Part shown: one piece after another, positions 1-64,000 of the stretch
Layout: the number at the start of each line of letters is the position of its first letter
Position numbering within the stretch: position 1 is the first letter of the stretch
Assembly: GCA_964542895.1 (NCBI GenBank)
Contig: CAZIWT010000001.1
Coordinates: forward strand, 30,573-94,572
From: an uncultured Thermodesulfobacteriota bacterium
Lineage (GTDB): Bacteria; Desulfobacterota; Zymogenia; Zymogenales; Zymogenaceae
Direction of reading: 5' to 3'
Length of the DNA stretch: 64,000 nucleotides
Notes under the pieces: model-generated
Databases searched by the model: none
What the model was told of the DNA's origin: nothing
What the model saw: the letters and a program-made list of their open reading frames with translations, nothing else
Position numbers and translations under genes: made by a program

Positions 1-339
1 GACGGATATCTCTATATCGATATCTTCCACCTCGTCCGGGGCAACCCTGCTGAAGCGAAAATCGCTTATCGAGGCGGCCCTCGCCATTGTCTCCACCGTC
101 TCGTAAAGGGGGCCCTCCGCCTCGAACCGCCCTATGCACCCCCTGAGCTTTCCCCCTTTATGGAGTGAGACGAACGCCCCCGCCTCCATCTTGAGATTCT
201 CTTCAGTTATATCGGTTCCCGAAACCCCTTCCGTATCCCTGCTTCTTTTTTTTGATCCGGAGGCGGCCTTCTTGACACTCTCTCTCGCAATCAGAAGGAG
301 CTTCGTCTTATCCTCTTCAGTTAAGTTCATCTCAACCAT
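1..339 (-). CDS. AMMECR1-domain protein, 3'-truncated at window start (N-terminal 113 aa present)
   Basis: My own minus-strand translation from the ATG at 337-339 gives MVEMNLTEEDK...GAFVSLHKGGKLRGCIGRFEAEGPLYETVETMARAASISDFRF. This carries the AMMECR1 signature (GAFV(T/S)L...LRGCIG). An AGGAGAGG RBS precedes the ATG. There is no stop before the window edge, so the gene is not in the supplied ORF track. Confidence 0.65.
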   Translation of the reverse strand, partial: MVEMNLTEEDKTKLLLIARESVKKAASGSKKRSRDTEGVSGTDITEENLKMEAGAFVSLHKGGKLRGCIGRFEAEGPLYETVETMARAASISDFRFSRVAPDEVEDIDIEISV

Positions 340-398
340 ATAGACCTCTCCTCTTTACAAACTGCCTTGTTAAATTACCCCTCGCTCCCACCCCTCGA

Positions 399-635
399 CT
401 ACAGCGGATCGATACCGTCCGGTCTTTCAACCGCCACTATCCCCAGCTCATCCGAAAGCTCGTCTATAACCGCATCCACCACTCCCTCAAAACCGGGTGC
501 TATCATAATCTCCAGGATCATCTCTTCCCTATCCACGGTCCTTACTGCCGCCGCCCCCTCATAAGACTCGATGATATACTTCAATAAGGCGATCCCGTCC
601 TTTCGTATTTTATAATATTTTTCTGTCGTCTCCAA
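399..635 (-). CDS. small hypothetical protein (78 aa; TTG start per ORF track)
   Basis: Non-low-complexity ORF (METTEKYYKIRKDGIALLKYIIESYEGAAAV...). It sits between the AMMECR1 gene and the polysaccharide operon on the same strand. No family recognised. Confidence 0.35.
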   Translation of the reverse strand: METTEKYYKIRKDGIALLKYIIESYEGAAAVRTVDREEMILEIMIAPGFEGVVDAVIDELSDELGIVAVERPDGIDPL

Positions 636-676
636 TCTCTTTTGAGCTTCCCCTTTCGGATCACGTCCCTATCGGT

Positions 677-1837
677 CTATCTCCTGTCCTCCTTTCTCCT
701 GTTTCGCTTCTTCGAGCCGACCTCGAGGATCGTGATGAGGAGAAAGATCAAAAGGGTCTGAATCACGAGGACCAGCGCAACGATGAAATCGGCGTTTCTC
801 AAGGCGATGGTCGCCAGCCCGAAAACGGTGTTTATCGAAATGATAAAGACAACGGCGAGCTTCCTGTCCCCTATCTGGGCCGCGATCCTGTGGTGGATAT
901 GATCCCTCCCCACAAAGGAGAGGAGCTCCTTGAAGCTCTTTACCTGCTTCTTTGCAATCCGGGCGACATTCGTATAGATTATGTCGTATATTAGGACGCC
1001 GAAGATAATAAGGGGCGTGGAAAACGAGACGAGGGGATCGTTTTCAGACCACTCCCCCAGGACGGCCAGAGACGCCAGCACGAACCCCAGAAAGGAGCTT
1101 CCGGCGTCGCCCAAGAATATCCTCGCATTCTTTTTAGGGACAAAGTTGAAGGGGATAAAACCGAGCACACCGCCCAAAAGTGCGATCGAGAGCCATCCCA
1201 GGTCCGGCTGATCCGTCTGAAAGGCTATTATCCCCAAAAAGGACGTTATCACGACCGTAATTCCGCCGCAGAGCCCGTCCATGCCGTCGATGAAGTTCAT
1301 GGCGTTTGTTATCCCCACAATCCAGAAAAAGGTGAGGGCGAGATCCAACACGTGTCCTATGGGAGTCGGTGGAAAGAGCTTCAAGACCACCCCCGCCGAG
1401 ACAACCACCCCGAAGGCCGCCGCCTGCGCCAGGAGCCTGATCCACTCCTTGACCCCGAAGATATCCTCCATGATTCCTACGACAAAGATTATCAATGACG
1501 CCACCATAACCGAGAAGAGCGCCGGGCTTATGACGCCGTTTATAGCGAGGGAGACAATAAATGCAACCACAACGGGGACCCCTCCCAGAATCGGAGTTGC
1601 GTTATCGTGATCCTTTCTACCCTCCGGCACATCCATATAGTTTCGGCTCTTCGAGATTCTGATCGCGACCGGCATAAGAACGTATGAGGTCGACCCGGAA
1701 AAGAGCAGTATCCATATCCACCGCTCACCTACATCGACAAAAAACCTTAAAACCGGCGGAAGGATGAGAACAATAAAAGCCGCGAGGGATATATACCAAA
1801 AAATACCTATATCCCTATCTTTGTTTCCTGAGGTCAT
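677..1837 (-). CDS. polyprenyl-phosphate N-acetylhexosamine-1-phosphate transferase (GT4 family, WecA/MraY/WbpL-like); initiating transferase of the glycan locus
   Basis: Multi-TM 386-aa protein with the MraY/WecA motif NAMNFIDGMDGL and an Asp-rich cytoplasmic loop. Last gene of the minus-strand operon. Confidence 0.85.
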   Translation of the reverse strand: MTSGNKDRDIGIFWYISLAAFIVLILPPVLRFFVDVGERWIWILLFSGSTSYVLMPVAIRISKSRNYMDVPEGRKDHDNATPILGGVPVVVAFIVSLAINGVISPALFSVMVASLIIFVVGIMEDIFGVKEWIRLLAQAAAFGVVVSAGVVLKLFPPTPIGHVLDLALTFFWIVGITNAMNFIDGMDGLCGGITVVITSFLGIIAFQTDQPDLGWLSIALLGGVLGFIPFNFVPKKNARIFLGDAGSSFLGFVLASLAVLGEWSENDPLVSFSTPLIIFGVLIYDIIYTNVARIAKKQVKSFKELLSFVGRDHIHHRIAAQIGDRKLAVVFIISINTVFGLATIALRNADFIVALVLVIQTLLIFLLITILEVGSKKRNRRKEDRR

Positions 1838-1884
1838 ATATGCTTCACCATATATTATTTATAATATTTCAGCTCCTCTTTTAA

Positions 1885-3021
1885 TCATTTTAATCCGGCC
1901 GTAACATCTATCACGGCCGCCGCCACCCTCTCCACCTCACCGTCCGTCAGCGTCGGGTAGATGGGAATCGAGACGTCCTCCCCAAACGCCCTCTTCGTCC
2001 CCGGGAGCTCCCCGTCCCCTGTATATTGCCCCGTATATTGATATAGGGGCTTGAAGACGGGCCTCCTGGCGGCTATCCCCCTCTTCTCCAGCTTCTTGAT
2101 GACCACCTCGACCGCCCCCGCCGTCTTTACAATAAAGCGGTAATTGATATCATCCCCCGCCGGGGGCTCTTGGGGCATCGGTATCGAGGCCCTCTCGAAC
2201 TCCTTTCGGTAGTAGGCGGCTATCTCCCTCCTCCTCGATATAAAGGCATCGAGTTTTTCAAGCTGGCTTCTTCCCAGCGCCGCCTGGAACTCGGTCATCG
2301 CGTAGTTAAACCTCGTCCCACTCTCCTCCCTCTCGTCGTATATGATGAGGTCTCGAATCTCGTCCGTTATCTCCCCGTCTCCTGTGCAGACCATCCCCCC
2401 CCGGCCGGTGGTCATTACCTTTGTGGCGTAAAAGGAGAAGACCGAGACGTCGCCTAATGTTCCCAGGGGACGCCCCTTGAATGTGCCCCCCGTCGCCTGG
2501 GCGCAGTCCTCGACAACGGGAAGCCCCAGGGATTTAATCTCGTCCACAGGTGCCGACCTCCCGAAGGGGTGGACGGCGATAATAAACGTCCTCCCCCCCT
2601 TTTCCCCCCTCCCCCCCTTGATAGACTTAAGGGCATCGGCGAATTCTTTTTCGCCGGAAACCCCCGTGTCCGGGTCGACGTCGGCGAGTACCGGCAAAGC
2701 GTCCACGTATCTGACGGCGTTCAAAGGGGCCGCGCACAGATAAGCCGGTAGTATTACCCTGTCGTTTACCCCGACCCCCAGCGCAACAAGCGCCAGGTGG
2801 ATTGCCGCCGTTCCGGAATCGACCGAGACGGCGCCACCGGAGCGTATCCCCATCCTCTTTTCAAAGGCCCTCTCGAAGGCGGCCCTCTCATCCCCCACGG
2901 TCAACATCCCTGACCTGATCACCTCGGCCGCCCTTGAGGCATCTTGTTCGTCGATGGACGGGCGGGAGTGGGCAATGACCCCTTCTTTCTTTTTGCCCCC
3001 TTTTTCCGATTGAACGATCAT
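1885..3021 (-). CDS. DegT/DnrJ/EryC1/StrS-family PLP-dependent sugar aminotransferase
   Basis: 378 aa with the ...VFSFYATKVMTTGRGG... lysine region (SxxxxK PLP site) and DegT-like N-terminal fold motifs. Confidence 0.85.
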   Translation of the reverse strand: MIVQSEKGGKKKEGVIAHSRPSIDEQDASRAAEVIRSGMLTVGDERAAFERAFEKRMGIRSGGAVSVDSGTAAIHLALVALGVGVNDRVILPAYLCAAPLNAVRYVDALPVLADVDPDTGVSGEKEFADALKSIKGGRGEKGGRTFIIAVHPFGRSAPVDEIKSLGLPVVEDCAQATGGTFKGRPLGTLGDVSVFSFYATKVMTTGRGGMVCTGDGEITDEIRDLIIYDEREESGTRFNYAMTEFQAALGRSQLEKLDAFISRRREIAAYYRKEFERASIPMPQEPPAGDDINYRFIVKTAGAVEVVIKKLEKRGIAARRPVFKPLYQYTGQYTGDGELPGTKRAFGEDVSIPIYPTLTDGEVERVAAAVIDVTAGLK

Positions 3022-3034
3022 ACCGATGTTAAAT

Positions 3035-3655
3035 TTAGACGTTAATGGCCAGCCGCTGGGGCATGAAGGCCTCGGCGTATTTCATCTTCGCCTGTATCCC
3101 GCGAAAATTCGCCAGGGAGCGGGCGATCTCCACAATCGAGATCCCCTCCACGTTGGTCTTCATTATCTGGGACTTGTGGGCCATGAGCGCCTGCACCTTT
3201 ATGTCCATAAATTTTTCAATGTCCACGAAGACGGTCGGCGAGAAATTCTGAGTCGTGGGAACCTCATAATAGAGGACGTTCCTTATGTGCCTCGCGGAGG
3301 AATTCAACGCCAGGGCGAGCTCCCTGTGATCCTGATGGGTGTCCTCATGGTAGTTTACCAGTATCATATTCGGATCGACCTCCAAGATGACGTCCTCCAC
3401 CGCCCTTATCAGGTCCTTCTGCGATGGAAGGGCGGTGTCCTCGAATTCCCCCCAGAAGATCTTCTTGGCCAATACGGTCCGCTGGGCCTCCTTCTGCTCC
3501 TTCGCCCTCACCTTTCCTACGCCGCCCCTCTCCCCCTTCGTCAATATCATATAATATATAACCTGGCCCTTCCTCGCGTACTTCGCGAGGGTTCCGGCAC
3601 ACCCGAACTCAATGTCATCCGGATGCGCCCCCAGCGCCAGTATGTTCATGTTCAT
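3035..3655 (-). CDS. PIG-L/LmbE-family N-acetylglucosaminyl deacetylase
   Basis: N-terminal LALGAHPDDIEFGCAGTL motif (AHPDD zinc-binding signature) and the conserved HxDH region (HEDTHQDH). 206 aa. Confidence 0.85.
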   Translation of the reverse strand: MNMNILALGAHPDDIEFGCAGTLAKYARKGQVIYYMILTKGERGGVGKVRAKEQKEAQRTVLAKKIFWGEFEDTALPSQKDLIRAVEDVILEVDPNMILVNYHEDTHQDHRELALALNSSARHIRNVLYYEVPTTQNFSPTVFVDIEKFMDIKVQALMAHKSQIMKTNVEGISIVEIARSLANFRGIQAKMKYAEAFMPQRLAINV

Positions 3656-4335
3656 ATATTCCCCCGAATGTAATCAAGGCTCGATCCGCCCACGTTGAAC
3701 AGAAGGTCTACAACAGAAAGATACGGCACAAACTCCCCGAAGAGCTGGGGATATACAGGATGCTTGAAATCCTGAAAGACGACCTCTATTCCGGAGTCGG
3801 CGTAAACCGAGGTGTCCATATACTCCCTCCCCCCGGCACCTGCGAGGTATGTGTCCCCGCCGAGCTCCTTGACAATCCCAACGAGGCGCCCGTCCCTGTC
3901 TTCCAAAAAATCCCCCAGCTCCGAAGCTGTATAGAAGATAGTTTCGATCTTGAGGATCGAGGCGATAAGCCTCACCGTCTCCATGTTCAGGGACGACAGC
4001 CCCTCCCACGGTCTCGAGAGGAGCTCTTCGAAGGCCCCAAAATATTCGCCGAAAAATGGGGCCTTTCCGTAGCAGGAGGTCACGGCCGTGATATGCTTTT
4101 TCCGCCATTTGTCGGTGTTGTTGATCGCAACCTCGTTTATTCTCTGCCCGTGTCTTTGAAGGACCGGCACGGTAAGCCATTGGCCGCCGTTCGTCCCCTT
4201 TATCCTGTTCCTGTTTTGAAACTCGTTCTTCTTGAACTGCACCGTGTCGAGGAAGACAAAGGCGTCTGCCCTTTCTATCTTGTCGAAGTACCCGAGCCAG
4301 GGCAGATATTGCGGCTGGTGAATGGCGATTATCAT
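3652..4335 (-). CDS. WbqC-like family protein (polysaccharide biosynthesis accessory)
   Basis: N-terminus MIIAIHQPQYLPWLGYFDKI is the hallmark of the WbqC-like family. The stop/start overlaps the downstream gene by 4 nt. Confidence 0.75.
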   Translation of the reverse strand: MIIAIHQPQYLPWLGYFDKIERADAFVFLDTVQFKKNEFQNRNRIKGTNGGQWLTVPVLQRHGQRINEVAINNTDKWRKKHITAVTSCYGKAPFFGEYFGAFEELLSRPWEGLSSLNMETVRLIASILKIETIFYTASELGDFLEDRDGRLVGIVKELGGDTYLAGAGGREYMDTSVYADSGIEVVFQDFKHPVYPQLFGEFVPYLSVVDLLFNVGGSSLDYIRGNI

Positions 4336-4407
4336 TCGATCTCTCCGCCGATACCCCTGCCCCTTTCCCTACCTCTGTCATCTCCCGATTTTATCGATCT
4401 CAACGGA

Positions 4408-5592
4408 TTATCCCCCTTCCATCATCTCCCTGTAAAGGGCCTTGGTGTTTTTTACCGCGCTCTTGATGTCGAAGAGCGCCTCCGCCCTGACCCTCCCGGC
4501 CCTTCCCATCTTTTTTGCCATTCCCTTATCCCGAAGTACCTCGACACAACTTTTCGCCAGGTCAGCGGGGTTTGACGGGGAAACGAGTATCCCGGTCACT
4601 CCGTCGTCGACCACCTCGGCTATCCCCCCCACACGAGAGGCCACCACCGGAAGCGAGAGGGCCATCGCCTCCACTATACTCATCCCCAATCCCTCGTTGA
4701 GCGAGGGCATGACCATGAGGTCGCAGGCGGAAAGCAGCCGGGAAACGTCGTCGCGAAAGCCTAGAAACGTAAAATTTCCCCCGACCCCCAGCGCCCCTGC
4801 TTCCTCCATTAACTCCACCTTCAGCGGCCCCTCACCCACCATCAGGAAGCGAACCTTCTTAGGAGCCAGGCCGGAGATGATCTCTTTAGACGCCCTGACA
4901 ACGCTGTCGTAACCTTTTATCGGCACCATCCTCCCCACGCAGACAACCACGAGGTTATCGTCCCCGAATCCGAGATCATTGCGAACTCCCTTTCGGTCCG
5001 CCCCCTTCCCGAAGGCCTCAACGTCGATGCCGTTGTATACCGTCCTGTACTTGCCCTCGGTGCCTATGCCCCTCTCGAGAAACTCGCGCCTCCCCGCATC
5101 GGAGAGGGTCACGATCCTCTCACACCATCCGGCCGCGATCCTCTCCACAAACGTGTAAATTCCGGCCTCCCATCGGGGGAAGTAGCCGGTAAAGATGTTC
5201 CCGTGGGGGGAGTATATGAGCCTGCGGTGGCCGGCAAGCCTCCCCGCCAACCTTCCCAGAAAGCCCGCTTTCGATGTATGCGTATGTATAATATCATACC
5301 TGTTTTTCCTCATTAACGCAACCAGCGAGAGGAGGCTCAGAGCGTCCCTGACCGGGCTTACCTCCCTCGTAAACGTCCTGATCTCGTGAACTTCGATCCC
5401 GAGGTCCCTCCCGCAGCCCAAGAGGTCGCTCCCCGGAGGCCCCGCCGCCGCCGCAAGGGACTGGGTGAACTCCCGACCGTCAATTCCGTCAAGGAGCGAG
5501 AGCAGGGCCCTTGGCGCACCCCCCTCCTCCATCCGCGTGATTACGTGAAGGACCTTTATCCTTCCCCCACCTGCTCCACCTTTCTCCCCCAT
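4408..5592 (-). CDS. glycosyltransferase family 4 (GT-B, group 1)
   Basis: 394 aa. N-terminal KVLHVITRMEEGG and C-terminal ...MVMPSLNEGLGMSIVEAMA...VVASRVGG (E-X7-E type GT4 motif). Confidence 0.85.
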   Translation of the reverse strand: MGEKGGAGGGRIKVLHVITRMEEGGAPRALLSLLDGIDGREFTQSLAAAAGPPGSDLLGCGRDLGIEVHEIRTFTREVSPVRDALSLLSLVALMRKNRYDIIHTHTSKAGFLGRLAGRLAGHRRLIYSPHGNIFTGYFPRWEAGIYTFVERIAAGWCERIVTLSDAGRREFLERGIGTEGKYRTVYNGIDVEAFGKGADRKGVRNDLGFGDDNLVVVCVGRMVPIKGYDSVVRASKEIISGLAPKKVRFLMVGEGPLKVELMEEAGALGVGGNFTFLGFRDDVSRLLSACDLMVMPSLNEGLGMSIVEAMALSLPVVASRVGGIAEVVDDGVTGILVSPSNPADLAKSCVEVLRDKGMAKKMGRAGRVRAEALFDIKSAVKNTKALYREMMEGG

Positions 5593-5636
5593 TTAAGTCT
5601 GTTTCTCCAATCCTGCAAAAAATTAATTTACATCGG

Positions 5637-6797
5637 CTAAAACCGATACAGCTCCGTGCACCGATCGCACACGTCAAACCGTCCCCGCTCCTTTACGCGC
5701 CTCCTGAACCGCCTGTACAGGTAGTCGTTCCATATCTCGGCGAGGGGACGCTCCCTGATATTGCCGATCTTGACCCCCAGGGAAAGGCACGGCCGAACGG
5801 TGCCGTCAGGAAAGATGTAGGCGACCATCCAGGGGCTCTTGCATCTGCCCGAGTAGCTCTTCGGGGAAAAGGTGAAGTTCGTGTAGTAGGCCTCGATCTC
5901 GTCGTCGGTCAGGTTCGGGTAGACCGTCGCCCCCATCGACCTCGCCTCGGCGAGCTTTTCCCTGAGCCGCTTCGTATCTATGTCCGGTAGCCTGTCCAGG
6001 ACAAAGCCCGCCCAGTCGTGACTCTCGCAGCCGAAGTGCTCTCTCATCTCCCTGTTGTGGCTCTTCAGCCTCCCGCCGTCTATGAAGATCAGGTGATGAA
6101 AGGTTACCTCCCTGGCCCCGAGGGAGCGGGCGGTCTTCACGGTCCGAGGGATATCGAGGTAGTTGAAGTCGAAGATCGTGCTGTTTACGTTGAGAACGGG
6201 ACGGGTTGTCTTAAGTCGCCTCTTCTCTTCATCGAGGATCAAAAATCCCTCCTTCGCGTCATCGAAGACCCCCTTCCTCCCCCTCACCATGTCGTGCACA
6301 TCGGGCGGTCCGTCGAGGGAAAAAATGATCTCGTCCAGTTTTGCGCTGACGAGGTCTTTTGCGTATTTTTTAAGGAGCGTCCCGTTCGTGATGATGTTAA
6401 GCCGCATCCCGTTTCCCTTTATCCGCTCGACGACCTCGATAAGCCCCCCGTAGAGGAGCGGCTCCCCGCCGAAGAGGGTGATCGCCGGCGGAAAGGTGTA
6501 GGAGCGCTTGAGATGATCCACAAGCTTACCTACCTCTTTAACGTCAAGCTCCTCCCTCAAGATCTCGGGCGTATAAAACTTCGAGGAGCCGGTCTCCCCC
6601 CACTGGCCGCACATCTTGCAGCGGAGGTTGCATCTGTAGGTCAACAGGAGCGAGACCGTCTCCGGGGGAGCGCTCCTTCCCCTAAAAAGGAAATAGCTGA
6701 AGCCGGAGCGGGACCTCTGGATAAGGGCCTTCAGGGCGTAACCCGGAAATTCCCTCGCCTTTTTTAGCGCCCTTCCGATATTTCTTATAGGAATCAT
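5637..6797 (-). CDS. radical SAM enzyme with C-terminal Twitch/SPASM-type auxiliary cluster domain
   Basis: CNLRCKMCGQ (CX3CX2C) radical-SAM motif near the N-terminus. C-terminal CKSPWMVAYIFPDGTVRPC (CX12GX4C) followed by CDRC at the extreme C-terminus; this matches the Twitch/partial-SPASM cysteine pattern. Confidence 0.85.
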   Translation of the reverse strand: MIPIRNIGRALKKAREFPGYALKALIQRSRSGFSYFLFRGRSAPPETVSLLLTYRCNLRCKMCGQWGETGSSKFYTPEILREELDVKEVGKLVDHLKRSYTFPPAITLFGGEPLLYGGLIEVVERIKGNGMRLNIITNGTLLKKYAKDLVSAKLDEIIFSLDGPPDVHDMVRGRKGVFDDAKEGFLILDEEKRRLKTTRPVLNVNSTIFDFNYLDIPRTVKTARSLGAREVTFHHLIFIDGGRLKSHNREMREHFGCESHDWAGFVLDRLPDIDTKRLREKLAEARSMGATVYPNLTDDEIEAYYTNFTFSPKSYSGRCKSPWMVAYIFPDGTVRPCLSLGVKIGNIRERPLAEIWNDYLYRRFRRRVKERGRFDVCDRCTELYRF

Positions 6798-6991
6798 TTC
6801 ACCTCTTGTTTCTTTTCTTTGAGGTAATCCTCCCGGTCGACATCGTGGGGGTAGTAGTAGTCCGGCTCTCTCACGTTGGAGAGCTTCTCGGCTATAAGGG
6901 GTATCAGGAGCCCTAAAATAACCGCAACGAGAAGGATTGCGAGATAGAACCTCTTTCTCATCTTTGCTTTCTTACCTTTGGATATCAACAT
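6794..6991 (-). CDS. 65-aa membrane-anchored microprotein, Tyr-rich acidic C-terminus (unannotated family)
   Basis: MLISKGKKAKMRKRFYLAILLVAVILGLLIPLIAEKLSNVREPDYYYPHDVDREDYLKEKKQEVK has one predicted TM helix. The start is 5 nt after the upstream DegT stop and the stop overlaps the radical-SAM start by 4 nt, so it is translationally coupled on both sides. Confidence 0.5.
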   Translation of the reverse strand: MLISKGKKAKMRKRFYLAILLVAVILGLLIPLIAEKLSNVREPDYYYPHDVDREDYLKEKKQEVK

Positions 6992-6996
6992 GGCTT

Positions 6997-8184
6997 TTAA
7001 GAAAATATCTTCCTAAAGGTTTCCAATATTGTCTCCAAATCCCGGCCCGTTACTCCCGGATGAACCGGCAGCACCATAAGGCGCTCGGACAGCCTCGTCG
7101 CCTCGGGAAAGGGATCGGTGGTGTCGGGATACCCGAGGTGGTATATTTTGTGAATCGGCCGTTCGTACATGCGGGCGGTGTCTATCCCCCTTTCTAAGAG
7201 GAGCCGGGCGATGTGCTCAATCCTCTCCCCCTCCTCTATCATAACGGGTAGGTGATTGTAGGAGGGGGACGCCCCGTCTATGATTGCGGGAAGAGTTACC
7301 CCCTCGATCTCCTTTAAGGCGTTGTAAAGGGTTTTTCCGTTTTCGATCCTCCTCCCGATCTGATCGCCGATCGCCTCGATCTGGATATTCCCGAGCCTCG
7401 CGGCAAAGGGAGTCGCAAGAGTCGGCTCGAAGTGCTCGTGAACCTCGGTGGACTTGAAGGGCTCGATCAGCCTGAAGAGGGGGCCGTATACCGTTGGACT
7501 GGTGGCGTAGTTCATCAGAAATAGCGCTGCAAAGAGGACGGTGTTGAAAAGAACGCCGGGGGTCGGCATAGACTCGATCTCCCTCTCGATCTCCCGCGCG
7601 ATATCAGGGTCGCTTGCCGTTATGACCCCCCCCCTGAAGGTCGAGATGATCTTCCCCTTGCACATGGAGAAAAACCCAACGCCGCTCCCCCCACCCACCC
7701 TCTTTCCCGACATCTCGGCCCCGGGAGCCTGGGCGCAGTCCTCGATTACGCAAAAACCCTCCCTCCCGGCCCGCCTCAATACTTCCGAGAGATCCATCGG
7801 GAACCCGAACATGTGAACAGGCAGAACGGCAAGGGTGTCGGTCGATGTCGCTTCACCAAGGCGCTTCGTGTCGAGGTTGAAGGTGTTTATATCTATGTCG
7901 GAAAGCCTCGTCGTAAGCCCCGCCCTCTCTATGGCCAACGTCAGTGTGGGGACGGTGTACGCCGGGAGGACGACCTCCCTCCCTCGATGGAGTTTTTTCA
8001 GCGCCTTCAAGATAATGAAGAGGGCGGAGGTCCCCGATCCCACGAGAAAGGCCCGCTTTACCCCGATGTAGTCGGCGAAGGCCTCCTCGAAGGCGGAAAT
8101 ATCTTTTTCCCCTCCAAGAGAGAGCGCCGAGCGGAGTAGCCCCCACTGGCCCGTGTAAAAGGAGTTTGTAGGTACCCTTCTCAT
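6997..8184 (-). CDS. DegT/DnrJ/EryC1/StrS-family PLP-dependent aminotransferase (second copy)
   Basis: 395 aa with ...FFSMCKGKIISTFRGG... lysine region and DegT-type N-terminus. Overlaps the methyltransferase gene by 4 nt. Confidence 0.85.
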   Translation of the reverse strand: MRRVPTNSFYTGQWGLLRSALSLGGEKDISAFEEAFADYIGVKRAFLVGSGTSALFIILKALKKLHRGREVVLPAYTVPTLTLAIERAGLTTRLSDIDINTFNLDTKRLGEATSTDTLAVLPVHMFGFPMDLSEVLRRAGREGFCVIEDCAQAPGAEMSGKRVGGGSGVGFFSMCKGKIISTFRGGVITASDPDIAREIEREIESMPTPGVLFNTVLFAALFLMNYATSPTVYGPLFRLIEPFKSTEVHEHFEPTLATPFAARLGNIQIEAIGDQIGRRIENGKTLYNALKEIEGVTLPAIIDGASPSYNHLPVMIEEGERIEHIARLLLERGIDTARMYERPIHKIYHLGYPDTTDPFPEATRLSERLMVLPVHPGVTGRDLETILETFRKIFS

Positions 8185-8825
8185 TTCTTAATCCTAACCG
8201 CCTCTATCAGGAACGCGCTCGGAATCGGCCAGAACCTGTACCTTATCGGGACTTTCTTCACCACTTCAAATCCGAGCTCCAAAAGCCTCCTTTTGACCCT
8301 CGACATGGAGTAGGCGTTTACGGGGAGTCTTCTGGTCGAGGGATCGATGATCGTGGAAAACCTGTAGGCCGCACGGATCAGCGGGTCCCTGCCGTTTCTT
8401 ATGTCAAAGATGACGCTCCCCCCGGGACGAACAGCGCCGCAGACCGCCCCCAGGAGGTCCGAGGCCTCGTCCCACGAGGGCTGGTTGTGGAGCGTGTTCA
8501 CGGTAATCGCGAGGTTGAAGGTCTTGTCCCTGAAGGGGAGCGTCTCCCCCCTCGCCGCAACGGCCTTCAGCCTCCCGGAGAAAATCGGGCCGTCACCTGA
8601 GGGATTGTCGCCCCTAATCCTCAATCCCGCCTCTATGAGCTTCTGCTTTAGGACATCGACTCCGACCAACGTCCTGACGGTGCCCCCCTCGATCACCGAC
8701 TTTGCCAGAAGCCCCTCCCCCACGCCGACCTCGAGGGCGACGTCGCACGATTTTTTCCGGGCGATCTCTGCCGCGCGCTCCCTTATCCTATCCGATAGGG
8801 GACCACGGGAGATGTCCGTCCCCAC
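8181..8825 (-). CDS. class I SAM-dependent methyltransferase (GTG start)
   Basis: VALEVGVGEGLL motif I (ExGxGxG) and a downstream acidic motif. 214 aa. A GAGGGG RBS precedes the GTG. Confidence 0.8.
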   Translation of the reverse strand: MGTDISRGPLSDRIRERAAEIARKKSCDVALEVGVGEGLLAKSVIEGGTVRTLVGVDVLKQKLIEAGLRIRGDNPSGDGPIFSGRLKAVAARGETLPFRDKTFNLAITVNTLHNQPSWDEASDLLGAVCGAVRPGGSVIFDIRNGRDPLIRAAYRFSTIIDPSTRRLPVNAYSMSRVKRRLLELGFEVVKKVPIRYRFWPIPSAFLIEAVRIKK

Positions 8826-8910
8826 GTCCCCTCGAAGTCTCAGAAATATCTTTGAAATTAGGCTTAAGATATCGGCCCCCTGAAAGCGGACGTCAAATTG
8901 AATCGTATAT

Positions 8911-8931
8911 CAAACAAACCAAACAAACAAA
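8911..8931. repeat. imperfect tetranucleotide repeat (CAAA)n / (TTTG)n, ~5 units, 3 nt downstream of the GT2 stop codon
   Basis: The plus strand reads caaacaaaccaaacaaacaaa. It lies in the 108-nt spacer between the GT2 and methyltransferase genes. Confidence 0.6.
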
Positions 8932-8933
8932 TT

Positions 8934-9890
8934 TCAAATATCCTCGAAGAGGGATTTCGCAAATCCGGAGATCCCCCATGAAACTATCTTCAAGTTGCCC
9001 CTCTTTACCGCCTGGAAGGGGAGCCTCAAAACGAAGTGGAGGCATTGAAGGGGGAAAACATACGCCGGGAAGTTCTTCCTGTAGAAACGGCACAGGTTAT
9101 GGCCGTACCAGAAGAACCAATCCCTCGTGTTCTTGGGCCTGCACCCCCCCGTTTGCTCCAGCAGGTGGATGAGGGAAGCCCCGGGGCAAAAAAGCATCCT
9201 GTATCCCAGCCTCCTAACCCTTAAGGACATGTCCGCATCCTCGAGGTGGGCTGTCCCCCCGAAGGCGAGATCAAATCCTCCCGCCTTTACAAGGGCCTGT
9301 TTAAGAAATGACATGTTGCAGCCCCTGGCGTGATCGGCCGTTGTGGGGACGTCGGAATCGAAATTTTCGCGGATCAAAAGACCGAAGAGCCTTACCTTCG
9401 CGATCCTCTTCGGGTTTTGTTCCACTTCATGCGATATCTCACCCGGCGGCAAAATCCTTCCGGCGACGCCCCCCACATTGTCCACGCCGCCGCCCCCGTA
9501 GGCCGCGACGTGGGCGGAGACGAGCCGTTCGTCCGGAACGACATCGTCGTCCAAGAAGATCACCACATCCCCCCCCGCCTTTTCTATCCCCACGTTCCTG
9601 GCGTTTGTAAGCCCCGGCTCGTCGATCTTGACGTAGACTATTCTATCCCGATTCGCCTTTACAAACTCGATCACGGATTCATCCGGGTCGGGGGTCTGAT
9701 CGACCACGATTATCTCGCAGCCGTTACAGCCCGAAGAGAGGAGATGACTTAACGTATCGATCAGGAGCTCCCCCCTCCCGATCGTCGGGATCACCACCGA
9801 GGCCCTTGGAGTGTCTGCAGACATCATGGTAACTATTATATCATCTAAAGGGCGGATTTGAAAATCGATTTGACCCCAATCCTCAAACAA
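8934..9890 (-). CDS. glycosyltransferase family 2
   Basis: VVIPTIGRGELL... N-terminus and DxD motif (FLDDDVV) typical of GT-A/GT2. 318 aa. Confidence 0.85.
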   Translation of the reverse strand: MFEDWGQIDFQIRPLDDIIVTMMSADTPRASVVIPTIGRGELLIDTLSHLLSSGCNGCEIIVVDQTPDPDESVIEFVKANRDRIVYVKIDEPGLTNARNVGIEKAGGDVVIFLDDDVVPDERLVSAHVAAYGGGGVDNVGGVAGRILPPGEISHEVEQNPKRIAKVRLFGLLIRENFDSDVPTTADHARGCNMSFLKQALVKAGGFDLAFGGTAHLEDADMSLRVRRLGYRMLFCPGASLIHLLEQTGGCRPKNTRDWFFWYGHNLCRFYRKNFPAYVFPLQCLHFVLRLPFQAVKRGNLKIVSWGISGFAKSLFEDI

Positions 9891-9951
9891 CGCCTTGTAA
9901 AATTTTCAAAAACCCGCTGCCTGAAAAAACCGGCCTTTTTCCGGCTCTAAA

Positions 9952-11139
9952 TCATCTCCTCGACCGCTCATACTCCCGGTGAAGTTCTAATATCTCATCG
10001 GCCCTGAGCCTCCAGTCGAACGTGCGCGCCCTCTCAAGCCCCCGCCTCCCCAAATCCCCGGTCCCCTTCGGATCGTCGAGAAGCCCGATTACCGCGTCAG
10101 TTAGCCCCCCGACGTCTTCCGGGTCGACGAGGACACCGCTCACTCCCTCCTCGACGGCGAACACGGCACCGCCGCTCCTTCCGCCCACCACCGGCTTTGC
10201 CGACGCCCCCGCCTCGATGAACGATATCCCGAATCCCTCGATCGAGTCGGTGGAGTCCTTTACCTCCCTGTTCGGCATCACGTATATGTCGGAGAGCCTG
10301 TAGTGATCCGGCAGCTCCGTGTCCGAAACTTTCCCTGCGAAAATAACGTTGCCTAAAACCCCCACATCCCTGGCAAGCTCCTCAAGCGACCTTCGGTAGG
10401 GCCCGTGCCCGACGATCAGATAGACGACGTCGGGGTGCTTCTTCAAGATACCGGGAAGCGCCGAGATCACCGTGTCCTGGCCCTTCCTCGGCGTTAGGCG
10501 GGCCACGGTCATGAGCACGGTTTTGCCCTTAACCCCGTACCTCTCCATCAGCTCCAACGGCGGCTTCCCGGGGGAGAAGGTCTCGGTGTCCACCCCCGGA
10601 ATTATCTCTATTATCTTATCCCGCGACACGCCGTATTCCAAAAACTCCTCCGTGATCACGGGGCTGACCGATACGATTCGATCGGCGCCCCCGATCAGGC
10701 GATCGATTAATAACCTGTGGATAGGGCTCTTCATGTAGATAGGCCTGGTCTCGTCCCCGTAGACCCACACTACGTAGGGGATGCCGAGTATCTTTTTAAA
10801 AATATACCCGATGACCCCCCCGTTCAGTATCTGCCCCGCATGGAGAAGCCTTACCCGGTGGCGCAGAGAGAGACGGAGGGCGTAAAGAAACTGCACGCTG
10901 AAATTGAAGACCTTTATAAAAATCGACTTCACGGGAATCGCCGGATACCTGACAACATTTCTGCCGCTCTCTTTGTCAAAGGCGGCTGACCCTTCCACGC
11001 TCGGCGCCAGTATCAGATCTTGGTCACTCGGGAGGAAGAGCCAGATCCGGTAAAAGAGGGTCGATATCCCGCTAATCGTCGGTGGGTAATCGTTTGTCAA
11101 CAGAAGCATCTTCACGTTTAACCCGTTTTTTTTCGCCAA
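9952..11139 (-). CDS. glycosyltransferase family 4
   Basis: 395 aa, GT-B fold with C-terminal ...YVMPNREVKDSTDSIEGFGISFIEAGASAKPVVGGRSGG. Confidence 0.8.
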   Translation of the reverse strand: MAKKNGLNVKMLLLTNDYPPTISGISTLFYRIWLFLPSDQDLILAPSVEGSAAFDKESGRNVVRYPAIPVKSIFIKVFNFSVQFLYALRLSLRHRVRLLHAGQILNGGVIGYIFKKILGIPYVVWVYGDETRPIYMKSPIHRLLIDRLIGGADRIVSVSPVITEEFLEYGVSRDKIIEIIPGVDTETFSPGKPPLELMERYGVKGKTVLMTVARLTPRKGQDTVISALPGILKKHPDVVYLIVGHGPYRRSLEELARDVGVLGNVIFAGKVSDTELPDHYRLSDIYVMPNREVKDSTDSIEGFGISFIEAGASAKPVVGGRSGGAVFAVEEGVSGVLVDPEDVGGLTDAVIGLLDDPKGTGDLGRRGLERARTFDWRLRADEILELHREYERSRR

Positions 11140-11181
11140 AAATCTAAATACATTTATATATAGTCCGTAAGAACCAAAGCA

Positions 11182-12372
11182 TTACAGCCCGTCTATGATT
11201 TCAAGGAGCCTCGTTGCCGTCCGCCTCCAGTTGAAGTTCTCGACGATCACCCTCCTCGCCCCGCCCCCTATCCTCTCCCTCAACTTGTGGTCGTCGATAA
11301 GGGTAATTATCGCACCGGCCAGCTTCTTCGGGCTCACATCCTCAATGAAGAAGAAGTCCTCGCCGTGGGTCAGCGGCACGTCGAAGAGGGTCCTGTAATT
11401 TCTTATCACGGCGCCCCCCGACGACATATATTCCAGTGTCTTCATGCTGTTTCCCCACCTCTTCGGGTCCGTCGTCACGAAGATCAGGGCCGAAGAGGCC
11501 CGAAGGAAGTCCGGGATCTCGCTGTGAGGCCTAACACCGAGGAAGAGCACCCTCTCCGAAAGCCGGTTTTCTTCAACGATCTTCCGGCAGAGGTTAAGGT
11601 CGTGCCCGTCCCCGATCATTAGAAAATCGACGTCGCCGCGCTTCCTTACAATATATTTAGAGGCCTTGACGATTACGGTGGTGGAGGAGTGGGGATAGAA
11701 CGAGCCGACGAACGTGACGTAGCTCCTCTTCGGATCGAGCTCGATCCCCCCGAGCCGGGAGATGTTCTCGATCGCGCGGCCCTTTTCCCCCGGCGAGAAG
11801 AGGTCCGTATCGACGCCGTTGGGCACCATATAAGTCTTCCCTACATCGAGAGCGTACATCTCGACGTGTCTCTCCTTTAGCTCGCTGGAGACGAAGACGA
11901 GGGCCTTGGCCAGTGTGAAGTTTATCCTCTGCATGAGACGGAAGAACCGGATCTTCAGCGATGATGTGCCGATGATCTTGAGATCATCTATAAGAAATCC
12001 GTTGATCTCGACTATCGTGGGGGCCCCGATAACCTTACAGGCGACTAACAGGAAGAACATCAGGCTCATCTCGCGGCAGTAGAGCACCCTCGGCTTGAGC
12101 TTCATCCCGTAAAAGAGGACGTAGAGCGGGAGCAAGAGGAGGTACAGGTACTCGCCGACAATCCTGATATTAAACGTGGGTACGTAAACCACCCGGCATT
12201 CGGGCGGCACCCGAAAGGGAAAGGTGGACGGGCAAAATAGCGTCACCGACCTTCCCATTTTAACCCAGTTATCCACCACTTCTCTGATGTGGACGGTCCA
12301 CGCCACCTCCCTGGTCAAATCCTCGTAACAGGCGTAAAATATCCCGCCTCTATTTTTCCTTTTTCCCCTCAC
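11182..12372 (-). CDS. glycosyltransferase family 4
   Basis: 396 aa; C-terminal GT1/GT4 domain (...LIFVTTDPKRWGNSMKTLEYMSSGGAVI...). Confidence 0.75.
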   Translation of the reverse strand: MRGKRKNRGGIFYACYEDLTREVAWTVHIREVVDNWVKMGRSVTLFCPSTFPFRVPPECRVVYVPTFNIRIVGEYLYLLLLPLYVLFYGMKLKPRVLYCREMSLMFFLLVACKVIGAPTIVEINGFLIDDLKIIGTSSLKIRFFRLMQRINFTLAKALVFVSSELKERHVEMYALDVGKTYMVPNGVDTDLFSPGEKGRAIENISRLGGIELDPKRSYVTFVGSFYPHSSTTVIVKASKYIVRKRGDVDFLMIGDGHDLNLCRKIVEENRLSERVLFLGVRPHSEIPDFLRASSALIFVTTDPKRWGNSMKTLEYMSSGGAVIRNYRTLFDVPLTHGEDFFFIEDVSPKKLAGAIITLIDDHKLRERIGGGARRVIVENFNWRRTATRLLEIIDGL

Positions 12373-13541
12373 ACTCCCCCCGTCGAGTACTTCGCAAAAA
12401 GAGCTTTTATGCTCTTAGCCACATCCCTGATATTGAACTTCTTAACGACCTTTTTCCTCCCCTCGATAGAAAACCTCCTTCTCAGGTCGTCGTCCGTAAG
12501 GAGCCTCTCTACGGCATCCGCTATCGCCTTTGTATCCTTTTCTCCAACCAGAATCCCGCTCTTTCCGTCGTCAACCAGCTCCGGTATCCCGGATATGTTT
12601 GTCGATATTACGGGTATGCCCGCTGCCATCGCCTCCATCATGACCACGGGGACGCCGTCGTGGTGGCCGTCCGGCGCCGTAATGCACGGAAGGACAAATA
12701 GATCGGCCCTCCGGTAATATTCCAATATATCGCGGTTTTCGACCTCCCCTGTAAACTCCACGTCGATCCCCAACATCGAAGCCTCTTTAGTCAGCTCCCC
12801 CCTCATAGGGCCGTCGCCTACGATCACGAGCTTTTTCTTCAGCCTCCTGACCCTGTCGCTCGATACCGCCTTCAGCAAAAAGGGTATCCCCTTCGGCGGG
12901 ACGAGACCCGCAACCGCGAGGATGATCCGGTCCCCGTCCGGCGTCAAATCGGCCCCCTCGTCCGGGCGAAAGCGCTCCGTGTCCACGCCGCAGGGTACGA
13001 CGTGGAAATTTTCGCCGTCAAGGCCGGTTTTTTTCACCAGATGTTTCCTGTTGAACTCGGATATGCACCTGACGAAGGCCGCCTTCCGACACTTCTCCGC
13101 GTGAAACCCCCAGTCGATCGGCTCCCTGTAGAGGTCGTAGCCGTGGCCGGTAAAGGCAAAGGGAATCCCCGTCAGCTCAGACACCGCCATCGCCGAGGCC
13201 GCCGGCCCGGTGGCGAAGTGGGCGTGGATGATCCCGACGCCTCTCTCCTTTATCCCCCCCGCCATGGCGAGGGTCGAGATCGCGATCCGCCATCCGGCGT
13301 ATCTCCTCATCCTACCGAAGCGGTTGCGGGTCACGGAGGGCCCCCCTAAAAATCGCCCTGTGAGATTAAGAATGTCGCGGCCGAGAGACCTCTCCTCCGG
13401 CTCCGCGTAGGGCGAAAAATCCGAGTACGCCGCGGGATTGTTCGGGTTGATGTCTATCTCGACTCCGATATCCTTAAGCGCCTCCAACTCGTAGGTGAGC
13501 CAGCCCGGCTTTATCCCCTCCAATATATATGCGACCTTCAT
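12369..13541 (-). CDS. glycosyltransferase family 4
   Basis: 390 aa; ...LFVLPCITAPDGHHDGVPVVMMEAMAAGIPVISTNISGIPE... 4-nt overlaps with both neighbours. Confidence 0.8.
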   Translation of the reverse strand: MKVAYILEGIKPGWLTYELEALKDIGVEIDINPNNPAAYSDFSPYAEPEERSLGRDILNLTGRFLGGPSVTRNRFGRMRRYAGWRIAISTLAMAGGIKERGVGIIHAHFATGPAASAMAVSELTGIPFAFTGHGYDLYREPIDWGFHAEKCRKAAFVRCISEFNRKHLVKKTGLDGENFHVVPCGVDTERFRPDEGADLTPDGDRIILAVAGLVPPKGIPFLLKAVSSDRVRRLKKKLVIVGDGPMRGELTKEASMLGIDVEFTGEVENRDILEYYRRADLFVLPCITAPDGHHDGVPVVMMEAMAAGIPVISTNISGIPELVDDGKSGILVGEKDTKAIADAVERLLTDDDLRRRFSIEGRKKVVKKFNIRDVAKSIKALFAKYSTGGV

Positions 13542-14812
13542 TTTTTCCCCTTCTCCGCCGTCAACCGGTCGAAGATTGCTGCGAGCCTCCCGGCCTGCCT
13601 CCGCCTCTCGAAGCGCTCGACCGCCTCGATATTCGGCGAGAACGTACCCTCCTTCTTCATATCGGCGATCTCCGCAAACGCCACCTTGAGTCTGCTACAC
13701 AGGGCTTTCGGGTCGTCCTCGTGGATTACGATGCCGGTTCCCGTCGACCTTACGAGGTCCGCGGTCTGACCTAAGGGAACGACGGCCAGGATGGGGCGCC
13801 CGGCCCCCATATACTCGAAGAGCTTGCCGGCGGCGTGATACGAGGCGTTCTCGTCCGCCTTTATCACCATAAGGTTGCAGTCCGATTCTGCGACGGCGTC
13901 AACCGCCTCCCGGTGAGTCATGTACCCCAGAAACTGGGAATTCCCACCGAGATGATCCCCTATCTCGGACTCTATCTCCCCCTCCATTACCCCTGCAAAC
14001 CTGAAGAGCAGCCTCTCCCTGAGAGAGGGCTCCTCCCTCAAGAGGCGCTCAACCGCCAAAAAAAAATACTTCGGGTAATTCCCACCGTAAAGGGAGCCGG
14101 AGTGCGTGATGATCAACTTGTTTGAATCGATCTTGCGATCCTTTTTACCGCTGAAGTCATCAGGATCGTAGCCGTTATATATAGTAACAAGGCGATCGGA
14201 ATCCACCCAGGGGAGTTCCCCGTAAATCCCCCTTGCCCTCTCCGTAATGCATATCGTCCGATCGGCGCCCCTCATCACCCCCCTCTCCATCATTTCGTTA
14301 ATCGACTCGACCCACCCGTTTGGAGGATTGAAGAGGTAATTCTTCGTCCACGGATCCCTGAAGTCGCAGACCCAGGGGAGCCGGGTGACCTTCTTCAACA
14401 AGAGGGCCGCAAGATGGGAGCTGTGGGGGGGCGATGTGGAATAGATCAGCCTGACATCATGTCTCTTAATCAGCCGAAGCGCCTTAAAGACGACCGATAA
14501 CGCCCAGATGATCCTGTCGTCCGGGATGAAGACGTTTTTTATCAGTCTCTCCGCAAAGGCCTTCGACGTAATCCTTTCGAGGGCGGAGATGAGAAATCGG
14601 GGCCTCAAGGGGGGAGTCCGCCTTATAATCGTACCCTTCGGTATCTCGTCAAGGAGCGTCTCGTCCCGAACCCAGTAGGTTTTGTCATCGGCGGCGCAAA
14701 CCAAAGCCTCCCACCCGAACTCGGGGAGATACTTGACGAACTTGACCGTCCTCTGGACCCCGCCGCCCCCCATGGGGGGGAAGTTATACGATATAAAAAG
14801 GGCGCGCCTCAA
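13538..14812 (-). CDS. glycosyltransferase family 4
   Basis: 424 aa; N-terminal MRRALFISYNFPPMGGGGVQRT and C-terminal GT-B domain. Confidence 0.75.
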   Translation of the reverse strand: MRRALFISYNFPPMGGGGVQRTVKFVKYLPEFGWEALVCAADDKTYWVRDETLLDEIPKGTIIRRTPPLRPRFLISALERITSKAFAERLIKNVFIPDDRIIWALSVVFKALRLIKRHDVRLIYSTSPPHSSHLAALLLKKVTRLPWVCDFRDPWTKNYLFNPPNGWVESINEMMERGVMRGADRTICITERARGIYGELPWVDSDRLVTIYNGYDPDDFSGKKDRKIDSNKLIITHSGSLYGGNYPKYFFLAVERLLREEPSLRERLLFRFAGVMEGEIESEIGDHLGGNSQFLGYMTHREAVDAVAESDCNLMVIKADENASYHAAGKLFEYMGAGRPILAVVPLGQTADLVRSTGTGIVIHEDDPKALCSRLKVAFAEIADMKKEGTFSPNIEAVERFERRRQAGRLAAIFDRLTAEKGKK

Positions 14813-14887
14813 CGAAATACCTCAAAAAAAGTGTGGAAATTTCAGCCCCTTGCCATCGATTGAATTTCAATAGGGAGCCCTTTACTG

Positions 14888-16090
14888 TCAGGACCGGGGA
14901 GACACCCCCTCGATAACCTCCGCGATCTTCCCGTACGTGGTTTCGTACGAGCATTTTTTAACCACCGCCTCCCTCGCCGCCCGGCCGAGCCTCTCCCTCA
15001 GGACACGATCCCTGATCGCCGATTCAAGCTTTTGGGCCAGGTCTTCGGGATTTTTCGGCTCAAAGGTAATCCCGTTCTCCTTGCTCCCGCCGCTTCCGCC
15101 AGAGGTGATCATCTCCGGTATCCCGGTGATCTCCGGCACCACGACGGTAAGTCCCACCGCCATCGCCTCCAGCATCGAGACGGGAAGCCCCTCCGAAACG
15201 CTCGAAAGGACGAATATATCGGAGACCCTGAGCCGATCCCGAAGCCGCCTTCCGTAAAGGCTCCCCGTGAACGTGACGAATCTTTCAAGACCGAGCTTTT
15301 CAACCATTCTTTGAAGATTTCCCCTCTCGGCGCCGTCCCCCACAACGGTCAAATGAAATTTGAGCTTCTTTTTTTTAAGAAGGCCCGTAGCCTTAAGCAG
15401 ATAGGGGTACCCCTTTACGGGATGCAACCTCCCCACGCTGATAATCTCGACGATTTCCCCCTTATCCCTTCCCACCCCAAGGGGGGAGAAGAGTTCCGTG
15501 TCCACGCTGTACGGTATTATCCTGACCCTATCCCCGGCTACATCCCCCCCTATCTCCACGATCTTTTTCTTATTGTATTCGGTCGGCGTTATAACGCTTT
15601 TTGCGTCCCTCAAGAGCTCGGCGGAGTCGCGGGGGGAAAGGAGGAGGAGATCGGAACCGTGGGCCGTAAAGGTGTAGGGGATGTCGATGAGTATCGAGGC
15701 GATCCTGGCCCTCGTTGCCGAGATGGACAACATGTGGGCGTGGATACGGCTTACACCGATGCCCTTCAGGACGAGCGCCGCCTCCAATGATTTTAATACA
15801 AATTTTATCCCGTACAGCCTCCTATACTCCAAAAAAAAATTCAGGACGGCCTTCGGCTTGATGATAAGGAATTTCAGAAGGGCGACGGCCCAGCGGGGAT
15901 ACAGAAGGGAGAACCGCCCGTAGTTGCAATCGTCCCCCTCCGCAATGGAGTCCGGGATATCCGACGTCTCTATATCCCATACGGGAAAGATGTAGACCTC
16001 GTTGCCCCTCTTTCTCAGAAACTCGATCTCCTTGTAAATAAATGTGGTTGATTTTTCCGGAAGGCTTTTTAGGAAATAAGCGATTTTCAC
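14888..16090 (-). CDS. glycosyltransferase family 4
   Basis: 400 aa; ...IFVLSSVSEGLPVSMLEAMAVGLTVVVPEITGIPE... Confidence 0.8.
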   Translation of the reverse strand: MKIAYFLKSLPEKSTTFIYKEIEFLRKRGNEVYIFPVWDIETSDIPDSIAEGDDCNYGRFSLLYPRWAVALLKFLIIKPKAVLNFFLEYRRLYGIKFVLKSLEAALVLKGIGVSRIHAHMLSISATRARIASILIDIPYTFTAHGSDLLLLSPRDSAELLRDAKSVITPTEYNKKKIVEIGGDVAGDRVRIIPYSVDTELFSPLGVGRDKGEIVEIISVGRLHPVKGYPYLLKATGLLKKKKLKFHLTVVGDGAERGNLQRMVEKLGLERFVTFTGSLYGRRLRDRLRVSDIFVLSSVSEGLPVSMLEAMAVGLTVVVPEITGIPEMITSGGSGGSKENGITFEPKNPEDLAQKLESAIRDRVLRERLGRAAREAVVKKCSYETTYGKIAEVIEGVSPRS

Positions 16091-17490
16091 TGTCCATCCC
16101 CGACCGTAATCTCCATTGTTGACTTCTCTATCTTTGACAGCAGGAAAATCGTCGCCATAAAAAACCAGAACGGCTCCATGATCCTTACAATAATGAAAGT
16201 CGCCGCACCTATAGAATGGGCGAGGAGGGCCAGCGTCGCCAGGAGCATCCCGAATGACAACCCCTTGAGAAGCCTGTCCCGGGCCTCCTTAAAGGTGGAG
16301 TAGAGAAAGACTATTATCCTGTAGATCAGGTAAAAAAAGGCGGCAATCCCCAAAAAGCCGGTCTCCGCCAGGACCCTGAAATACATGCTGTCTATTAACC
16401 CAATCCCCGTGACACCCCAGCCCAAGAGCGGTTTTTCAGACCATTTCGACAAGGCATGTCTGAAGGAGGTGATCCTGGCCGACGTAGAAGGATCCAGGTC
16501 TTTGCCCAGAAGGGTCTCGGTGCCCTCATAACCGGGATAAGGCACGAAGGTCTCGGTCACCCTCCCCTTGACCCTTTCCGGGAGCATAAAGGGCGAAAGC
16601 ACCAGAAGGATCAACAGAAGAGCGGCAAGGATGAGCTTCTTTTTTGAAAAGAAAAACATGGTTATAAACATCGGAATCACGGCGATATACGAGCTGCGTG
16701 ACAGGGTAAAGACAAAAGGGATCGAGAGCAGCGCGATTACACCGATGAGATACCTCTTGATCTTCCTGTCCTCAAGAGTCATTAAAAGCCCCGCCGAGAC
16801 GGAGATGATCAAAATCAGGTATCCCCCGAGGGTGTTCGGCTCTCCCGATGTCCCCTCGAACGGGGCGCTTACCCTTACCCCCTGGGGGATCTGGATAATC
16901 GCGTAAAGGGCGGTAAATATCGCGACAATAAAAGCCACGACGACGAAACGCTTGATTTGGCTCCTGTCCTCCAAATTGCTGACAAAAAGAAAGAAGACGA
17001 GGAAGTACTCCATATACTTAAATACATAAAGGAGACCCGACAGGAGGCTTACCTCTCCAACAAGCGATCCCCAGAGGGTTGATAATAGGGTGGCGGAAAT
17101 GTAGATCAGTATCGCGTTGTTAAGGGGGGTCCTAACGATAAGCCCGAGGCCCTTGTATATGGTGGTTTTCAGCACCCAGGACAAAAATACTATGACTATT
17201 ACCACATCCTCGATCCTGATTACGAGGCTTCGCTCCTCCTCCAGCCCGCCTCCGAGGGAAAACTCCGGCGAAAAGAGCATCGCGAAGATTATCAAGTAGA
17301 GGGCCATCTCCGTGTTGAAAAAGCATATCGCCGAAGAGATAACCCCGAGCAACAGGATCATCATCTTGAGCTCCACCCCCCCGGACAGAAAAAGGGCGAG
17401 AAGGGCGATGAATAAAATCATAACCCCGAACAATAAAATTGTGGGGGTGTTTAAATTTTCTGTAGACTCGTCTATTTTGGGCGCCTTCAT
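16087..17490 (-). CDS. O-antigen ligase / Wzy-like polysaccharide polymerase (polytopic membrane protein)
   Basis: 467 aa with ~10-12 hydrophobic helices and a large periplasmic loop. Embedded between glycosyltransferases and the Wzc-like gene. Confidence 0.7.
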   Translation of the reverse strand: MKAPKIDESTENLNTPTILLFGVMILFIALLALFLSGGVELKMMILLLGVISSAICFFNTEMALYLIIFAMLFSPEFSLGGGLEEERSLVIRIEDVVIVIVFLSWVLKTTIYKGLGLIVRTPLNNAILIYISATLLSTLWGSLVGEVSLLSGLLYVFKYMEYFLVFFLFVSNLEDRSQIKRFVVVAFIVAIFTALYAIIQIPQGVRVSAPFEGTSGEPNTLGGYLILIISVSAGLLMTLEDRKIKRYLIGVIALLSIPFVFTLSRSSYIAVIPMFITMFFFSKKKLILAALLLILLVLSPFMLPERVKGRVTETFVPYPGYEGTETLLGKDLDPSTSARITSFRHALSKWSEKPLLGWGVTGIGLIDSMYFRVLAETGFLGIAAFFYLIYRIIVFLYSTFKEARDRLLKGLSFGMLLATLALLAHSIGAATFIIVRIMEPFWFFMATIFLLSKIEKSTMEITVGDGQ

Positions 17491-17532
17491 GACAGGACCT
17501 ACATGAGAGAGGGGTTTTTCAGGGGAGCTTTC

Positions 17533-19806
17533 TTATTTCGATTTTCTCTTAAAGAGATTTGCGACTCCATCTTTGGCGGAGGTTAAAACACGCATCATGT
17601 TTTCCTTTGTAAACATCTCCTTCAGCTCCGTAGGGTCTCCGGGTTTGGAGCTTACTTTGTCTTCACTGTAGTAATACTGGTAATGATATTCGTAATAATC
17701 CGGGCCGTATTCCGGTCTTACGCCGTTTAAAATCACCCCCATGACGTTCGCCTTGACCGCCTCCAGGTGCAATTTAGACCGCTTGAGAACGCCCCTTGCG
17801 ATCTTACCCACTTCGTACAGCAAGAAAACTCCTTCGAGCTTTTGGCTCAATAGGACCGCATCCGTAACAGGCAACACCGGCGTGGTGTCGAAAATCACAA
17901 AGTCGTAGTTTTCCTTTATCTCTTCTATGAACTTGGACATCTGTTGGGAATTAATAAGTTCCGACGGATTGATGGGAAAGGTCCCGGAAGTTATGATGTT
18001 GAAATTCGATAACTCCGGGGTCTTTATCAAGACATCCATATCGATACTGCCGAGCATTATATCGTTAATATCCCTTTTTACCTCCCTCCAGTCCCTGTTG
18101 GAAAGGATAATGTCCGACAGCCCCGGTGACTTATCTATACCGAATATCTTGCCGATGGTGCCCCGACGCATATCCGCCTCGACCAAAAGAGTGCGGTAAC
18201 CCCCCTGGGCAAGGGTAACGGCGATATTGACGCAGTTTATCGTTTTCCCTTCTTGGAGCGAGGAGCTTGTAACCATAAACGTCTTTGTTCCCTTTTCCTT
18301 ATTTATGAAGAGGATGTTGGTGCGAAGACTCCTGTACGCCTCCACAACCTGGGATTTAGGGTTCATAAAAAATACAAGGGGAGTCTCCAAAATCCCCTCT
18401 TTTTCTTTTACCTCCTCTTCTTCCGGAACGCCCTTAATCGATGCCACATAGGGAATGACTCCGAGGACGGGGATCTCCAGATAGCTCTCCACGTCCTCAA
18501 TGGTACCGATGGAGGTGTCCATGTTTTCTCTTACAATCGCGAAGAAGATCCCGAGAAACAATCCTATAAAAAGGCCCATAAAAAACGAGGAGGCGATCTT
18601 CGGCGGATTTACCCTTTTATTGTTGCTGAGGGCCGGAGTCACCTCCGACACCTCGACGATCTTCCCGGATTCCTGTATTAGAATCTCCTGGTATTTTGAA
18701 TTCAGCTCTGAAAAGAGACTGCTCTGAAGCTCCACCTCTCTCTGGAGCCTGACGAGGATCAAGCTGTCGTTCGGATACTCCGATGTCTTCTCCTTATACT
18801 TCTCGATATCCCCCTTCAGAATATCCATATCCTTCTTGTTGAGATCTATCCTCGAGTTTACATCCGAACGGATTGAGCCCCTCAATTTCGAGATCTTACT
18901 GTTAATATCCTTTATTTTTGGATGACGATCGGTATATGTGGTAAGGTATTTATCCCGCTCTATCAACAGTTCCTGAAGCTCCAGGTTATATCTGTTCAGG
19001 GTGCTGTCCCTGTTCACCTCTCTAAGCTGAAACATGTTGTTGCTTGATAGACCCCTCAAAGTGAGATTTCTCTTAAAATAGAGCAATGTCTGGTTTTCGC
19101 GATTAAGGGCCTCGTATTTCCTCTCCAGCTCATCGAGGACCTTCAAATCGAGCATGGCCTGGCTGTCCAATGAGACAATGTCCTTTTTGTTTTGAAACTC
19201 CTTCAGCTCATCCTCGGCCTTCTTCAATCTGCTCGAAAGCTCTTTCAACTGTTTCTCGATGAATTCCTTCGTCTTGATGGTTCGCTCGTTTTTTAACTTG
19301 ATATTATACTCTTTGTAGCTTTTTGCCAGCGCATTTGCAATATTGGCGGCCATATCCGGATCGTCGTATATTACAGTAATTTTAATAATATTAGTGTTTT
19401 CCTCCGGCTCTGTCGTTACCGCCGCCTCGATCATCGAGATCTTGGTCATATACTCCTTGGAGTGAAGGATCGTGTCATTCTCCTGCTCCTCGCTCATCTC
19501 TCCAATATCTATAAGCCCAACTTCCTTTGCGGCCTCCTTTAATACCGGGAAACTGGTGATGACCTTGGTCTGGGACCTGATATTGCTGTAGGGCGAGAAG
19601 TAGAAGCTGCTGGGCATCATCCCGGCGAGAGACTGAATGCTGTCGTACTTGACCTTTGCCACCGCCTTGTACTTGGGGGAAGGCGATTGAATCAAGGCAA
19701 ACAAGAAGCTCAGAACCGAAAGAGTAATGGTTGAAAAAATAATGATGTTCTTGCGCTTTCTTACTATCCTGATCAGGTCCTTCAGCTGTATCTCATATTG
19801 AGCCAT
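17533..19806 (-). CDS. polysaccharide co-polymerase / bacterial tyrosine autokinase (Wzz domain + CpsD/Wzc-like ATPase, Tyr-rich tail)
   Basis: 757 aa. N-terminal TM plus coiled-coil chain-length-determinant region. Walker A SSSLQEGKT. C-terminal tyrosine cluster YGPDYYEYHYQYYYSED. Confidence 0.85.
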   Translation of the reverse strand: MAQYEIQLKDLIRIVRKRKNIIIFSTITLSVLSFLFALIQSPSPKYKAVAKVKYDSIQSLAGMMPSSFYFSPYSNIRSQTKVITSFPVLKEAAKEVGLIDIGEMSEEQENDTILHSKEYMTKISMIEAAVTTEPEENTNIIKITVIYDDPDMAANIANALAKSYKEYNIKLKNERTIKTKEFIEKQLKELSSRLKKAEDELKEFQNKKDIVSLDSQAMLDLKVLDELERKYEALNRENQTLLYFKRNLTLRGLSSNNMFQLREVNRDSTLNRYNLELQELLIERDKYLTTYTDRHPKIKDINSKISKLRGSIRSDVNSRIDLNKKDMDILKGDIEKYKEKTSEYPNDSLILVRLQREVELQSSLFSELNSKYQEILIQESGKIVEVSEVTPALSNNKRVNPPKIASSFFMGLFIGLFLGIFFAIVRENMDTSIGTIEDVESYLEIPVLGVIPYVASIKGVPEEEEVKEKEGILETPLVFFMNPKSQVVEAYRSLRTNILFINKEKGTKTFMVTSSSLQEGKTINCVNIAVTLAQGGYRTLLVEADMRRGTIGKIFGIDKSPGLSDIILSNRDWREVKRDINDIMLGSIDMDVLIKTPELSNFNIITSGTFPINPSELINSQQMSKFIEEIKENYDFVIFDTTPVLPVTDAVLLSQKLEGVFLLYEVGKIARGVLKRSKLHLEAVKANVMGVILNGVRPEYGPDYYEYHYQYYYSEDKVSSKPGDPTELKEMFTKENMMRVLTSAKDGVANLFKRKSK

Positions 19807-19829
19807 AAATAATTCCTTTTCTACTTACT

Positions 19830-20549
19830 TCAAGGAAATACAACTTGTGTTGGAAACATGATAAATTCAAGGATGGGCATAAGCTGTTTTGCGAAATAGT
19901 TGACATTTGCGATCGTGGTGGAAGGCAGAAAGATGATATCACCACCCTTGAGGTAAATATTCTGAGTCAGGTCGCCTTTTTTCATCATCCTGCCCACGTT
20001 CGCAACAACCACATCCGGATTTTTGTTGTACCCTCTGATTATCAAGACATTTCTAAGTTTTGCGTCCTTCGTCGGCCCGCCCGCGGAGGCAAGTATTGCG
20101 GCAAGCGTCAGGCCGTTCTCAAACGTGTATGCCCCCGGTTTATGTGCCTCCCCAAAGACGTATACAACTTCCCTTATCTTTACGTTTAGTATCGGAGAAA
20201 CATAATACTCCGACAATACTTCGACGAGGTGCTTATCCAACTCCTTGTTTGTCATTCCCAATACTTTTATTTCTTCAAAGAATATGAAGCTGATCGTTCC
20301 GGCCTTTGAAACCTGAACTTTATACTCTTTTAACTCCCCCTCTTCCCAGAGGTTGATATCGATAAAATCCCCGGGCTGAACCCTGTGTTCGTAGCGACTC
20401 GCCTCCGTCGGTAGTGAGTGAACGGACCCGGCGCGCATGCTCCCACTCGGCGTACACGATACGACGGCAAAAAAAACGAGAAGTGCCGAAGAACAGACCA
20501 ATCCGTATCTATGAAATATTTTGGCGTATCTTTTATTAAATGACTTCAT
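19830..20549 (-). CDS. polysaccharide export protein (Wza-like; Poly_export + SLBB domain), lipoprotein
   Basis: 239 aa with a lipobox (VVSC) and a PGD...I motif followed by an SLBB-like C-terminal region. Confidence 0.75.
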   Translation of the reverse strand: MKSFNKRYAKIFHRYGLVCSSALLVFFAVVSCTPSGSMRAGSVHSLPTEASRYEHRVQPGDFIDINLWEEGELKEYKVQVSKAGTISFIFFEEIKVLGMTNKELDKHLVEVLSEYYVSPILNVKIREVVYVFGEAHKPGAYTFENGLTLAAILASAGGPTKDAKLRNVLIIRGYNKNPDVVVANVGRMMKKGDLTQNIYLKGGDIIFLPSTTIANVNYFAKQLMPILEFIMFPTQVVFP

Positions 20550-20556
20550 TTTTTAT

Positions 20557-21621
20557 CTATTCACCTTCCAACTGTTTTTCGTCGACAGGCTCCACGATAT
20601 GTATGAGATGGGCCTCAATAAGGTTTACGATCTTCGGGGTTTTGAGCTTTTTCCCGTCGCTGTCGTAAAGTATCTGGACAACCTGCCTAAAATGAGTCTC
20701 CCCCGTTCCCGCGATTACCCTTCCCACCTCTTGGCTGTTGAGTTTTACATAGCTGCCTACGGGGAAAAGGGTAACCTCCTCAAGCAGCGCCTTTACTACC
20801 TCGCCATCGAATTTACTTCTCATATTATCTACGATATCTTTGATAACGTAGAGGGGGAGTACCCTCTTCCTGAAAGGTCTGTCCTGGGTCATCGCCTCGT
20901 AAGTGTCCGCGAGGCCTATGATCTTTGCGTGTTGATGGATATCCTTTCCGTTCAATCCCCCGGGATAGCCGGAACCATCCTCCCTCTCATGCTCCTGAAG
21001 GGCGATCAACGAGAGGTGTTGGTATCCGTCTCCGAACTTCTTGAGAAACTCGCTCCCCTTTTCCGGGTGGGACTCTATCTCTCTTACCTCGCTCCTCAAG
21101 AGATCCTTCTCCTTGTTCAAAATATCTTCCGGAATTAAACCCATCCCCACATCGTGGGTAAGTCCGGCAAAGGCAAGCTCGTTAAGCTCCGCCCCGCTTA
21201 TAGAAAGCCTTCTGCCGATCTTAACCGCGATGATGGTCGTCCAGAGGGAATTGTACGAGAGGTTGGTGTAATCATAGACGTTATACATCTGGGACATGAA
21301 GATATTCTGGTATTTATCAATGGAGTTTGCCAATCTCTTGGCATGGAGGCTCAGTGGAATAATATCGAATTTTTCCCCTCTCCGAATCGAAGAAAACATA
21401 TTGTTAAGAAGCCCTTTAAGCTCCGACAATATCAGTAGGGCCTCTTTCTTTTCAACCTCTGTCGGAGCCCGTAAATAGGGTGAAATCTTCTCACCCAAGA
21501 GATCATCAGTCGTGAGAATATCGCTGATTACAACGCTCTTTTTCTGATCACTGTCTCCACCCTTTTGCTTCTTATCTTCAAAAATATCCTGGCCCCTTAT
21601 GATATCAGATATTTTTACCAA
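20557..21621 (-). CDS. HD-GYP domain c-di-GMP phosphodiesterase
   Basis: LTHDVGM (HD) and HEREDGSGYPGGL (GYP) motifs; 354 aa. Confidence 0.8.
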   Translation of the reverse strand: MVKISDIIRGQDIFEDKKQKGGDSDQKKSVVISDILTTDDLLGEKISPYLRAPTEVEKKEALLILSELKGLLNNMFSSIRRGEKFDIIPLSLHAKRLANSIDKYQNIFMSQMYNVYDYTNLSYNSLWTTIIAVKIGRRLSISGAELNELAFAGLTHDVGMGLIPEDILNKEKDLLRSEVREIESHPEKGSEFLKKFGDGYQHLSLIALQEHEREDGSGYPGGLNGKDIHQHAKIIGLADTYEAMTQDRPFRKRVLPLYVIKDIVDNMRSKFDGEVVKALLEEVTLFPVGSYVKLNSQEVGRVIAGTGETHFRQVVQILYDSDGKKLKTPKIVNLIEAHLIHIVEPVDEKQLEGE

Positions 21622-22418
21622 TTTTTATTCTCACTTAAAAGGTTGCTGATAATTGACGAATCCACATATTTACTCTTCTTGTTCCATCCTACAAGGAGAC
21701 CCATGTCGCAGATGTTGTTTATCTTTCTCGGCGTACCGCTGGAGTACTCGAAGATATTCTCCATGGCCTCGATAGTAAATACGTTCCGGTTGAGACCCGC
21801 CCTCCTCAGACGAAACTCGACATACTTTACCATCTCCTCGTAAGAGAGATTCTGAAGGTGATACTTTATCGCCACCCGCTGCTCGAACTGGGGTATCGAA
21901 TCTACAATCTCCTTCAATTCCGGTTGTCCGATGAGTATCAGTGTCAAGAGGAAGCGGTCGTTAAGCTGGAAGTTCAGAAGGAGTCTCAGCTCCTCAAATG
22001 TGTCCTTATCCTGTATAAGCTGGGCCTCATCGATGATAATCACCGATTCTTTGTCATCGGAGACGTTCTTGTAAAGTATGCGGTTCAGATGGTGAAGCTG
22101 GCTTGTCTTCCTCTGATTGAGATTCTCTCCGGTAAATTGATATATAATCTCCTGTACGAAGAGGAGGGGAGTCAATTTAGGATTTTCAAGGAGTGCAACT
22201 TCAAAATTCTCCCTCGGGAGACGCTGAATGAGGGTCCTGGAAAGGGTCGTCTTGCCGCTTCCGATCTCCCCGGTGAGCATTACACAACCCTTCCTTCGAG
22301 ATATGCCGTAGAGCATCCTCGATAGGGCCTCTTTATGCTGCGGGGATTCATAAAGAAAAGTCGGATCGGGAACATTCTCGAACGGCGCGTCTATCAATCC
22401 CCAGTATGCCTTATACAT
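21615..22418 (-). CDS. ExeA/GspA-like AAA ATPase of the PEP-CTERM-locus/polysaccharide-secretion subfamily
   Basis: 267 aa. Walker A GEIGSGKTTL and Walker B IIIDEAQ. Position as first gene of a Wza/Wzc/Wzy EPS operon. Confidence 0.7.
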   Translation of the reverse strand: MYKAYWGLIDAPFENVPDPTFLYESPQHKEALSRMLYGISRRKGCVMLTGEIGSGKTTLSRTLIQRLPRENFEVALLENPKLTPLLFVQEIIYQFTGENLNQRKTSQLHHLNRILYKNVSDDKESVIIIDEAQLIQDKDTFEELRLLLNFQLNDRFLLTLILIGQPELKEIVDSIPQFEQRVAIKYHLQNLSYEEMVKYVEFRLRRAGLNRNVFTIEAMENIFEYSSGTPRKINNICDMGLLVGWNKKSKYVDSSIISNLLSENKNW

Positions 22419-22662
22419 CTTTCAAGTTCAAACTTATCGGTTATATATACTTCTCTGTTCTGTCCCAGTATAGTAAAAAAGTATATACTGTATTTGAATT
22501 CCTCGCCTTGAAGGAAATCACAAAAGCTGTTATACAAAAAATCTCGTTTAGCCCAATACTTTGGTAAAACCTTATAAAAAATATCAAATTACTAACAATA
22601 TATACTAAAATTTATAAAATATCAACATAATTTTAAATAATTTCTCTAAACTTATCTGTTTT
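22419..22662 (-). promoter_or_regulatory. AT-rich leader/promoter region of the 21-gene polysaccharide operon, containing an inverted repeat CAGTATA-N11-TATACTG (22466..22490)
   Basis: 245 bp of low-GC sequence, in sharp contrast to the flanking GC-rich coding DNA. It lies immediately upstream (minus strand) of the first operon gene. The dyad was read directly from the sequence. Confidence 0.45.
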
Positions 22663-23385
22663 TCATAGCAACGACAGGCTTTTTCTAATACACCTGTCAA
22701 GGATTAACGTCGTCCTTCGAATATTGTACAGAAAAATCAATAGCGGCGCTATCCTCCCCGGATGACTTACAAAGAATCTCACCGCCCTTACTATCTCCAC
22801 CTCCCCCTCGCTGTTCAACAATCCGGAAAGGCTCGGTATCTCCATCCTTAAATCGTCCGATATCACCCTGATCCCGAGGCACGGAAGGCCCCTATCTACC
22901 GCAATCCTTCCTATGTAAAGACTCTCCATGTCGACGATATGGGCGCCCATCCTCACTCCAAGCTCCCTCTTCTCCCCCACCGATCCAATAAAGCGGTCAA
23001 CGGTGAGGATCGTCCCCTTGCGCCCGAAATCGGATGAAACGGCCGGCTCCGACTCGATGAAGTCCACATTCTCGCCGGATTCCGACAACGCCCGGGAGTA
23101 CACTACAATATCTCCCACCACAAGATCGGGGGTGAGCGAGCCCGCATAACCGGCTGTTATTATCATATCCGGACCATATGATTCGATGAGCAGCCGGGCC
23201 GCCCGCTCGGAGCCCTTCTTTCCCACACCGGAAACAACAGCGACTATATCACGACCGTTGATTTCCCCCTCATATACCGGATGATGAAAACTTGCGCCCT
23301 TCCCGAGGGGTTTACCCTCCTTCAAGTCGCCCAATAGATATTTGATCTCCCTCTTAAGGGCCGCTACTATTCCTATCCTCTTCAA
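22663..23385 (-). CDS. nucleoside phosphorylase-family protein, MTA/SAH (5'-deoxyadenosine) nucleosidase MtnN/Pfs-like
   Basis: MKRIGIVAALKREI..., VAVVSGVGKKGSERAARLLIESYGPDMIITAGYAGSL, and HIVDMESLYI...LGIRVISDDL match the PNP_UDP_1 / Pfs pattern. 240 aa. Confidence 0.7.
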   Translation of the reverse strand: MKRIGIVAALKREIKYLLGDLKEGKPLGKGASFHHPVYEGEINGRDIVAVVSGVGKKGSERAARLLIESYGPDMIITAGYAGSLTPDLVVGDIVVYSRALSESGENVDFIESEPAVSSDFGRKGTILTVDRFIGSVGEKRELGVRMGAHIVDMESLYIGRIAVDRGLPCLGIRVISDDLRMEIPSLSGLLNSEGEVEIVRAVRFFVSHPGRIAPLLIFLYNIRRTTLILDRCIRKSLSLL

Positions 23386-23810
23386 AACCGGTTTTAAAAC
23401 TTTCTATTGAAAAACAAAAGATAAGCCGACACAGACAGTATATGGTAAGCTTTCATTGGATACTAATTCTCTATACTCCTTTACGCTTTCTTTAAAAATC
23501 CAAATTCGGGATTTGCTTCTTAAAGTGATTTCTTTAAGGCAGAAAATTAATTGATATATTCAGTATGATCAATATGAGCCGCAATTTTCACTCGAAAAAA
23601 CAGGTGCCGTAAAGTATCTTGTGTAAATTTTAACAAGTCAAGTATATTATACCCTCATTAAAATGAGACAAAATGTTAAAAGCCGCCATAATATTAATAT
23701 TGATATGGCCGAGGAGACTTACCATATTGCCCACCGTTTTTCAGCAATTGCTAAAAAGACGTGTAAAAAATCGCAATCTCATAATTTAGCGGTTTTTGTC
23801 GGCTCCGGAT

Positions 23811-24656
23811 CTATTTAATGTCCTTGACGAGACGAAAGCCCACATTGGGGAGGGCCACATACGGGGACGGGCCCTCGTATCTTTTATAGACGGAGAGTCC
23901 CTCGGAGTGAGAGAGGTAGTCCCCACCCCTGATTACGTGATTCTCCCCGGCCTCTGGACCCCCTGGGTTTATCTCGGGAGAATCTTTATAGTAACTCTCC
24001 GAGTAAAAATCATTTACCATCTCCGATACGTTTCCCGCCACGTCGTAAAGGCCGAACCTGTTCGGGGGATAAACACCCACAGGCGTAGTCCCAACCTTCC
24101 TTCGCCCGTAGTTGGCTTGAATCGTATCTATATCGTCACCCCGGGGATACTTCATCCCGACAAGACCGCCCCGGGCCGCTTTTTCCCATTCCGCCTCCGT
24201 GGGGAGCCTCTTTTTCATCCAATCTGCATAGGCCTTGGCTCCATAGTAGGTCACCATAACCACGGGGTGGTTTTCGTAACCGATGACCGGAGCGAAGCCG
24301 CGGCCGCTTTTTTCGATTTTACACCCCACCTTGCCGATATATATCCAGTCCGCGCCCCCTTCCATCCTGTTTCCCTTTTCGCTTAAGAACTTCGCGAAAT
24401 CGGCGTTGGTAACCTCGTACCTGTCGATGAAATAGGCCTTTAGATAAACGGTGTGGGCCGGCCTCTCATCGGCCCCTCCCGTATTGTCTCCCATGACGAA
24501 CGGCCCCTCCGGGACGAGGATCATATCTTCATATTCCCCGGTGGATGAAACCATAGCGGCCGCCGTGAAAAGAGACAAAAAAGCAAGCGCGGCAAATACC
24601 ATAAGTAAACGCTTTGAGTCGATCATCCCCATAATCCCTTTCATAACTAATATCAT
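23811..24656 (-). CDS. secreted FGE-sulfatase (formylglycine-generating enzyme/SUMF1-like) domain protein
   Basis: Signal peptide plus EVTNADFAKFL, YYGAKAYADWMKKRLPTEAEWEKAARGG, RGGDYLS and NVGFRLV motifs of the FGE-sulfatase fold. 281 aa. Confidence 0.8.
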   Translation of the reverse strand: MILVMKGIMGMIDSKRLLMVFAALAFLSLFTAAAMVSSTGEYEDMILVPEGPFVMGDNTGGADERPAHTVYLKAYFIDRYEVTNADFAKFLSEKGNRMEGGADWIYIGKVGCKIEKSGRGFAPVIGYENHPVVMVTYYGAKAYADWMKKRLPTEAEWEKAARGGLVGMKYPRGDDIDTIQANYGRRKVGTTPVGVYPPNRFGLYDVAGNVSEMVNDFYSESYYKDSPEINPGGPEAGENHVIRGGDYLSHSEGLSVYKRYEGPSPYVALPNVGFRLVKDIK

Positions 24657-24939
24657 TAGTGCTTCACTGCTTCACTGTCTTATCCGGCTTCGCCAAATTC
24701 AAATCAAAAAAGCGTTGAGATGCACAAACAAAAAAAAACTTTCACTTCCCAACCCTCATCATCTCATTTCAAAAGAACGTGCTCGGCCGGCCCAGCCCCC
24801 GAGAATCTTTGAATCGTCCCGCCTCATATATATACATCGGTCCCGCCCCACATCTCTATATCGATTTAAAATTTAGTAAGAAAAGCAAAATATCTTTCTT
24901 TTATCAAGACAAAAATGACCGAAAGAGTCTCCGCCTCAA

Positions 24940-26214
24940 TCATTTCAGCCTGTTTATAAAGACCTCTATCTCCTCAACGGTCTGTTTCATAATGGGAAGG
25001 CTTCTGTCAAATTTCTTCAGCTTTTTCTCGTTTACTTTTTTGAAGCTCTTGGTATAGAAGCTCCTGTATTTCGTCACGTCGTTTTTCCCGACGACTCTGA
25101 GCCCCTGATCGACAACCATCCCAAAAAAGGAGAGGTCCTCGCTGATGTCTGTAAGCTTTAACGCATAGTTGACGTTGTCGTCCATTAGATCGAGACAGGC
25201 AACGAGTCCGGATTTTACCTCGTTAATGTATTGAGCTCTCGTTTTAACGGGGAGGGTATCTCCCCACTCCACGTTGAAGTAATCCTCCGGCTTCAGATTT
25301 CGCCTGAGGAGCTCCTTGCTCGTAAGAAACAGCCTCCCCGTGATCGCGAGAGAGCCGTAGAGGGGATCGTGGAAACGCTTGTTCTCCTTAACCCCGGCAC
25401 CGGCATCTTTGGTACCCTTCTTGTTGTCTTTCTTAAGGACGTCGTATTTTTCAACATACATATTGTAGGGATACGCCAGCTCGACGGCCTTGACTATATA
25501 GATTGGATCCGAAATACCCTCCTCCAATATCGTCCTGAGCTCCCGATACTTCCCGAGCAGGACCTTGGAATCCTCCAAGAACTCCCTCTCCTCACGAAAC
25601 GGCTTATAGTAAGCGTTCCAGCTGTAGAACATAACATATAAGGATGCCGCCAGAAAGATTATCAGCAATAAAAGCTTAAGTCCACTCCCCCTACTCCCCT
25701 TAACCTCGCCCCTTTCCCGGGGGATCTTCTCGGCCCTGTCAAGAGACTTCGGCACTTTCTCTTTCGGCTTTTTCTTCGGTTTTTTCTCCTTTGATCTCTT
25801 TTCCTTTTTTCCGCCGATATCTACCTCTTCATCCTCATTTAGAGGCTCCACCACCTCCAGGGGCTCATCTATAATGTCTCCCAAGTCATCCTCCCCTACG
25901 GGGCCCAGGATATCTTCCCCGTCGAGGGTGCCCACATCATCCAATTCATTCCCCATGGATAAATCGTCGACATACCCCCCACCGACGAAACCAATCTCGT
26001 CGTCCTCGAGAAACTTCAAATCGTCTCCCCCGGTGTCTCCCCCCAGTTGTATTTCGTCCGCGGCGTTTTTCCCGACCTCGTGTCCCGGGCCGGCAACCGT
26101 CTCGGGCGAGAATGTCTTTTTGCAGCGGGGACACCGTATCTTTCCTGCCGAGGCCCTTAATTTGTCCTCCGATATCTTACCGTTAAGATTGCAGTGCGGG
26201 CAGGTGATATTCAT
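24940..26214 (-). CDS. zinc-ribbon (MJ0042-type CxxC...CxxC) membrane protein with acidic linker and C-terminal domain of unknown function
   Basis: N-terminal MNITCPHCNLNG...IRCPRCKK, then a D/E/G-rich low-complexity region, a Lys-rich stretch, one TM (GLKLLLLIIFLAASLYVMFY) and a ~200-aa C-terminal domain. Confidence 0.6.
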   Translation of the reverse strand: MNITCPHCNLNGKISEDKLRASAGKIRCPRCKKTFSPETVAGPGHEVGKNAADEIQLGGDTGGDDLKFLEDDEIGFVGGGYVDDLSMGNELDDVGTLDGEDILGPVGEDDLGDIIDEPLEVVEPLNEDEEVDIGGKKEKRSKEKKPKKKPKEKVPKSLDRAEKIPRERGEVKGSRGSGLKLLLLIIFLAASLYVMFYSWNAYYKPFREEREFLEDSKVLLGKYRELRTILEEGISDPIYIVKAVELAYPYNMYVEKYDVLKKDNKKGTKDAGAGVKENKRFHDPLYGSLAITGRLFLTSKELLRRNLKPEDYFNVEWGDTLPVKTRAQYINEVKSGLVACLDLMDDNVNYALKLTDISEDLSFFGMVVDQGLRVVGKNDVTKYRSFYTKSFKKVNEKKLKKFDRSLPIMKQTVEEIEVFINRLK

Positions 26215-26476
26215 ATCAATTCCCCCAGTGGAAACATATCGAATTCAAATATTAAACCCTTTGATTATCTGAAATCACAATTCAACAGCTCTATACGGCA
26301 AAAGGGGATACTTCAAATAATATTTTCCGTTTGACCTTGATTTCATCCACCTTTTGTGTAAGAATTTCAATTATATATTCTTTCCGTTGAATAATCAAGG
26401 GTTTTTAGGGGCGTTCTTTAACGGAGCTTTCGATCTCGCCGCCCCCGATTTTTTAAAAAAGCGTTTCAAGGACAAT

Positions 26477-27802
26477 ATGCGCGACGGGATAAAGGAGAAA
26501 GGGATTGCCATATTCAGGGCGGCTGCGAAAAGCGTCGATCCCTACTCGGTAACGATCGGGGCGCTTGAAGGCCGCCGAGAAGCACTGGGCCGCTTCAAGA
26601 ATATCTACGTCATCGGCATCGGCAAGGCCGCCCACCCGATGACGGCGGCCGCAGCGGACTTTCTCGGGGATAAGATTGCCGAGGGCGTCGTCGTCACCAA
26701 GTACGGCCACGGAGACGCTCTCAAGGGGATCGAGGTGATCCAAGCGGGACACCCGATACCGGACGAGCGGGGAGTGACGGGGGCCGGGAGGATTTACGAG
26801 ATCGCCGAAAAGGCAAGTGCCGGAGGCGGAGGGGAGAGCGTAGTGGTCGTCCTGATCTCCGGCGGAGGATCGGCGCTCATGACGGCTCCGGCTGACGGCA
26901 TCGGCTTAAACGACCTCAAGTCGGTAAACGAGATGCTGATCGCCTCCGGCGCCGACATCTACGAGATAAACGGCGTTAGGAAACACCTATCCAGTCTCAA
27001 GGGGGGAAGGCTCGCCCGGATCGCTCATCCCGCGGCCGTACTCTCGCTTGTTATCTCAGATGTCGTCGGCGACGATATATCGACCATAGCGTCCGGCCCC
27101 ACGACCTTCGATCCCACGACCTTTGTAGATGCGATTGACGTGATCGAAAAATATGATTTAGCAGGGAAAATGCCGAGAGCGATCATAGATCACCTATCCG
27201 CGGGAGTAAGGGGAGAGGTGGAGGAGACACCGAAGGAGGGAGACCCGGTCTTTAACGATGTCGAAAACATAATCGTGGGGAGCGCGGCGGCGGCCCTGAC
27301 CGGTGCCGAGAAGAAGGCTGAGGAGGAGGGCTTTAACGCGATGGTACTCTCGTCGGCCTTTGCCGGGGACACCGAAGAGCTCGCCCGCTTTCACAAGTCG
27401 GTGGCGGCGGAGGTGGCGGCCCAGGGAAGACCCGTACCCATGCCTGCCTGCATCATCTCCGGGGGGGAGAGCACGGTAAGGGTGACCGGCCTCGGTAAGG
27501 GGGGAAGAAACACCCACTTCGCACTCAGTTTCGCGGCCCTGACGGAGGGATCAAAGGGGATTTACGGCCTTTTTCTCGGGAGCGACGGCACGGACGGCCC
27601 CACGGACGCCGCCGGGGCCTTCTCCGCCCCGGATACCATCGACCGAGCGCGGGAGATGGGACTTGACGCCCATCAATATCTGAAGGAGTGTGACTCTTAC
27701 AGTTTTTTTGAACCCCTGGGCGACCTGGTCATCACGGGGCCGACCAAGAACAACGTCATGGACATCCGCCTCGTCTTTGTCCTGAAGGAGGGTGGAAGAT
27801 GA
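26477..27802 (+). CDS. glycerate kinase, MOFRL family (GckA/TtuD-like glycerate 2-kinase)
   Basis: DUF4147-like N-terminal domain (VIGIGKAAHPMTAAA...) and MOFRL C-terminal domain (ISGGESTV...GGRNTHFAL...GSDGTDGPTDAAGA). The start was chosen at an internal ATG (MRDGIKEK); the ORF track begins 41 codons upstream. Confidence 0.8.
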   Translation: MRDGIKEKGIAIFRAAAKSVDPYSVTIGALEGRREALGRFKNIYVIGIGKAAHPMTAAAADFLGDKIAEGVVVTKYGHGDALKGIEVIQAGHPIPDERGVTGAGRIYEIAEKASAGGGGESVVVVLISGGGSALMTAPADGIGLNDLKSVNEMLIASGADIYEINGVRKHLSSLKGGRLARIAHPAAVLSLVISDVVGDDISTIASGPTTFDPTTFVDAIDVIEKYDLAGKMPRAIIDHLSAGVRGEVEETPKEGDPVFNDVENIIVGSAAAALTGAEKKAEEEGFNAMVLSSAFAGDTEELARFHKSVAAEVAAQGRPVPMPACIISGGESTVRVTGLGKGGRNTHFALSFAALTEGSKGIYGLFLGSDGTDGPTDAAGAFSAPDTIDRAREMGLDAHQYLKECDSYSFFEPLGDLVITGPTKNNVMDIRLVFVLKEGGR

Positions 27803-28647
27803 AGAGGGTCAAGGGACAACACAAAAGGCCGAACTTCATCTTCAGGGCGATTGGGGGATTCACGGCGCCGATAAGGGGACTCGGCTTCCTGTTGAAGAAC
27901 TTCGGACTCATCAAGTACACGATATTTCCCATCATAATCAACGTCATCCTCGTTATCATCCTCTATCTTGTTGGCACGAAGCTTCTCCTCGACTCCGTGG
28001 ACAGGCTCATCCCGGACGAAAAGGCGTGGTACTGGGCGATCCTCTTCTGGATTGCGGCGGTCTTCACCGTAATCCTCTTCCTCCTCGTTGCCGCCATAAT
28101 CTTCTACATCATCGGTGGGATCATCTGCCTGCCGTTCAACGAGCTCCTCTCCCAGAGGGTTGAGGCGATCGTCCTCGGCAAATCCCACGACGAGCCCTTT
28201 TCCTTACGCGTAATAACGAAGGACATCGGCTACGCCCTCACACACGAGATACTAAAGAGCTTTATTTACCTGTTTATCCTGATCTTGATTCTGCCCCTCT
28301 TTTTCATCGGTCTCTTTACGGTATTCGTGTCCGTGATATTCGCCGTCATTTTCAATATTATTACTTGGATTTTTCTCGCATACGACTACTTCGACCACCC
28401 CCTGGGGAGGAGAAGAATCCCCTTTGCAGACAAGATGAGATTCGTATATAAGAACCTTTCCTCCTCTCTCGGCTTCGGGGCGGCGGCGTTCCTCTTCCTC
28501 TACGTACCGTTTCTCAACCTGATCCTGATCCCGCTGAACGTCATAGGGGGGACAATGCTCTTTTTCGAGATACAAAAATGGTACGGGGAGATGGAGTACA
28601 GGGACATATCACCGCGGGGTAAAAAAAGAAAGGAACTAAAAAGATGA
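27799..28647 (+). CDS. EI24/CysZ-like family polytopic membrane protein
   Basis: 282 aa with ~5-6 TM helices and a topology typical of the EI24 domain. 4-nt overlap with the glycerate kinase stop. Confidence 0.45.
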   Translation: MKRVKGQHKRPNFIFRAIGGFTAPIRGLGFLLKNFGLIKYTIFPIIINVILVIILYLVGTKLLLDSVDRLIPDEKAWYWAILFWIAAVFTVILFLLVAAIIFYIIGGIICLPFNELLSQRVEAIVLGKSHDEPFSLRVITKDIGYALTHEILKSFIYLFILILILPLFFIGLFTVFVSVIFAVIFNIITWIFLAYDYFDHPLGRRRIPFADKMRFVYKNLSSSLGFGAAAFLFLYVPFLNLILIPLNVIGGTMLFFEIQKWYGEMEYRDISPRGKKRKELKR

Positions 28648-29318
28648 GACTCAAAAGCTTTTTTGGGGCGCTGCTTCTTGTAATTATTGCCTCAACCTTC
28701 ACATCCAGTCCCCTCTTCGCCGTCGAGCGAAAGGCGGAGATACTGGGGGCTCGCGTGGCGATCCACGGGGTCCCGGACGCCAACACCAAGGCGATCGCCC
28801 ATGTCAATCGTGGGGTGATCGTTGACGTGATTGGAAGGGGGGAAAATCCCACCCGGGTCGTGGTGGTCACGGAGTACTGGTACAAGATAAGCTACAGGGG
28901 GAAGACCGGCTGGGTATTCGGCCAGTTTTTAAACCTAGACTCGAACAAGAGGGGACTTACCCGGGTGTTCACGTTAAAGGAGCTGATCGAGTACTGCGAG
29001 ATCGAGACGGCTAACCTCAAAAGGACGAGGGAGGCGGGCGCCCACGAGGCGTTGATCGAGTTTTCCAGGGCCTTCCTGAAAGACCTCAATGATATCTCGA
29101 CAGACCCGATCCTCTCTCCCTACTACGGGGAGCTTGACGGCTACAGGGCGCTCGACGCATACTACCTCGCCCTGGGGTACCTCGGCGGTGGCGACAAGGA
29201 TGCGGCGGCGGACCTTACGGATAAGATATCGAATGTATTTCCCAATATTAAGCTTCCGGACGGGAGGAAAACGGGGGACCTCATTTTCGAGCTGAAAAGT
29301 CTCATCGATAATAATTGA
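28644..29318 (+). CDS. secreted bacterial SH3 (SH3b) domain protein
   Basis: Signal peptide followed by an SH3_3-like stretch (ARVAIHGVPD...GVIVDVIGRG...YWYKISYRGKTGWVFGQFL). Confidence 0.6.
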   Translation: MRLKSFFGALLLVIIASTFTSSPLFAVERKAEILGARVAIHGVPDANTKAIAHVNRGVIVDVIGRGENPTRVVVVTEYWYKISYRGKTGWVFGQFLNLDSNKRGLTRVFTLKELIEYCEIETANLKRTREAGAHEALIEFSRAFLKDLNDISTDPILSPYYGELDGYRALDAYYLALGYLGGGDKDAAADLTDKISNVFPNIKLPDGRKTGDLIFELKSLIDNN

Positions 29319-29416
29319 CGGGGCGGGTGGATAGAAGATCGGATGCCTCTGAATTGCGCCACCTTTTGGTAACGCAAGGTATAAATAAGAACACCATAAC
29401 TGTAAAAGAGCATACC

Positions 29417-30826
29417 ATGGCCAAGGTCGATATATTTTTCAATCCTAAGAGCATGGCGGTTATCGGCGCCTCAGAAAATCCGAGGAAGGGCGGAAATATA
29501 GTCATCAGAAACCTCCTCGATTTCGGCTACGGGGGAAAGATCTATCCCGTGAATCCGAAGGCGGCGGCGGCCGGGGGCGAGATCCTGGGGTTTACGGCCT
29601 ACGACTCGATCGCGTCCATCCCGGAGGGGCCGGAGCTCGCCATGATCGTCATCCCGAGGGACCTGGTGCCCGAGGCGGTCGCCCAGTGCGGCGAGGCGGG
29701 GGTCAAGGGGATCATCATCTCCACCGCCGGGTTTTCCGACTCCGGCGAGGAGGTGGGGGTAAACCTCGAGGCGGAGATAAAAAAATCGATCGAGAAGTAC
29801 AACCTCAGGATCATGGGGCCGAACAGCATCGGCACGATAAACGTAAAGGACTCCTTCGTCACGTCGATCACGACCCTCGACAAACCGAAGAAGAGGGGGT
29901 CGGTCTCGTTCTTCGGCCAGACCGGGATGTTCGCCAGCGGTTTCTTCAGGTGGATAACCTCCTCCCAAAATTTTTCTATTGCGAAGGTTGCCTGCCTGGG
30001 GAACAAGGCGGACATCGACGAGTGCGACGTCCTCGAATATCTGGGCAGGGACCCGGAGACGGACGTTGTGGGGATATACTTCGAGGGGGTTAGGGACGGG
30101 AGGCGATTCATCGATACGGCGAGGGAGGTGACGAGGAAAAAACCGGTAGTGGTCTTGAAATCGGGGAGGACCGAGACCGGCGCCAGGGCCATATCCTCCC
30201 ACACGGGGACGCTCGCCGGAAGCGACAAGATCTACGACGGGGTCTTCGAGGCCTCGGGGCTTGTCCGGGTTGAGGACTTCGACCACTTCTACGACGCCCT
30301 GAAGGCCTTTTCCTACGTCCCCCTCCCGAAGGGGAACAGGCTCGGCGTGATCTCGATAACGGGCGTGGGGTGCGTGCTGACGGCGGACTACGCCGGCGCC
30401 CACGGCCTCGTCATCCCATCCCTCTCCGATTCGTTAAAAAGCGAGATGAGGGAGGTCTTCCCGGACTGGGCCTCGGTGGGAAATCCGGTCGACATGTGGT
30501 TCGCCATAGAGAACGTAGGGCCGAAGAAAGCCTACGAGGCGCTGACCAGAAAGCTCGCGGCGGACGATCGATTCGACCTCATCCTCGTGATCTTTACGCT
30601 CATCCCGGAGTCCGACTTTAACGCCGCGGAAGTCATCTCCAAGATCAGGGACGAAAACCCGGACAAGGTCTTCCTCACCTGCTTCATGGCCGGGGAGCTC
30701 TCGATGTATCGCAGGTGGTACTCCGAATTCGAGGAGAAAAAAATACCGGTCTTTCCGGATCCCGGGAGGATGATCAGGGCCGCCGCCTCCCTCTACAGGT
30801 ACAGTGAATTCAAGAAAAACCGTTGA
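29417..30826 (+). CDS. acetyl-CoA synthetase (ADP-forming) alpha subunit / CoA-binding + succinyl-CoA-synthetase-like domain protein
   Basis: MAKVDIFFNPKSMAVIGASENPRKGGNIVIRNLL...KIYPVNPK... is the canonical N-terminus of NDP-forming acyl-CoA synthetase alpha. There is no beta (ATP-grasp) partner adjacent. Start moved to an internal ATG preceded by an RBS. Confidence 0.8.
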   Translation: MAKVDIFFNPKSMAVIGASENPRKGGNIVIRNLLDFGYGGKIYPVNPKAAAAGGEILGFTAYDSIASIPEGPELAMIVIPRDLVPEAVAQCGEAGVKGIIISTAGFSDSGEEVGVNLEAEIKKSIEKYNLRIMGPNSIGTINVKDSFVTSITTLDKPKKRGSVSFFGQTGMFASGFFRWITSSQNFSIAKVACLGNKADIDECDVLEYLGRDPETDVVGIYFEGVRDGRRFIDTAREVTRKKPVVVLKSGRTETGARAISSHTGTLAGSDKIYDGVFEASGLVRVEDFDHFYDALKAFSYVPLPKGNRLGVISITGVGCVLTADYAGAHGLVIPSLSDSLKSEMREVFPDWASVGNPVDMWFAIENVGPKKAYEALTRKLAADDRFDLILVIFTLIPESDFNAAEVISKIRDENPDKVFLTCFMAGELSMYRRWYSEFEEKKIPVFPDPGRMIRAAASLYRYSEFKKNR

Positions 30827-30930
30827 GCCGAAGGGTGATTGATATATGAAATCCCAATTCGGCCTGATACAAAGCGGGCGTTGAGCCCGGTTTATTTGAG
30901 ACATTTTAAACCGTTTTTCAGGAAAAAATC

Positions 30931-31779
30931 GTGATACCTTACCCGAACATCGATCCGGTTATTGTAAAGATCTGGAAGCTGGAGATCCGCTGGTACGGGA
31001 TAATGTACCTCCTCGGCTTTATCGCCGCCTTTTTAGTCATCGGGCACCTGGCAAAGAAAAAAGATATTAAGCTCACCGGAGACGACCTCTGGGACTATAT
31101 TTTTTACCTGATGCTGGGGGTGATAGTGGGCGGCAGGCTCGGCTACTGTCTTTTCTACTGGCCGGGGGGGCCGGGGGCGTTCTTCTCAAACCCCCTGATG
31201 CTGTTCGCCGTCTGGCAGGGGGGGATGTCCTTTCACGGCGGCTTCGCCGGCGTTCTACTCGCCGTAATATACTGCTCGTGGAGAAAGGGGATACCCTTCT
31301 ACGACATAGCGGACATCACCGCCGTCGCCGGCCCCATAGGGATAGGGCTGGGAAGGATCGGAAACTTCATCAACGGCGAGCTCTGGGGGCGGGCCACAGA
31401 CGTGTCCTGGTGCATGGTCTTCCCGCTGGACGAGCTGTCTCTCTGCCGCCACCCCTCCCAGCTCTACGAGTCGTTTCTTGAGGGGCTTCTCCTCTTTATC
31501 ATCATCTTTGTAATGAACGTAAGGGGCGTGAGGCGGGGAATCCCCACCTGGTCTTTCTTCGCATTTTACGGCCTTTTTCGCTTCTTCGCGGAGTTTTACC
31601 GCCAGCCGGATCCCCACCTCGGATACATCGTCGGCCCCTTGAGCATGGGACAGCTCTTGACGCTCCCGATGATTCTTATCGGGGGCGTAATGATAATATA
31701 CCTCCTCGCCAAAGGTGATGAAAACCCCGGCGCCAAAAAAAGTGGGCAAAAAGGTAAAGGGGAGGAAGTAAGACCATGA
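30931..31779 (+). CDS. lgt: prolipoprotein diacylglyceryl transferase
   Basis: IRWYGIMYLLGFIAAF, the Lgt signature region (...GRIGNFINGELWGR...) and the HPSQLYES motif. 282 aa. Confidence 0.9.
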   Translation: MIPYPNIDPVIVKIWKLEIRWYGIMYLLGFIAAFLVIGHLAKKKDIKLTGDDLWDYIFYLMLGVIVGGRLGYCLFYWPGGPGAFFSNPLMLFAVWQGGMSFHGGFAGVLLAVIYCSWRKGIPFYDIADITAVAGPIGIGLGRIGNFINGELWGRATDVSWCMVFPLDELSLCRHPSQLYESFLEGLLLFIIIFVMNVRGVRRGIPTWSFFAFYGLFRFFAEFYRQPDPHLGYIVGPLSMGQLLTLPMILIGGVMIIYLLAKGDENPGAKKSGQKGKGEEVRP

Positions 31780-33185
31780 GACCGACGAAAATTATCTGCA
31801 CGCTGGGCCCCGCCACGGAGTCGATCGACATGATAAGGGCGCTTTCCGAGGCCGGGATGAGTACTGTGAGGCTCAACTTCTCCCACGGAACCCACGAAGG
31901 ACACAAAAAGACCGTCGAGGCGGTACGAAAGGTGGAGAAGGAGATAGGAAGACCCGTCGGGATAATCGTCGATCTCGCGGGCCCGAAGATAAGGGTGAAG
32001 GACGTCCCCGGCGGAATATTACAGCTCGATGACGGAGGCGAGATCAGGCTCACGGGAAGCGCGGCGAAAGAGTCCGGCCTTCTCGCGATAAACTACCCCC
32101 ACATCGCCCGGGAGATGAAGCCGGGCGAGAGGATATTTATTTCTGACGGGACGATCGAGCTTGAGGTAACCGGAATCGACGGGGACGAGATAAGGGCGCT
32201 TGTGAAGAACGGCGGGGAGATAACGCCTGGGAAGGGGGTCAACCTCCCGGACACTGAGCTCTCGATAGAGTCGATCACCGAAAAGGACAGGGAAGACCTC
32301 GCCTTCGGCCTCGGCCTCGGGGTCGACTGGGTCGCCCTCTCCTTTGTGAGGAGCGCCGATGACGTGAAGACGATAAAGGGGCTCATCGCCGAAGCAGGAA
32401 AGGACGTCCCTGTGATCGCAAAGATCGAGAAGACGGAAGCGCTGACCAACATCGCCTCCATCCTCGAAGTATCAGACGGAATACTCGTCGCCCGGGGGGA
32501 CCTGGGCGTGGAGACCCCCCTCGAGGAGGTTCCGCTGGTGCAGAAAATCCTGATCCGCCTCGCCAACGAGGTGGGAAAGCCGGTTATCGTGGCGACGCAC
32601 ATGCTGGAGAGCATGATCCATGAGAAGCGCCCCACGCGGGCCGAGGCTTCGGACGTGGCAAACGCCGTGATCGACGGGAGCGACGCCTTGCTTCTCTCCG
32701 GGGAGACGGCCGTGGGGAAACACCCGGTTAAGGCGGTGGCCACCATGGCAAACATTGCGAACACGGCGAAGGACGGACTTCACTCCGAGGACTGGGAGAG
32801 CTCCGTCGAGAAATACAGGGAGGAGAGTGTTACCCACGCCGTGTGCCACGCCGCATATCACACGGCGAAGGACTTAAGCGCCTCGGTGATAATCACCCCC
32901 ACCTCCACCGGCACGACCCCCAGGATGGTGGCCCGCTACAAGCCTAAGCAGCCGATCGTCGCCCTCTCCCCAAAGATCGACACGATAAGGAGGCTTACGC
33001 TCTCTTTCAACATATTTGCCCGCCTCGTTAAGTTCAACGACAACATGGACGACCTGATCAGAACGGCGAAGGAGGAGGCGATAAAGTCGGGGTTCGTGAA
33101 AAGCGGCGATATCGCCGTCATCACGGCGGGATTTCCGCCCGGGGTCGCCGGCACCACAAACCTCATTCGGGTCGAGATCATCTGA
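31776..33185 (+). CDS. pyk: pyruvate kinase
   Basis: MRPTKIICTLGPATES...VRLNFSHG...; 469 aa, full PK barrel plus C-terminal domain. Confidence 0.9.
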   Translation: MRPTKIICTLGPATESIDMIRALSEAGMSTVRLNFSHGTHEGHKKTVEAVRKVEKEIGRPVGIIVDLAGPKIRVKDVPGGILQLDDGGEIRLTGSAAKESGLLAINYPHIAREMKPGERIFISDGTIELEVTGIDGDEIRALVKNGGEITPGKGVNLPDTELSIESITEKDREDLAFGLGLGVDWVALSFVRSADDVKTIKGLIAEAGKDVPVIAKIEKTEALTNIASILEVSDGILVARGDLGVETPLEEVPLVQKILIRLANEVGKPVIVATHMLESMIHEKRPTRAEASDVANAVIDGSDALLLSGETAVGKHPVKAVATMANIANTAKDGLHSEDWESSVEKYREESVTHAVCHAAYHTAKDLSASVIITPTSTGTTPRMVARYKPKQPIVALSPKIDTIRRLTLSFNIFARLVKFNDNMDDLIRTAKEEAIKSGFVKSGDIAVITAGFPPGVAGTTNLIRVEII

Positions 33186-33279
33186 GATCTACTCAGACTA
33201 TTTTCCCACTAAAATAATTTGACATAGCAAACGAAAGGTGATAAATGACACGGGAAACTTTTTGTAGAAAGGTCCTTTT

Positions 33280-34386
33280 ATGAACACGCGCGAGAGATTT
33301 CACGCCACGTGCAGTTTTGAAAAGCCGGACAGGCCGGTGCGCTGGGAGACGATAGGCTACTGGACGGAGACCCTCGACCGCTGGCACAAGGAGGGTCTCC
33401 CGGAGACGGTCATCGACAACGTCTTTACCGGCCCGGACTACTTCGGCTTCGACAAGATGAATTATTTGACCGTTGCGGCGGGAGCGGACTCCGAGCCGAG
33501 CTTTTGCCCCGCCTTCGATATCGAGATCATTGAGGAGACGGACAGGCACATCTTGAAGAGGGACCTGGCGGGGAAGATCGTCAAGGTCCACGTCGAGGGG
33601 CAGTCCGGCCTTCCCCAGGACTTCGACCATCCGGTGAAGACGATGGCGGACTTCGAGGCATTGAAGTGGCGCCTCGACCCGGAAACCCCGGAGCGCTTCA
33701 CACTAAACATCGACATCATGATAAATCTCGCAAACAGCTTCGGAGACGACTGCTTCAACTCCGCCGTCTGTTGCGGCCTCTTCGGGACTTACCGCCACCT
33801 GATGGGCCTTGTGGGGATGTCGGTCCTGATGAAGAGGGAGCCGAAGCTCCTCCACGCGGTCGCTGAGAACTGGGTCTACATGCACGAGACCCTCATGAAA
33901 AAAGTTCGGGAGAAGGCGGTCATCGACTACATTTACTTCTGGGAGGATATGTCCTACAAGAACGGGCCGATGATCTCTCCCAAGGCGTTTAAGGAGTTCA
34001 TGTCCCCCTACTACAAGAGGCTGATCGACTCATTAAAGGCGGACACCGACATCCGCGTCTTTGCCGTGGACTCGGACGGAAACCTCTGGACAATCCTCCA
34101 GCTCTTTTCCGAGGTGGGGATAAACATGATGCTCCCCTTCGAGGTGCAGGCGGGAATGGACATAAGGGAGGTGAGGGAGAAGTTCCCGAAGATGGTGATC
34201 TGGGGTGGAATCGACAAGATGGCGTTATTCGACAAGGAAGAACATATCGAGAAAGAGGTCATGGACAAGGTACCGCCCCTTCTCAAGAGCGGGGGATTTA
34301 TCCCCGCTGTAGACCACGCCGTACCCCCGGAGGTCTCGCTGAAGAACTACGAGAGGTTCCTCGAGATGGTGAGGGGAATGAAGTAG
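33280..34386 (+). CDS. uroporphyrinogen decarboxylase (URO-D) superfamily protein, MtaA/CmuA-like methyltransferase type (paralog 1)
   Basis: 368 aa with a URO-D fold-type N-terminus (MNTRERFHATCSFEKPDRPVRWE...). It lacks the HemE MRQAGRY motif. Confidence 0.65.
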   Translation: MNTRERFHATCSFEKPDRPVRWETIGYWTETLDRWHKEGLPETVIDNVFTGPDYFGFDKMNYLTVAAGADSEPSFCPAFDIEIIEETDRHILKRDLAGKIVKVHVEGQSGLPQDFDHPVKTMADFEALKWRLDPETPERFTLNIDIMINLANSFGDDCFNSAVCCGLFGTYRHLMGLVGMSVLMKREPKLLHAVAENWVYMHETLMKKVREKAVIDYIYFWEDMSYKNGPMISPKAFKEFMSPYYKRLIDSLKADTDIRVFAVDSDGNLWTILQLFSEVGINMMLPFEVQAGMDIREVREKFPKMVIWGGIDKMALFDKEEHIEKEVMDKVPPLLKSGGFIPAVDHAVPPEVSLKNYERFLEMVRGMK

Positions 34387-34518
34387 CTCTCAAAAAACGA
34401 TTACCCTTTAAACCCAAGGCGAAAGAGGACGGTCTTTACCTACCGCAAATACTCCTTTAAGTTTGGGATTAAGTTATTAAAATCCAGATTTTGATATCGG
34501 AACGGTTAAAGAGATACA

Positions 34519-35622
34519 ATGAATGTACGAGAGAGATTTCACGCCCTGTGCAATTTTGAAAAGGCAGACAGGCCGGTACGCTACGAGGCGCTGGGCTTCT
34601 GGGAGGAAACCCTCGCTCGCTGGCACACCGAGGGCCTTCCGGAGACGGTAATCGACTCGGCGTTTACCGCCCCGGATCACTTCGGCTTCGACAAGATGAG
34701 CTGGCTTCCCATCATGGCCAACACCGACTATGAGCCCGGCTTCTGGCCCGCTTTCGAGGAGGAGGTGATCGAAGAGGGGGACAAATACGTCGTAAAGCGG
34801 GACGTTGGGGGAAACACCGTCAAGGTCTTCACCGACGGCCGCTCGACGATCCCCCAGTATATAGACCACCCGGTAAAGACCATCGACGATTTTGAGGCCC
34901 TGAAATGGCGTCTCGACCCGGAGACGCCGGAGCGCTTCACCGACTTTCTGGACGCCATGGCGGCAATGGCAAACGCCTTTGGCGAAGACACATACACCTG
35001 CGCCCACCAGTGCGGCCTCTTCGGGACGTTCAGGCTCCTTCTGGGGCTTAAAGGTCTGTCTGTGGCCACGAGGAGGGACCCGAACCTCCTCCACGAGATA
35101 GCAAGACATTGGGTCCATCTCAACGAGGTCACGATAAAGAAGATGAGGGAGCGGTCGATAATCGACTGGGTCTTCTTCTTCGAGGATATGTCGTACAAGA
35201 ACGGCCCGATGATATCGCCGAAGGCGTTTAAGGAGTTCATGTCGCCATACTACAAGAGGCTCATCGACTCGATCACGGCTGATACGGACATAAGGGTCTT
35301 CTGCGTCGACTCGGACGGGGACGTGACCCTCCTCATCCCCCTGTTCACCGAGGCGGGGATAAACATGATGCTACCCTTCGAGGTCCAGGCTGGGATGGAC
35401 GTTGTGAAGGTCAGGGAGGAACACCCGGATCTCGTCATAATGGGGGGGATAGATAAAATCGCCCTCTTCGGCGACGAGGCCGAGATAAGAGACGAGGTCG
35501 TCGAGAAGGTAAGGTTCATGCTTGGAAAGGGGGGCTTTATCCCTTCCATCGATCACAACATCCCCCCGGACGTATCCCTTGAAAATTTCGAGAGATACCT
35601 GGAGATCGTGAGGGGGCTCTAA
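34519..35622 (+). CDS. URO-D superfamily protein, MtaA/CmuA-like (paralog 2, tandem with paralog 1)
   Basis: 367 aa, ~60% identical by eye to the upstream gene. It includes an identical 30-aa block EDMSYKNGPMISPKAFKEFMSPYYKRLIDS encoded with synonymous differences. Confidence 0.65.
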   Translation: MNVRERFHALCNFEKADRPVRYEALGFWEETLARWHTEGLPETVIDSAFTAPDHFGFDKMSWLPIMANTDYEPGFWPAFEEEVIEEGDKYVVKRDVGGNTVKVFTDGRSTIPQYIDHPVKTIDDFEALKWRLDPETPERFTDFLDAMAAMANAFGEDTYTCAHQCGLFGTFRLLLGLKGLSVATRRDPNLLHEIARHWVHLNEVTIKKMRERSIIDWVFFFEDMSYKNGPMISPKAFKEFMSPYYKRLIDSITADTDIRVFCVDSDGDVTLLIPLFTEAGINMMLPFEVQAGMDVVKVREEHPDLVIMGGIDKIALFGDEAEIRDEVVEKVRFMLGKGGFIPSIDHNIPPDVSLENFERYLEIVRGL

Positions 35623-35832
35623 TATTTATTAGTATCGCTATTAGCATCGGCATTAGAGGGGAAGGGCTCCCCCATTAACGGCACGGGGAAGACCCCGATA
35701 TCTTACCGCCTCATACCAAAATTGATTCCATCAAAGAAAATGCCGGATAGACAATCAAAAACTTTTCGCTTGATATTTACCCGGCTTATTGCTATATTTT
35801 TCGGGTTATCAATCCTGAAAGAGGAAAACAAG

Positions 35833-36498
35833 ATGAAAAAGATATTATACCTTTTTGCGGCCGCCTCCCTTATTTTCATCTTCGCCCTTCCAGTTTTGGC
35901 CGTGGACAACGCCACCATAACCGGAGACGGCCTGAGGGTGAGGGAGAAACCCAGCCTCGAGGGGAAAAAGCTCGGCAGCGTAAACAAGGGCTACCGGGTA
36001 GAGGCGTTGGCCCACTCGAACCACACCGACAACATCGACGGCTTCACCGGCTACTGGTACTACATCGTCTACAAAGACCTCTCCGGATGGGTGTTCGGGA
36101 AATACATTCAGATAGATATTGCGACGTCCATTCCGTCGGAGAGCGAGTTCACGCCGCCGAAGCCCTCCAAGGCCAAGGCCAACCTCAACGACATCCTCGG
36201 AAACTGGCCGATGTATCACGACACACCCAACGTCATCTATTCCTTCTACAACGACGGCAAGGCGAAGTTCGTATCCTCCTACTTTGAAGATGGGACAGAC
36301 AGGGTCATTAACAGACCCGAGGTCTGGGGGAGCTACATCTTTGACGGAAAGACGATTCATGTCAACTGGAACGACGGGACGAGCAGCGTGTTTTACGTCA
36401 AAAAGGAGTACGGCGTAACGAGCCTCACCGTGGACGGAAAGCTCCTTCCCGCGGAGCTTCACATGCTCGGCCCGGGGGAGACGCTGGAGAACGATTAG
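35833..36498 (+). CDS. secreted SH3b-domain protein (second SH3b paralog)
   Basis: Start at an internal ATG with a GAGGAAA RBS (MKKILYLFAAASLIFIFALPVLA signal peptide). SH3_3-like region ATITGDGLRVREKPS...GYWYYIVYKDLSGWVFGKYIQ. Confidence 0.6.
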   Translation: MKKILYLFAAASLIFIFALPVLAVDNATITGDGLRVREKPSLEGKKLGSVNKGYRVEALAHSNHTDNIDGFTGYWYYIVYKDLSGWVFGKYIQIDIATSIPSESEFTPPKPSKAKANLNDILGNWPMYHDTPNVIYSFYNDGKAKFVSSYFEDGTDRVINRPEVWGSYIFDGKTIHVNWNDGTSSVFYVKKEYGVTSLTVDGKLLPAELHMLGPGETLEND

Positions 36499-36686
36499 CG
36501 GGGTTGGCCGAATTTAATGGTGGGAGTTGGTTTTAGGTGGGATAAATCCTTTAAGGGTCAGGGCGCTGAGCGGGTCGGCTCTTTATCGAAAGCGGGACGG
36601 TCCTTTATAGAATATTGTTTCCCCTCCGCTTCTCTTCCCAAAAACGAGTCGTATTTATATAACCTACATCGCCGTAAACCAATCAG

Positions 36687-36718
36687 GCCCCCGGAGTTTT
36701 GGGGGCTTTTCATTTTTT
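36687..36718 (+). terminator. rho-independent terminator (GCCCCC-ggagtttt-GGGGGC + T-rich tail)
   Basis: Perfect 6-bp GC stem, 8-nt loop and a TTTTCATTTTTT tail, read directly. About 190 nt downstream of the SH3b gene. Confidence 0.55.
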
Positions 36719-36859
36719 GTTTAAACATGGGCGGGACCGAGATCCTTTTTACATCCCTATACAAGCAACAAGACCGAATAACAAAAGGGGCTGTAACTCG
36801 GATCGAGCTTATCGGTAGTTCAAACGCAATCTTAAGCGAATATCCCTGTCAATCGGTGC

Positions 36860-37369
36860 TCAACCGCCGCCCCCGGCCCGCTCCACCGAGAACGTGAGGC
36901 TTCCCCGGGCGATCTCGACCCCCCCGGCCTCGGCCACCACGCTGAACTTGTGGAGGGCGCCGAATACATTATCCAGCACCACGTTAAGCCTCAACGTATC
37001 CCCCTCTACCGCGTCTCCGCTGAAAGAGAAGTCCCCGATCTTTACTAAATATCCAACAGGAACGCCAACAGGAACGCCGGCGGCTGGCCCTCCTGCATCT
37101 CCCTCATTACCTCTCCCTTCCTTCAATAGCCTTTCGCCGGCAACAACGAAGGCGGCCGTCTGGGCCGCGGCCTCGATGATCATCGGTCTCGGCATGATCC
37201 GTTTACTCGGCAGATACGTGTCGAAGAAATCCCCGAAGGAGTCGTCCTTAACGAGTCCTTTTTGCCCGACACCTCCCTTCCCGAACTCGATTATCTCTAC
37301 CGAGTCGATAAGCAGGAATGGGGGGCGGTGGGGGATTACCTTGACAATATCTTCTGCGGTAAACCTCAT
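36860..37369 (-). CDS. fabZ: 3-hydroxyacyl-ACP dehydratase (FabZ/FabA hotdog fold) with a Gly/Pro-rich insertion
   Basis: IPHRPPFLLID motif (FabZ LPHRYPFLLVD consensus) and a hotdog core. It carries an unusual insert GRGNEGDAGGPAAGVPVGVPVG and a GGGG C-terminus. Confidence 0.7.
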   Translation of the reverse strand: MRFTAEDIVKVIPHRPPFLLIDSVEIIEFGKGGVGQKGLVKDDSFGDFFDTYLPSKRIMPRPMIIEAAAQTAAFVVAGERLLKEGRGNEGDAGGPAAGVPVGVPVGYLVKIGDFSFSGDAVEGDTLRLNVVLDNVFGALHKFSVVAEAGGVEIARGSLTFSVERAGGGG

Positions 37370-37638
37370 GAGAGGTCTTTTTTCTCCCGCTGTACAAAAT
37401 CGGTCAGTGCGTTAAGGGAGGCAAAGGCCTCTTTTCCCACCTCTTCGTCCGGGATGATGATCCCAAATTCCTTTTCCAGCGCCACCACAAGCTCCAGGGC
37501 GTCGATGGAATCGAGGCCGAGCCCGTTTCCGAAAAGTGGCTCATCCTCTCCAATGTCGGAAGGTTCTATATCCTCCAGCTGGAGGCTCTCGATAATAAGC
37601 GTCTTCAGTCTCGATATCAGTTCATTTCTGTCTTCCAA
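37366..37638 (-). CDS. acyl carrier protein
   Basis: 90 aa with the 4'-phosphopantetheine attachment motif GLDSID. Its stop overlaps the fabZ start (ATGA). Confidence 0.8.
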   Translation of the reverse strand: MEDRNELISRLKTLIIESLQLEDIEPSDIGEDEPLFGNGLGLDSIDALELVVALEKEFGIIIPDEEVGKEAFASLNALTDFVQREKKDLS

Positions 37639-37684
37639 AAGTACTCCCTCGCTTTAGGTGAAAACAAAAAATTTGTTGCATTTA

Positions 37685-38449
37685 TCAGGTCAATCCGCCG
37701 TCCACGGATATTACCTGTCCCGTTATGTAATCCGACCTGTCGGAGGCGAGAAAGAGGACCGCCCCGGTGACCTCCTCCGGGGTGCCCAGCCTGCCGATGG
37801 GAACCGCCGACAGGAGCTCCTTTTTCGTCTCCTCGGTCAGATTGTCCATCATCTCCGTCTCTATGAGACCCGGGGAGACGGCGTTCACGCAGACGTTGAA
37901 GCGGGCTATCTCCTGGGCCAGGGAGCGCGTAAAGCTTATAACGCCCCCCTTGGACGAGGCGTAGTTAGTCTGCCCCGCCCTGCCGAGGATCGCCGAGGGG
38001 GAGACCATGTTCACTATCTTGCCGTACTTCTCCCCGATCATAAACCGTATCGCCGTCTTGCAGCAGTTGTAAACGCCCTTGAGGTTTATGTCGATCACCC
38101 TGTTCCAATCCTCCTCGTTCATGAACATCAGGAGCTTGTCCCGAATAATCCCGGCGTTGTTGACAAGAATGTCGAGCCTGCCCGGATCTTTCCTGATCCT
38201 GCCGAACATATCCTCGACCTGGGCGGTGTCCGAGACATCCGCCTTTATCGCCGCGGCCTTCCTACCCATCGCCTCTATCTCCAAGACCACGCCTTTAGCG
38301 GCATCGTCGTTAGCCGAGTAGTTGACGATCACGTCGGCCCCCTTCTCTGCTAAGGCGAGGCTTATGGCCCTGCCTATCCCCTTGGAGCCGCCGGTCACCA
38401 GGGCAACCCTTCCCGAAAAATCGAAATCTCCTTCTGCTCTATGGGGCAT
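37685..38449 (-). CDS. fabG: 3-oxoacyl-ACP reductase (SDR family)
   Basis: VALVTGGSKGIGRAI Rossmann motif, NNAG and the YxxxK catalytic motif (YASSKGG). 254 aa. Confidence 0.85.
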   Translation of the reverse strand: MPHRAEGDFDFSGRVALVTGGSKGIGRAISLALAEKGADVIVNYSANDDAAKGVVLEIEAMGRKAAAIKADVSDTAQVEDMFGRIRKDPGRLDILVNNAGIIRDKLLMFMNEEDWNRVIDINLKGVYNCCKTAIRFMIGEKYGKIVNMVSPSAILGRAGQTNYASSKGGVISFTRSLAQEIARFNVCVNAVSPGLIETEMMDNLTEETKKELLSAVPIGRLGTPEEVTGAVLFLASDRSDYITGQVISVDGGLT

Positions 38450-38662
38450 ATATTATCACCGGCAGAAAAAACAGAAAAACCATCTGACCCACCCCTCTTC
38501 TCCTGCCATCTTAAATATTTAAAGGGATACAAACTATCCCAATTTACCGTTTTAGTCAAGGGAAAACAGGTTTGAAAAAACCCCATGGCGCCTTCAATCA
38601 GTTTTTAGCACAGCCCTTTAAATCCAATAAATTAAGCATCCTTTACCAGACCGGCCTCACTC

Positions 38663-39313
38663 TTACGGCTTCACCACGACGAATCGGCACCTGTCGTCAC
38701 CCTTGGCAATACATAAGGTCTCAACCACCTGAATCTCCTCTCCCATTATCCACTCGGCGGCCCCGGCCATAAAACCTACCTGAATATAACAAATGGGCCC
38801 CTTGGTTCTCAGTCCCTTACAGAGATAACATGGTGAAATCTCGCAGATCAACCCCGCTTCCTGTTCCAGGATCGTATAAATATCTCCGAAGATGGCGGAG
38901 GCGGCGTCGGTCATTACCCTGTAGACCTTGAGGAATTCTTCATACCTCCTCTCGGGAGGTATCCTCTCCGGCACCACGTTTTCTATGTTGAAAAGATACG
39001 GGGCGATATCCGCAATCAAGTAGAACGCCCTTTTCCCCACCTCAGTCATAATATCCTTTGCCCCGCTCTCCCCCAGGACCTCTATCAGGGCCGTCGTAAT
39101 GGTGGTGAAATCCTCGTAGTCATGTGTCAGATCGAGGTCTTTCGTGGGATATTCGTCTATGAATTTTTTCAGCCTGGTGTATTTAAGGATCGAAAAAAGG
39201 CCCTTTTCTCCCAATACATCTTCGCAAACACGCAATGTAATATAGAAGAGTATATTCGGCAATTTCTCACGATGAGACATAAGGACTGCTCTCCCGCCAT
39301 CTTTTAGAATCAT
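38663..39313 (-). CDS. V4R (4-vinyl reductase-like) domain protein
   Basis: C-terminal ...CYLCKGLRTKGPICYIQVGFMAGAAEWIMGEE...CIAKGDDRCRFVV is typical of the V4R small-molecule-binding domain. 216 aa. Confidence 0.5.
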   Translation of the reverse strand: MILKDGGRAVLMSHREKLPNILFYITLRVCEDVLGEKGLFSILKYTRLKKFIDEYPTKDLDLTHDYEDFTTITTALIEVLGESGAKDIMTEVGKRAFYLIADIAPYLFNIENVVPERIPPERRYEEFLKVYRVMTDAASAIFGDIYTILEQEAGLICEISPCYLCKGLRTKGPICYIQVGFMAGAAEWIMGEEIQVVETLCIAKGDDRCRFVVVKP

Positions 39314-39446
39314 GTCATTGTATCGTTAATGTTATGATATATCATCTCCTTAAAATGTTCAAGTAAGATTAAGAGCTAAATCATATAATTTAAAAGTCAC
39401 GTTTTTAGCCCATCATCGCTTTTTTCTCTTCAGGCCGGATTTTTTA

Positions 39447-40214
39447 TCAGATACACGCCGGGCAGACGGTCATACACTCGAAACAGAAGTATTGAAAGCC
39501 GATGAACTGCGACTGGTACAGATTGAGGAATTTCGGGTCCCTCAACATTTCCTTTTTTTTATCGTCGTCTGCATCTAACATCTTGTAGTAGTACCTTATC
39601 AATCCCCCGATTCCGTACGGCTGGGAGACCTTCAGGCACTTCATAAAATCGGTTTTTCCCTCCTCGCTGAGGGCGCCGCCCGGACATGCCTCTACGCAGA
39701 GGCCGCAGTCGTTACAGAGATCCTCCTCAACCTTCGGATCGGAGCTCAAGGGTAGCTCCGTCAAGACCGCCGTGAAGACGATCCTCGTACCATACCTCGG
39801 ATTGATGACTATGTTGTGGCGGCCGAAGACGCCCAGCCCCGCCGCCACCGCGGCGTGGCGCAGGGAGACGTCCCCGACGCTCCCCATGTAGGGGAGATCC
39901 ATGTTCAGCGGATACGACGGCGGGACGGAGACCGCCTTCGTTTCAGTTCCCCTCTCGATGTACCTGGTCATAAAGTAGTTGTTCTTCAATCCCAGCTCCA
40001 TCATCCCCATTCGAGTCGCCATCGAGATCCTCTTGTTTTCGCTCTCAATGGCGCCGTGGATCTCCCGGTAGCCCAAAACCACAATCGACTTGGCACCGGG
40101 CAAGATCGTCTTCGGATCGGGCGCCCTCTCCGATTCATAGTCCGCTATATCGGCAAAGCCCACAACGTCCGCTCCTAACTCGATCCCATAACCTCTAATC
40201 TCATCCTTTTTCAT
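39447..40214 (-). CDS. 4Fe-4S cluster-binding protein (QueG/reductive-dehalogenase-like N-domain + ferredoxin motif)
   Basis: CNDCGLCVEACP and a C-terminal CFECMTVCPAC. The N-terminal GADVVGFADIADY resembles QueG/RdhA N-termini. Confidence 0.5.
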   Translation of the reverse strand: MKKDEIRGYGIELGADVVGFADIADYESERAPDPKTILPGAKSIVVLGYREIHGAIESENKRISMATRMGMMELGLKNNYFMTRYIERGTETKAVSVPPSYPLNMDLPYMGSVGDVSLRHAAVAAGLGVFGRHNIVINPRYGTRIVFTAVLTELPLSSDPKVEEDLCNDCGLCVEACPGGALSEEGKTDFMKCLKVSQPYGIGGLIRYYYKMLDADDDKKKEMLRDPKFLNLYQSQFIGFQYFCFECMTVCPACI

Positions 40215-40304
40215 CTCATACTCCTATATTTCTTTAAATCCTTAAAAAGCAAATTGTAAAACAAGGCGATCAAACACCGAATGATTTTTAGTCTGCCCCT
40301 AAAT

Positions 40305-40724
40305 TTAACCGTCCCTGGTGCGGATCTTGTCGAGGTAGCCCTTGAGGGCGGCTCTCTCCTCATCCTTGAAATCGTAAAGAAACTCCCTGTTCGCCTCCTC
40401 CATCAGCCCGTCGAGCTTTTCGCCCACCTCCCTTCCCTTATCCGTGAGCCTGACGAGAATCGCCCGTCTGTCTCTCGGGTTATGCTCCCTTCTTACCAGC
40501 CGAACCGATTCGAGGCGGTCGATGACGCCGGTGAGCGTGGCGCTGTCGAGCCGGGTCCTCTCCCCCAGCTCCTTGGATGTAATATCGTCCTCTTCGTGGA
40601 GAAATCTCAAGATCATAGCCTGGACGACCGTGATGTTTAGATTTGCCACCTTCCGGCTCCAGAAGCGGATGGCCGCCTGGCTCGCCTTGGCCAGCTTGAA
40701 GCATATGCAGTCGGTCGGTTTCAT
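40305..40724 (-). CDS. MarR-family transcriptional regulator
   Basis: Winged-helix region ...ITSKELGERTRLDSATLTGVIDRLESVRLVRREHNPRDRRAILVRLTDKG. The start was set at an internal ATG preceded by GGAGGAGG. Confidence 0.85.
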   Translation of the reverse strand: MKPTDCICFKLAKASQAAIRFWSRKVANLNITVVQAMILRFLHEEDDITSKELGERTRLDSATLTGVIDRLESVRLVRREHNPRDRRAILVRLTDKGREVGEKLDGLMEEANREFLYDFKDEERAALKGYLDKIRTRDG

Positions 40725-40753
40725 AGTTCCTCCTCCCCCTACCAATATATTAG

Positions 40754-40779
40754 TTGTATAGCAGTATCTTGTATACAAG
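40754..40779. promoter_or_regulatory. candidate MarR operator: TTGTATA half-site plus perfect palindrome CTTGTATACAAG just upstream of the marR start
   Basis: Read directly: ttgtatagcagtatCTTGTATACAAGtata, 30-55 nt upstream of the marR ATG. Confidence 0.45.
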
Positions 40780-41020
40780 TATATAGTATGCTAATTTATT
40801 TTGGGTGTCGTGTCAAGAACTTTTTTAAGGCGGATTTTTTATGTTGTTGAAGCAAATGGAGGCGGATTATTGGAATCCACCCCCGAAGTCATTTATGGAC
40901 TTTTTAGGGATGGGCTCAAATCTTAAACGAACAAAACCGACAGCGCCCCTTCACGGTGTAGACTGCAACACAACAAAATCGGAAACGAGCGAAAGCGATA
41001 GATAGGCCGCACCGGCGCCC

Positions 41021-41473
41021 CTACTCCTCCACCGGATCCGCGATCTTTATCGCGCCGATCTCAAGGAGGGCCTCGAACGTGTTGGCGGCGCCGCCGTGCT
41101 CAACGATGAGGCCGTCGACCACCCTGTCGACATTCACACCTGTAATCTCCACTTTCTTGCCGGTAGGCCTCATCCCGAGCCACACCCCCTCGTGGGTGCC
41201 CGTTGCGGTGATCTGGGTCACGACCCACTCCCCCTCGGCGATCTGTCGCTCGACGTTCAGGTGAAGGTCCGGGTAGGTCTTTCTGACCCCCGTCAGGTGC
41301 TCCTTCGCCCCATCGATCCCAACCTTATGCCTGACGTTGTTATAGACCTCGGTGTATTCGGAAAAGACGAACTCGGCAAGTCTATCCACATCGCCGGCGT
41401 TTACGACCTCCTCGTAGTAGCGCCTGACGAGCGACTTGTTATTCTCGATGGACACGTCGGTGGACACGATCAC
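41021..41473 (-). CDS. SnoaL-like polyketide/ester cyclase (NTF2-like fold)
   Basis: 150 aa; ...NKSLVRRYYEEVVNAGDVDRLAEF... with the typical ester-cyclase layout. Confidence 0.6.
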   Translation of the reverse strand: MIVSTDVSIENNKSLVRRYYEEVVNAGDVDRLAEFVFSEYTEVYNNVRHKVGIDGAKEHLTGVRKTYPDLHLNVERQIAEGEWVVTQITATGTHEGVWLGMRPTGKKVEITGVNVDRVVDGLIVEHGGAANTFEALLEIGAIKIADPVEE

Positions 41474-41621
41474 CTCCTTGTTTGGATTTTTCGACCAGAC
41501 TTTTACGGTCTATTTCTAAAAAAGAGAGCGGGCCCGAAGACCCGCCCGTTCACCATTTTCACACCAAAGTTGTTCAGACGATGCGGCAGTCCCCCTTGAC
41601 GATGCCGGCGTCCCCCATTAC

Positions 41622-42794
41622 CTAAAAGGCCTGCTTTAAGATGTCCAGCGCGACCTCGAAGGTGACCTCCTCCGGGTTCATCGTGCAGGAGCCGTCGTTG
41701 ATGGCGGTCTTGGCGATGTCCTCTAACTGGTCTTTCGTCACCCCCGCCTCGCTCAGCTTTGTCGGGAGTCCGCTGGCGTCCTTCAATTCATTTGCCAGTT
41801 GCCTCACCGCGGCCACGGCGGCTTTTGCCTGATTGAGCTTGCTCCCTTTGGTGGAGGCGCCCATGAAGGGGGCGAGCTCGGCGATGATGTCGCCCGCCTT
41901 GTCGAAGTTGTTCTCCATCCCGTATGGAAGAAGGATTGCATTGGCTATGCCGTGGGGTACCCTGGCAACCCCCCCAGAGGCGTGTGCGATTCCGTGGACG
42001 ACCCCGACGAGGGAGTTGGAGAAGGCGATCCCCGCAAGGAGCGACGCGTTCAACATGGCGAGTCTCTTCTTCTCGTCCTTCGGCTTCAGGGTGGAATCGA
42101 GGAGGCTGTCGAAGATCAGCCTTATAGCGGCTATGGCGTAGGCGTCCGAGATCGGGTTTTTCTGGATGCAGTAATAGGCCTCAACGGCGTGGGTCAATGC
42201 GTCCATCCCGGTGGCGGCGGTGATTTTGGCCGGCATCGTTACGGTCATCTTCGGGTCGAGGATCGCCACGTTCGGAAACAGCAGGCCCGACGTGAAGGCG
42301 AGCTTCGTCTTGTTCTTGACGTCGTATATGACGGCGGCCGATGTAACCTCGGAGCCGGTTCCTGCGGTGGTGGGAACCACGATAAAGGGCTTGAGCGGCT
42401 TGCTCAGCCTCTCCACTCCCTGGAACTTCATTAAGTCGTTCGTCTTCTCGACGGTGATCATGTTTGCGCACTTCGCTGTGTCTATGCAGCTTCCGCCGCC
42501 GACGGCTATAAAGGAGTCGCATTTCTTGTCTTTAAAGAGCTTCGCCACCTCGTTTACCACGTCAGTGCTCGAATCGGGGGGCGTCTTGTCGAAGATCGCT
42601 CCAATTTCGCACTTCGATCCACCGAAGGCCTTCTGAACGTTCTTTATCAGGCCGGCCTTGGAAACGCCCTCGTCGGTCACGATAAGCGCCTTCTTTGCGC
42701 CGAGAAGCTCCATCTCGAAGGTGATGTTGGAGAGAGCCTTCATGCCGCTGATTATCCTCACGGGACATAGAAATTCGTAATATTCGGGAACCAT
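41622..42794 (-). CDS. iron-containing (group III) alcohol dehydrogenase
   Basis: 390 aa, Fe-ADH fold (GGGSCIDTAK NAD-binding motif, His-rich metal site ...HAVEAY...HGIAH...). Confidence 0.85.
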   Translation of the reverse strand: MVPEYYEFLCPVRIISGMKALSNITFEMELLGAKKALIVTDEGVSKAGLIKNVQKAFGGSKCEIGAIFDKTPPDSSTDVVNEVAKLFKDKKCDSFIAVGGGSCIDTAKCANMITVEKTNDLMKFQGVERLSKPLKPFIVVPTTAGTGSEVTSAAVIYDVKNKTKLAFTSGLLFPNVAILDPKMTVTMPAKITAATGMDALTHAVEAYYCIQKNPISDAYAIAAIRLIFDSLLDSTLKPKDEKKRLAMLNASLLAGIAFSNSLVGVVHGIAHASGGVARVPHGIANAILLPYGMENNFDKAGDIIAELAPFMGASTKGSKLNQAKAAVAAVRQLANELKDASGLPTKLSEAGVTKDQLEDIAKTAINDGSCTMNPEEVTFEVALDILKQAF

Positions 42795-42830
42795 TATTTC
42801 ACTCCTTAAAAAAGGTTTCTGACTATAGAG

Positions 42831-43376
42831 TTATTTCCACATTTTGAGTGCAATCCAGACGCCAACCATCAGGTATACGTTCGCCTTTATAAGCAGCTGC
42901 TTGAAGGTAAGCTTCGGCGGCCTCTTGAAAATCATCTTGAGCACGATTCCGGGCAGCAGGAAGGCCTGTACTATTCCCATTCCCCTGTTCGCCATCACCC
43001 CGTCGACAAGGCTTCCGTGCACGAGTATCCTGTGCTGGGCGAACGCCGTGTGGTTTCCCATCTGGCCGGTGAAGGCCAAAAAGGCGGAGTCCATGTTCTT
43101 GAAAAGGAGCTTCAGCTCGGGATTTTCCTTGTATCCCCTGCCGAGATACTTTATGGCCCCCCTTTCCTTTCTCATCGTGATCGCCGGACCCGCGGGCAAG
43201 ACCCCCAGCGAAAAGACGAGGCCCTCCTTCCAGTCCTTCAGCTCTTCGATGAGCACCTTGTCCTTCTTGGAGACTTTCTCGAAGGTGGTCCCGAAGGCGA
43301 TGAGGGCGACCCCTACTATCGCCTTTTTGATCCGATAGCCGAGAGAAGGCTTGTGTACAATTTTGATCTTCTCCAT
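42831..43376 (-). CDS. hypothetical protein
   Basis: 181-aa ORF with good coding appearance but no recognisable motif. Confidence 0.4.
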   Translation of the reverse strand: MEKIKIVHKPSLGYRIKKAIVGVALIAFGTTFEKVSKKDKVLIEELKDWKEGLVFSLGVLPAGPAITMRKERGAIKYLGRGYKENPELKLLFKNMDSAFLAFTGQMGNHTAFAQHRILVHGSLVDGVMANRGMGIVQAFLLPGIVLKMIFKRPPKLTFKQLLIKANVYLMVGVWIALKMWK

Positions 43377-43741
43377 TTTTCTATCCTCTCTAATATTATA
43401 AATCCAATTTTAATCTGAACCGCAAAGACAAAATCGACGGGCGCCGTTGAATTCTTCAAATCTTCGGAACACCCCATCATCACCCCCAATCCCTCCTCGC
43501 CCTCTCCCCATAATAGTAAATAGATTAATCGATTAAGTCAAATCGTTTTGCGAATAAATCAAATCGGCCGCCATGAGAGGTCTGACCTTCCCGGCCACCC
43601 TTCCACCTCCCTAAATCCCTCCCTTCCACCGACAAAGCCCGGCCGTCGACAAAAACAGTTGCCGACCCCCCCGGACTCCGGCCGATGGCCTAATCCCCCA
43701 ACACAAAGTAGACCGCCCGTATACCCGACCCCCTTACTTCA

Positions 43742-44305
43742 TCACAGTCCTTCCGCTGTGTCGAAGAGCTCCTTATTCCCGGGGACGTCGGAGACGCTCT
43801 TCCCGTAGTAGGCGTACTTAACCACCTTTTTGTTGTCCACTATGAATACCGCCGGAAGCTGCAGCTCCTTCCCCTCGCTCACCCCGTGCTTGAACCCGAG
43901 CTTTTTAGAGCGCATCGCCTTCACTATTGTGCCCGGCGTAATATATCTGAAGATCGAGCCGGGGAGTACACCGTACAGCCCGAATATCTCCTCTTTCGGA
44001 TCCAGAACTATCGTAAAGGGGACATCCTTTTCCTTCAACGTCTCGCCGCTCCCACTAACCGAGATCACGTTTTCCGTCTCGCTCTGAAGGACGACCAGGA
44101 CGTTGAGCTTTCTCTTATTGAACTCGTCCCAGTCCCTTCTTATCTCCGATATCCTCATCTGGCAGATGGGACACCCCATGTAACGAAGAAAGATGAGTAT
44201 CGTATTCCCGCTTTTAAGAAAGTCGTAGAACTTCAGCGACTTCTTCCAGGGGGAATCGAACGTAAAACCGGGTGCCTTGGTACCCGCTGTAATCTTATGG
44301 CCCAT
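43742..44305 (-). CDS. thioredoxin-fold peroxiredoxin/redoxin (AhpC/TSA family)
   Basis: ...ILIFLRYMGCPICQMRI... CxxC active-site context within a 187-aa redoxin fold. Confidence 0.7.
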   Translation of the reverse strand: MGHKITAGTKAPGFTFDSPWKKSLKFYDFLKSGNTILIFLRYMGCPICQMRISEIRRDWDEFNKRKLNVLVVLQSETENVISVSGSGETLKEKDVPFTIVLDPKEEIFGLYGVLPGSIFRYITPGTIVKAMRSKKLGFKHGVSEGKELQLPAVFIVDNKKVVKYAYYGKSVSDVPGNKELFDTAEGL

Positions 44306-44354
44306 GCTTAAATCCTCAAACGTCGATCTAACTGAACATCCCCCGCCCCGTCCG

Positions 44355-46313
44355 TTACTTCTTCTTTCGCCTCCTGATTATCCTTACAGGAACGTAGATT
44401 ATCAAGAACAGAACTGCGAGGACAACGATAATCGCCCCGAAGGCGATCCATGTAAGGTAGTTCCCCCGTTTCAGGAGCTTCAATGGATTGAAGCTTGGTT
44501 CGGGGACGAATCTCCCCTCCGCCTCCTTGTACCTCGCAGGGATCTCTTTAACCCCGTCGCCGTCACTGTCCTCAAAGGTGGATACATACTCGAAGATCGT
44601 CTCCCAATCCTTGAGCTCCTGGATTCCGGGTTTTGCCGGGTCCGCGTCTATCCTCTCCGTGGCAAGGTCCTCTATCCGGTTTCCGTCCCTGTCCTTGGGG
44701 ACCATCGTCAGGATATTGTTTGTGAAGTTCCCGACGACCTTGATAAACGACGCGTTGTAGTAGTTGGTCGTAAACCTGTACAGCTCCTTGTTGTCGGAGG
44801 AGTAGTCGAGGGGGACGAAGCTCCCGTCTTCCCCTTCGATCAATATCTCCGTAACCCTGTCGAAGATCATTCTCTTCGGATTGTACTTGACCTTGAGCCC
44901 GGAAACCTGCAGGTAGTAGTCGCTCCCCTTGATAGGATAGATCGACGTGGGGACCTCCATCGCCTTTTTTATCTCCGAGGCGTAAAGGTAAAAGGTTACG
45001 AGGGGATAGCTCATGGTGTCGTCCACACCGATACCCAGCGGCTCGACCCTGAAGAGGTCGGAGACGCTCACGTACCCGGTCTTGCCGACGAGGATGTTGC
45101 TCCTGATAAGGCCGTTCGACTGGATGCACACCCTCACTCTTGATAACGGATCGGCCGGGTCGTAAAGGCGCTTATTTGCGGCCCAGCGGATGGCATCAGT
45201 AAGCATGTTTCCCAGCCCGACCTCCTCGTTTTTCAATATCATGTCGTAATTTGTCTCGGCGACCTTCTGGGAGAACTTGAGACCGAGGCCGGCCAAGACG
45301 TCCCTCTCCACTATTCTTTTCCTCTCGCCGATCATCCTCGTTATCCTCTCGTCCCCCTTTATGGAGTCGTCGATACTCACGAGCCTGTAGTTAACAACGG
45401 AAACCTTTTTATCATCGCCTACGGTGAAATCCATAACCCCGAGATATTTGCCGTACTCCCCCGCCTGGACGACTATGGTATCATTTATAACGATGGGTTC
45501 GGGAACGACCGTGTGGCTGTGCCCGCTGATGATTATGTCGATTCCGGAGACCTCCCTTGCAAGGATTTCATCCTCCGACCTGTCCTTGTCCTCCCTTAGA
45601 CCGCTGTGGGAGAGGCAGATAACGAGGTCGACCTTCTCCTTTTCGCGAAGGAGCTTTACCATTTTCCTCGATGTCTCAAACATGTCGCTGAAGGTCAAGG
45701 GCGAGGCAAAGGGGGCCACCTCGGCGGCGTCGGTGCCCATGATCCCGAAAAGCCCGATCTTTATCCCATCCCTCTCAAGGACCACGTAGCGCTTCACGAG
45801 CCCCGCCTCGAAATCCTCCTCGAGGGCGTCGTCCGCCTCATCCTCCGGGTCGAAAACCGTGTTCGACGCCAGGATCTGGGGCATCCCCCCCTTCTTTGCG
45901 GCGGACCTCAGGATGCGGGAGAGGCCCCTGGGCTTGAGATCGAACTCGTGGTTTCCGAGAATTGTAAAATCATAGCCCATCTCCTTCATCAGGGCAAGCT
46001 CGGCCGCCTCGTCCCTGCTTATCATGTGAAAGAGGGTCCCCATGAGAAAATCGCCGGCGTCCAGGACGAAGACGGTGTTGGTGCGGGCCGCCTTTTCCTG
46101 TTTTATAACTGTGGCCAGCCTCGCCCAGCCGCCCAGCGTCTCGTCGTCGTTTGTCGTGTTCGGCGTGTAGTCCCTGTTCGGGGAGTGGCCCAGTAGGTGA
46201 GAGTGCAGATCGTTCGTGTGAAGTATAGTGAAGGTCACCTCCTCGGAATACGCCGAGGTGCCGGCAAAAAGGATTATAACCAGAAGGACTAAAATCGTTT
46301 TTTTGGCTTTCAT
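44355..46313 (-). CDS. bifunctional metallophosphatase / 5'-nucleotidase (UshA-like), secreted with C-terminal TM anchor
   Basis: Signal peptide, TILHTNDLHSHL calcineurin-like metallophosphatase motif, GNHEFD, 5'-nucleotidase C-terminal domain and a terminal hydrophobic helix plus RRRKKK. Confidence 0.85.
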   Translation of the reverse strand: MKAKKTILVLLVIILFAGTSAYSEEVTFTILHTNDLHSHLLGHSPNRDYTPNTTNDDETLGGWARLATVIKQEKAARTNTVFVLDAGDFLMGTLFHMISRDEAAELALMKEMGYDFTILGNHEFDLKPRGLSRILRSAAKKGGMPQILASNTVFDPEDEADDALEEDFEAGLVKRYVVLERDGIKIGLFGIMGTDAAEVAPFASPLTFSDMFETSRKMVKLLREKEKVDLVICLSHSGLREDKDRSEDEILAREVSGIDIIISGHSHTVVPEPIVINDTIVVQAGEYGKYLGVMDFTVGDDKKVSVVNYRLVSIDDSIKGDERITRMIGERKRIVERDVLAGLGLKFSQKVAETNYDMILKNEEVGLGNMLTDAIRWAANKRLYDPADPLSRVRVCIQSNGLIRSNILVGKTGYVSVSDLFRVEPLGIGVDDTMSYPLVTFYLYASEIKKAMEVPTSIYPIKGSDYYLQVSGLKVKYNPKRMIFDRVTEILIEGEDGSFVPLDYSSDNKELYRFTTNYYNASFIKVVGNFTNNILTMVPKDRDGNRIEDLATERIDADPAKPGIQELKDWETIFEYVSTFEDSDGDGVKEIPARYKEAEGRFVPEPSFNPLKLLKRGNYLTWIAFGAIIVVLAVLFLIIYVPVRIIRRRKKK

Positions 46314-46596
46314 ATTTATGCTCCAAAATTAGTTGAGTTAATGCCCAATTGGCAACCGCCAAGCGCCAACTGAATCCCGATTTGAATTACCATATTTAAA
46401 AAAATCTACGTAAGCTCAATGGTGAACCAGCATGGTTCGATCGAAAAAATCACGCAAAATTTACAAACAGTAGAGATACCTTACCAGAATGTCCGAAAAA
46501 ATACAATTATTTTATACTGTGAAAAAATAAGTGTGGAGTTCAGCAAGATCAATGCCTTTTTTATTTAGCCAGGGGGATGATCGCCCCGCTTTTGAA

Positions 46597-47496
46597 TCAT
46601 CTCCCGGACACCATCTCCTCTATTATTTCCCTTGCAGTCTTCACATCTTTAATAAGAGCCGCGACCTCTCCAGAGCCTGCGGGAAAGAGATCAAAATCCC
46701 CTTCCGTCCAAGCCTTGGGGGCGTCAATCATGTTGTACTCCTTTGAGAGATCCAAACTGGATTCGCTCATTAATTTCTGAAGCTTCGGATTTATTATAGA
46801 GCGCATGCTCATCTTCCCTAAAGGGACAAGGGTTGTGCCGCCGTCGCCGCACCCCACGATTGCCTCCTTCCACGAATTTGGAGCACCGCTCTCCTCGGTT
46901 GCTATAAACCGGGTTCCAACCTGAACCCCCTCAGCGCCCAGGGCCAGGGCGGCGCGGTATCCCCTTGAGTCCGCTACCCCCCCGGCTGCCACTACTGGAA
47001 CGTCCACATGTTCGCATACTAAGGGGACAAGGATCATAGTAGAAGACTCCCCTCCCAAAGAGCGAAGTCCTCCAGACTCGTGACCCGAAACAACAATTCC
47101 GTCGACTCCCGCGTCGTACGCTTTTACTGCATGGGAGAGGGAGAGGAGGACGTGAAGCCCCTTCATTCCGAAGTCGTGGATTGTCGGAAATATCTTTTCC
47201 GGTGAACCGGCGGATGTGGTAACGGTATTTACTCCGGCGTCCTTCAGTATCCTCAAGATACCTTCATTTGTCGGATTCATAATCATAATGTTCGCCCCGA
47301 AGGGTTTGTCGGTAAGCTCCCTTACCTCCCCGACAAGCCTCTTCGCTTCCTCTGGATCGTAAACAAATCCCATCGCAAGCATCCCAAATCCCCCAGCCTC
47401 CGAGATCCCCGCCACCAGCCTCGGGGTGTTCAAGGCGCCGACGGGACCTTGAATGATGGGGTGCTTGCAACCCAAAATATCCAATAATCTTGACAT
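46597..47496 (-). CDS. nitronate monooxygenase (NMO/2-nitropropane dioxygenase) family FMN protein, possibly FabK-type enoyl-ACP reductase II
   Basis: 299 aa, TIM-barrel NMO motifs (...PIIQGPVGAL..., ...VVAAGGVADSRG...). Confidence 0.7.
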   Translation of the reverse strand: MSRLLDILGCKHPIIQGPVGALNTPRLVAGISEAGGFGMLAMGFVYDPEEAKRLVGEVRELTDKPFGANIMIMNPTNEGILRILKDAGVNTVTTSAGSPEKIFPTIHDFGMKGLHVLLSLSHAVKAYDAGVDGIVVSGHESGGLRSLGGESSTMILVPLVCEHVDVPVVAAGGVADSRGYRAALALGAEGVQVGTRFIATEESGAPNSWKEAIVGCGDGGTTLVPLGKMSMRSIINPKLQKLMSESSLDLSKEYNMIDAPKAWTEGDFDLFPAGSGEVAALIKDVKTAREIIEEMVSGR

Positions 47497-47742
47497 TTTT
47501 TTGCCTCTTAAAACTTTTTAAAATGTGCTCTTTCAATCAACGATAAGTTTTTAAAACCCTATATTACATGGGGCGGGAAGTGTAGTCAAGGGTCATTTCA
47601 GGGATTATCCGGTTCTGCCGCTCCAGTTCTTTATCAAAATTCAAAGTGAAATACTAAATTTTCGCGGAGGGCATTCAGACCTTGAAGAACGGTCTTTAAT
47701 ATGATACGAAGAGTTGGGTAAAATTTATTAAAGATAGACTCA

Positions 47743-48480
47743 ATGCAAAACTTCAATAGACCGCCCCTTACCGTGGAGGAGATCGTAAACAGGCTCAAGG
47801 GCCGCTCCGACCCAAAATCGGTCGAGGGGATGGCGAGGTTCGGCATCGACCTGGACCGGGCCCTCGGGGTCAGGGTGCCGGAGATGCGAAAGCTCGCCAA
47901 AGAAATAAAAAAGGGTATTGACGCCGATGACCGCCACGGGCTCGCCACGATGCTCTGGGGCAGGAATATCAGGGAGACTATGATCCTGGCAGGGATGATA
48001 GCAGATCCTAAAAAAGTGACGGAGGGGCTGATGGAGAAGTGGGCCGGTGATTTCTACGACTGGGAGGTGTGTGACCAGACCTGTGCCAACCTCTTCGAGA
48101 AAACCCCTTTCGCCTACGACAAGGCTGTCGAGTGGTCACGCAGGGAAGAGGAGTTCGTAAAGCGGGCGGGGTACGTCATGATGGCGAGGCTTGCGGTGAG
48201 CGACAAGAAGGCAAACGATGAGGCGTTCACCAGGTTTTTCCCCGATATCAAAAGGGGGGCTTTAGATAACAGGAACATGGTAAAGAAGGGGGTCAACTGG
48301 GCTATCCGCCAGATCGGGAAGAGAAACCTGGTTCTTAACAAAAGGGCGGTCGAGCTCTCTCTCGATATCAAGGAGATGGGTTCGCCCGCAGCCAGGTGGA
48401 TCGCCGCGGACGCCCTTCGTGAGCTTAAGAGCGACGCCGTTATCGATCGCCTGAAGAAGAGAGATAGCAAAAAACGTTAA
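47743..48480 (+). CDS. DNA alkylation repair protein (AlkD/AlkC-like HEAT-repeat glycosylase family)
   Basis: 245 aa; ...SVEGMARFGI...VRVPEMRKLAKEI... and ...KKGVNWAIRQIGKRN... are typical of the DNA-alkylation-repair family. Confidence 0.7.
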   Translation: MQNFNRPPLTVEEIVNRLKGRSDPKSVEGMARFGIDLDRALGVRVPEMRKLAKEIKKGIDADDRHGLATMLWGRNIRETMILAGMIADPKKVTEGLMEKWAGDFYDWEVCDQTCANLFEKTPFAYDKAVEWSRREEEFVKRAGYVMMARLAVSDKKANDEAFTRFFPDIKRGALDNRNMVKKGVNWAIRQIGKRNLVLNKRAVELSLDIKEMGSPAARWIAADALRELKSDAVIDRLKKRDSKKR

Positions 48481-48485
48481 AGGCA

Positions 48486-48520
48486 AAGCCCCGGCGATGG
48501 TGGGCTTTTCGCTTTCTTCT
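48486..48520 (+). terminator. rho-independent terminator (AAGCCC-N10-GGGCTT + T-rich tail)
   Basis: Read directly, 6 nt after the AlkD-like stop codon. Confidence 0.55.
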
Positions 48521-48736
48521 CCAAACAGACACTTCAAAAAGCCCAAGAAAATAACTTTAGCGTCCGGCCGAAAGGATGAGATAAAATCCCCACAGCTCAT
48601 CGCACTTTTTATTAAACCCGCTGTCAAAAAGGAGAGGCTTAAAATTAAACCATATTTTCCTTGGTAAAAAAGACCTCCCTATGTTATTATTTAAAGATAC
48701 TTTTTATTCAGCATGTTTTTTTAGGAAGACTTAAAG

Positions 48737-50746
48737 ATGAATACCAAAAAATTTGATACGGGATTAGGGCGATTAAGGAGATTGGGCTCGATCGTTCCCG
48801 TGATTGTCGCGATCTTCGTCTTGTCGTCCTGCGTAACGGACACCTCCGGCAGGGGAAAACGCTTCCCCGAGCCGAAGAGCGGTATGGTTAGCACATATCG
48901 AGCGGCGGAGACCGACTTCAAATCCGGGAGGTATTCCGAGGCCTTGAGCGGTTACCTGTCGTGCATCAAGGAATACCCGGCCAACACCCTGACCGACAAC
49001 GCGCTGGTCAGGGCAGGAGATATCTATCTCGCCCGGGGGGACCTCTCTTCGGCCCGCTCCCACTATCTCAAGGTCGTTCAGGAATTTGTCTCCTCGGACA
49101 GCTACGACGAGGCCCGATATAAGCTGGGATATGTCTACTACAAGTCGGAGAAATACTCCGACGCCGTCGGGATACTCGGCTCCCTCGTCCGCGAGTCGGA
49201 GGAGACCCGGACGGGAAACTCGATATATCTGATCCTCGCAAGGAGCTACACGAAGCTGGGGAACACATACGAGGCTGTTTACTGGTTCTCGGAGGCGATA
49301 GACAAGGCGACCGATATCTCGTCGAAGAGCGAGGCGAAAAAGGACCTCAAGCTCTTGGTGGAGGAGTATCTCTCCGAGACCGAGCTAATTCGGGTGTCGG
49401 AAAATATGGAGGGGAAGGAGGCCGGTGGATACGCCTCCTACGTCCTGGCGAAGAAGTACATCGCGGAGGGGGAGCTGGAAGACGCGAGAGAGGAGCTTCT
49501 GAAGATCGTCAGAAACCAGCCGAACCACGAGTATTATTACGAGGCTCAGGGCCTCTTGAAGGAGACCCAAGGCGCCCCCACGTCGAGCGAGATAACCGTT
49601 GGGGTGATTCTCCCCCTCTCCGGGCGCGCCTCGATCTTCGGCAGAAGGGTAAGGGAGGGGCTCGAGCTCGCCTCCGGAACAAAGGGCTTCACGAAGGGCC
49701 CCAGGGTAAGGCTCATCTTCAGGGACTCCAAGGGAGACGCAACAACGGCGTCTTACGCCGTCAAAGAGCTTGCACGCAACGACGATGTCGCCCTTATCAT
49801 CGGGCCGATGATCAAGGCGGCGGCGATCGCCGCAGCCGGGGAGGCCCAGCGCCTCTCGATCCCGATAATCACGCTGACAAAGGAGAGGGACATAACCAAT
49901 ATCGGCCCGTACGTCTTCAGGAACTTCCTCACATATCCGGACGAGATCCGCTCTCTGGTGAGATACGTCATTCAGGCCAAGGGGCTTTCCCGATTCGCCA
50001 TCCTCTATCCGGAGGACGACTACGGCAAGGTTTTAAAGGAGCTCTTTTCCAGGGAGGTAAGCCTTTACGGCTGCAGCGTCGTCGCGGTGAAATCCTACAC
50101 GTCGGAAACGGCCGATTTCAGGGCCACCATGAAGGACCTCATATCAGCCACCGGAAGCAGCAAAAACAACGCCACGTTTGACGCCATCTTCATCCCGGAT
50201 CACTACAGCATGGTGGGGATGATCGTGCCCTACGTCTTCTTCTACGACCTCAAAGGAGTCTCCCTCCTCGGGACCGACGGCTGGAACAATCCCAGGATCC
50301 TCGACATCACGGGCGATATGCTAATCGGCTCCTACTTCGCCGACTCCTTCACTCCGCACAGCGACAGGCCCAAGGTCAAGAGCTTCGTCGAAGATTTCAA
50401 GACAGTTTACGGGAGGGAGCCCGGAACCTACGAGGCCTATGGCTACGACACCATAAAGATGATACAGTTCCTCATGAGAACCCAGGGCGTAAGCGATCGC
50501 GACGAGATGATGCCCGCCCTCCTATCCATCAGGGACTACAAGGGCGTTACGGGAGATACCACGATAGAGAGGAACGGCGACTCCACCAAGGAGCCCTTTA
50601 TCCTCACGGTCATTGAGGCGGAGGCAAAGCCGACCCTGACCATCACCGAGGAGCCGGAAGAGGGGGTCGCCATCGCCGCGGAGAAGAAGAAGGAGAAAAA
50701 GGTAAATCTGATTATCGTGGAGGTCCCCGGCTCCTACCGGAGGTAG
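48737..50746 (+). CDS. lipoprotein with N-terminal TPR repeats and C-terminal periplasmic-binding-protein type-I (Leu/Ile/Val-binding-like) domain; LpoA-like architecture
   Basis: Lipobox (VLSSC). TPR-like repeats in residues ~50-270. The C-terminal ~380 aa has PBP type-1 motifs (VGVILPLSG...ALIIGPM...). 669 aa. Confidence 0.7.
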   Translation: MNTKKFDTGLGRLRRLGSIVPVIVAIFVLSSCVTDTSGRGKRFPEPKSGMVSTYRAAETDFKSGRYSEALSGYLSCIKEYPANTLTDNALVRAGDIYLARGDLSSARSHYLKVVQEFVSSDSYDEARYKLGYVYYKSEKYSDAVGILGSLVRESEETRTGNSIYLILARSYTKLGNTYEAVYWFSEAIDKATDISSKSEAKKDLKLLVEEYLSETELIRVSENMEGKEAGGYASYVLAKKYIAEGELEDAREELLKIVRNQPNHEYYYEAQGLLKETQGAPTSSEITVGVILPLSGRASIFGRRVREGLELASGTKGFTKGPRVRLIFRDSKGDATTASYAVKELARNDDVALIIGPMIKAAAIAAAGEAQRLSIPIITLTKERDITNIGPYVFRNFLTYPDEIRSLVRYVIQAKGLSRFAILYPEDDYGKVLKELFSREVSLYGCSVVAVKSYTSETADFRATMKDLISATGSSKNNATFDAIFIPDHYSMVGMIVPYVFFYDLKGVSLLGTDGWNNPRILDITGDMLIGSYFADSFTPHSDRPKVKSFVEDFKTVYGREPGTYEAYGYDTIKMIQFLMRTQGVSDRDEMMPALLSIRDYKGVTGDTTIERNGDSTKEPFILTVIEAEAKPTLTITEEPEEGVAIAAEKKKEKKVNLIIVEVPGSYRR

Positions 50747-50748
50747 AG

Positions 50749-51540
50749 ATGCACTCAAAAGGGAGAAAACGGGCGGCACCAACAGCCGCCCTTTTAATTT
50801 TTTCGGCTTTACTCGTAGTTCCAGAGCTGTTTCCTCTCTACGCCCAGGCCCCGAACACTTTTTACGTCAAAGAGGTCATCGACGGGGACACCATAGTGCT
50901 CTCCGACAACAGAAAGGTCCGCTACATCGGGATCGATACCCCGGAGTCGGGGGGACTGAAGCCGACTGAGTACTACGGAATCGAGGCCAAAAAAATCAAC
51001 AAAAAGCTGACCGAGGGGAAAGAGGTCAGGCTCGAAACCGACCTCGAGCGAATCGACAATTACGGAAGGACGCTCGCATACGTTTACGTGGACGATCTAT
51101 TCGTAAATCTGAGGCTGGTCGAGCTGGGGGCCGCCGTGGCCCGTCCCTATCCCCCGAACCTTAAACACTACGGGGAGCTCTCCCGCAAGATGGAGATTGC
51201 CAGAAAAGAGAAACGGGGGCTCTGGGCGGAGGTGGAGAAATGGATGATACCCGCCGAAGACGCGGGAAGATACATCGGCCTCTCAAAGACCGTGGTGGGA
51301 AAAGTGCTTCACGCCCAAGACAAGGGCTTCGGGGTCTTTTTGAACTTCGGCGGGGATTTCTCCACCGACTTTACGGTCTTTATCCCGGCGAAAAACCTCA
51401 CGTATTTCAAAGACGAGGGGATCGGCGATCCCGCATCGGTGTATCGGGGGAAGGTCGTAGAGACAACCGGGACGATAAGGGAGCATAACGGCCCCTCGAT
51501 TACCGTCAGGCACCCGGGTCAAATATATATCAGGAAATAG
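50749..51540 (+). CDS. secreted thermonuclease (staphylococcal nuclease/SNase-like) with C-terminal OB-fold-like domain
   Basis: Signal peptide and SNase motifs (VIDGDTIVL...RYIGIDTPE...YGRTLAYVYVDD...). 263 aa. Confidence 0.8.
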   Translation: MHSKGRKRAAPTAALLIFSALLVVPELFPLYAQAPNTFYVKEVIDGDTIVLSDNRKVRYIGIDTPESGGLKPTEYYGIEAKKINKKLTEGKEVRLETDLERIDNYGRTLAYVYVDDLFVNLRLVELGAAVARPYPPNLKHYGELSRKMEIARKEKRGLWAEVEKWMIPAEDAGRYIGLSKTVVGKVLHAQDKGFGVFLNFGGDFSTDFTVFIPAKNLTYFKDEGIGDPASVYRGKVVETTGTIREHNGPSITVRHPGQIYIRK

Positions 51541-52074
51541 CCCTCTGAGATCGCGGTGGCCGGGAAGTTCGTCGGGCGGGACCAATACGTTTTTTGCCCA
51601 ACACTCCTTCGATTTGAGGTTTACCGTATCGTTTGTTGCGCGGGTTCAAAGGATTTTTTAAGAAGGAAGATTCGAGGGCGGCGAAACCTCGATTTATTGT
51701 GGTGTTCGGCGATGATAGCCTTGGCCACTCATGATTCAGCCTCTTGAAAGATTTAACCAATCTGTTGGAATTTCGCCACAACGATAATGGAGCAAAGGGG
51801 AAATGACCCGCTGAATTTCAAAGGACGATCAGGCATTTTCAGCTATAAAACGTAATTGCATTCAGAAGTCGGAATATCACTTCCCCCCGTAAAAACCCAA
51901 CTCCTCTTCGAACGCTTTGAATTACTAAGAGCCGAATCGAAAGAAACTGATCCCCCCCATCAAAAAGCCCCTGTTATCTCTCATCTTGAGCTCGGCACCT
52001 CAAGTCCCCGAACTTTTAATCCCCTTGTCGAGACGGCGACAATTTAAAAGGTCAGGCCTTTTTCAGCCGGTCAG

Positions 52075-53247
52075 CTACTTCTTCGACGGGATCAAGACCT
52101 GCGGCTCGGTTAAGAAGAACTTCCCATTAACAATCCGGTCTTTTAATATAGCGGCGATCTCCCGCGCCTTTACAAAGCTCGACAGCGGCACCGTCTGTAT
52201 CTCTCTACCGTTGAGGACTATTGTCCCCGATTTCAGGGCGGCGTAGGTGGTCATTCCCAGGGTCTTCCCGGTACTTTGGGGGTAGTCCACGCTGTAGTCT
52301 ACGATCTGGGCCGTTATCTCCTCGTCGGAGACGGATGTATGATGCGCCATCTCCTCGTTGAGGATGGGGATCGGTATCCCCACCCCCACGGCCATGGAGC
52401 AGCCGTACCCTATAAGGCTCACCCCTACGAGAAATTCGGGGCTCATCTTTTTGAGCTCCCCCATGACGGTCAGGGTCCCGGCGGGAACCATTGGGACGCC
52501 CTTTTCGCCCCTCACCGGCTTCGGATTGTGCTGAGTCCCGTGCCATATCACGTAGCCCTCGCCGCCGCCCAAAAATATCCTCGTGCCCAGCCCAATGGTC
52601 TTGAAGTAGGGATCGTTAAAGAGGGGGGACAGCACGCCGGCGCTGCAGTAGTTTGCGTTCTGGAGATTAGGCCGGAGGACGCCCATATAAGTATATATAG
52701 TCTTTTTGCCCAGGTTGACCCCGACGTTGTAATTCTGGTAGGCGTTTCTCGGATTCAACAACATCGCGTAGGGGAAATCTTTCAGTCCCATCTTCTTTTT
52801 GTAACCCCTGTTCGGATAGCAGTCTGTGCCGTACGACTCGGCGACGAACTCGACCTTTTTTCCGGCCACGAGATCCTGTATCACGTGTCCGCCCCCGTAT
52901 GGGAAATGCCCCGGATACACCTTATTCAGGGGATCGTCCAGGGAGGGTTCCGTGACCCCGAGATAGAAATCGACCGCCGCTATTCCTGAATAGGTCGGGA
53001 CGTTGTTCAGAAGGACCTTCGAGGACTTTATTCTGGGAGTCGAATGGCCGAAGTTGAAAAAGGCCCCGGACGAGCACATCGGCCCAAAGGTTCCGGTCGT
53101 GACCACGTCCACCCTCTTTGCGGCGTTCACCTCCCCCTCACGCCTCACTATATCGACCATCTCCTCCGCGGTGACCACCACGACCTTTCCGCCCTTGATT
53201 TTCTTATTGATCTCTTCAATGCTTTTTTCAACCTGGTACTTTCCCAC
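52075..53247 (-). CDS. homocysteine biosynthesis protein, DUF39/COG1900 family (sulfide-dependent aspartate-semialdehyde sulfurtransferase-like)
   Basis: N-terminal ...KVVVVTAEEMVDIV...VDVVTTGTFGPMCSSGAFFNFGH and overall length (390 aa) match the DUF39 family. Confidence 0.65.
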   Translation of the reverse strand: MGKYQVEKSIEEINKKIKGGKVVVVTAEEMVDIVRREGEVNAAKRVDVVTTGTFGPMCSSGAFFNFGHSTPRIKSSKVLLNNVPTYSGIAAVDFYLGVTEPSLDDPLNKVYPGHFPYGGGHVIQDLVAGKKVEFVAESYGTDCYPNRGYKKKMGLKDFPYAMLLNPRNAYQNYNVGVNLGKKTIYTYMGVLRPNLQNANYCSAGVLSPLFNDPYFKTIGLGTRIFLGGGEGYVIWHGTQHNPKPVRGEKGVPMVPAGTLTVMGELKKMSPEFLVGVSLIGYGCSMAVGVGIPIPILNEEMAHHTSVSDEEITAQIVDYSVDYPQSTGKTLGMTTYAALKSGTIVLNGREIQTVPLSSFVKAREIAAILKDRIVNGKFFLTEPQVLIPSKK

Positions 53248-53441
53248 TTTTCTCCCCCGAAGTTATCACAATACAAATAAATTGGAAATTAGCCCTCTAA
53301 TAAAAACAGCTCGCAAATTTGGATTTAACAACGTAAAAGCCTGTTCACCCTTTAATCGAAGATAATCGTCGTCGGGAAAAGGCGGGCGTGAAAAAGACCG
53401 CTTTCAGGGCCACCCGCTTGGGCCCTCAGCCATTGTATCCC

Positions 53442-54119
53442 CTAACGGCATTTTTTAATCGGGAGGTGCCTCGGTCTTATCTTGTTTTCTCCAATGTAAA
53501 CCTTCCTGATGTTCCTCTTTCCGTCAATCTTTAGGTCGAACTTCACACACGGAGAACTCCCCTTGACCTTGAAATTGAAGCCCTTCTTTTCATCCTTCGA
53601 CCTAAAAGAGAAGACCACCTTACTCTTGTTAACAACGGAGATTTCCCTTCCCTCCAGATCATCTCTCAACACCTTGTCTCCCGACTTATCCACATCCGTC
53701 CCCCCTATCTTCTTATCCAACAACTTCCACTTCTCTCCTTTCTCCTTCTCATCTATCCGCTTTTCCCTCTCCTTTTTCAACTTACCCTTCTTCTTGTTCG
53801 CCTCTTCGTCCTTCCCCATAATTCTCGAGACATATTTGAAGATTGTCTCGACAATCCCCTTTTCCTCCTTCTCGACGACATCGAACCTCCCCCTGGACAG
53901 GATGATCTCCCCGGAAAAGGTGTGGGGCGTATCACCGGTTATCGTCACCAGATGCCAGACCTTATTCTTGTCCCTCCAGAGATAGTACCCGTAGTCGCCT
54001 GTGTCCTTTATCTTCGGCTTACCCTCAAAACTGACCCCGTAGCCGTAATCGGCGGTTAATATCAAGCCAACGAGCGTGGTTACGACAACTACGGTTAAGA
54101 TATGTTTTAATCGCCCCAT
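53442..54119 (-). CDS. secreted hypothetical protein with Lys/Glu-rich central segment
   Basis: Signal peptide/TM at the N-terminus, charged low-complexity KKKGKLKKEREKRIDEKEKGEK, and a C-terminal beta-rich-looking region. No family recognised. Confidence 0.45.
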   Translation of the reverse strand: MGRLKHILTVVVVTTLVGLILTADYGYGVSFEGKPKIKDTGDYGYYLWRDKNKVWHLVTITGDTPHTFSGEIILSRGRFDVVEKEEKGIVETIFKYVSRIMGKDEEANKKKGKLKKEREKRIDEKEKGEKWKLLDKKIGGTDVDKSGDKVLRDDLEGREISVVNKSKVVFSFRSKDEKKGFNFKVKGSSPCVKFDLKIDGKRNIRKVYIGENKIRPRHLPIKKCR

Positions 54120-54172
54120 AAAATCCTTTCCGGCCCCCCTATCTATGAATCATCATCGGCCCCATCTTTGCA

Positions 54173-55726
54173 TCAACCCTCCATGTAGCCCGTTATCTCC
54201 CCGATCCTCTTATAGAGGGGCGCCAGGGCGTCGTATGTCTTCATAAAGACGTCGTTGTATAGGCCGTTGTATATCTTGTGGTTCTCCTTTATCGGCTCAA
54301 ACTCCTTTCCGGTCCTGACCATCGCCTTTACCGCCTCGTCAAAGCCGCCGAACATCCCCGTGCCGACGGCGGCGTCTATCGCGGCGCCCATGCCGCACGT
54401 CTCGTATGTGGCCATCCTCTTTGTGGGGAGGTTGAAGATGTCAGCGGCGATCTGAACCGCAATGTCGCTCCTGGAGCCGCCCCCGCCGACCCGAAGCTCT
54501 TTCAATGGCACCTTCGTATCACCCTGGGCGATCTCGCCGAGCCTCCTCAGCTCATAGCCTATACCTTCAAGAATTGCCCTGTATATATGGGCCCTCGTGT
54601 GGACGCTCCCGAAGCCGATTATGGAGCCCTTGGAGAACTTGAGGGACGGGTGGGGCGTCCAGTAGGGCTGGAGCATCAACCCCATTGAGCCGGGGGGAAT
54701 GTCTTTTATGACCTCGTCGAGGACCGCCTCCGTTGCCATGTTTCTTTTTTTCGCCTCGAGCGCCTCCCTGTAGCCGAGCTCCTGGGTGAACCACCGCGCC
54801 ATCCAGAATCCCCGATAGATAAAGCACTCCAGGTTCCATGCGTCCGGCATGGAAGAGCACCAGGTAAAATAACGAACCTTCTTGCTCTCGGTGAACTTCT
54901 TGGTAACAATCTCCAGCGTTGTCGCCGTTCCGAAGGAGATCATCCCTATGTCCGGGGTGATGGCGCCGGCGCCGAGGGACTCCGACTGCTTGTCCCCCGC
55001 CCCCACCACGACGGGAAGCCCTTCCGGGAGCCCCGTCTCTTTTGCGGCCGCCTTGGTTACGCGGCCCAACACCTCGTTAGGCTTGAAGAGCTTGGGTAGG
55101 TGATCCCTCTTTATCTGGAAGACGTCGAGGACCCCCTGGATACCGAACCAGTCGAACTTCTTCGATTCGAGGGGCCAGTAGCCGACGTACATCGACGCCG
55201 AGTCGTTGAACTCCCCGGTGAGCTTGTGGACGAACCAGCTCGACACCTGGCAGAACTTGTGGGTCTTCTTGTATATCTCCGGCTCGTAGGTATAAATCCA
55301 GGTGAACTTAGAATTTTTTTGGATCAGGTTGATCATCTCCGACTTCCCGATGAGGCCGAAGAGGAGCTTTACCGAGGCGCTTATCGGTGGAGGGTCTTCG
55401 GTAAAGCGCTGGTCGAGCCAGATGATGGAGTTTCTCAGCGGATTTCCCTTCTTGTCCACCGGGATTATGTTTCCACGCTGGGCGGTTATCCCCATCCCGC
55501 AGAGCTTCTTCGGGTCGAACTTCTTGCTCTTCATCACATCTTTCGTCACGACGCAGAGCTTCTTCCAGTAGTCTTCCGGCTTCTGCTCCGCCCAACCGGG
55601 CTTGACCGAGAAGTAGGGGTCGTGGGGGGCCTGGGCCTTGGCCAGCTCGTTGCCCTCCCTGTCGTAGACTATCGCCCTGACGCTCTGGGTCCCGCTGTCG
55701 ATCGCCATTACGAATTCTTTTTCCAT
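54173..55726 (-). CDS. FGGY-family carbohydrate kinase (xylulokinase/glycerol-kinase-like)
   Basis: MAIDSGTQSVRAIVYD N-terminal ATPase motif and FGGY C-terminal motifs (...GGGSRS...). 517 aa. Confidence 0.85.
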   Translation of the reverse strand: MEKEFVMAIDSGTQSVRAIVYDREGNELAKAQAPHDPYFSVKPGWAEQKPEDYWKKLCVVTKDVMKSKKFDPKKLCGMGITAQRGNIIPVDKKGNPLRNSIIWLDQRFTEDPPPISASVKLLFGLIGKSEMINLIQKNSKFTWIYTYEPEIYKKTHKFCQVSSWFVHKLTGEFNDSASMYVGYWPLESKKFDWFGIQGVLDVFQIKRDHLPKLFKPNEVLGRVTKAAAKETGLPEGLPVVVGAGDKQSESLGAGAITPDIGMISFGTATTLEIVTKKFTESKKVRYFTWCSSMPDAWNLECFIYRGFWMARWFTQELGYREALEAKKRNMATEAVLDEVIKDIPPGSMGLMLQPYWTPHPSLKFSKGSIIGFGSVHTRAHIYRAILEGIGYELRRLGEIAQGDTKVPLKELRVGGGGSRSDIAVQIAADIFNLPTKRMATYETCGMGAAIDAAVGTGMFGGFDEAVKAMVRTGKEFEPIKENHKIYNGLYNDVFMKTYDALAPLYKRIGEITGYMEG

Positions 55727-55750
55727 AAATACACCTATTATAAAAATATT

Positions 55751-57142
55751 TTAAATAACCGGCTCCCATATGGGATCGAATTTTTTATAGTAGTCGAAAA
55801 AGCGCTCCCTGGCCGAGCGGGCCTTTTTTACCAGGTCTTCCTTCGTGATTACCCCCCTCTCGAGGAGGATCTCCTCCAGCTTGATCATCGCCTGCTGGTA
55901 GGGGAGGCAGCCGTAGAGAAACGTGTCGTGACCTTCGAGGGTTATCCTGTTTCTTATCTCCCTCGTCTCGCCTGAGGCGCCGATGGCGCAGTCGCCGAGG
56001 AAGAAGGTGTTCTTGTAATCCCACTCCTTTCCCGACGGGACCTTCGGATCGACCCCAACGATCAGGCTCGCCCCCTCCTTTATCTTTGTAAGGCTCCCCA
56101 GCACCACCGCCGCCATCAGCCAGCAGGCGTGGCACGCCCCGCCGATGTAGACGTCCACGTTCGGGTAGACGCCTGTGACCAGCGAATCTATCGGCTGGGT
56201 GTAGTTTATGGGGAGGGTGAATTTCTTTACCACGTCTTGAACCTTCTCGCCCACGACCTCGATCTTGGACGGGTCGGCGATGCCTATTCCGTCGTGGGCG
56301 GCGATACGGGTCGTCCCGACCACGAGGGGGTTTTCTATCCCCATGACCATCGACGAGATCGAGTCGACCGAGACGACGTCCTCCCCGGCGATGACAACCC
56401 CCATCGGGACCGGAAGCCCCGCCTCCCCGGCTCCCATCCCCTCCATACCGATCAGGCCGTCGACCACGGTTAAATCCGGCCTTCTCACCTTGGATATGTC
56501 CACCATATGCTGGTCGAGGTCGTCCCGGTGGCCGAAGTAGCGGTCCCCCTCGTTCAATATCCCCTGGAGGTTCTTTACCCCCAGTGTCACCATCGTCATC
56601 GTGTGGGTCTTGAGGGCGGGGATGTCGATAAAGACGTCCGCCTCCCTGATCACCTTCGGGTAGTCGACAAAGTGGAGGACCTTTCCGTCGGGCACCATCA
56701 CGCACTCCTTCTCGGCGTCCTCAACGCCCAGGAGTTCGCCGCCGGCTTTCTCCACGGCGTCCTTCACCCCCAGAAGCCGCATGACATCGACCGTCTTCAT
56801 TCCCCGGGGCAATTCATCCGAGCCGGTCTCCCTGTCTATATTCACGCGCTTGATGAGGCTCCCGACGCTGACCCCCTCGATCACGATCACCTTCTTCGCC
56901 CCGGCCCCGACACAGAGCGAGACGACCGCCTTGATCACCCTCCTGTCCACCGAGACCGGCGGTGGGAATGGGGCGAAGAGGTTCGGCTTTATCGCAACGG
57001 TCTGTCCCGGTTTTACGAATCGCCCTATCCCCCCCACAAGGTCGACCGCCTCCTTCACCATCCCGGCGATCTCCACCTCTTCTATCGTCTCCGGGGGGGT
57101 TATTTTCGACTTTACTATGGAGACTACACTCTTCTCAGTCAT
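55751..57142 (-). CDS. DUF362-domain protein
   Basis: 463 aa with DUF362-like motifs (...VAIKPNL..., ...DIPALKTHTMT...). Confidence 0.55.
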   Translation of the reverse strand: MTEKSVVSIVKSKITPPETIEEVEIAGMVKEAVDLVGGIGRFVKPGQTVAIKPNLFAPFPPPVSVDRRVIKAVVSLCVGAGAKKVIVIEGVSVGSLIKRVNIDRETGSDELPRGMKTVDVMRLLGVKDAVEKAGGELLGVEDAEKECVMVPDGKVLHFVDYPKVIREADVFIDIPALKTHTMTMVTLGVKNLQGILNEGDRYFGHRDDLDQHMVDISKVRRPDLTVVDGLIGMEGMGAGEAGLPVPMGVVIAGEDVVSVDSISSMVMGIENPLVVGTTRIAAHDGIGIADPSKIEVVGEKVQDVVKKFTLPINYTQPIDSLVTGVYPNVDVYIGGACHACWLMAAVVLGSLTKIKEGASLIVGVDPKVPSGKEWDYKNTFFLGDCAIGASGETREIRNRITLEGHDTFLYGCLPYQQAMIKLEEILLERGVITKEDLVKKARSARERFFDYYKKFDPIWEPVI

Positions 57143-57338
57143 ATATTTTCTCGAAGTCCCGGACTCAAAATATCTTCTACTGCTTGTTCTTTTCCGATTA
57201 TCTTATATCACATTTAATAAATATTCTCAATGAATTCTCTAAAATAATGTAATCCATCTAAAAATCATATAGGAAAACCGGAATAAAAAAGGCCGGGACA
57301 GTTACGCCCCGACCTTCATATTTTGATGAATCCAGTTA

Positions 57339-57424
57339 TGGTGCCGAAGGCGGGACTCGAACCCGCACAGGCATAACCCACCACCCCCTCAAGATGGCGT
57401 GTCTACCAGTTCCACCACTTCGGC
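57339..57424 (-). tRNA. tRNA-Leu, anticodon GAG
   Basis: Manual fold of the minus-strand sequence GCCGAAGTGGTGGAACTGGTAGACACGCCATCTTGAGGGGGTGGTGGGTTATGCCTGTGCGGGTTCGAGTCCCGCCTTCGGCACCA. 7-bp acceptor stem, D arm GTG/CAC, anticodon stem CCATC/GGTGG with loop TTGAGGG, long variable arm, T arm GCGGG-TTCGAGT-CCCGC, encoded CCA. Confidence 0.85.
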
Positions 57425-57434
57425 ACGGCTTTTA

Positions 57435-57463
57435 AATTTATATAGTAAGTTTGTCTTTGTCAA
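57435..57463 (-). promoter_or_regulatory. candidate sigma70-type promoter for tRNA-Leu (TTGACA-17-TAAATT)
   Basis: The minus strand reads TTGACAaagacaaacttactataTAAATTtaaaagcc, immediately followed by the tRNA 5' end. Confidence 0.4.
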
Positions 57464-57676
57464 GCTATTTTTGGCGATTACGCCCAAAATATTCGTGACG
57501 AGAGGCCATCCACAAAAAATCCCGCCCTCCTAAAAAATCAATCACATCGGCAAACCCTCAATAAAACCCTGCCCTTCTGCTGTCGCCCCATTATCTTTCT
57601 CATCCCCTTACCCGCCGCAACTGAAAACCCTTCAATAAACCCATTTTCCTAAACTATCCATCCCCCCGCATAAAAA

Positions 57677-58003
57677 TTATTCGGCGTCGTCGCCGAGGTC
57701 TTCGATGTCGGGACCCTTCGGGAGCTCCTTCTCGACTCCGGGCTTCGCCTCTTCCTTCATGATCGACGGCGAGCCCACGTCCACCGAGAAGTAGGCGAGG
57801 GTCAGACTCGTGAGCATAAAGACCACGGCGGCGATGGTTGTAATCTTGTTAAGAAAGGTCGCCGGCCCGGAGCTTCCGAAGAGGGTCTGGCTGGACCCCC
57901 CGAAAGCGGCGCCCATATCGGAGCCCTTGCCGGTCTGCAGAAGCACGATAAGGATCAGGGCAAAGCACACTATAACGTGAAATGCCGTTATGATCGCTGT
58001 CAT
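57677..58003 (-). CDS. secG: preprotein translocase subunit SecG
   Basis: 108 aa, two TM helices, LLQTGKG...G-rich SecG signature. An AGGAG RBS is 7 nt upstream. Confidence 0.85.
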   Translation of the reverse strand: MTAIITAFHVIVCFALILIVLLQTGKGSDMGAAFGGSSQTLFGSSGPATFLNKITTIAAVVFMLTSLTLAYFSVDVGSPSIMKEEAKPGVEKELPKGPDIEDLGDDAE

Positions 58004-58206
58004 TGTATTCTCCTTTTGCCTTTTAATATCCCCGATCGAGCGACCGGGAATAAAATATCAAGATGTCTTTATATCTCATCTGGGGTGCCTTTTACCGCCC
58101 CCACGGGATGGAAATTCAAATTAGTAAGTTAAATCCCTTAATCAAACTGATGGCCCCCTCTCTCCCTGCTTCTCTCACACCTGACATCCCCCTTCCCCCT
58201 TACAGG

Positions 58207-58962
58207 CTACTTCCCGGCCTCCACTATCTTCTCGAAGGAGTCCGCCTTCAGGCTCGCCCCGCCGACGAGCGCCCCGTCGAGATCGGGCATGGAGAGGAGC
58301 TCCCGGGCGTTATCCGGGGTCACACTACCACCATACAATATTTTCAGGCTTTTTGCAAGATTTTTGTCGATTTTGTCCGCTGTGAATCCCCTTATGAACT
58401 CGTGCATCTCCTGGGCCTGCTCCGGTGCCGCCGTCTCCCCGGTGCCTATGGCCCACACCGGCTCATAGGCGACAACTAGGTTTCCCAGCTCTTCCCGGCT
58501 CATTCCCGACAGGCCCAGGTCTATCTGGCTTTTCACCACGTCCTTTGCCTTTCCCTCTTTCCTCTCGGAGAGCTTCTCCCCCACGCAGAAGATCGGATTG
58601 ATACCGGCGGTTATCGCCGCCCTTATCCTCTTGTTTATCTCCTCGTCGGTGTCGCCGAAGACGTTTCGCCTCTCTGAGTGCCCGATGATCACCATCTGAG
58701 CTCCCACTGCCTTTATCATCTCTGCGGACGTCTCTCCGGTGTAGGCCCCCTTCTCCTCATAGAAGAGGTTCTGGGCGGAGAGCCTGATGTTCGAGCCCTT
58801 CAACGCCTCGCCTACGGCGTGAAGGACCGTGAAATTCGGCGCCACGGCGACGGACGTGCCCTCGATATCTCCGATCCTCTTTACCAGCTCCGACGCGAGG
58901 GAGAGGGCGTCTTTTAGCGCCAGATTCATCTTCCAGTTAGCCGCTATCAGCTTCTCTCTCAT
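58207..58962 (-). CDS. tpiA: triosephosphate isomerase
   Basis: IAANWKMN..., ...VIIGHSERR..., ...[11 protein letters not shown]... canonical TIM motifs. Confidence 0.92.
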
Positions 58963-60169
58963 TTTCTTCCATTACCTTTTCTTCCAGCACGGCGATGGCC
59001 GGGAGCTTCTTCCCCTCGAGAAGCTCGATAAAGGCACCGCCGCCCGTGGATACGTATGATACATTTGCGAGCTCTCCCGCCTTGATCACGGCGACGTCCG
59101 TGTCGCCCCCGCCGACAATCGTAAGGGCGTACGAATTGACCACGTGAGAAACCATGGCAAACGTGCCCCGGGAGAAGGCATCCATTTCAAAGACCCCCAT
59201 GGGGCCGTTCCAGATAATCGTCTTTGCGTTGTAAAGAACCTCGCCGAAGAGGGTCGTCGTCGAAGGCCCTATATCCATAATATGCCAGTTCTCCGGTATC
59301 TCCTGAACCGGTACTATCTTTGTCTCCGCCCTGAAGTCGAACTTTTCGGCCACGACGGCATCGACGGGCAGATAGAACTTTACGCCCTTGATCCTGGCCT
59401 TTTCCATGAGGCCCTTCGCCTTCCATATCAGATCGGCCTCCACGGGAGAGCTGCCCATCTCGTATTCCATCGCCGCAAGGAAGGTGAAAGCCATGGCTCC
59501 GCCGATGATGAGCTTATCGACCTTGTCCAGTAGGTTTTCGATGGCCGTAAGCTTGTCCGCGGCCTTCGCCCCGCCGAGAATGGCAACGACCGGACGGGCG
59601 GGTTTTTTTACGGCCCGATCGAAATAGTTAAGCTCTTTTTTCATCAGGAACCCGGCGGCACAGACATCAAAGAACTTCGTTATGGCGTGGACCGAGGCGT
59701 GGGCCCTGTGGGCCACGGCGAACGCATTGTTGATATATATATCCGCGAGGTCGGATAGCTGTTTGGCGAACTTCTCGTCGTTCTTCGTCTCCCCGGGATT
59801 AAACCTAAGATTTTCCAAGAGCATCACGTCGCCGGGATTCAGCCCCTTCACAAGCTTCTGTACCTCGGGGCCGACGCAATCGGGCGCCATTATGACTTCC
59901 TTGTTGAGGAGTCTCGAGAGTCTCTTGGCCACCGGCTTCAGGCTAAATTTCTCGACGAACTTACCCTTGGGGCGACCCATGTGAGACATCAGGATCACCT
60001 TGCATCCTTCGTCCAGGGCGTAGTTCACCGTCGGAAGGACGCTCCTTATCCTGAGGTCGTTTGTTATGTTGCCAAGCTCATCCATCGGGACGTTCATATC
60101 GACCCTGACGAGCAGCGCCTTTTCTCTGATATTAATATCGTCTATATATATAATATTCTGCCCGGTCAT
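58937..60169 (-). CDS. pgk: phosphoglycerate kinase
   Basis: ...RVDMNVP..., ...SHMGRPKG..., ...GGGDT... Start set at an internal ATG (MTGQNIIY) preceded by AAGGAAAAAGG. It overlaps tpiA by 26 nt. Confidence 0.9.
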
Positions 60170-60346
60170 AACCTTTTTCCTTAAAAACAATTCAAATTTA
60201 TATCCGCTTCAAGATCAACCTCGATCTCAATAAACCACCGATCCCCCCCACAAAATCCCCCCTTCAATCCGAGACAAACCGAACTTTTACCACACGCCCA
60301 TTAATAACCAGATTCAAGTATCCTCGGTGACCCCGCGGCCTTGGGC

Positions 60347-61354
60347 CTAAAGTTTCTCCCCGACGTAGCCCGCGAGATCGACAAGCCTCTCGCTGTAGCC
60401 GCTCTCGTTGTCGTACCAGGCTATCACCTTAACCAGCCCCCCCTTGATTACGGAGGTGAGCTTTGCATCGAAGATGGATGAATAGGGAGAGGACTGATAG
60501 TCGATGGAAACCAGCTCCTCATCGGTGTATTTTACGATCCCCTTCATCTTTCCGTCGGCGGCGCTTTTGACGGCTTTGTTTATCTCGTCCGCCCCCGCTT
60601 CTTTGCTTAACTGGGCGGTGAAATCGATCAGCGACACATTGGGCGTGGGAACACGAAGGGCCATCCCGTCGAGCTTTCCGGAAAGCTCCGGGATCACAAG
60701 AGAGACGGCCGCCGCGGCCCCCGTGGTCGTAGGGACGATGGAAAGCGCCGCGGCCCTTCCGCGCCTGAGGTCTTTGTGGGAGCCGTCCAGGATGCGCTGA
60801 TCCATCGTGTATGAGTGGACGGTGGTCATAAGCCCCCGCTCGATTCCGAAGCCGTCGTTGATAATCTTGACGACCGGGGCAAGGCAGTTCGTGGTGCACG
60901 AAGCGTTCGAGATGACGTGGTGGGATTTCGGGTCGTATATATCTTCGTTTACGCCGATTACTATGGTTGAGTCCACGTCCTTTCCCGGCGCCGCGATCAA
61001 GACCTTTTTCGCCCCCGCGGCTAGGTGTCCTTCCGCCTCGGCCCGCTTTCTGAATTTACCCGTCGATTCGAGCACGATATCGGCTCCCAGATCGCCCCAC
61101 CCAATCTTCGCGAGGTCACCGGTCTCCCGAACGATGGCGATCTTCTTGCCGTCGACGGTGATGGAGTTATCATCGTATTTGATCTCCTTGTCGTAGACGC
61201 CGTGGATGGAATCGTATTTCAAAAGGTGGGCCAGTACCCTGGACTCGGCACGGCTGTTTACGGCGACAACGTCGATATTTTTTCTGTCGAGAATAATCCT
61301 TAGACAATACCTTCCTATACGACCGAAGCCGTTTATTCCAACTTTCAAATCCAT
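60347..61354 (-). CDS. gap: glyceraldehyde-3-phosphate dehydrogenase, type I
   Basis: MDLKVGINGFGRIGR..., ...ASCTTNCLAP... active-site Cys. Start at an internal ATG preceded by GGAGGGAG; the longer track ORF is an upstream read-through. Confidence 0.92.
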   Translation of the reverse strand: MDLKVGINGFGRIGRYCLRIILDRKNIDVVAVNSRAESRVLAHLLKYDSIHGVYDKEIKYDDNSITVDGKKIAIVRETGDLAKIGWGDLGADIVLESTGKFRKRAEAEGHLAAGAKKVLIAAPGKDVDSTIVIGVNEDIYDPKSHHVISNASCTTNCLAPVVKIINDGFGIERGLMTTVHSYTMDQRILDGSHKDLRRGRAAALSIVPTTTGAAAAVSLVIPELSGKLDGMALRVPTPNVSLIDFTAQLSKEAGADEINKAVKSAADGKMKGIVKYTDEELVSIDYQSSPYSSIFDAKLTSVIKGGLVKVIAWYDNESGYSERLVDLAGYVGEKL

Positions 61355-61640
61355 ATTACTCCCTCCAAAAAGAAAATATATATCATATCTCTTTTTATCA
61401 GTCAACGATAAAAAAGCGGTTAACTGAAGGGGGGAATTATTTGTCTCAATCCTTTTTCCCAATAGACACCTCTTGAAAATCCATATTTTATAGTTAGGAG
61501 AGTGAGGAACGGAAAAACAGGGCAAGATTGAAACATTGAAGCGGAAAACAGCGAACAGAACAACGGAGTAAAGGAGAAATGTAGAAACAAAAAACCTCGA
61601 ACCGGGGATCGAGATTCGAAAGTTGAAGGATTTACCGTCG

Positions 61641-61845
61641 GGGGGGGTGGGGGGGGGAATCTACTTCCCATTATTTTTCACCCGTTGAAGCAATATCTTT
61701 ATTAGATTAGGAGGGTTGAATAATTAAAGGAACGGATTTACAGAGCAAAAATCATAGTAACACAGCAACACAACAATAAGGTAACAAAGAATTGGAACTG
61801 GGGGGAGGTGGGAGGGTGGGGTGGGGTGTGGGGGAGACCTCTTTT
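61641..61845. repeat. two homopolymeric/poly-G tracts (G8TG9 at 61641-61659; GGGGGGAGGTGGGAGGGTGGGGTGGGGTGTGGGGG at 61801-61835), each followed by related ~30-bp segments; the second copy forms the 3' end of the small gene at 61846..62103 and the first is a decayed partial duplicate
   Basis: Direct reading: ...ccattatttttcacccgttgaagcaatatcttt vs ...tttttttcccgttgaggcgatatcttcg. On the minus strand the first copy translates ...KDIASTGEK* and the gene terminus reads ...HEDIASTGKKQK*. Confidence 0.6.
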
Positions 61846-62103
61846 TTATTTCTGTTTTTTTCCCGTTGAGGCGATATCTTCGTGCACAAAGCCGACCAGC
61901 TTACCGGAGAAATCCAGGATTTGACCCAGGTCATACCCGCTTTTCTTCAGCTCCCGGTACATCGTCTTGGCAAGGAGATCCATTCCCTTGGAGTTCCCGT
62001 TGGCGCAGTTATAGACGGCCCCGTTACCGACAAGTTTACCTTTTCCGTTAACCTTGCCGTTAACCGATTTTTTCACTTCCACTCTTTTGCTGTCTGCAAC
62101 CAT
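61846..62103 (-). CDS. small Lys/Gly/Asn-rich basic hypothetical protein (85 aa)
   Basis: MVADSKRVEVKKSVNGKVNGKGKLVGNGAVYNCANGNSKGMDLLAKTMYRELKKSGYDLGQILDFSGKLVGFVHEDIASTGKKQK. No recognisable family. Lies downstream of the sirtuin gene on the same strand. Confidence 0.45.
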   Translation of the reverse strand: MVADSKRVEVKKSVNGKVNGKGKLVGNGAVYNCANGNSKGMDLLAKTMYRELKKSGYDLGQILDFSGKLVGFVHEDIASTGKKQK

Positions 62104-62262
62104 ATTTTATTGAAGAACTCCTAAAAAAAACTGCCGCCACCTCTGGTCTTATATAAAGCAAAATACTTGCCAAAACTCTTATCTTTTTGCAAATAATATA
62201 TCAGTGATTTCAGCCATTTAGGGAAGTCCGGATAAAGCGTTAAATTTTTAGATGAGTTTTAT

Positions 62263-62299
62263 GTCACAACTGACACAATAGTGTGTCTATTCTGACACA
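62263..62299. promoter_or_regulatory. cluster of GTCACA/GACACA half-sites including perfect palindrome GACACA-atag-TGTGTC; candidate operator between sirtuin and the small basic protein gene
   Basis: Read directly: TGTCACAacTGACACAatagTGTGTCtattcTGACACA. Confidence 0.45.
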
Positions 62300-62319
62300 T
62301 TTCGCCCTGAAGAGGGCCG

Positions 62320-63147
62320 TTAATGTTTCTTCTCCTTCATAAGGACCTTTACCTCCTTGACTATTTCCGGAAGTATTGTGCCGACCTTGCCCTGGATCAG
62401 GTAGTCAGACACCCTTCCCGTCAGCTGTGTAGGCTCATCGTTGACCTCGATGATCACGGCACCGACGTTCATGGAGGGCTCCGTTACCGATGTGGAGAAG
62501 AACCCGCCGCCCTTCTTTGCAACGAAGGGAAGCTCGGCCGCCGGATAGACCAAGGCGGAGGTCCCGGCGACTATCATCACGTCAGCCTTTTTCGACTCGG
62601 CAATCGACCTCTGGAGCGCCTCCGGCGGGATCGGCTCCCCGAAGAAGACGGCGTCCGGCTTTAAAATTCCCTCACACTTTTTACATCTCGGGGGCAGCCC
62701 CGACCTTTCTATCAGCTTTTCAACCTTGTCAAGGGGGTATTGCCGGGAGCAGCTGATACAGCGGGCAAACATGAGGTTCCCGTGAAACTCTATGACGTCT
62801 TTGCTCCCCCCCTTCTGATGGAGGTTGTCCACGTTCTGGGTGATGACACACTTAATGAATCCGAGCTTCTCCAGCTCCGCAAGGGAGGTGTGAGCCGGGT
62901 TCGGGTTCGCCTCCGCCATGTCCAGATCGCCCTCCTGCTTCATCTTGGTGCTCATCTCCCATATCCTTCTCGGGTTCGAGATGAAGCGGTCGTACATGAA
63001 CTCCATCGGATCGTATTTCTCCCAGAGGCCGCCGGGGCTTCTGAAGTCGGGGATTCCGGACTCCGTAGATATACCCGCTCCGGTCAGCACCACCACGTGC
63101 TGGGCTCCGTAAATATCCCAGGCCGCCCTTTTTATCAGGTTTTTCAT
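62320..63147 (-). CDS. NAD-dependent protein deacylase, Sir2 family (CobB-like sirtuin)
   Basis: VVLTGAGISTESGIPDFRSPGGLWEKYDP, a Zn-ribbon CxxC...CxxC (CISCSRQ...CKKCEG) and ...GTSALVYPAA... Start at an internal ATG with a GAGGAG RBS. Confidence 0.88.
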   Translation of the reverse strand: MKNLIKRAAWDIYGAQHVVVLTGAGISTESGIPDFRSPGGLWEKYDPMEFMYDRFISNPRRIWEMSTKMKQEGDLDMAEANPNPAHTSLAELEKLGFIKCVITQNVDNLHQKGGSKDVIEFHGNLMFARCISCSRQYPLDKVEKLIERSGLPPRCKKCEGILKPDAVFFGEPIPPEALQRSIAESKKADVMIVAGTSALVYPAAELPFVAKKGGGFFSTSVTEPSMNVGAVIIEVNDEPTQLTGRVSDYLIQGKVGTILPEIVKEVKVLMKEKKH

Positions 63148-63292
63148 CTCTAAAGCTCCTCTAAATAGTTTCCACTTCAAAGAATTATCACAGAGAGGCG
63201 ACTATGACAAGGGAAAACTTAAACGGCGGAAAAGAGAATCAAGCCGTTTTGAATATCAGTCCGCTGTTTTAACAACAAATTTGTTTAGGACC

Positions 63293-64000
63293 TCATCCCA
63301 GGCCGCACGATACGTGGCATTTCTCGCTGTTCACGTCGGTGTAGGTTCCGGATAGGCACTCCCTGCAGAAGGAGGGGGGGCGATCCTCTTTAAAGGCCCT
63401 CCTCAACTTTTGATATTTTTCGTTGTTCCATATATCCGAGAAGCCCTCGTCGCCGATATTCCCGAGGTAGAGGAGGGGAAAACAGCAGGGCCTGACGTTG
63501 CCGTCGTATCCCACGTAGGCGAAATCGTAGGGGCGTGGGCAGGTCTTCTCGGGGTTCTTGGCCTCTCCTTCCCCCTCAATAGAAAAGGGATCCGGAAGCC
63601 TCGCCTCGAGGCCCAACGCAATGCAGCGATCTTTTACCTTTTTTAACGCGGAGTTTGCCCTCACCTTGTCGAAGAAGAGGCTCCTCTCGACAAGGGACTT
63701 TCTGTAAGCCATCAGGTAGTTTATCTCCACCGCATCGGCGCCCATGTCATGCGCAAAATCGACGAGCCGGGGCAGCTCGTTAACGTTATCGGTCATGGCC
63801 ACCGCCGCGATCACTACGTTCGGCTTTTCCCCCTCCATATCGTTTCTCATCCCGATAAGTCCCTCCACATTTTTTTTCACCTTATCAAAGGACGCCCCGG
63901 TCCTTATCGCCTCGAAGGTCTCCTTAACGGGGGAGTCGATGGATACGGTGACCTCGTCGACATTGCCGGCGATCACGTCCCGGGATTTCTTCTCGGTTAG
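63293..64000 (-). CDS. radical SAM/SPASM-domain protein, 5'-truncated by window edge (C-terminal ~235 aa present); paralog of the enzyme at 5637..6797
   Basis: Open frame continues to the window end. C-terminal CPRPYDFAYVGYDGNVRPCC (CX12GX4C) plus CRECL...CHVSC. C-terminal region is alignable with the 5637..6797 protein (e.g. ...DGTVRPC...GVKIGNI...EIWN...Y..RR vs ...DGNVRPCC...GNIGDEGFSDIWNNEKYQKLRR). Confidence 0.8.
   Translation of the reverse strand, partial: LTEKKSRDVIAGNVDEVTVSIDSPVKETFEAIRTGASFDKVKKNVEGLIGMRNDMEGEKPNVVIAAVAMTDNVNELPRLVDFAHDMGADAVEINYLMAYRKSLVERSLFFDKVRANSALKKVKDRCIALGLEARLPDPFSIEGEGEAKNPEKTCPRPYDFAYVGYDGNVRPCCFPLLYLGNIGDEGFSDIWNNEKYQKLRRAFKEDRPPSFCRECLSGTYTDVNSEKCHVSCGLG

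Follow-up and report, generated by a model that had tools for sequence, protein, structure and literature searches.

Polysaccharide loci of the Wzx/Wzy-dependent route are marked by a Wzy_C polymerase-like protein, a PCP-2a protein with a BY-kinase, an OPX protein and, for initiation, an enzyme of the WecA type. The canonical XrtA locus, of the PEP-CTERM/exosortase type, places a TIGR03016 outer-membrane protein after its ATPase, and also contains TIGR03006, FemAB and TIGR03013 genes. The locus described here lies in a 64-kb window (the whole stretch of DNA that was analysed), and is an exopolysaccharide (EPS) locus of an uncultured Desulfobacterota bacterium near Candidatus Zymogenus saltonus. 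An HD-GYP gene, rather than TIGR03016, follows its ATPase gene, and the four XrtA-locus genes named above are absent. Beyond its first two genes, the locus is an ordinary-looking bacterial exopolysaccharide cluster. Taken as a whole, our reading, held with middling confidence, is of a Wzx/Wzy-type locus in which an ATPase of a third subfamily and the HD-GYP protein would form a local switch on the export complex.

The ORF map shows an unbroken run of minus-strand ORFs from 22418 to 677, the single-strand array that a sequence-only reading of this DNA had proposed, and Pfam and NCBIfam searches upheld the domain content listed there (ExeA-like ATPase, HD-GYP, Wza, Wzc, Wzy-like protein, glycosyltransferases and tailoring enzymes). 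All features given below are on the minus strand. The count is 20 ORFs rather than 21, comprising 19 large ORFs and a 65-aa single-TM ORF, and the description of the genes as nearly all overlapping from stop to start was overstated: only 7 of the 19 junctions overlap (by 4–7 nt), the remaining 12 being spacers of 5–124 nt. Within the array, sequences resembling promoters or terminators were no commoner than in shuffled sequence, and the array may or may not form a single transcript. A candidate sigma-70-like promoter (TTGATA-17-TATATT, 10/12 consensus positions; 22597–22625) sits in the 244 nt spacer of 25% GC upstream of the ATPase gene, in a block that is near-identical in Ca. Zymogenus saltonus (locus L012), while the mid-spacer sequence diverges. 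The same spacer gave no sigma-54 match, no Rfam match and no stable leader fold. At the other end of the array, 3′ of the WecA-type gene, two more same-strand genes (DUF4911 and AMMECR1) look unrelated to the locus.

The glycan genes support a decorated heteropolysaccharide, and the six GT4 enzymes, single GT2 enzyme, methyltransferase and amino-sugar enzymes recognized earlier are all present in Pfam/NCBIfam searches. The GT4 genes lie at 14888–16090 (the final gene of a conserved head cassette), 13538–14812 (the start may be 14773; also a gene call in L006 and L012), 12369–13541, 11182–12372, 9952–11139 and 4408–5592, the last being stp2/BshA-like with a sub-threshold TIGR03088 match (201 bits; cut-off 409). 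The GT2 gene (8934–9890) probably starts at 9827, and its gene call on same-species contigs is 296–297 aa long. Tailoring functions are represented by a SAM-dependent methyltransferase (8181–8825; Methyltransf_11), a DegT-family PLP aminotransferase (6997–8184; E=4.7e-58), a second DegT-family aminotransferase with sub-threshold likeness to PseC/LegC (1885–3021) and a PIG-L family de-N-acetylase (3035–3655; BshB1-like at 117 bits, cut-off 182). Three further genes had been passed over: a radical-SAM/SPASM enzyme (5637–6797; Pfam Radical_SAM and SPASM, all NCBIfam matches sub-threshold), a WbqC-family gene (3652–4335; PF08889 on the same gene call in L001–L004) and a WecA/MraY-family polyprenyl-phosphate HexNAc-1-P transferase, the predicted initiating enzyme (677–1837; PF00953, E=8.4e-37), which has 11 TM segments and scores 112 bits on TIGR02380 against a cut-off of 326. 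The 65-aa ORF (6794–6991) shares 4 nt with the start of the radical-SAM gene and is a gene call on four same-species contigs, with no family match. An ORF at 3674–4381 that overlaps the WbqC-family gene was judged spurious.

The export genes lie towards the head of the array. The OPX (Wza-like) protein is a short lipoprotein of 239 aa (19830–20549; lipobox AVVSC) with a Poly_export domain and one SLBB domain but no Wza_C domain, and is Class-3-like under published class definitions (PMC9603273). Its best NCBIfam matches are pepcterm_export (86 bits; cut-off 180) and EpsY (55 bits). The 757 aa Wzc-type PCP-2a with fused BY-kinase (17533–19806; Wzz, GNVR and AAA_31) exceeds the TIGR01007 cut-off (165.9 versus 108 bits) and has two TM segments, Walker A, A′ and B motifs, and a C-terminal tyrosine cluster (YGPDYYEYHYQYYY). 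The Wzy_C-family membrane protein (16087–17490; E=1.5e-11), polymerase or ligase-like, has approximately 13 TM segments and reaches only 41 bits on TIGR03097 (cut-off 188). It had been noted that the array lacks a Wzx flippase or ABC transporter, and this holds; neither was found in the 64-kb window, nor in the 10 kb flanking the window at its start on a same-species contig (L001). Among relatives outside the genus, the three closest (L014, L016 and L017) carry a MOP flippase inside the locus. Because the Wzy_C, PCP-2a/BY-kinase, OPX and WecA-type proteins are all present and relatives carry the flippase, the label ‘Wzx/Wzy-independent-looking’ does not fit, and the locus is, judged by its gene content, a Wzx/Wzy-type EPS system.

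The array is headed, as proposed, by a short cytoplasmic ExeA-like AAA+ ATPase of 267 aa (21615–22418; AAA_22, E=1.6e-25), with Walker A (GEIGSGKTT) and Walker B (IIIDEAQ) motifs, and without a TM segment or peptidoglycan-binding domain. Its assignment to the PEP-CTERM-locus type fared less well. On TIGR03015 (cut-off 324.5 bits) it scores 233 bits and six of its relatives score 218–251 bits, below genuine GspA/ExeA proteins (271 and 283 bits) and the XrtA ATPase of Desulfovibrio vulgaris pDV1 (428 bits). Identity is 32% to the pDV1 protein versus 37–38% to GspA/ExeA, and in a neighbour-joining tree the ATPase falls in a clade apart from both XrtA-type and GspA-type proteins. It is thus outside the PEP-CTERM subfamily, yet does not group with GspA either, and by these comparisons belongs to a putative third subfamily. 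We consider it very unlikely that the locus is an XrtA-type EPS system with the genes for its exosortase and PEP-CTERM substrates at another place in the genome. The best NCBIfam matches of several genes are to XrtA-system models (TIGR03015, TIGR03027, TIGR03088 and TIGR03097), and close relatives have an upstream sigma-54 activator that can be likened to PrsR of XrtA loci, but all of these model matches fall far under their cut-offs. Moreover, no exosortase was found in the 64-kb window or in ten membrane-protein clusters sampled near 80 related loci, and no PEP-CTERM protein or tail in the window or in the related loci scanned.

The second gene (20557–21621) was correctly recognized as HD-GYP. 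Its TTG start and the stop of the ATPase gene overlap by 7 nt, and it encodes a 354 aa protein (Pfam HD_5, E=1.6e-26, and HD) whose N-terminus, MVKISDII, fits the family consensus MxRxSDII. An AlphaFold2 model (pLDDT 84.9) shows a disordered N-terminus, two long helices, an HD-GYP core and a C-terminal SH3/Tudor-like β-barrel, a fold often serving protein docking, and the top Foldseek matches (DvhD, PA4781, PmGH and Bd1817) confirm a true HD-GYP fold. The key residues are N124, H156-D157, H185, E210-H211-E212, the GYP at 218–220 and D239, so that two canonical metal-ligand histidines are replaced, one by N124 and the other, the first histidine of HHE, by E210. Glutamate and asparagine are still able to ligate metals. 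Because of these two replacements phosphodiesterase activity is uncertain, and the protein may be an ordinary active enzyme.

In a model along the lines of the sequence-only reading, the protein is an active c-di-GMP phosphodiesterase that is co-expressed with the EPS genes and, by lowering cellular c-di-GMP, feeds back negatively on the making of matrix; the ATPase is then an unrelated export accessory. We regard this as rather doubtful. The fold, the intact GYP loop and the retained H156-D157, H185, H211, E212 and D239 favour it, and the closest solved relatives by sequence (V-cGAP3, PmGH and PA4781) are active enzymes. Against it stand the N124 and E210 substitutions and the behaviour of the family, in which GYP, E212, R213, H185 and D239 are near-invariant whereas ligand positions H124, H156, H210 and H211 vary; of 59 members, 18 lack the HD histidine and 11 lack the second histidine of HHE. 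A substrate other than c-di-GMP, such as 3′3′-cGAMP or pGpG, through which the module would read a different signal, is quite unlikely: the solved structure that matches best by sequence is that of the cGAMP-specific V-cGAP3 (E=2.7e-17), but that match covers only the shared HD-GYP core, and Foldseek places c-di-GMP-bound DvhD, PA4781 and PmGH first.

Comparison across genomes also argues against a pool-control enzyme. Among 80 loci chosen as those of the closest ATPase relatives (48–74% identity), which are not phylogenetically independent and whose ORFs were labelled with a crude ORF picker and phmmer searches with the window proteins, 58 have an HD-GYP gene as the first same-strand gene after the ATPase and 70 have one anywhere, immediate adjacency being missing in 22. 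Most spacers range from −26 to +17 nt, and the background HD-GYP rate in ORFs at least three genes away is 2.1%. A GGDEF gene is nearby in only two of the 80 loci, and an enzyme controlling the general pool would not be expected to pair so strictly, and with translational coupling, with a single ATPase clade across nine phyla. Sequence searching alone brought up two tandem-HD-GYP homologues that also directly follow a 265 aa AAA_22 ATPase with Wza/Wzc nearby. The loci belong to Desulfobacterota, Nitrospirota, Nitrospinota, Planctomycetota, Omnitrophota, Latescibacterota, Rokubacteria/Methylomirabilota, Fidelibacterota and Gemmatimonadota. The head cassette ATPase-HD-GYP-OPX-Wzc-Wzy-GT4, including the GT4 gene after Wzy, is conserved in L012, L014, L016 and L017, whereas the glycan block that comes after it varies. 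In 14 loci, a low-molecular-weight tyrosine phosphatase (Wzb-like) directly precedes the ATPase, suggesting a connection with the Wzc circuit.

In some lineages, the pair adjoins ABC-2 transporters or radical-SAM/PqqD cassettes instead of Wza/Wzc. The pair might belong primarily to a peptide-modification system (radical-SAM/SPASM, PqqD, NTP_transf_5 and HprK-like kinase) that is often parked beside EPS genes, its only remnant in the window being the radical-SAM/SPASM gene and the 65-aa ORF. Radical-SAM/SPASM, PqqD and NTP_transf_5 genes do recur beside the pair, such a radical-SAM gene being present in 26 of the 80 loci and in 7–8 of the 24 that are flanked on each side by at least 7 kb; HprK-like and PqqD-like clusters are recurrent, and L014 has an ScmC-type cassette. 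Nevertheless, this explanation is unlikely. Among the same 24 loci, 22 have HD-GYP, 21 some polysaccharide gene and 16 Wza/Wzc, a co-occurrence twice as frequent as that of the radical-SAM gene. PqqD and NTP_transf_5 are absent from the window and the Ca. Zymogenus loci, the window radical-SAM enzyme is of another subfamily than the L014 type (its phmmer label occurs in one other locus only), and the 65-aa ORF resembles a small membrane protein more than it does a precursor peptide.

The best reading is that the ATPase and HD-GYP protein, encoded by a conserved and translationally coupled gene pair, make up a module that controls the export machine. From family membership, the WecA-type enzyme would start a lipid-linked repeat unit, which would be built by the seven glycosyltransferases together with the enzymes for amino-sugar, methyl and radical-SAM tailoring. 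After turnover by a flippase presumably encoded elsewhere, the unit would be polymerized by the Wzy-like protein and exported via the Wzc BY-kinase co-polymerase and the short OPX lipoprotein. The HD-GYP protein may sense c-di-GMP or a cyclic dinucleotide related to it, perhaps also hydrolysing it slowly, and may, by direct contact, set the activity of the ATPase, which could control assembly or gating of the Wzc/OPX complex. The pair would then act as a local ‘trigger’-type switch and would not drain the c-di-GMP pool of the cell.

The proposal of a c-di-GMP-degrading feedback enzyme is not supported, given the N124/E210 substitutions and the pairing with the ATPase in many phyla; the strictness of that pairing points to a probable partner-specific role, not general pool control. 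We found no description of the ATPase–HD-GYP pair. The pair, usually beside Wza/Wzc, is conserved in at least nine bacterial phyla, and this pairing, with its placement near polysaccharide-export genes, represents a new result.

The minus strand of the window carries an unbroken run of 20 genes between 677 and 22418, as resolved by Pfam and NCBIfam scans and by gene calls on the same-species metagenome contigs L001-L011. The sequence-only reading had counted 21 genes, nearly all overlapping; the continuous single-strand array was borne out, and only 7 of the 19 junctions overlap (by 4-7 nt), the other 12 having spacers of 5-124 nt. In transcription order, the array opens with a 267 aa AAA_22 ATPase (21615-22418) and a 354 aa HD_5/HD protein (20557-21621), followed by a Poly_export+SLBB lipoprotein of 239 aa (19830-20549), a Wzz+GNVR+AAA_31 protein of 757 aa (17533-19806) and a Wzy_C protein (PF04932; 16087-17490). 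Five GT4 glycosyltransferases, a to e (14888-16090, 13538-14812, 12369-13541, 11182-12372 and 9952-11139), precede a GT2 enzyme (8934-9890), a methyltransferase (8181-8825), a first DegT aminotransferase (6997-8184), a 65 aa single-TM ORF (6794-6991) and a radical-SAM/SPASM enzyme (5637-6797). The array closes with a sixth GT4 enzyme, GT4f (4408-5592), a WbqC-family protein (3652-4335), a PIG-L deacetylase (3035-3655), a second DegT aminotransferase (1885-3021) and a WecA/MraY-family transferase (PF00953; 677-1837). The six GT4 enzymes, single GT2, methyltransferase and amino-sugar enzymes listed from the sequence alone are therefore all present. DUF4911 and AMMECR1 genes lie 3′ of the array on the same strand, and the array end was placed after them because convergent housekeeping genes come next; the remainder of the window consists of housekeeping genes (Lgt, pyruvate kinase, TIM and others).

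Two features were discarded during gene calling. An apparent 199-nt gap (6797-6997) containing a terminator-like hairpin was rejected, as the conserved 65 aa ORF fills it, and an ORF at 3674-4381 without family assignment was replaced by the overlapping WbqC ORF. The 65 aa ORF is kept on the same-species contigs and overlaps by 4 nt the start of the radical-SAM/SPASM enzyme, which is embedded in a glycan locus; all NCBIfam matches of this enzyme are sub-threshold, and it may modify either a sugar or a peptide.

Among named organisms the closest is Candidatus Zymogenus saltonus (Desulfobacterota, class Ca. Zymogenia), in which the ATPase is 92% and the HD-GYP protein 87% identical and the synteny, flanks included, is the same; EPS is not a topic of the Ca. 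Zymogenia preprint. Base composition steps within the array: the ATPase, HD-GYP, Wza-like export protein (OPX) and Wzc genes have 46-47% GC (GC3 53-63%), against 52-60% (GC3 69-79%) in the glycosyltransferase and tailoring block. The step lies close to where the conserved head cassette gives way to the variable glycan block, which suggests that the locus was put together from modules. In four relative loci from Omnitrophota, Fidelibacterota and Desulfobacterales (L041, L065, L067 and L075), the GT4f/WbqC/PIG-L/DegT/WecA block that closes the array in the window lies directly upstream of the ATPase and HD-GYP genes, some 6-10 kb upstream of the ATPase in each locus, so that the same genes co-travel in circularly permuted order.

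On the sequence, transcription of the array as one unit is plausible. A sigma-70-like element, TTGATA-17-TATATT, lies at 22625-22597 within a 25% GC spacer, and is common to the window and Ca. Zymogenus, whereas the mid-spacer sequence has diverged. No sigma-54 promoter was matched upstream of the ATPase in 22419-22662, and no c-di-GMP or other riboswitch or structured leader was found by Rfam at gathering or permissive thresholds (fold z-score -0.4). Inside the array, promoter-like and terminator-like matches were no more frequent than in shuffled controls; promoter-like matches at 10 of 12 positions fall in genuine spacers at 9864-9835, before the GT2 gene, and at 4436-4407, before the WbqC gene. 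Among the contigs L006-L011, which carry an identical ATPase, five of six start just 100-250 nt upstream of the ATPase gene; variation between strains or poor coverage of an AT-rich stretch may account for the recurrence of assembly breaks in the 25% GC spacer (22419-22662). A different arrangement is seen in relatives whose ATPase is 71-74% identical to that of the window: in L014 (6421-8602), L015 (6403-8592) and L017 the ATPase is preceded, at a distance of about 600 nt, by a gene for a sigma-54 enhancer-binding protein (REC/PAS-AAA-HTH), where the window and Ca. Zymogenus have a nucleosidase gene and the sigma-70-like promoter. This difference implies regulatory rewiring of the same cassette.

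The export genes bear on the type of pathway, which had been described as Wzx/Wzy-independent-looking. The array instead contains the set expected of the Wzx/Wzy-dependent pathway: a PF00953 initiating transferase, a PF04932 Wzy-family protein, a PCP-2a co-polymerase with Wzz, GNVR and kinase regions, and a Poly_export+SLBB OPX protein. The Wzc protein fuses PCP and BY-kinase, with two TM segments near residues 19 and 402, Walker A (SSSLQEGKT), A′ (LLVEADMRR) and B (VIFDTTP) motifs and the C-terminal tyrosine cluster YGPDYYEYHYQYYY; its TIGR01007 score of 165.9 bits, against a cut-off of 108, identifies it as a Wzc-type BY-kinase. A lipobox is present in the OPX protein, whose only matches at E <= 0.001 were Poly_export, SLBB and SLBB_2, giving Poly_export with one SLBB domain and no Wza_C. 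This is the Class 3 architecture of Saidi et al., Poly_export-SLBB(n) without Wza_C or GfcC and with a median length of 256 aa (PMC9603273), a call made here at Pfam level, whereas that study also screened for a cryptic Wza_C helix at HHpred level. Together, Wzc, the Class 3 OPX, the Wzy_C protein and the WecA-type initiating enzyme indicate a locus that is, in gene content, of Wzx/Wzy-dependent design; we infer the biosynthetic steps from it.

The locus resembles Wzx/Wzy-dependent loci with Wza-Wzb-Wzc, namely those for colanic acid and the group 1 capsule in E. coli and the Myxococcus xanthus EPS, BPS and MASC loci with Class 3 OPX proteins (PMC9603273, PMC9601211). Shared features are a polyprenyl-phosphate initiating transferase, many glycosyltransferases, a Wzy_C protein and a PCP-2a with Walker A/A′/B motifs and C-terminal tyrosine cluster, as well as an OPX lipoprotein of Poly_export+SLBB architecture, which at about 240 aa is similar to Class 3. 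Unlike these models, it lacks Wzx, Wzb and a Wzp-type barrel in the surrounding 74 kb, and it adds the head pair of ATPase and HD-GYP genes, which is missing from them. No candidate for Wzp, a PgaA-like 18-strand β-barrel porin, was found in the array or window; approximately 29% of myxobacterial Class 3 OPX genes are likewise without a nearby barrel (PMC9603273). As had been noted for the locus from the sequence alone, there is no ABC transporter and no MOP-family Wzx flippase; neither occurs anywhere in the window, and the flippase is absent also from the 10 kb beyond it on same-species contig L001 (about 74 kb of known sequence). Because the closest non-congeneric relatives (L014, L016 and L017; ATPase 71-74% identical) carry a MOP flippase inside the locus, the simplest inference is a flippase encoded in trans.

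The ATPase at the head of the array had been assigned to the PEP-CTERM-locus type, a claim that did not survive comparison with controls. TIGR03015, the XrtA/PEP-CTERM ATPase model with a curated cut-off of 324.5 bits, was its only NCBIfam match, and controls were run because no competing GspA model was returned for any tested protein. The window ATPase scored 233 bits and six relatives 218-251 bits, all short of the cut-off, and below an Aeromonas ExeA-like protein of 571 aa (270.9 bits), an Ideonella GspA of 548 aa with annotated GspB adjoining (282.6 bits) and a Roseobacter EPS-locus ATPase (259.4 bits); the XrtA ATPase of D. vulgaris plasmid pDV1, the positive control, reached 427.7 bits. 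The window clade is 37-38% identical to GspA/ExeA and 32% to the XrtA ATPase, and in a neighbour-joining tree its members form a single clade on a long stem, separate from both the XrtA and Roseobacter type and the ExeA and GspA group. By these sequence comparisons the ATPase falls in a clade of its own, and is neither of the XrtA type nor a GspA. GspA/ExeA proteins of type II secretion (about 500-570 aa, typically near 550 aa) have a TM segment, a C-terminal peptidoglycan-binding domain and an adjacent gspB/exeB gene; the window protein shares their AAA_22 module, Walker A and DEAQ box, but is 267 aa long and soluble, with AAA-type Pfam matches only, no TM segment and HD-GYP as the next gene, beside OPX/PCP genes. 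Only distant AAA+ proteins (TnsC, ORC and dynein) match among solved structures. Labels such as ‘TIGR03015 best hit’ on such ATPases, whether read as PEP-CTERM-associated or as GspA, are therefore unreliable. One comparison record (L100, NZ_AP026896.1), a 4.9-Mb Aeromonas caviae sequence filed as plasmid pKAM479_3 with 18 annotated features, is evidently a chromosome.

A rival explanation is that the locus is a hidden exosortase system. Like XrtA/PEP-CTERM EPS loci (Haft et al. 2006, PMC1569441; pDV1), it has an ExeA-like P-loop ATPase within an OPX/PCP locus, a short export protein, an O-antigen-ligase-like protein and GT4 enzymes, and its relatives have a sigma-54 activator. Against this, no exosortase XrtA, PEP-CTERM protein or TIGR03016, TIGR03006 or TIGR03013 gene was found in the 64-kb window or 10 kb beyond, and no exosortase was present among ten sampled membrane-protein clusters near 80 related loci. 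The sampled membrane proteins near those loci were instead ABC-2 permeases, Rce1-like, PMT_2, ComEC, AcrB and similar proteins, and a regex scan for PEP-CTERM tails in stop-to-stop ORFs of the window and related loci returned spurious antisense matches only. The canonical pDV1 locus has a TIGR03016 outer-membrane protein after the ATPase, where the window has the HD-GYP gene, as well as TIGR03013 transferase, deacetylase and FemAB genes that are absent from the window locus; its ATPase belongs to another subfamily (428 against 233 bits on TIGR03015), and PCP and kinase, fused in the window locus, are split in XrtA loci. Roseobacteraceae plasmid EPS loci also place a short ExeA-like ATPase directly beside PCP/BY-kinase genes, but theirs is of another clade (31% identity) that groups with the XrtA type, has no HD-GYP neighbour and accompanies an exosortase-type sorting signal. 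In the Palleronia plasmid record L101 (6983-10933), the ATPase gene lies directly upstream of Wzz and CpsD/CapB kinase genes, beside a VPLPA-CTERM protein. Such plasmid ATPases make short ExeA-like ATPases seem a general, unexplained accessory of PCP/OPX loci.

The second gene was correctly recognized as HD-GYP. Its product matches Pfam HD_5 at 93.5 bits (cut-off 27.2) and has the GSGYP motif at residues 216-220, which identify the HD-GYP fold and GYP loop. An AF2 model (pLDDT 84.9) has a disordered N-terminus (1-47), two long helices, an HD-GYP core (120-281) and a five-strand C-terminal barrel (290-345), and its top Foldseek matches were DvhD, PA4781, PmGH and Bd1817, at probability 1.00. 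Aligned to PmGH and 58 pair-associated homologues, the window protein retains H156-D157, H185, H211, E212, D239 and the GYP motif, but not the full PmGH-like metal-ligand set (first His, HD, His, HHE, Asp): N124 stands where 47/59 family members have the first His, and E210 takes the place of the first His of HHE (Glu in 34/59). GYP, E212, R213, H185 and D239 are near-invariant across the family, whereas the HD histidine is missing in 18/59 members and H211 is Gln in 11/59.

An ordinary feedback phosphodiesterase is one rival explanation for this protein. The window protein shares the fold, GYP loop and most metal ligands with characterized HD-GYP phosphodiesterases (RpfG; PmGH 4MCW; PA4781 4R8Z; DvhD 9RBZ; Bd1817 3TM8), and a helical N-terminal extension and non-canonical active-site residues with Bd1817 (3TM8). 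It differs from them in having no REC, PAS or GAF input domain, in the two histidine replacements and in an added C-terminal SH3/Tudor-like barrel; we found no description of an AAA+ ATPase as genomic partner for any characterized HD-GYP protein. With two ligands replaced, c-di-GMP hydrolysis is a predicted function, and the residue pattern fits a nucleotide-binding, partner-docking protein in which catalytic rate is dispensable in many lineages; it is no proof that the window protein is inactive. A ligand other than c-di-GMP is a further alternative. A search for a local diguanylate cyclase found GGDEF motifs in just 2 of 80 related loci, and in no real ORF of the window.

Those loci were collected by searching one genome per species with an alignment of the ATPase clade, and at least 591 stretches were confirmed as encoding a relative; the best 80 were analysed, with ORFs labelled by phmmer using window proteins. 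HD-GYP is the next same-strand gene in 58 of these 80 loci and is present anywhere in the locus in 70, against a background of 2.1% HD-GYP-like ORFs among ORFs three or more genes away. Spacers between the two genes are mostly -26 to +17 nt, and the ORFs overlap by 7 nt in the window, 32 nt in L014 and 53 nt in L015. The best 80 loci include 27 from Desulfobacterota (including Syntrophales), 12 from Planctomycetota (Brocadiaceae, Scalindua), nine each from Omnitrophota and Rokubacteria/Methylomirabilota, eight from Nitrospirota, five each from Nitrospinota and Latescibacterota, and one each from Fidelibacterota and Gemmatimonadota. The order of the surrounding genes varies, as pair-Wza-Wzc-Wzy, Wza-pair-Wzc (Rokubacteria), Wza-Wzc-pair-Wzy (Omnitrophota) or pair then ABC-2 transporter (Nitrospirota), and the pair is unbroken across all of them. 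Two tandem-domain HD-GYP homologues, chosen by sequence alone, each follow a 265 aa AAA_22 ATPase with Wza/Wzc nearby. In 14 loci the gene immediately before the ATPase encodes an LMW tyrosine phosphatase. A full-text literature search found no description of the pair, no NCBIfam model matches the HD-GYP partner, and neither partner is covered by a curated family.

Another cassette recurs beside the pair, at L014 16718-21062 and in L016, L017, L038, L056, L096, L097 and other loci. It comprises NTP_transf_5 (PF14907), PqqD, one or two radical-SAM/SPASM genes and small ORFs, sometimes with HprK-like P-loop proteins or ScmC, and resembles a peptide-maturation system of the RiPP type tied to EPS export loci. 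Another rival explanation holds that the pair belongs primarily to this radical-SAM/PqqD peptide system. In 24 loci the available sequence extends 7 kb or more to either side; of these, 22 have HD-GYP, 16 Wza/Wzc and 21 some polysaccharide gene.

We propose the following role for the pair. The HD-GYP protein would sense a cyclic dinucleotide and tune the AAA+ ATPase, and the ATPase would in turn influence how the Wzc/OPX machine is assembled or gated. ExeA assists secretin assembly, and provides the analogy for the ATPase. On this reading, which we favour tentatively and hold at best as evenly balanced, the pair would form a local trigger-type switch; the ‘trigger phosphodiesterase’ concept has been set out elsewhere (PMC5052742). 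A broader proposal, which we regard as rather doubtful, is that the pair represents an undescribed, phylum-spanning effector module coupling a cyclic-dinucleotide signal directly and post-translationally to OPX/PCP secretion machines (Wzx/Wzy-type, or ABC-2-type in some lineages), in which the HD-GYP protein would be a sensor or trigger enzyme docking on the ATPase via its SH3-like domain.

Overall, this is an EPS locus of a known kind, and its ATPase-HD-GYP head module is a novel variant. Among the carriers of the pair are Nitrospirota, anammox Planctomycetota, Omnitrophota, Rokubacteria and syntrophic Desulfobacterota, environmental lineages commonly reported to form aggregates or biofilms. 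Synthase-dependent polymers such as cellulose, Pel, alginate and PNAG are well-established cases of secretion machines under direct c-di-GMP control, whereas what is understood of control in Wzx/Wzy-type systems is mainly transcriptional. A dedicated HD-GYP/AAA+ pair closely linked to Wza/Wzc genes would be a concrete candidate for regulating the Wzx/Wzy pathway at the level of the machine.

What the first reader, a model, noticed from the sequence alone, without database searches (positions are those of the whole stretch)
5637..8184. DegT aminotransferase - microprotein - Twitch/SPASM radical-SAM module (plus LmbE and second DegT nearby) inside an EPS operon: aminoglycoside-like tailoring logic
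The 5637..6797 enzyme has CX3CX2C plus a C-terminal CX12GX4C...CX2C arrangement and then ends. That is the Twitch-type single auxiliary-cluster pattern. Twitch radical-SAM enzymes include the aminocyclitol dehydrogenase BtrN of butirosin biosynthesis. Butirosin-type pathways use a DegT aminotransferase (BtrS), a Twitch radical-SAM dehydrogenase (BtrN), an LmbE-like deacetylase (BtrD) and a GT4 enzyme (BtrM). All four protein classes occur here within 7 kb. This suggests that a hydroxyl of a sugar or cyclitol is oxidised anaerobically by the radical-SAM enzyme and then transaminated. The result would be an unusual diamino or keto-amino sugar in the polymer. Radical-SAM dehydrogenases are rare in characterised polysaccharide loci.
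Basis: partly seen in the sequence, partly recalled or inferred. Interest (0 to 1): 0.7.

Follow-up and report, generated by a model that had tools for sequence, protein, structure and literature searches.

The report
Twitch radical-SAM/aminotransferase pair in polysaccharide operon
An uncharacterised iron-sulfur "radical SAM" enzyme sits next to a sugar aminotransferase in a polysaccharide operon, and the pair recurs in at least eight mostly uncultured, mostly anaerobic bacterial phyla; it most likely makes an unusual amino sugar, but it is not an antibiotic-like or peptide-modifying system.

Summary
On the minus strand lie a DegT aminotransferase (6997-8184), a 65-aa single-pass membrane microprotein (6794-6991) and a 386-aa radical-SAM enzyme (5637-6797). 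The enzyme has CX3CX2C and then C319-X12-G-X4-C337...C377-X2-C380, ending six residues later. These four C-terminal Cys align one-to-one with Cys169/187/232/235 of BtrN, so the Twitch reading holds.

Methyltransferase-DegT2-rSAM is a conserved trio. DegT2 lies within 4 kb upstream in 39 of 63 species-level loci, from at least eight phyla.

Three parts of the interpretation need correcting:
- No cyclitol-forming enzyme was found among the window ORFs scanned.
- The microprotein occurs only in Zymogenaceae-type loci and is once fused to DegT2, so it is probably a membrane anchor, not a peptide substrate.

The closest whole-protein structure is BlsE, a sugar 1,2-diol dehydratase, not BtrN.

Best model: the rSAM makes a keto-sugar that DegT2 aminates and the methyltransferase may methylate. 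Dehydrogenation is favoured and dehydration is a close second. I rate it a new member of a known kind, of moderate interest.

The parts
8181..8825 (-). Class I SAM-dependent methyltransferase (214 aa), first gene of the conserved trio MT-DegT2-rSAM
   Evidence: Pfam Methyltransf_11/25. Found within 5 kb upstream of the rSAM in 27 of 63 loci and directly precedes DegT2. No specific PDB relative; the best is RebM, E 1e-3, so N- versus O-methylation is unknown.
6997..8184 (-). DegT2: DegT/DnrJ/EryC1-family PLP aminotransferase (395 aa), a distinct clade that travels with the rSAM
   Evidence: Pfam PF01041, 198 bits. No NCBIfam equivalog above its cut-off. The clade scores at least 215 bits, then drops to 148 bits or less for generic DegT. 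Found same-strand within 4 kb upstream of the rSAM in 39 of 63 loci.
7651..7653 (-). Codon of Lys178, the PLP Schiff-base lysine of DegT2
   Evidence: Aligns with the catalytic Lys of 7b0d and is invariant in 42 of 42 DegT2-clade members. This argues for a transaminase rather than a His-type dehydratase such as ColD or E1.
6794..6991 (-). 65-aa microprotein: basic N-terminus, one transmembrane helix, acidic/aromatic tail with the motif YYYPxDxxR(D/E)xY. Probable membrane anchor for DegT2
   Evidence: Translation; ATGA overlap with the rSAM start. The motif scan finds it in five related loci (L001, L002, L004-L006); L003 has only a weak tblastn hit. Absent from all other phyla, where DegT2 ends 6-50 nt before the rSAM. 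Fused in frame to DegT2 in P0132, 457 aa.
5637..6797 (-). Radical-SAM enzyme (386 aa): conserved two-helix N-terminal extension (residues 1-45), radical-SAM core, insert (about 240-315), C-terminal Twitch domain
6609..6632 (-). C56-X3-C60-X2-C63: ligands of the SAM-binding [4Fe-4S] cluster
   Evidence: Sequence; invariant in 75 of 75. The FGGEP 'GGE' motif G110-G111-E112 is invariant.
5640..5846 (-). Twitch domain (residues 318-386): C319, C337, C377 and C380 as ligands of a single auxiliary cluster. No second-cluster CX2CX5CX3C motif
   Evidence: Aligns to BtrN 168-237 with the four Cys matched to BtrN Cys169/187/232/235. C319/C377/C380 are invariant. Position 337 is Cys in 51 members; otherwise it is Tyr/Phe followed by His338, in 24 of 24 cases.
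4408..5592 (-). GT4a: GT4 glycosyltransferase, first gene of the separate core module
   Evidence: Pfam. NCBIfam hits to stp2, BshA and MshA are all below their cut-offs. Follows the rSAM in most cassette loci.
3652..4335 (-). WbqC-family protein (227 aa), predicted BshC-like / class I aminoacyl-tRNA-synthetase-like ligase fold
3035..3655 (-). LmbE/PIG-L family de-N-acetylase
   Evidence: Pfam PF02585. The best NCBIfam hit is BshB1, 117 bits against a cut-off of 182.
1885..3021 (-). DegT1: canonical sugar aminotransferase of the core module
   Evidence: Pfam, 255 bits. PseC-, perosamine-synthase- and ArnB-like.
677..1837 (-). WecA/MraY-family polyprenyl-phosphate sugar-phosphate transferase (PNPT), last gene of the operon
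   Evidence: Pfam Glycos_transf_4, 127 bits. Ends the cassette in other phyla. The next minus-strand ORF downstream looks AMMECR1-like by eye.

Best explanation
MT-DegT2-rSAM is an accessory sugar-tailoring module added to a Wzx/Wzy-type polysaccharide operon. The rSAM is a Twitch-type enzyme with two clusters. It abstracts a hydrogen from a carbinol carbon of a sugar, most likely a nucleotide sugar, and passes the second electron to its fully ligated auxiliary [4Fe-4S] cluster. This oxidises the secondary alcohol to a ketone without NAD+ or O2, as BtrN and SpeY do. DegT2, a Lys-type PLP transaminase, then converts the ketone to an amine, and the adjacent methyltransferase may methylate the product. 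In the Zymogenaceae-type lineage the 65-aa protein tethers DegT2, and perhaps the pair, to the membrane. The downstream GT4a-WbqC-LmbE-DegT1-PNPT genes are a separate module. By analogy with BshA/BshB/BshC it adds GlcNAc, deacetylates it and N-aminoacylates the free amine on an undecaprenyl-linked glycan. Shown: domain architecture, cluster-ligand pattern, conserved synteny, predicted folds. Inferred: substrate, regiochemistry, redox direction, order of steps, role of the microprotein.
For: - Twitch domain: BtrN is the only significant PDB match to the C-terminal domain (E 2.4e-5 single sequence, 1.3e-9 profile). All four Cys are matched, and the protein ends six residues after CX2C.
- Fourth-ligand switch: Cys337 or His338, in perfect covariation (24 of 24 against 1 of 51). 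This implies a fully ligated cluster, as in the dehydrogenase BtrN, rather than an open substrate-binding iron site as in MoaA.
- Coupling to DegT2: same strand, usually 6-50 nt apart, in 39 of 63 loci across Desulfobacterota, Nitrospirota, anammox Planctomycetota, Latescibacterota, KSB1, Bacteroidota, Omnitrophota and Gemmatimonadota. DegT2 is a distinct clade with an invariant catalytic Lys.
- No other source of the ketone: no SDR 4,6-dehydratase or Gfo/Idh/MocA dehydrogenase lies in the operon, and no sugar 4,6-dehydratase-type SDR elsewhere in the window. The trio is self-sufficient in the Planctomycetota loci that lack the core module.
- Microprotein as anchor: natural DegT2-microprotein fusion P0132.
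Against: - The best whole-protein structural and sequence match is BlsE, now assigned as a 1,2-diol dehydratase (title cited), not a dehydrogenase. BtrN matches only in the Twitch domain, plus an abridged core.
- All similarities are remote: at most 24% identity, and no NCBIfam model is reached.
- About 24 of 63 loci have no DegT2 within 4 kb. Examples are the Marinimicrobia-type rSAM-response regulator-Wza-Wzz loci and a Desulfobacterota group where the rSAM is antisense to its neighbours. One DegT2-clade gene has no rSAM nearby.
- DegT1 also lacks a neighbouring dehydratase, so the absence of an SDR is weak evidence.
- Nothing identifies the substrate.
- The microprotein fusion comes from a single MAG, and an assembly error cannot be excluded.
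Confidence: 0.35

Rival explanations
1. BlsE/AprD4-type radical 1,2-diol dehydratase. The rSAM abstracts H from a sugar carbon and eliminates the neighbouring hydroxyl, giving a deoxy-keto sugar. DegT2 aminates it to an amino-deoxy sugar. Here too the rSAM supplies the carbonyl for DegT2, but the product is deoxygenated.
Against: The NCBIfam BlsE model scores 53 bits against a cut-off of 400. The sequence match covers only the core (residues 102-217). The Twitch domain with four conserved ligands matches BtrN in sequence, not BlsE. Dehydration needs net electron input, whereas a fully ligated auxiliary cluster is best precedented as an electron acceptor.
Confidence: 0.22
2. DesI/DesII-type deoxygenation. 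DegT2 first aminates a 4-keto-6-deoxy sugar. The rSAM then removes that amine radically to give a 3-keto-4,6-dideoxy sugar. DegT1 aminates C3 and the methyltransferase N-methylates, giving a desosamine-like sugar.
Against: No 4,6-dehydratase to start the pathway lies in the cassette in any phylum examined. DegT1 belongs to a module that exists independently of the rSAM, and the trio exists without DegT1. The methyltransferase shows no specific similarity to the sugar N,N-dimethyltransferases in the PDB. As far as I recall, DesII has no auxiliary cluster, while this family conserves one.
Confidence: 0.1
3. Other radical carbohydrate chemistry that is not mechanistically coupled to DegT2. Options are epimerisation, C-C bond formation or rearrangement of a sugar, or modification of the aminoacyl group that WbqC is predicted to attach.
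For: A third of the loci lack DegT2 nearby, yet the rSAM is still next to polysaccharide export genes. The Twitch/SPASM fold supports many reaction types. WbqC is BshC-like, which suggests an aminoacyl-sugar that could be a radical target.
Against: There is no conserved Cys beyond the six or seven cluster ligands to act as an H-atom donor for epimerisation. The tight, translationally coupled DegT2-rSAM spacing across phyla suggests consecutive steps. The trio occurs without WbqC.
Confidence: 0.15
4. Butirosin-like aminocyclitol pathway. BtrS/BtrN/BtrM/BtrD equivalents would build a 2-deoxystreptamine- or inosamine-type unit that is glycosylated and deacetylated.
For: All four protein classes are present within 6.3 kb. 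The Twitch domain is BtrN-like. DegT2's best PDB hit is a glutamine-scyllo-inositol transaminase, though only marginally better than perosamine synthase (E 2.7e-31 against 1.3e-30).
Against: No DOI synthase, inositol-phosphate synthase or other cyclitol-forming enzyme appeared in the 50 main window ORFs or the family representatives scanned with Pfam, or in the precomputed annotation of five further loci. GT4 and LmbE belong to a separate module with WbqC and a polyprenyl-phosphate transferase. The operon is an export-type EPS operon.
Confidence: 0.05
5. RiPP-type system in which the rSAM is a peptide maturase acting on the adjacent 65-aa microprotein.
For: A small ORF sits immediately upstream and is translationally coupled to a SPASM-family rSAM. 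SkfB, SuiB and CteB are structural relatives.
Against: The microprotein occurs only in Zymogenaceae-type loci, while the rSAM is 42-60% identical in phyla that lack it. The microprotein has a transmembrane helix and contains no Cys. It is fused to DegT2 in one genome. There is no RRE/PqqD domain, protease or transporter. The seven-Cys SPASM motif is absent.
Confidence: 0.03

Closest known systems
BtrN (butirosin; 2-deoxy-scyllo-inosamine dehydrogenase, Twitch rSAM) with its transaminase BtrS
   Same: A single auxiliary cluster sits in a C-terminal Twitch domain. All four Cys align (C319/337/377/380 to BtrN Cys169/187/232/235). A DegT-family transaminase is the partner. The proposed chemistry is the same: alcohol to ketone, then transamination (BtrN reaction as described in PMC9012708).
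BlsE (blasticidin S; radical-SAM 1,2-diol dehydratase of cytosylglucuronic acid, PDB 7VOB)
   Different: The NCBIfam BlsE model scores far below its cut-off (53 against 400 bits). The sequence match is limited to the core. The substrate is a nucleoside antibiotic precursor. I could not check whether BlsE has an auxiliary cluster.
DesII/DesI/DesV/DesVI (desosamine pathway)
   Different: No 4,6-dehydratase is present. DegT1 belongs to a separable module. This family conserves an auxiliary cluster. The methyltransferase is not detectably DesVI/TylM1-like.
SpeY (spectinomycin; 'Twitch radical SAM dehydrogenase', PDB 7WZV)
   Same: It is a Twitch rSAM that oxidises a sugar hydroxyl. There is a sequence match in the N-terminal core (E 1.4e-9).
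Bacillithiol/mycothiol logic: BshA (GT4), BshB (LmbE), BshC; MshA, MshB, MshC
   Different: All NCBIfam scores are below the curated cut-offs. WbqC is 227 aa against BshC's 540. The module ends with a polyprenyl-phosphate transferase inside an EPS or LPS-like operon, so the acceptor is probably a lipid-linked glycan, not malate or inositol.
SPASM peptide maturases and anSME
   Different: There is no second auxiliary-cluster motif, no RRE/PqqD domain and no conserved precursor peptide or sulfatase partner.

Membership tests
Radical SAM superfamily | CX3CX2C motif for the SAM-binding [4Fe-4S] cluster, plus the GGE motif | tested here: met
   C56/C60/C63 are invariant in 75 of 75. G110-G111-E112 are invariant. 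Pfam PF04055 scores 77 bits against a cut-off of 29.5.
Twitch-domain rSAM subfamily | C-terminal truncated SPASM domain with ligands for one auxiliary cluster only | tested here: met
   Pfam SPASM matches residues 319-381. The four Cys align with Cys169/187/232/235 of BtrN. The protein ends six residues after CX2C, so the CX2CX5CX3C...C second-cluster ligands are absent.
Twitch-domain rSAM subfamily | Actually binds a second Fe-S cluster | not testable with these tools
   Needs Fe/S analysis and EPR or Mossbauer spectroscopy. Indirect support comes from the Cys337/His338 ligand covariation.
BtrN family (DOIA dehydrogenase) | Full-length homology to BtrN and a 2-deoxystreptamine pathway context (DOI synthase) | tested here: not met
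   [not shown]
BlsE family (NCBIfam TIGR04466) | Score above the curated cut-off | tested here: not met
   53 bits against a cut-off of 400.
SPASM RiPP maturases | Seven-Cys SPASM motif with two auxiliary clusters, an RRE/PqqD domain, and a conserved precursor peptide | tested here: not met
   Only four C-terminal Cys are present. Pfam finds no PqqD/RRE in the rSAM or the operon. The microprotein is absent outside one lineage.
DegT/DnrJ/EryC1 sugar aminotransferases (for DegT2) | Pfam PF01041 above its cut-off and a Schiff-base lysine (not the His of ColD/E1-type dehydratases) | tested here: met
   198 bits against a cut-off of 19.8. K178 aligns to the catalytic Lys and is invariant in 42 of 42. 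No named equivalog is reached.
Bacillithiol pathway (BshA/BshB/BshC), considered for the core module | NCBIfam equivalog scores above cut-off | tested here: not met
   [not shown]

The most novel reading that the evidence does not exclude
The trio is a widespread, NAD- and O2-independent route to a so far undescribed (N-methyl)amino or amino-deoxy sugar in the envelope polysaccharides of anaerobes, including anammox bacteria. It may act at the membrane on a lipid-linked intermediate rather than on a nucleotide sugar. The hints for this are the DegT2 membrane-anchor microprotein and the conserved basic N-terminal helices of the rSAM. The auxiliary cluster would be tuned by a Cys/His ligand switch.
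Probability: 0.15. Interest if true: 0.7.

Novelty: new member of a known kind. Interest (0 to 1): 0.45.

Why it matters
All characterised radical-SAM sugar enzymes of this type (BtrN, SpeY, DesII, BlsE, AprD4) come from antibiotic pathways. This family would bring the same chemistry into primary cell-surface glycan synthesis. It occurs in at least eight mostly uncultured, mostly anaerobic phyla, with relatives in about 500 GTDB species genomes. It gives a concrete target, one rSAM plus one transaminase, for finding new amino sugars. It would also explain how strict anaerobes make keto-sugar intermediates without a neighbouring NAD-dependent dehydratase. As a side result, WbqC, a large family with no assigned function found in O-antigen and EPS clusters, gets a testable role as a BshC-like aminosugar-amino acid ligase.

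Tried and rejected
- Literature searches for 'WbqC' and for radical SAM + twitch + aminotransferase + polysaccharide found nothing relevant. The BlsE dehydratase paper (PMC8934444) is not held, so only its title could be cited.
- PADLOC gave only generic viperin-level rSAM hits, so there is no defence-system membership.
- PDB sequence searches gave nothing for WbqC and nothing useful for the methyltransferase.
- The RiPP-precursor idea was rejected because the microprotein is lineage-restricted.
- The aminocyclitol idea was rejected because no cyclitol-forming enzyme was found.
- I looked for an SDR 4,6-dehydratase among the main ORFs across the whole window to test the desosamine-like model. 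None was found; the only SDR is a FabG-like adh_short at 37685-38449.
- My own ORF caller replaced WbqC and LmbE in the window with longer false ORFs and missed some genes in the loci. The co-occurrence counts are therefore lower bounds.
- Only the best 80 of 507 genome loci could be examined.
Full report
**What is there.**
All genes of the region lie on the minus strand and form the distal part of one long operon. Pfam annotation gives this order of transcription:
- AAA ATPase, HD-domain protein
- Wza (19830-20549), Wzz/BY-kinase (17533-19806), Wzy-like protein (16087-17490)
- five GT4 glycosyltransferases, then GT2 (8934-9890)
- methyltransferase (8181-8825), DegT2 (6997-8184), 65-aa microprotein (6794-6991), radical-SAM enzyme (5637-6797)
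- GT4a (4408-5592), WbqC (3652-4335), LmbE/PIG-L (3035-3655), DegT1 (1885-3021), WecA-like phosphotransferase (677-1837)

The microprotein's stop overlaps the rSAM start (ATGA). The rSAM has C56-X3-C60-X2-C63 and, at its C-terminus, C319-X12-G-X4-C337 ... C377-X2-C380-TELYRF-stop.

**The radical-SAM enzyme.**
- No curated NCBIfam model is reached. The best is 101 bits against a cut-off of 380, and BlsE scores 53 against 400.
- The family is large: at least 1849 database homologues and 507 confirmed stretches in GTDB species-representative genomes. Length is uniform at about 387 aa, and identity across phyla is 42-60%.
- In 75 members C56, C60, C63, C319, C377 and C380 are invariant.
- The C-terminal 70 residues match only BtrN in the PDB (E 2.4e-5 single sequence, 1.3e-9 profile). 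The four Cys fall exactly on Cys169, 187, 232 and 235 of BtrN. From my knowledge of the BtrN structure, those are its auxiliary-cluster ligands.
- The protein stops before the second-cluster motif of full SPASM domains. It is therefore a Twitch-type enzyme as that term is defined (PMC9012708).
- Position 337 is Cys in 51 members. In the other 24 it is Tyr or Phe, always followed by His338, whereas His338 occurs in only 1 of 51 Cys337 proteins. Compensation of this kind argues that a fourth ligand is always supplied. That points to a fully ligated electron-transfer cluster, as in BtrN, rather than an open substrate-binding site, as in MoaA. This step is an inference.
- The enzyme therefore does not cluster with peptide maturases or anSME. 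Its nearest neighbour acts on a sugar, but every relationship is remote.
- There is no RRE/PqqD domain. The conserved N-terminal 45 residues form two basic helices.

**Genomic context elsewhere.**
In the 80 best species-level loci I mapped the window's proteins by tblastn and clustered all ORFs.
- A cassette recurs: [GT9 GT9] MT - DegT2 - rSAM - GT4a - (about 507-aa PHP-domain membrane protein) - WbqC - LmbE - DegT1 - PNPT.
- It is found in Zymogenaceae and other Desulfobacterota, Nitrospirota, anammox Planctomycetota, Latescibacterota, KSB1, Bacteroidota, Omnitrophota and Gemmatimonadota.
- DegT2 lies on the same strand within 4 kb upstream in 39 of 63 loci that have enough flank. WbqC lies downstream in 25 of 42. 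Both counts are lower bounds.
- DegT2 is a distinct clade: scores are at least 215 bits, then fall to 148 or less for generic DegT proteins. Its Schiff-base lysine K178 is invariant.

Two sub-modules can be separated.
- GT4-(PHP)-WbqC-PIG-L-DegT-PNPT occurs without any rSAM or DegT2 in a Syntrophus genome and in another long contig. WbqC itself is far more widespread, with more than 7700 close homologues.
- Several Planctomycetota carry GT2-GT4-MT-DegT2-rSAM followed by unrelated genes (L035, L038, L042, L051, L055, L062).
- Scalindua inserts a CE4 deacetylase and a carbamoyltransferase between DegT2 and the rSAM.

Not every rSAM has the partner.
- Marinimicrobia-type loci have rSAM-response regulator-Wza-Wzz.
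- A Desulfobacterota group has the rSAM antisense to unrelated neighbours.
- P0047 sits among housekeeping genes.
- One DegT2-clade gene lacks an rSAM nearby.

**The microprotein.**
It has a basic N-terminus, one transmembrane helix and a tail with the motif YYYPxDxxR(D/E)xY. The motif scan finds it in five related loci (L001, L002, L004-L006), and L003 shows a weak tblastn hit. In other phyla DegT2 ends 6-50 nt before the rSAM. In one genome it is fused in frame to the C-terminus of DegT2 (P0132, 457 aa). It is therefore not part of the conserved machinery and not a RiPP precursor. The most economical reading is a membrane tether for DegT2. That reading rests on a single MAG, and an assembly error cannot be excluded.

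**The neighbouring module.**

**Mechanism.**
No SDR 4,6-dehydratase, Gfo/Idh/MocA dehydrogenase, DOI synthase or inositol-phosphate synthase lies in the operon. No sugar 4,6-dehydratase-type SDR or cyclitol-forming enzyme turned up in the other main window ORFs I scanned, or in the cassette loci annotated elsewhere. The self-contained trio is best explained by the rSAM creating the carbonyl that DegT2 aminates, with the methyltransferase acting on the product.
- I favour BtrN/SpeY-type two-electron oxidation (confidence 0.35), because of the BtrN-like, always fully ligated auxiliary cluster.
- BlsE-type diol dehydration follows closely (0.22). BlsE is the nearest structure and is titled a 1,2-diol dehydratase (reference quoted).
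- A DesI/DesII/DesV/DesVI-like deoxygenation matches the enzyme classes. It lacks a starting dehydratase and needs DegT1, which belongs to a separable module (0.10).
- Uncoupled radical chemistry (0.15), an aminocyclitol pathway (0.05) and a RiPP system (0.03) are less likely.

**Verdict.**
The Twitch enzyme with a DegT partner on a carbohydrate substrate stands. The butirosin-like four-enzyme logic, the role of the microprotein and the specific 'dehydrogenase' claim are not established. This is an uncharacterised family of a known kind, a radical-SAM/PLP sugar-tailoring pair, in a new setting: envelope polysaccharide operons of uncultured anaerobes. It is worth biochemical follow-up but is not categorically new.

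Noticed in passing
[not shown]
   Followed up: partly
window 5784-5789 (-) (codons 337-338 of the rSAM); L040, L045, L056-L060, L064-L075, L078-L080: The fourth auxiliary-cluster ligand switches across the family. It is either Cys337 with Gln/Leu338 (51 sequences) or Tyr/Phe337 with His338 (24 of 24). Both forms occur inside the DegT2/WbqC cassette.
   Followed up: partly
L005 (contig CAWBYW010000018.1), protein P0132: DegT2 and the microprotein are fused in one 457-aa ORF. This could be a Rosetta-stone hint of physical association, or an assembly or frameshift error in that MAG.
   Followed up: partly
L013, L015, L017, L019, L024, L026, L028, L030, L031, L033, L039 (Scalindua and other anammox loci): A CE4 polysaccharide deacetylase and a NodU/CmcH-type carbamoyltransferase are inserted between DegT2 and the rSAM. 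A roughly 507-aa PHP-domain membrane protein, absent from the window, follows the rSAM in 27 loci.
   Followed up: partly
L084 and L085; L010, L015, L017, L020, L034 and others: In other phyla the cassette is preceded by GT9 heptosyltransferase-like genes, an APH-type kinase and, in Omnitrophota, a PMT_2/ArnT-like transferase. In those organisms the glycan may be LPS-core-like rather than a free EPS.
   Followed up: no
window 63293-63976 (-): A second protein with a SPASM domain (Pfam, 58 bits) sits at the right edge of the window. Its N-terminus probably runs off the end, so it is likely a second rSAM/SPASM enzyme unrelated to the EPS operon.
   Followed up: no
window about 1-330 (-): Directly downstream of the phosphotransferase, an ORF begins (MVEMNLTEEDK...GAFVSLHKGGKLRGCIG...) and runs off the left edge of the window. 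It looks like an AMMECR1-family protein. I recognised it by eye only and did not scan it.
   Followed up: no
window 23811-24656 (-): A secreted FGE-sulfatase-domain (formylglycine-generating-enzyme-like) protein lies just upstream of the EPS operon. It has no link to the rSAM, but it should not be mistaken for an anSME/sulfatase context.
   Followed up: no
window 33280-34386 (+) and 34519-35622 (+): Two tandem URO-D-like (uroporphyrinogen decarboxylase / MtaA-type methyltransferase family) paralogues.
   Followed up: no
L082 16654-20584: In one cassette-bearing contig, the phosphotransferase is followed immediately by an unrelated rSAM, a peptidase, ScmC and PqqD. This looks like a RiPP cluster and could be wrongly linked to the sugar rSAM.
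   Followed up: no

Follow-up and report, generated by a model that had tools for sequence, protein, structure and literature searches.

Rho-dependent terminators carry rut sites, of which those of lambda tR1 and trp t' are examples. Other C-rich or G-rich sequences and other paired segments of bacterial genomes have been described in different contexts. Simple-sequence poly-G/C tracts constitute contingency loci in Neisseria, Haemophilus and Campylobacter, tandem segmental duplications arise by slipped-strand mispairing at microhomology, and C-rich seeds are carried by small RNAs such as RoxS/RsaE of Firmicutes and the 6C RNA of Actinobacteria. Over 70-80 nt, a rut site is rich in C, poor in G and unstructured (PMC6407284, PMC9160355), and the regular spacing of C every 11-13 nt is the criterion applied by RhoTermPredict (PMC6407284). 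Prediction based on composition over-calls, RhoTermPredict giving 23,930 predictions in E. coli (PMC6407284), and the binding strength of a rut site does not set termination efficiency in vivo (PMC9160355).

The locus considered here lies in a window, by which we mean the whole 64-kb stretch of DNA that was analysed, from an uncultured Desulfobacterota lineage. Every gene in this part of the window is encoded by the minus strand; read in the sense of transcription, a SIR2-type deacetylase gene comes first, followed by an 85-aa gene, an intergenic region, gap, pgk and tpi. The elements of this layout are as follows.

about 62320-63150, minus strand: SIR2-type deacetylase gene, upstream neighbour of the 85-aa gene
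61846..62103, minus strand: small conserved gene of 85 aa (from the ORF list), whose 3' end is the duplicated part
61355-61845: intergenic region of 491 bp between the 85-aa gene and gap, holding both G-rich tracts
60347..61354, minus strand: gap (from the ORF list), which heads gap-pgk-tpi and has the whole feature upstream of it

The identical gap protein in other assemblies carries the Pfam domains Gp_dh_N and Gp_dh_C. A preliminary description of this DNA had placed one G-rich tract in a region of ~490 bp upstream of gap. The region is indeed of that size (491 bp), but both tracts are inside it, at these positions.

61640..61657, minus strand: tract A, C9AC8 (plus-strand G8TG9), starting 13 nt past the stop codon of a gene-end relic
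61800..61834, minus strand: tract B, a 35-nt block (GGGGGGAGGTGGGAGGGTGGGGTGGGGTGTGGGGG on the plus strand) with 28 G in 35 nt

The start-to-start distance between them is 160 bp, in agreement with the two G-runs ~160 bp apart of the preliminary description; the sequence that it gave for tract A is correct, while the start that it gave, 61641, falls 1 nt inside the tract, which begins at 61640. On the minus strand tract B reads C5ACAC4AC4AC3TC3ACCTC6 and begins 11 nt beyond the small gene's stop codon. The plus strand serves as template for this gene; there the successive G-runs of tract B are 6, 2, 3, 3, 4, 4, 1 and 5 nt long, and the six runs of at least G3 (6, 3, 3, 4, 4, 5) make it a G4 motif, while the G8TG9 of tract A can be divided into four G3 runs. 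The tracts had been taken as G4 motifs from the outset, with a G4Hunter prediction proposed as a check. By sequence both are indeed G4-competent, and with a 25-nt window the tracts score +2.68 and +2.84, the top two plus-strand G4Hunter scores in the 64-kb window; the quadruplex option of ViennaRNA also places quadruplex layers in both. A larger absolute G4Hunter value occurs in the window only at 2583-2629, inside a coding region; this extreme was considered as a related feature and rejected, being coding sequence of a DegT-like gene.

What distinguishes these tracts statistically is their density. Nowhere else in the window does a single base, G or C, occupy at least 15 of 18 or at least 24 of 35 positions, and densities of 17/18 or 28/35 were reached in 0 of 300 first-order Markov simulations. 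Plain G7 runs, on the other hand, are not enriched in the window (38 observed vs 38.75 expected). The peculiarity resides in the size and the pairing of the tracts, G-runs as such being ordinary in this GG/CC-rich genome. Many G7 and C7 runs are tolerated by the genome, some of them inside genes. Tandem Repeats Finder detected a periodicity of 5 and 12 nt within tract B and nothing else. No Rfam family was found for the tracts, either over the whole window at the gathering threshold or over 61300-62200 at E-values up to 10; across the Rfam scans only a distant tRNA and noise appeared.

Low-complexity sequence of this kind can be mis-joined or collapsed during assembly, and such an artefact could be suspected here from Logan contigs that end inside both tracts: one ends at 61821, within tract B, and another from a different run (L021) starts at 61652, within tract A. 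These contig breaks fit read dropout as well as heterogeneity. However, about 5 kb around the locus, tracts included, are base-for-base the same in the window and in one assembly each from ENA and JGI, and for this reason we do not regard the sequence as artefactual. In addition, the two duplicated units described below are ~30% diverged with indels, which assemblers do not create, and a homologous tract is present in relatives, whereas the preliminary description had named absence from relatives as a sign of assembly artefact. Altogether there is next to no chance that the tracts are an assembly product. Assemblies of different samples, three of them full-length and two partial, agree on the tract sequence at the level of consensus as far as they reach, with contigs breaking in the tracts. 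A practical lesson is that short-read assemblies break at these tracts.

The two tracts belong to a larger repeated structure, whose parts are the following.

61671..61700, minus strand: relic of the last codons of the small gene, KDIASTGEK* (AAA GAT ATT GCT TCA ACG GGT GAA AAA TAA)
61699..61879, minus strand: duplication unit 1, with the small gene's terminal ~11 codons and its stop codon, then tract B and a spacer of about 100 nt
61488..61698 (end ~61488), minus strand: duplication unit 2, comprising the relic, tract A, an extra segment of ~50 nt with a hairpin, and a spacer

The 3' end of the live gene reads, on the minus strand, GAA GAT ATC GCC TCA ACG GGA AAA AAA CAG AAA TAA, followed by 11 nt and tract B. 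The relic sits about 180 nt beyond this gene end, and C9AC8 follows 13 nt later. Since an in-frame TAA lies three codons upstream of it, the relic is non-coding; within DIASTG it differs from the live copy at three places, all of them third codon positions. Over 19 nt, 61681-61699 and 61862-61880 are 89% identical, in accordance with the related sequence, reading KDIASTGEK* in the upstream copy, that the preliminary description had seen next to each tract. It had taken this for a decayed duplicate of 12 codons. A duplicate it is, but its extent was underestimated: the homology spans the whole spacer, over ~190-210 bp. The 'footprint of recombination' listed there among the possible roles was in this sense well seen, if understated, the footprint being a two-unit tandem duplication of about 190-210 bp.

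Local alignment of unit 1 with unit 2 scores 92, compared with 28.5 +/- 4.6 for shuffled sequences (n=300, maximum 43), and the spacers alone, once gene end and tracts are removed, still score 52 vs 29.7 +/- 5.1, a value reached by 0 of 500 dinucleotide shuffles. The units are adjacent, in the same orientation and alignable over their full length beyond chance; they have diverged by roughly 30%, with several indels. BLAST of the intergenic region against the 64-kb window returned no further copy; a dispersed repeat or mobile element was considered and rejected, no second location having been found in the window. We are therefore confident that tracts A and B are paralogous copies of a single C-rich element, paired by a tandem duplication of ~190-210 bp. 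Their paired look is a product of duplication and not a designed two-part motif. The junctions lie at A/T-rich A(G)ATAT microhomologies, away from the tracts, and the duplication probably arose by slippage between these short sequences. Afterwards, the copies diverged by substitutions, indels and changes in run length, to give the present relic stop with C9AC8 downstream of the real stop with its 35-nt C-block.

The position of the junctions bears on another view of the tracts, namely that they act as DNA structures, with plus-strand G-quadruplexes or C-strand i-motifs blocking RNA polymerase or stalling replication; stalled replication could also have provoked the duplication. Both tracts do have the sequence of G4 motifs, with the G4Hunter scores (2.68 and 2.84) and ViennaRNA quadruplex layers given above, the short-read contigs of two runs break inside each of them, and in vitro, transcription output is known to change according to how a G4 motif is oriented with respect to the template (PMC7341879). 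On the other hand, the junctions are at the A/T-rich microhomologies and not at the tracts, and Illumina dropout at homopolymers explains the contig breaks equally well. Moreover, G4 potential adds no independent evidence, because it comes automatically with any C-rich rut-like tract. A role as DNA structure appears improbable to us.

Comparison with related genomes, which had been proposed in order to locate the duplication boundaries, indicates that the duplication is specific to the window among the genomes compared. In the relatives L004, L018 and L005, the duplicated segment is single-copy, with one gene end and one tract or none, and the intergenic regions are shorter (358, 346 and 295 bp, respectively, vs 491 bp here). 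L004, whose small protein is 82% identical, has one gene end followed from 10 nt past the stop codon by C8AC4ATCTCGC7, with no duplicate, and it is with this tract that tract B aligns after the stop codon. A C7 run is found 15 nt past the stop codon in L018, and C6 and C4 runs near the stop codon in L019; the L011 contig ends 2 nt past the stop codon, with CC. In the distant relatives examined, the inspected 3' flank has no C-runs of at least C4. When the intergenic regions of the window, L004 and L018 are aligned, only the C-tract by the stop codon and the gap promoter with its ribosome-binding site are alignable. Since the nearest relatives have a single tract and the distant ones have none, we consider the tract as inherited and fast-evolving, and its pairing as the result of a later duplication. 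Judged from these alignments, the element is a C-rich, G-poor tract situated 10-15 nt past the stop codon of the small gene, conserved in position and fluid in sequence.

The gene to which this element is attached is itself conserved. It displays a coding score of +0.38 bits/codon in frame, and its family counts at least 18 homologous clusters from uncultured Desulfobacterota (Deltaproteobacteria), which share across the 18 clusters the invariant core KGMDLLAKTM..ELK.SGYD.GQILDFSGKL..FVH. In every relative with enough sequence, it lies between the SIR2 gene and gap. The protein has a disordered Asn-Gly-rich N-terminus and a C-terminal part predicted as a two-helix hairpin, with AlphaFold pLDDT > 90 over residues 40-80. 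Searches of the small protein against Pfam, NCBIfam and PDB sequences, and with Foldseek against the PDB, returned nothing usable. Two members of the family, P0004 and P0005, carry tandem duplications at the N-terminus.

Signals for expression around the intergenic region comprise two promoters of different types, a pair of palindromes and a hairpin.

62157..62172, minus strand: sigma-54-type promoter of the small gene, TGGCAAGTATTTTGCT, the sole TGGYA-N6-TTGCW match in the window
62260..62299, minus strand: two 18-bp palindromes TGTGTCA-N4-TGACACA, spaced 22 bp from centre to centre and preceding the sigma-54-type promoter by about 100 bp
61377..61405, minus strand: sigma-70-type promoter of gap, TTGACT, 17-nt spacer, TATATA, with TG at -15/-14
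61583..61617, minus strand: terminator-like hairpin with U-rich tail, GAAUCUCGA-UCCCCGGU-UCGAGGUUU, starting 22 nt downstream of tract A

The sigma-54-type promoter is also conserved in L004, L018 and L005, and together with both palindromes it is conserved in four genomes, one of them distant. The palindrome has 4 strand matches vs 0.05 expected, and its copies are presumed to be sites for an enhancer-binding protein. We consider the neighbouring conserved small protein, with its predicted sigma-54 dependence and its place between the SIR2 deacetylase gene and gap, as a more interesting lead than the tracts themselves. Going with transcription, the gap promoter comes 235 bp after tract A. Its block is conserved in L004 and L018, and similar TTGAC...TGGTATATAAAA blocks occur in distant relatives; a strict consensus scan does not list it in the window but lists the equivalent sites in L004 and L018.

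The hairpin, from 61617 to 61592 on the minus strand, has a 9-bp stem and an 8-nt loop, then the U-rich tail, in which 9 of the first 10 nt are U when counted from the closing U residues of the stem. This fits the layout of an intrinsic terminator, a stem-loop followed by a U-run, and the free energy of -9.6 kcal/mol is similar to that of another terminator-like hairpin in the window. The hairpin is located within the ~50-nt segment missing from unit 1. L004 and L018 have no equivalent of it, a terminator scan having found no sense-strand terminator-like site there between the small gene and gap.

An open reading frame of 83 aa (61420-61671) begins 13 nt ahead of tract A, which in this frame would encode poly-proline. 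At -0.42 bits/codon the frame is without coding signal; the gene calls of other assemblies omit it, and relatives have nothing equivalent. This frame bears on the idea, raised in the preliminary description, of a contingency-type regulation in which slippage in C9AC8/G8TG9 would switch gap or the overlapping frame on and off by phase variation. Homopolymers of 8-9 nt are long enough to slip and the 83-aa frame overlaps tract A. However, this frame is non-coding by its score, the tracts are neither in a real ORF nor in a core promoter spacing, tract A lies 235 bp upstream of the conserved -35 element of gap and beyond the terminator-like hairpin, and the tract sequence does not differ among the three full-length and, as far as these reach, the two partial assemblies. 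This position, the lack of a real ORF over tract A and the identical consensus sequences lead us to reject contingency control of gap, and we see phase switching at this locus as extremely unlikely. The tracts provide no evidence for phase variation of gap.

We turn to the composition of the transcript. The 3' flank of the small gene contains 34 C and 9 G in 80 nt (34 C and 8 G in the first 78 nt past the stop codon), which makes it the extreme case of the 28 gene flanks with at least 60 nt of intergenic sequence behind them. In most of the other flanks G equals or exceeds C, and several have ordinary hairpin-plus-T terminators; a genome-wide habit of C-rich 3' flanks was thus rejected, the flank of the small gene being an outlier. 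Over 78 nt the C/G ratio reaches a maximum of 5.8, above any other minus-strand-sense value in the window, and C exceeds G in all sampled 78-nt segments with start offsets up to about 340 nt past the stop codon. The first 78 nt contain 28 YC dimers. A regular expression for six C at 11-13 nt spacing gave no match in the intergenic region, where at most five consecutive ones could be placed by hand.

Both tracts are unpaired in the predicted minimum-free-energy and centroid folds. Fold z-scores against shuffled sequences are -0.14, -0.86 and +2.94, the last one being that of the whole small-gene mRNA, which folds worse than 100 of 100 shuffles. Two structural roles were considered and rejected: for a transcript reading through into gap, the predicted fold does not show the C-tracts sequestering the gap ribosome-binding site, and pairing between the 5'UTR and the 3'UTR of the small mRNA is predicted as only a weak 5-bp contact. 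No ribosome cover of this region is expected, because the overlapping frame lacks coding signal.

The reading that we prefer, and to which we would give a probability of about 0.4 as a whole, is that of a duplicated, inherited C-rich 3'-flank element serving as a termination zone. In the mRNA of the small gene, the tracts would form a long unstructured stretch with C > G, free of ribosomes once translation has stopped. Such a composition would load Rho, and the hairpin with its U-run would come after the second tract. Tracts and hairpin together could then constitute the termination zone of the sigma-54 transcript, insulating the separately promoted gap-pgk-tpi. The G4 potential of the template strand would be a consequence of the same composition, unneeded by this model. 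A role of Rho is plausible from the composition of the RNA, although no rho gene is evident in the 64-kb window; a Rho-dependent terminator between the small gene and gap, one of the roles suggested in the preliminary description, would agree with this composition and with the predicted lack of structure. As to the function proper, Rho loading combined with an intrinsic terminator ahead of gap, the composition, the position and the two promoters suggest it, and we put it forward tentatively, at somewhat less than an even chance. Several points count against termination: the over-calling of composition-based prediction, the absence of a match for six C at 11-13 nt spacing, a hairpin that is missing in L004 and L018 and sits in the segment absent from unit 1, C-runs in relatives that may be due to mutational inertia of homopolymers and not to selection, and the many G7 and C7 runs of this genome.

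The whole may also be a functionless by-product, in which C-runs built and maintained by slippage in a GG/CC-rich genome were paired by a neutral tandem duplication at a duplication-prone locus, with termination, if any, ensured by the hairpin alone, or read-through into gap. We estimate this to be nearly as likely as the termination role. G7/C7 runs occur at the frequency expected from dinucleotide content, also within genes; run lengths and interruptions differ freely among the two copies and the L004 tract; other tandem duplications exist in the family (at the N-terminus of P0004 and P0005, and apparent by eye in the L018 intergenic region); and neither an RNA family match nor a structure signal is found. 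A neutral origin does not easily account, however, for the position and strand polarity after the stop codon, kept in the four close genomes with a flank that was read (the window, L004, L018 and L019) while the remaining intergenic sequence is unalignable, nor for a polarity that is the reverse of what most other 3' flanks of the window show. The size of the tracts was also unmatched in the 300 Markov simulations.

Alternatively, the end of the transcript could be used as a regulatory RNA. Tract A, hairpin and U-tail are arranged as in a 3' UTR-derived small RNA with a C-rich seed; or else the tracts, of which B contains CACCUCC, would mimic the anti-Shine-Dalgarno sequence. In both cases the RNA would bind G-rich ribosome-binding regions, those of the gap-pgk-tpi-secG mRNA being an example. 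A single-stranded C-run does precede the terminator hairpin by 22 nt, the gap-operon spacers carry G5-G7 runs in the mRNA sense, and the predicted sigma-54 control of the host gene would make the synthesis conditional. A duplex scan over all minus-strand windows nevertheless revealed no specific target, the gap-pgk spacer ranking about tenth and the best matches being coding; tract A and the hairpin are missing from relatives, and there is neither an Rfam match nor a conserved structure. Regulation by such a 3' UTR RNA is in our opinion very unlikely. A stronger version, in which a poly-C RNA module on the sigma-54 transcript, duplicated here into a version with a terminator of its own, is selected in this clade for an action beyond termination, as a 3'-UTR small RNA or an anti-Shine-Dalgarno sponge, is very doubtful indeed. 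Such a module would titrate the G-run-rich ribosome-binding spacers of gap-pgk-tpi-secG or of many mRNAs in the genome and, if true, would couple a sigma-54 signal to glycolytic gene expression.

Returning to the termination zone, how does this locus compare with the systems mentioned at the beginning? It shares several features with rut sites. The RNA is C-rich, G-poor, predicted to be unstructured and ribosome-free right after a stop codon, C exceeds G over at least 70-80 nt, a possible pause or termination hairpin lies downstream, and the element is placed between two separately promoted transcription units. On the other hand, typical rut sites are diffuse whereas the C content here is far more extreme and homopolymeric, six C at 11-13 nt are not found, the element is duplicated, and its Rho dependence is putative. 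If the termination reading is true, the locus would provide an unusually clean natural case of a near-homopolymeric poly-C site for Rho loading in an uncultured Desulfobacterota lineage, where a housekeeping glycolytic operon is insulated from a conditionally fired sigma-54 promoter. The example would be illustrative, adding conceptually nothing.

As in contingency loci, the 8-9-nt G/C homopolymers could slip in principle, but here they are outside any real ORF and any -35/-10 spacer, and the assemblies display no length variation. With RoxS/RsaE and 6C RNA the transcript has in common single-stranded C-runs upstream of a terminator hairpin; unlike these RNAs, it has no Rfam match, no conserved stem-loops presenting the C-runs and no specific G-rich target. 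The paired arrangement echoes the tandem duplications due to slipped-strand mispairing, with head-to-tail units, A/T-rich microhomology at the junctions, a truncated relic of a gene end and a single copy in relatives. What sets it apart is the extreme C-tract within the duplicated segment, together with copies that are already ~30% diverged. The features at this locus belong to already known kinds.

Two Logan short-read contigs from different runs match this locus and have an end exactly within the two diverged tandem copies of the tract between the small gene and gap: L003 ends at window position 61821, in tract B, and L021 begins at 61652, in tract A. Both tracts are spanned by the Megahit and JGI assemblies. 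In the related locus L018, the stretch that separates the small gene from gap carries an internal direct repeat of its own, spotted by eye (CAATTGTTT...AAATTGAGTCC, at 2884-2925 and 2981-3022), which suggests that this intergenic region duplicates repeatedly within the clade.

Other readings of the tracts involve an open reading frame and signals on the opposite strand:

61420-61671, minus strand: 83-aa ORF starting 13 nt upstream of tract A, with the tract read as poly-proline
61642-61669, plus strand: terminator-like site on the antisense strand of tract A, from terminator scoring
61830-61842, plus strand: the same type of site, on the antisense strand of tract B
2781-2760 of L004, a relative's locus: the same type of site, on the antisense strand of its tract

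The ORF was judged spurious, given its coding score of -0.42 bits/codon and the lack of a gene call for it in other assemblies. The antisense signals, present in both tract copies of the window as well as in L004, share one layout, in which the G-run is paired via G-U pairs to a short CT-rich stretch, followed by a T-run. Since there is no upstream gene on the plus strand for which a terminator would be required, they are probably a by-product of an A-rich gene end adjoining the C-tract.

The C-rich 3′ flank of the small gene is opposite in polarity to the spacers of the gap-pgk-tpi-secG operon. In mRNA sense, these spacers have a markedly high G content and contain runs of five to seven G (G5-G7):

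60235-60270, minus-strand sense: G-rich stretch
58175-58200, minus-strand sense: G-rich stretch
flank after the gene 57677-58003, minus-strand sense: G-rich stretch

G equals or exceeds C in most 3′ flanks of the window. The top absolute G4Hunter score of the window (-3.2) lies elsewhere, at 2583-2629, within a minus-strand DegT-like aminotransferase gene where it codes for a KGGRGEKGGR-type insert.

The small protein belongs to an uncharacterised family (P0001-P0018) found in metagenome-assembled Desulfobacterota genomes, with no relative in Pfam, NCBIfam or PDB. Its members combine a low-complexity, Asn-Gly-rich N-terminal tail with an invariant C-terminal part predicted as a two-helix hairpin (pLDDT >90), and P0004 and P0005 display tandem duplications at the N-terminus, start codon included. 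In every case with flanks available, the gene has a SIR2 deacetylase gene on one side and gap-pgk-tpi on the other. Upstream of the small gene, the window carries:

62157-62172, minus strand: sigma-54-type promoter TGGCAAGTATTTTGCT, the single match within the 64-kb window
62260-62299, minus strand: two 18-bp palindromes TGTGTCA-N4-TGACACA, ~100 bp upstream of this promoter

The promoter and both palindromes are kept upstream of the small gene in four genomes (the window, L004, L018 and L005). This conserved arrangement makes the small gene look dependent on an enhancer-binding protein.
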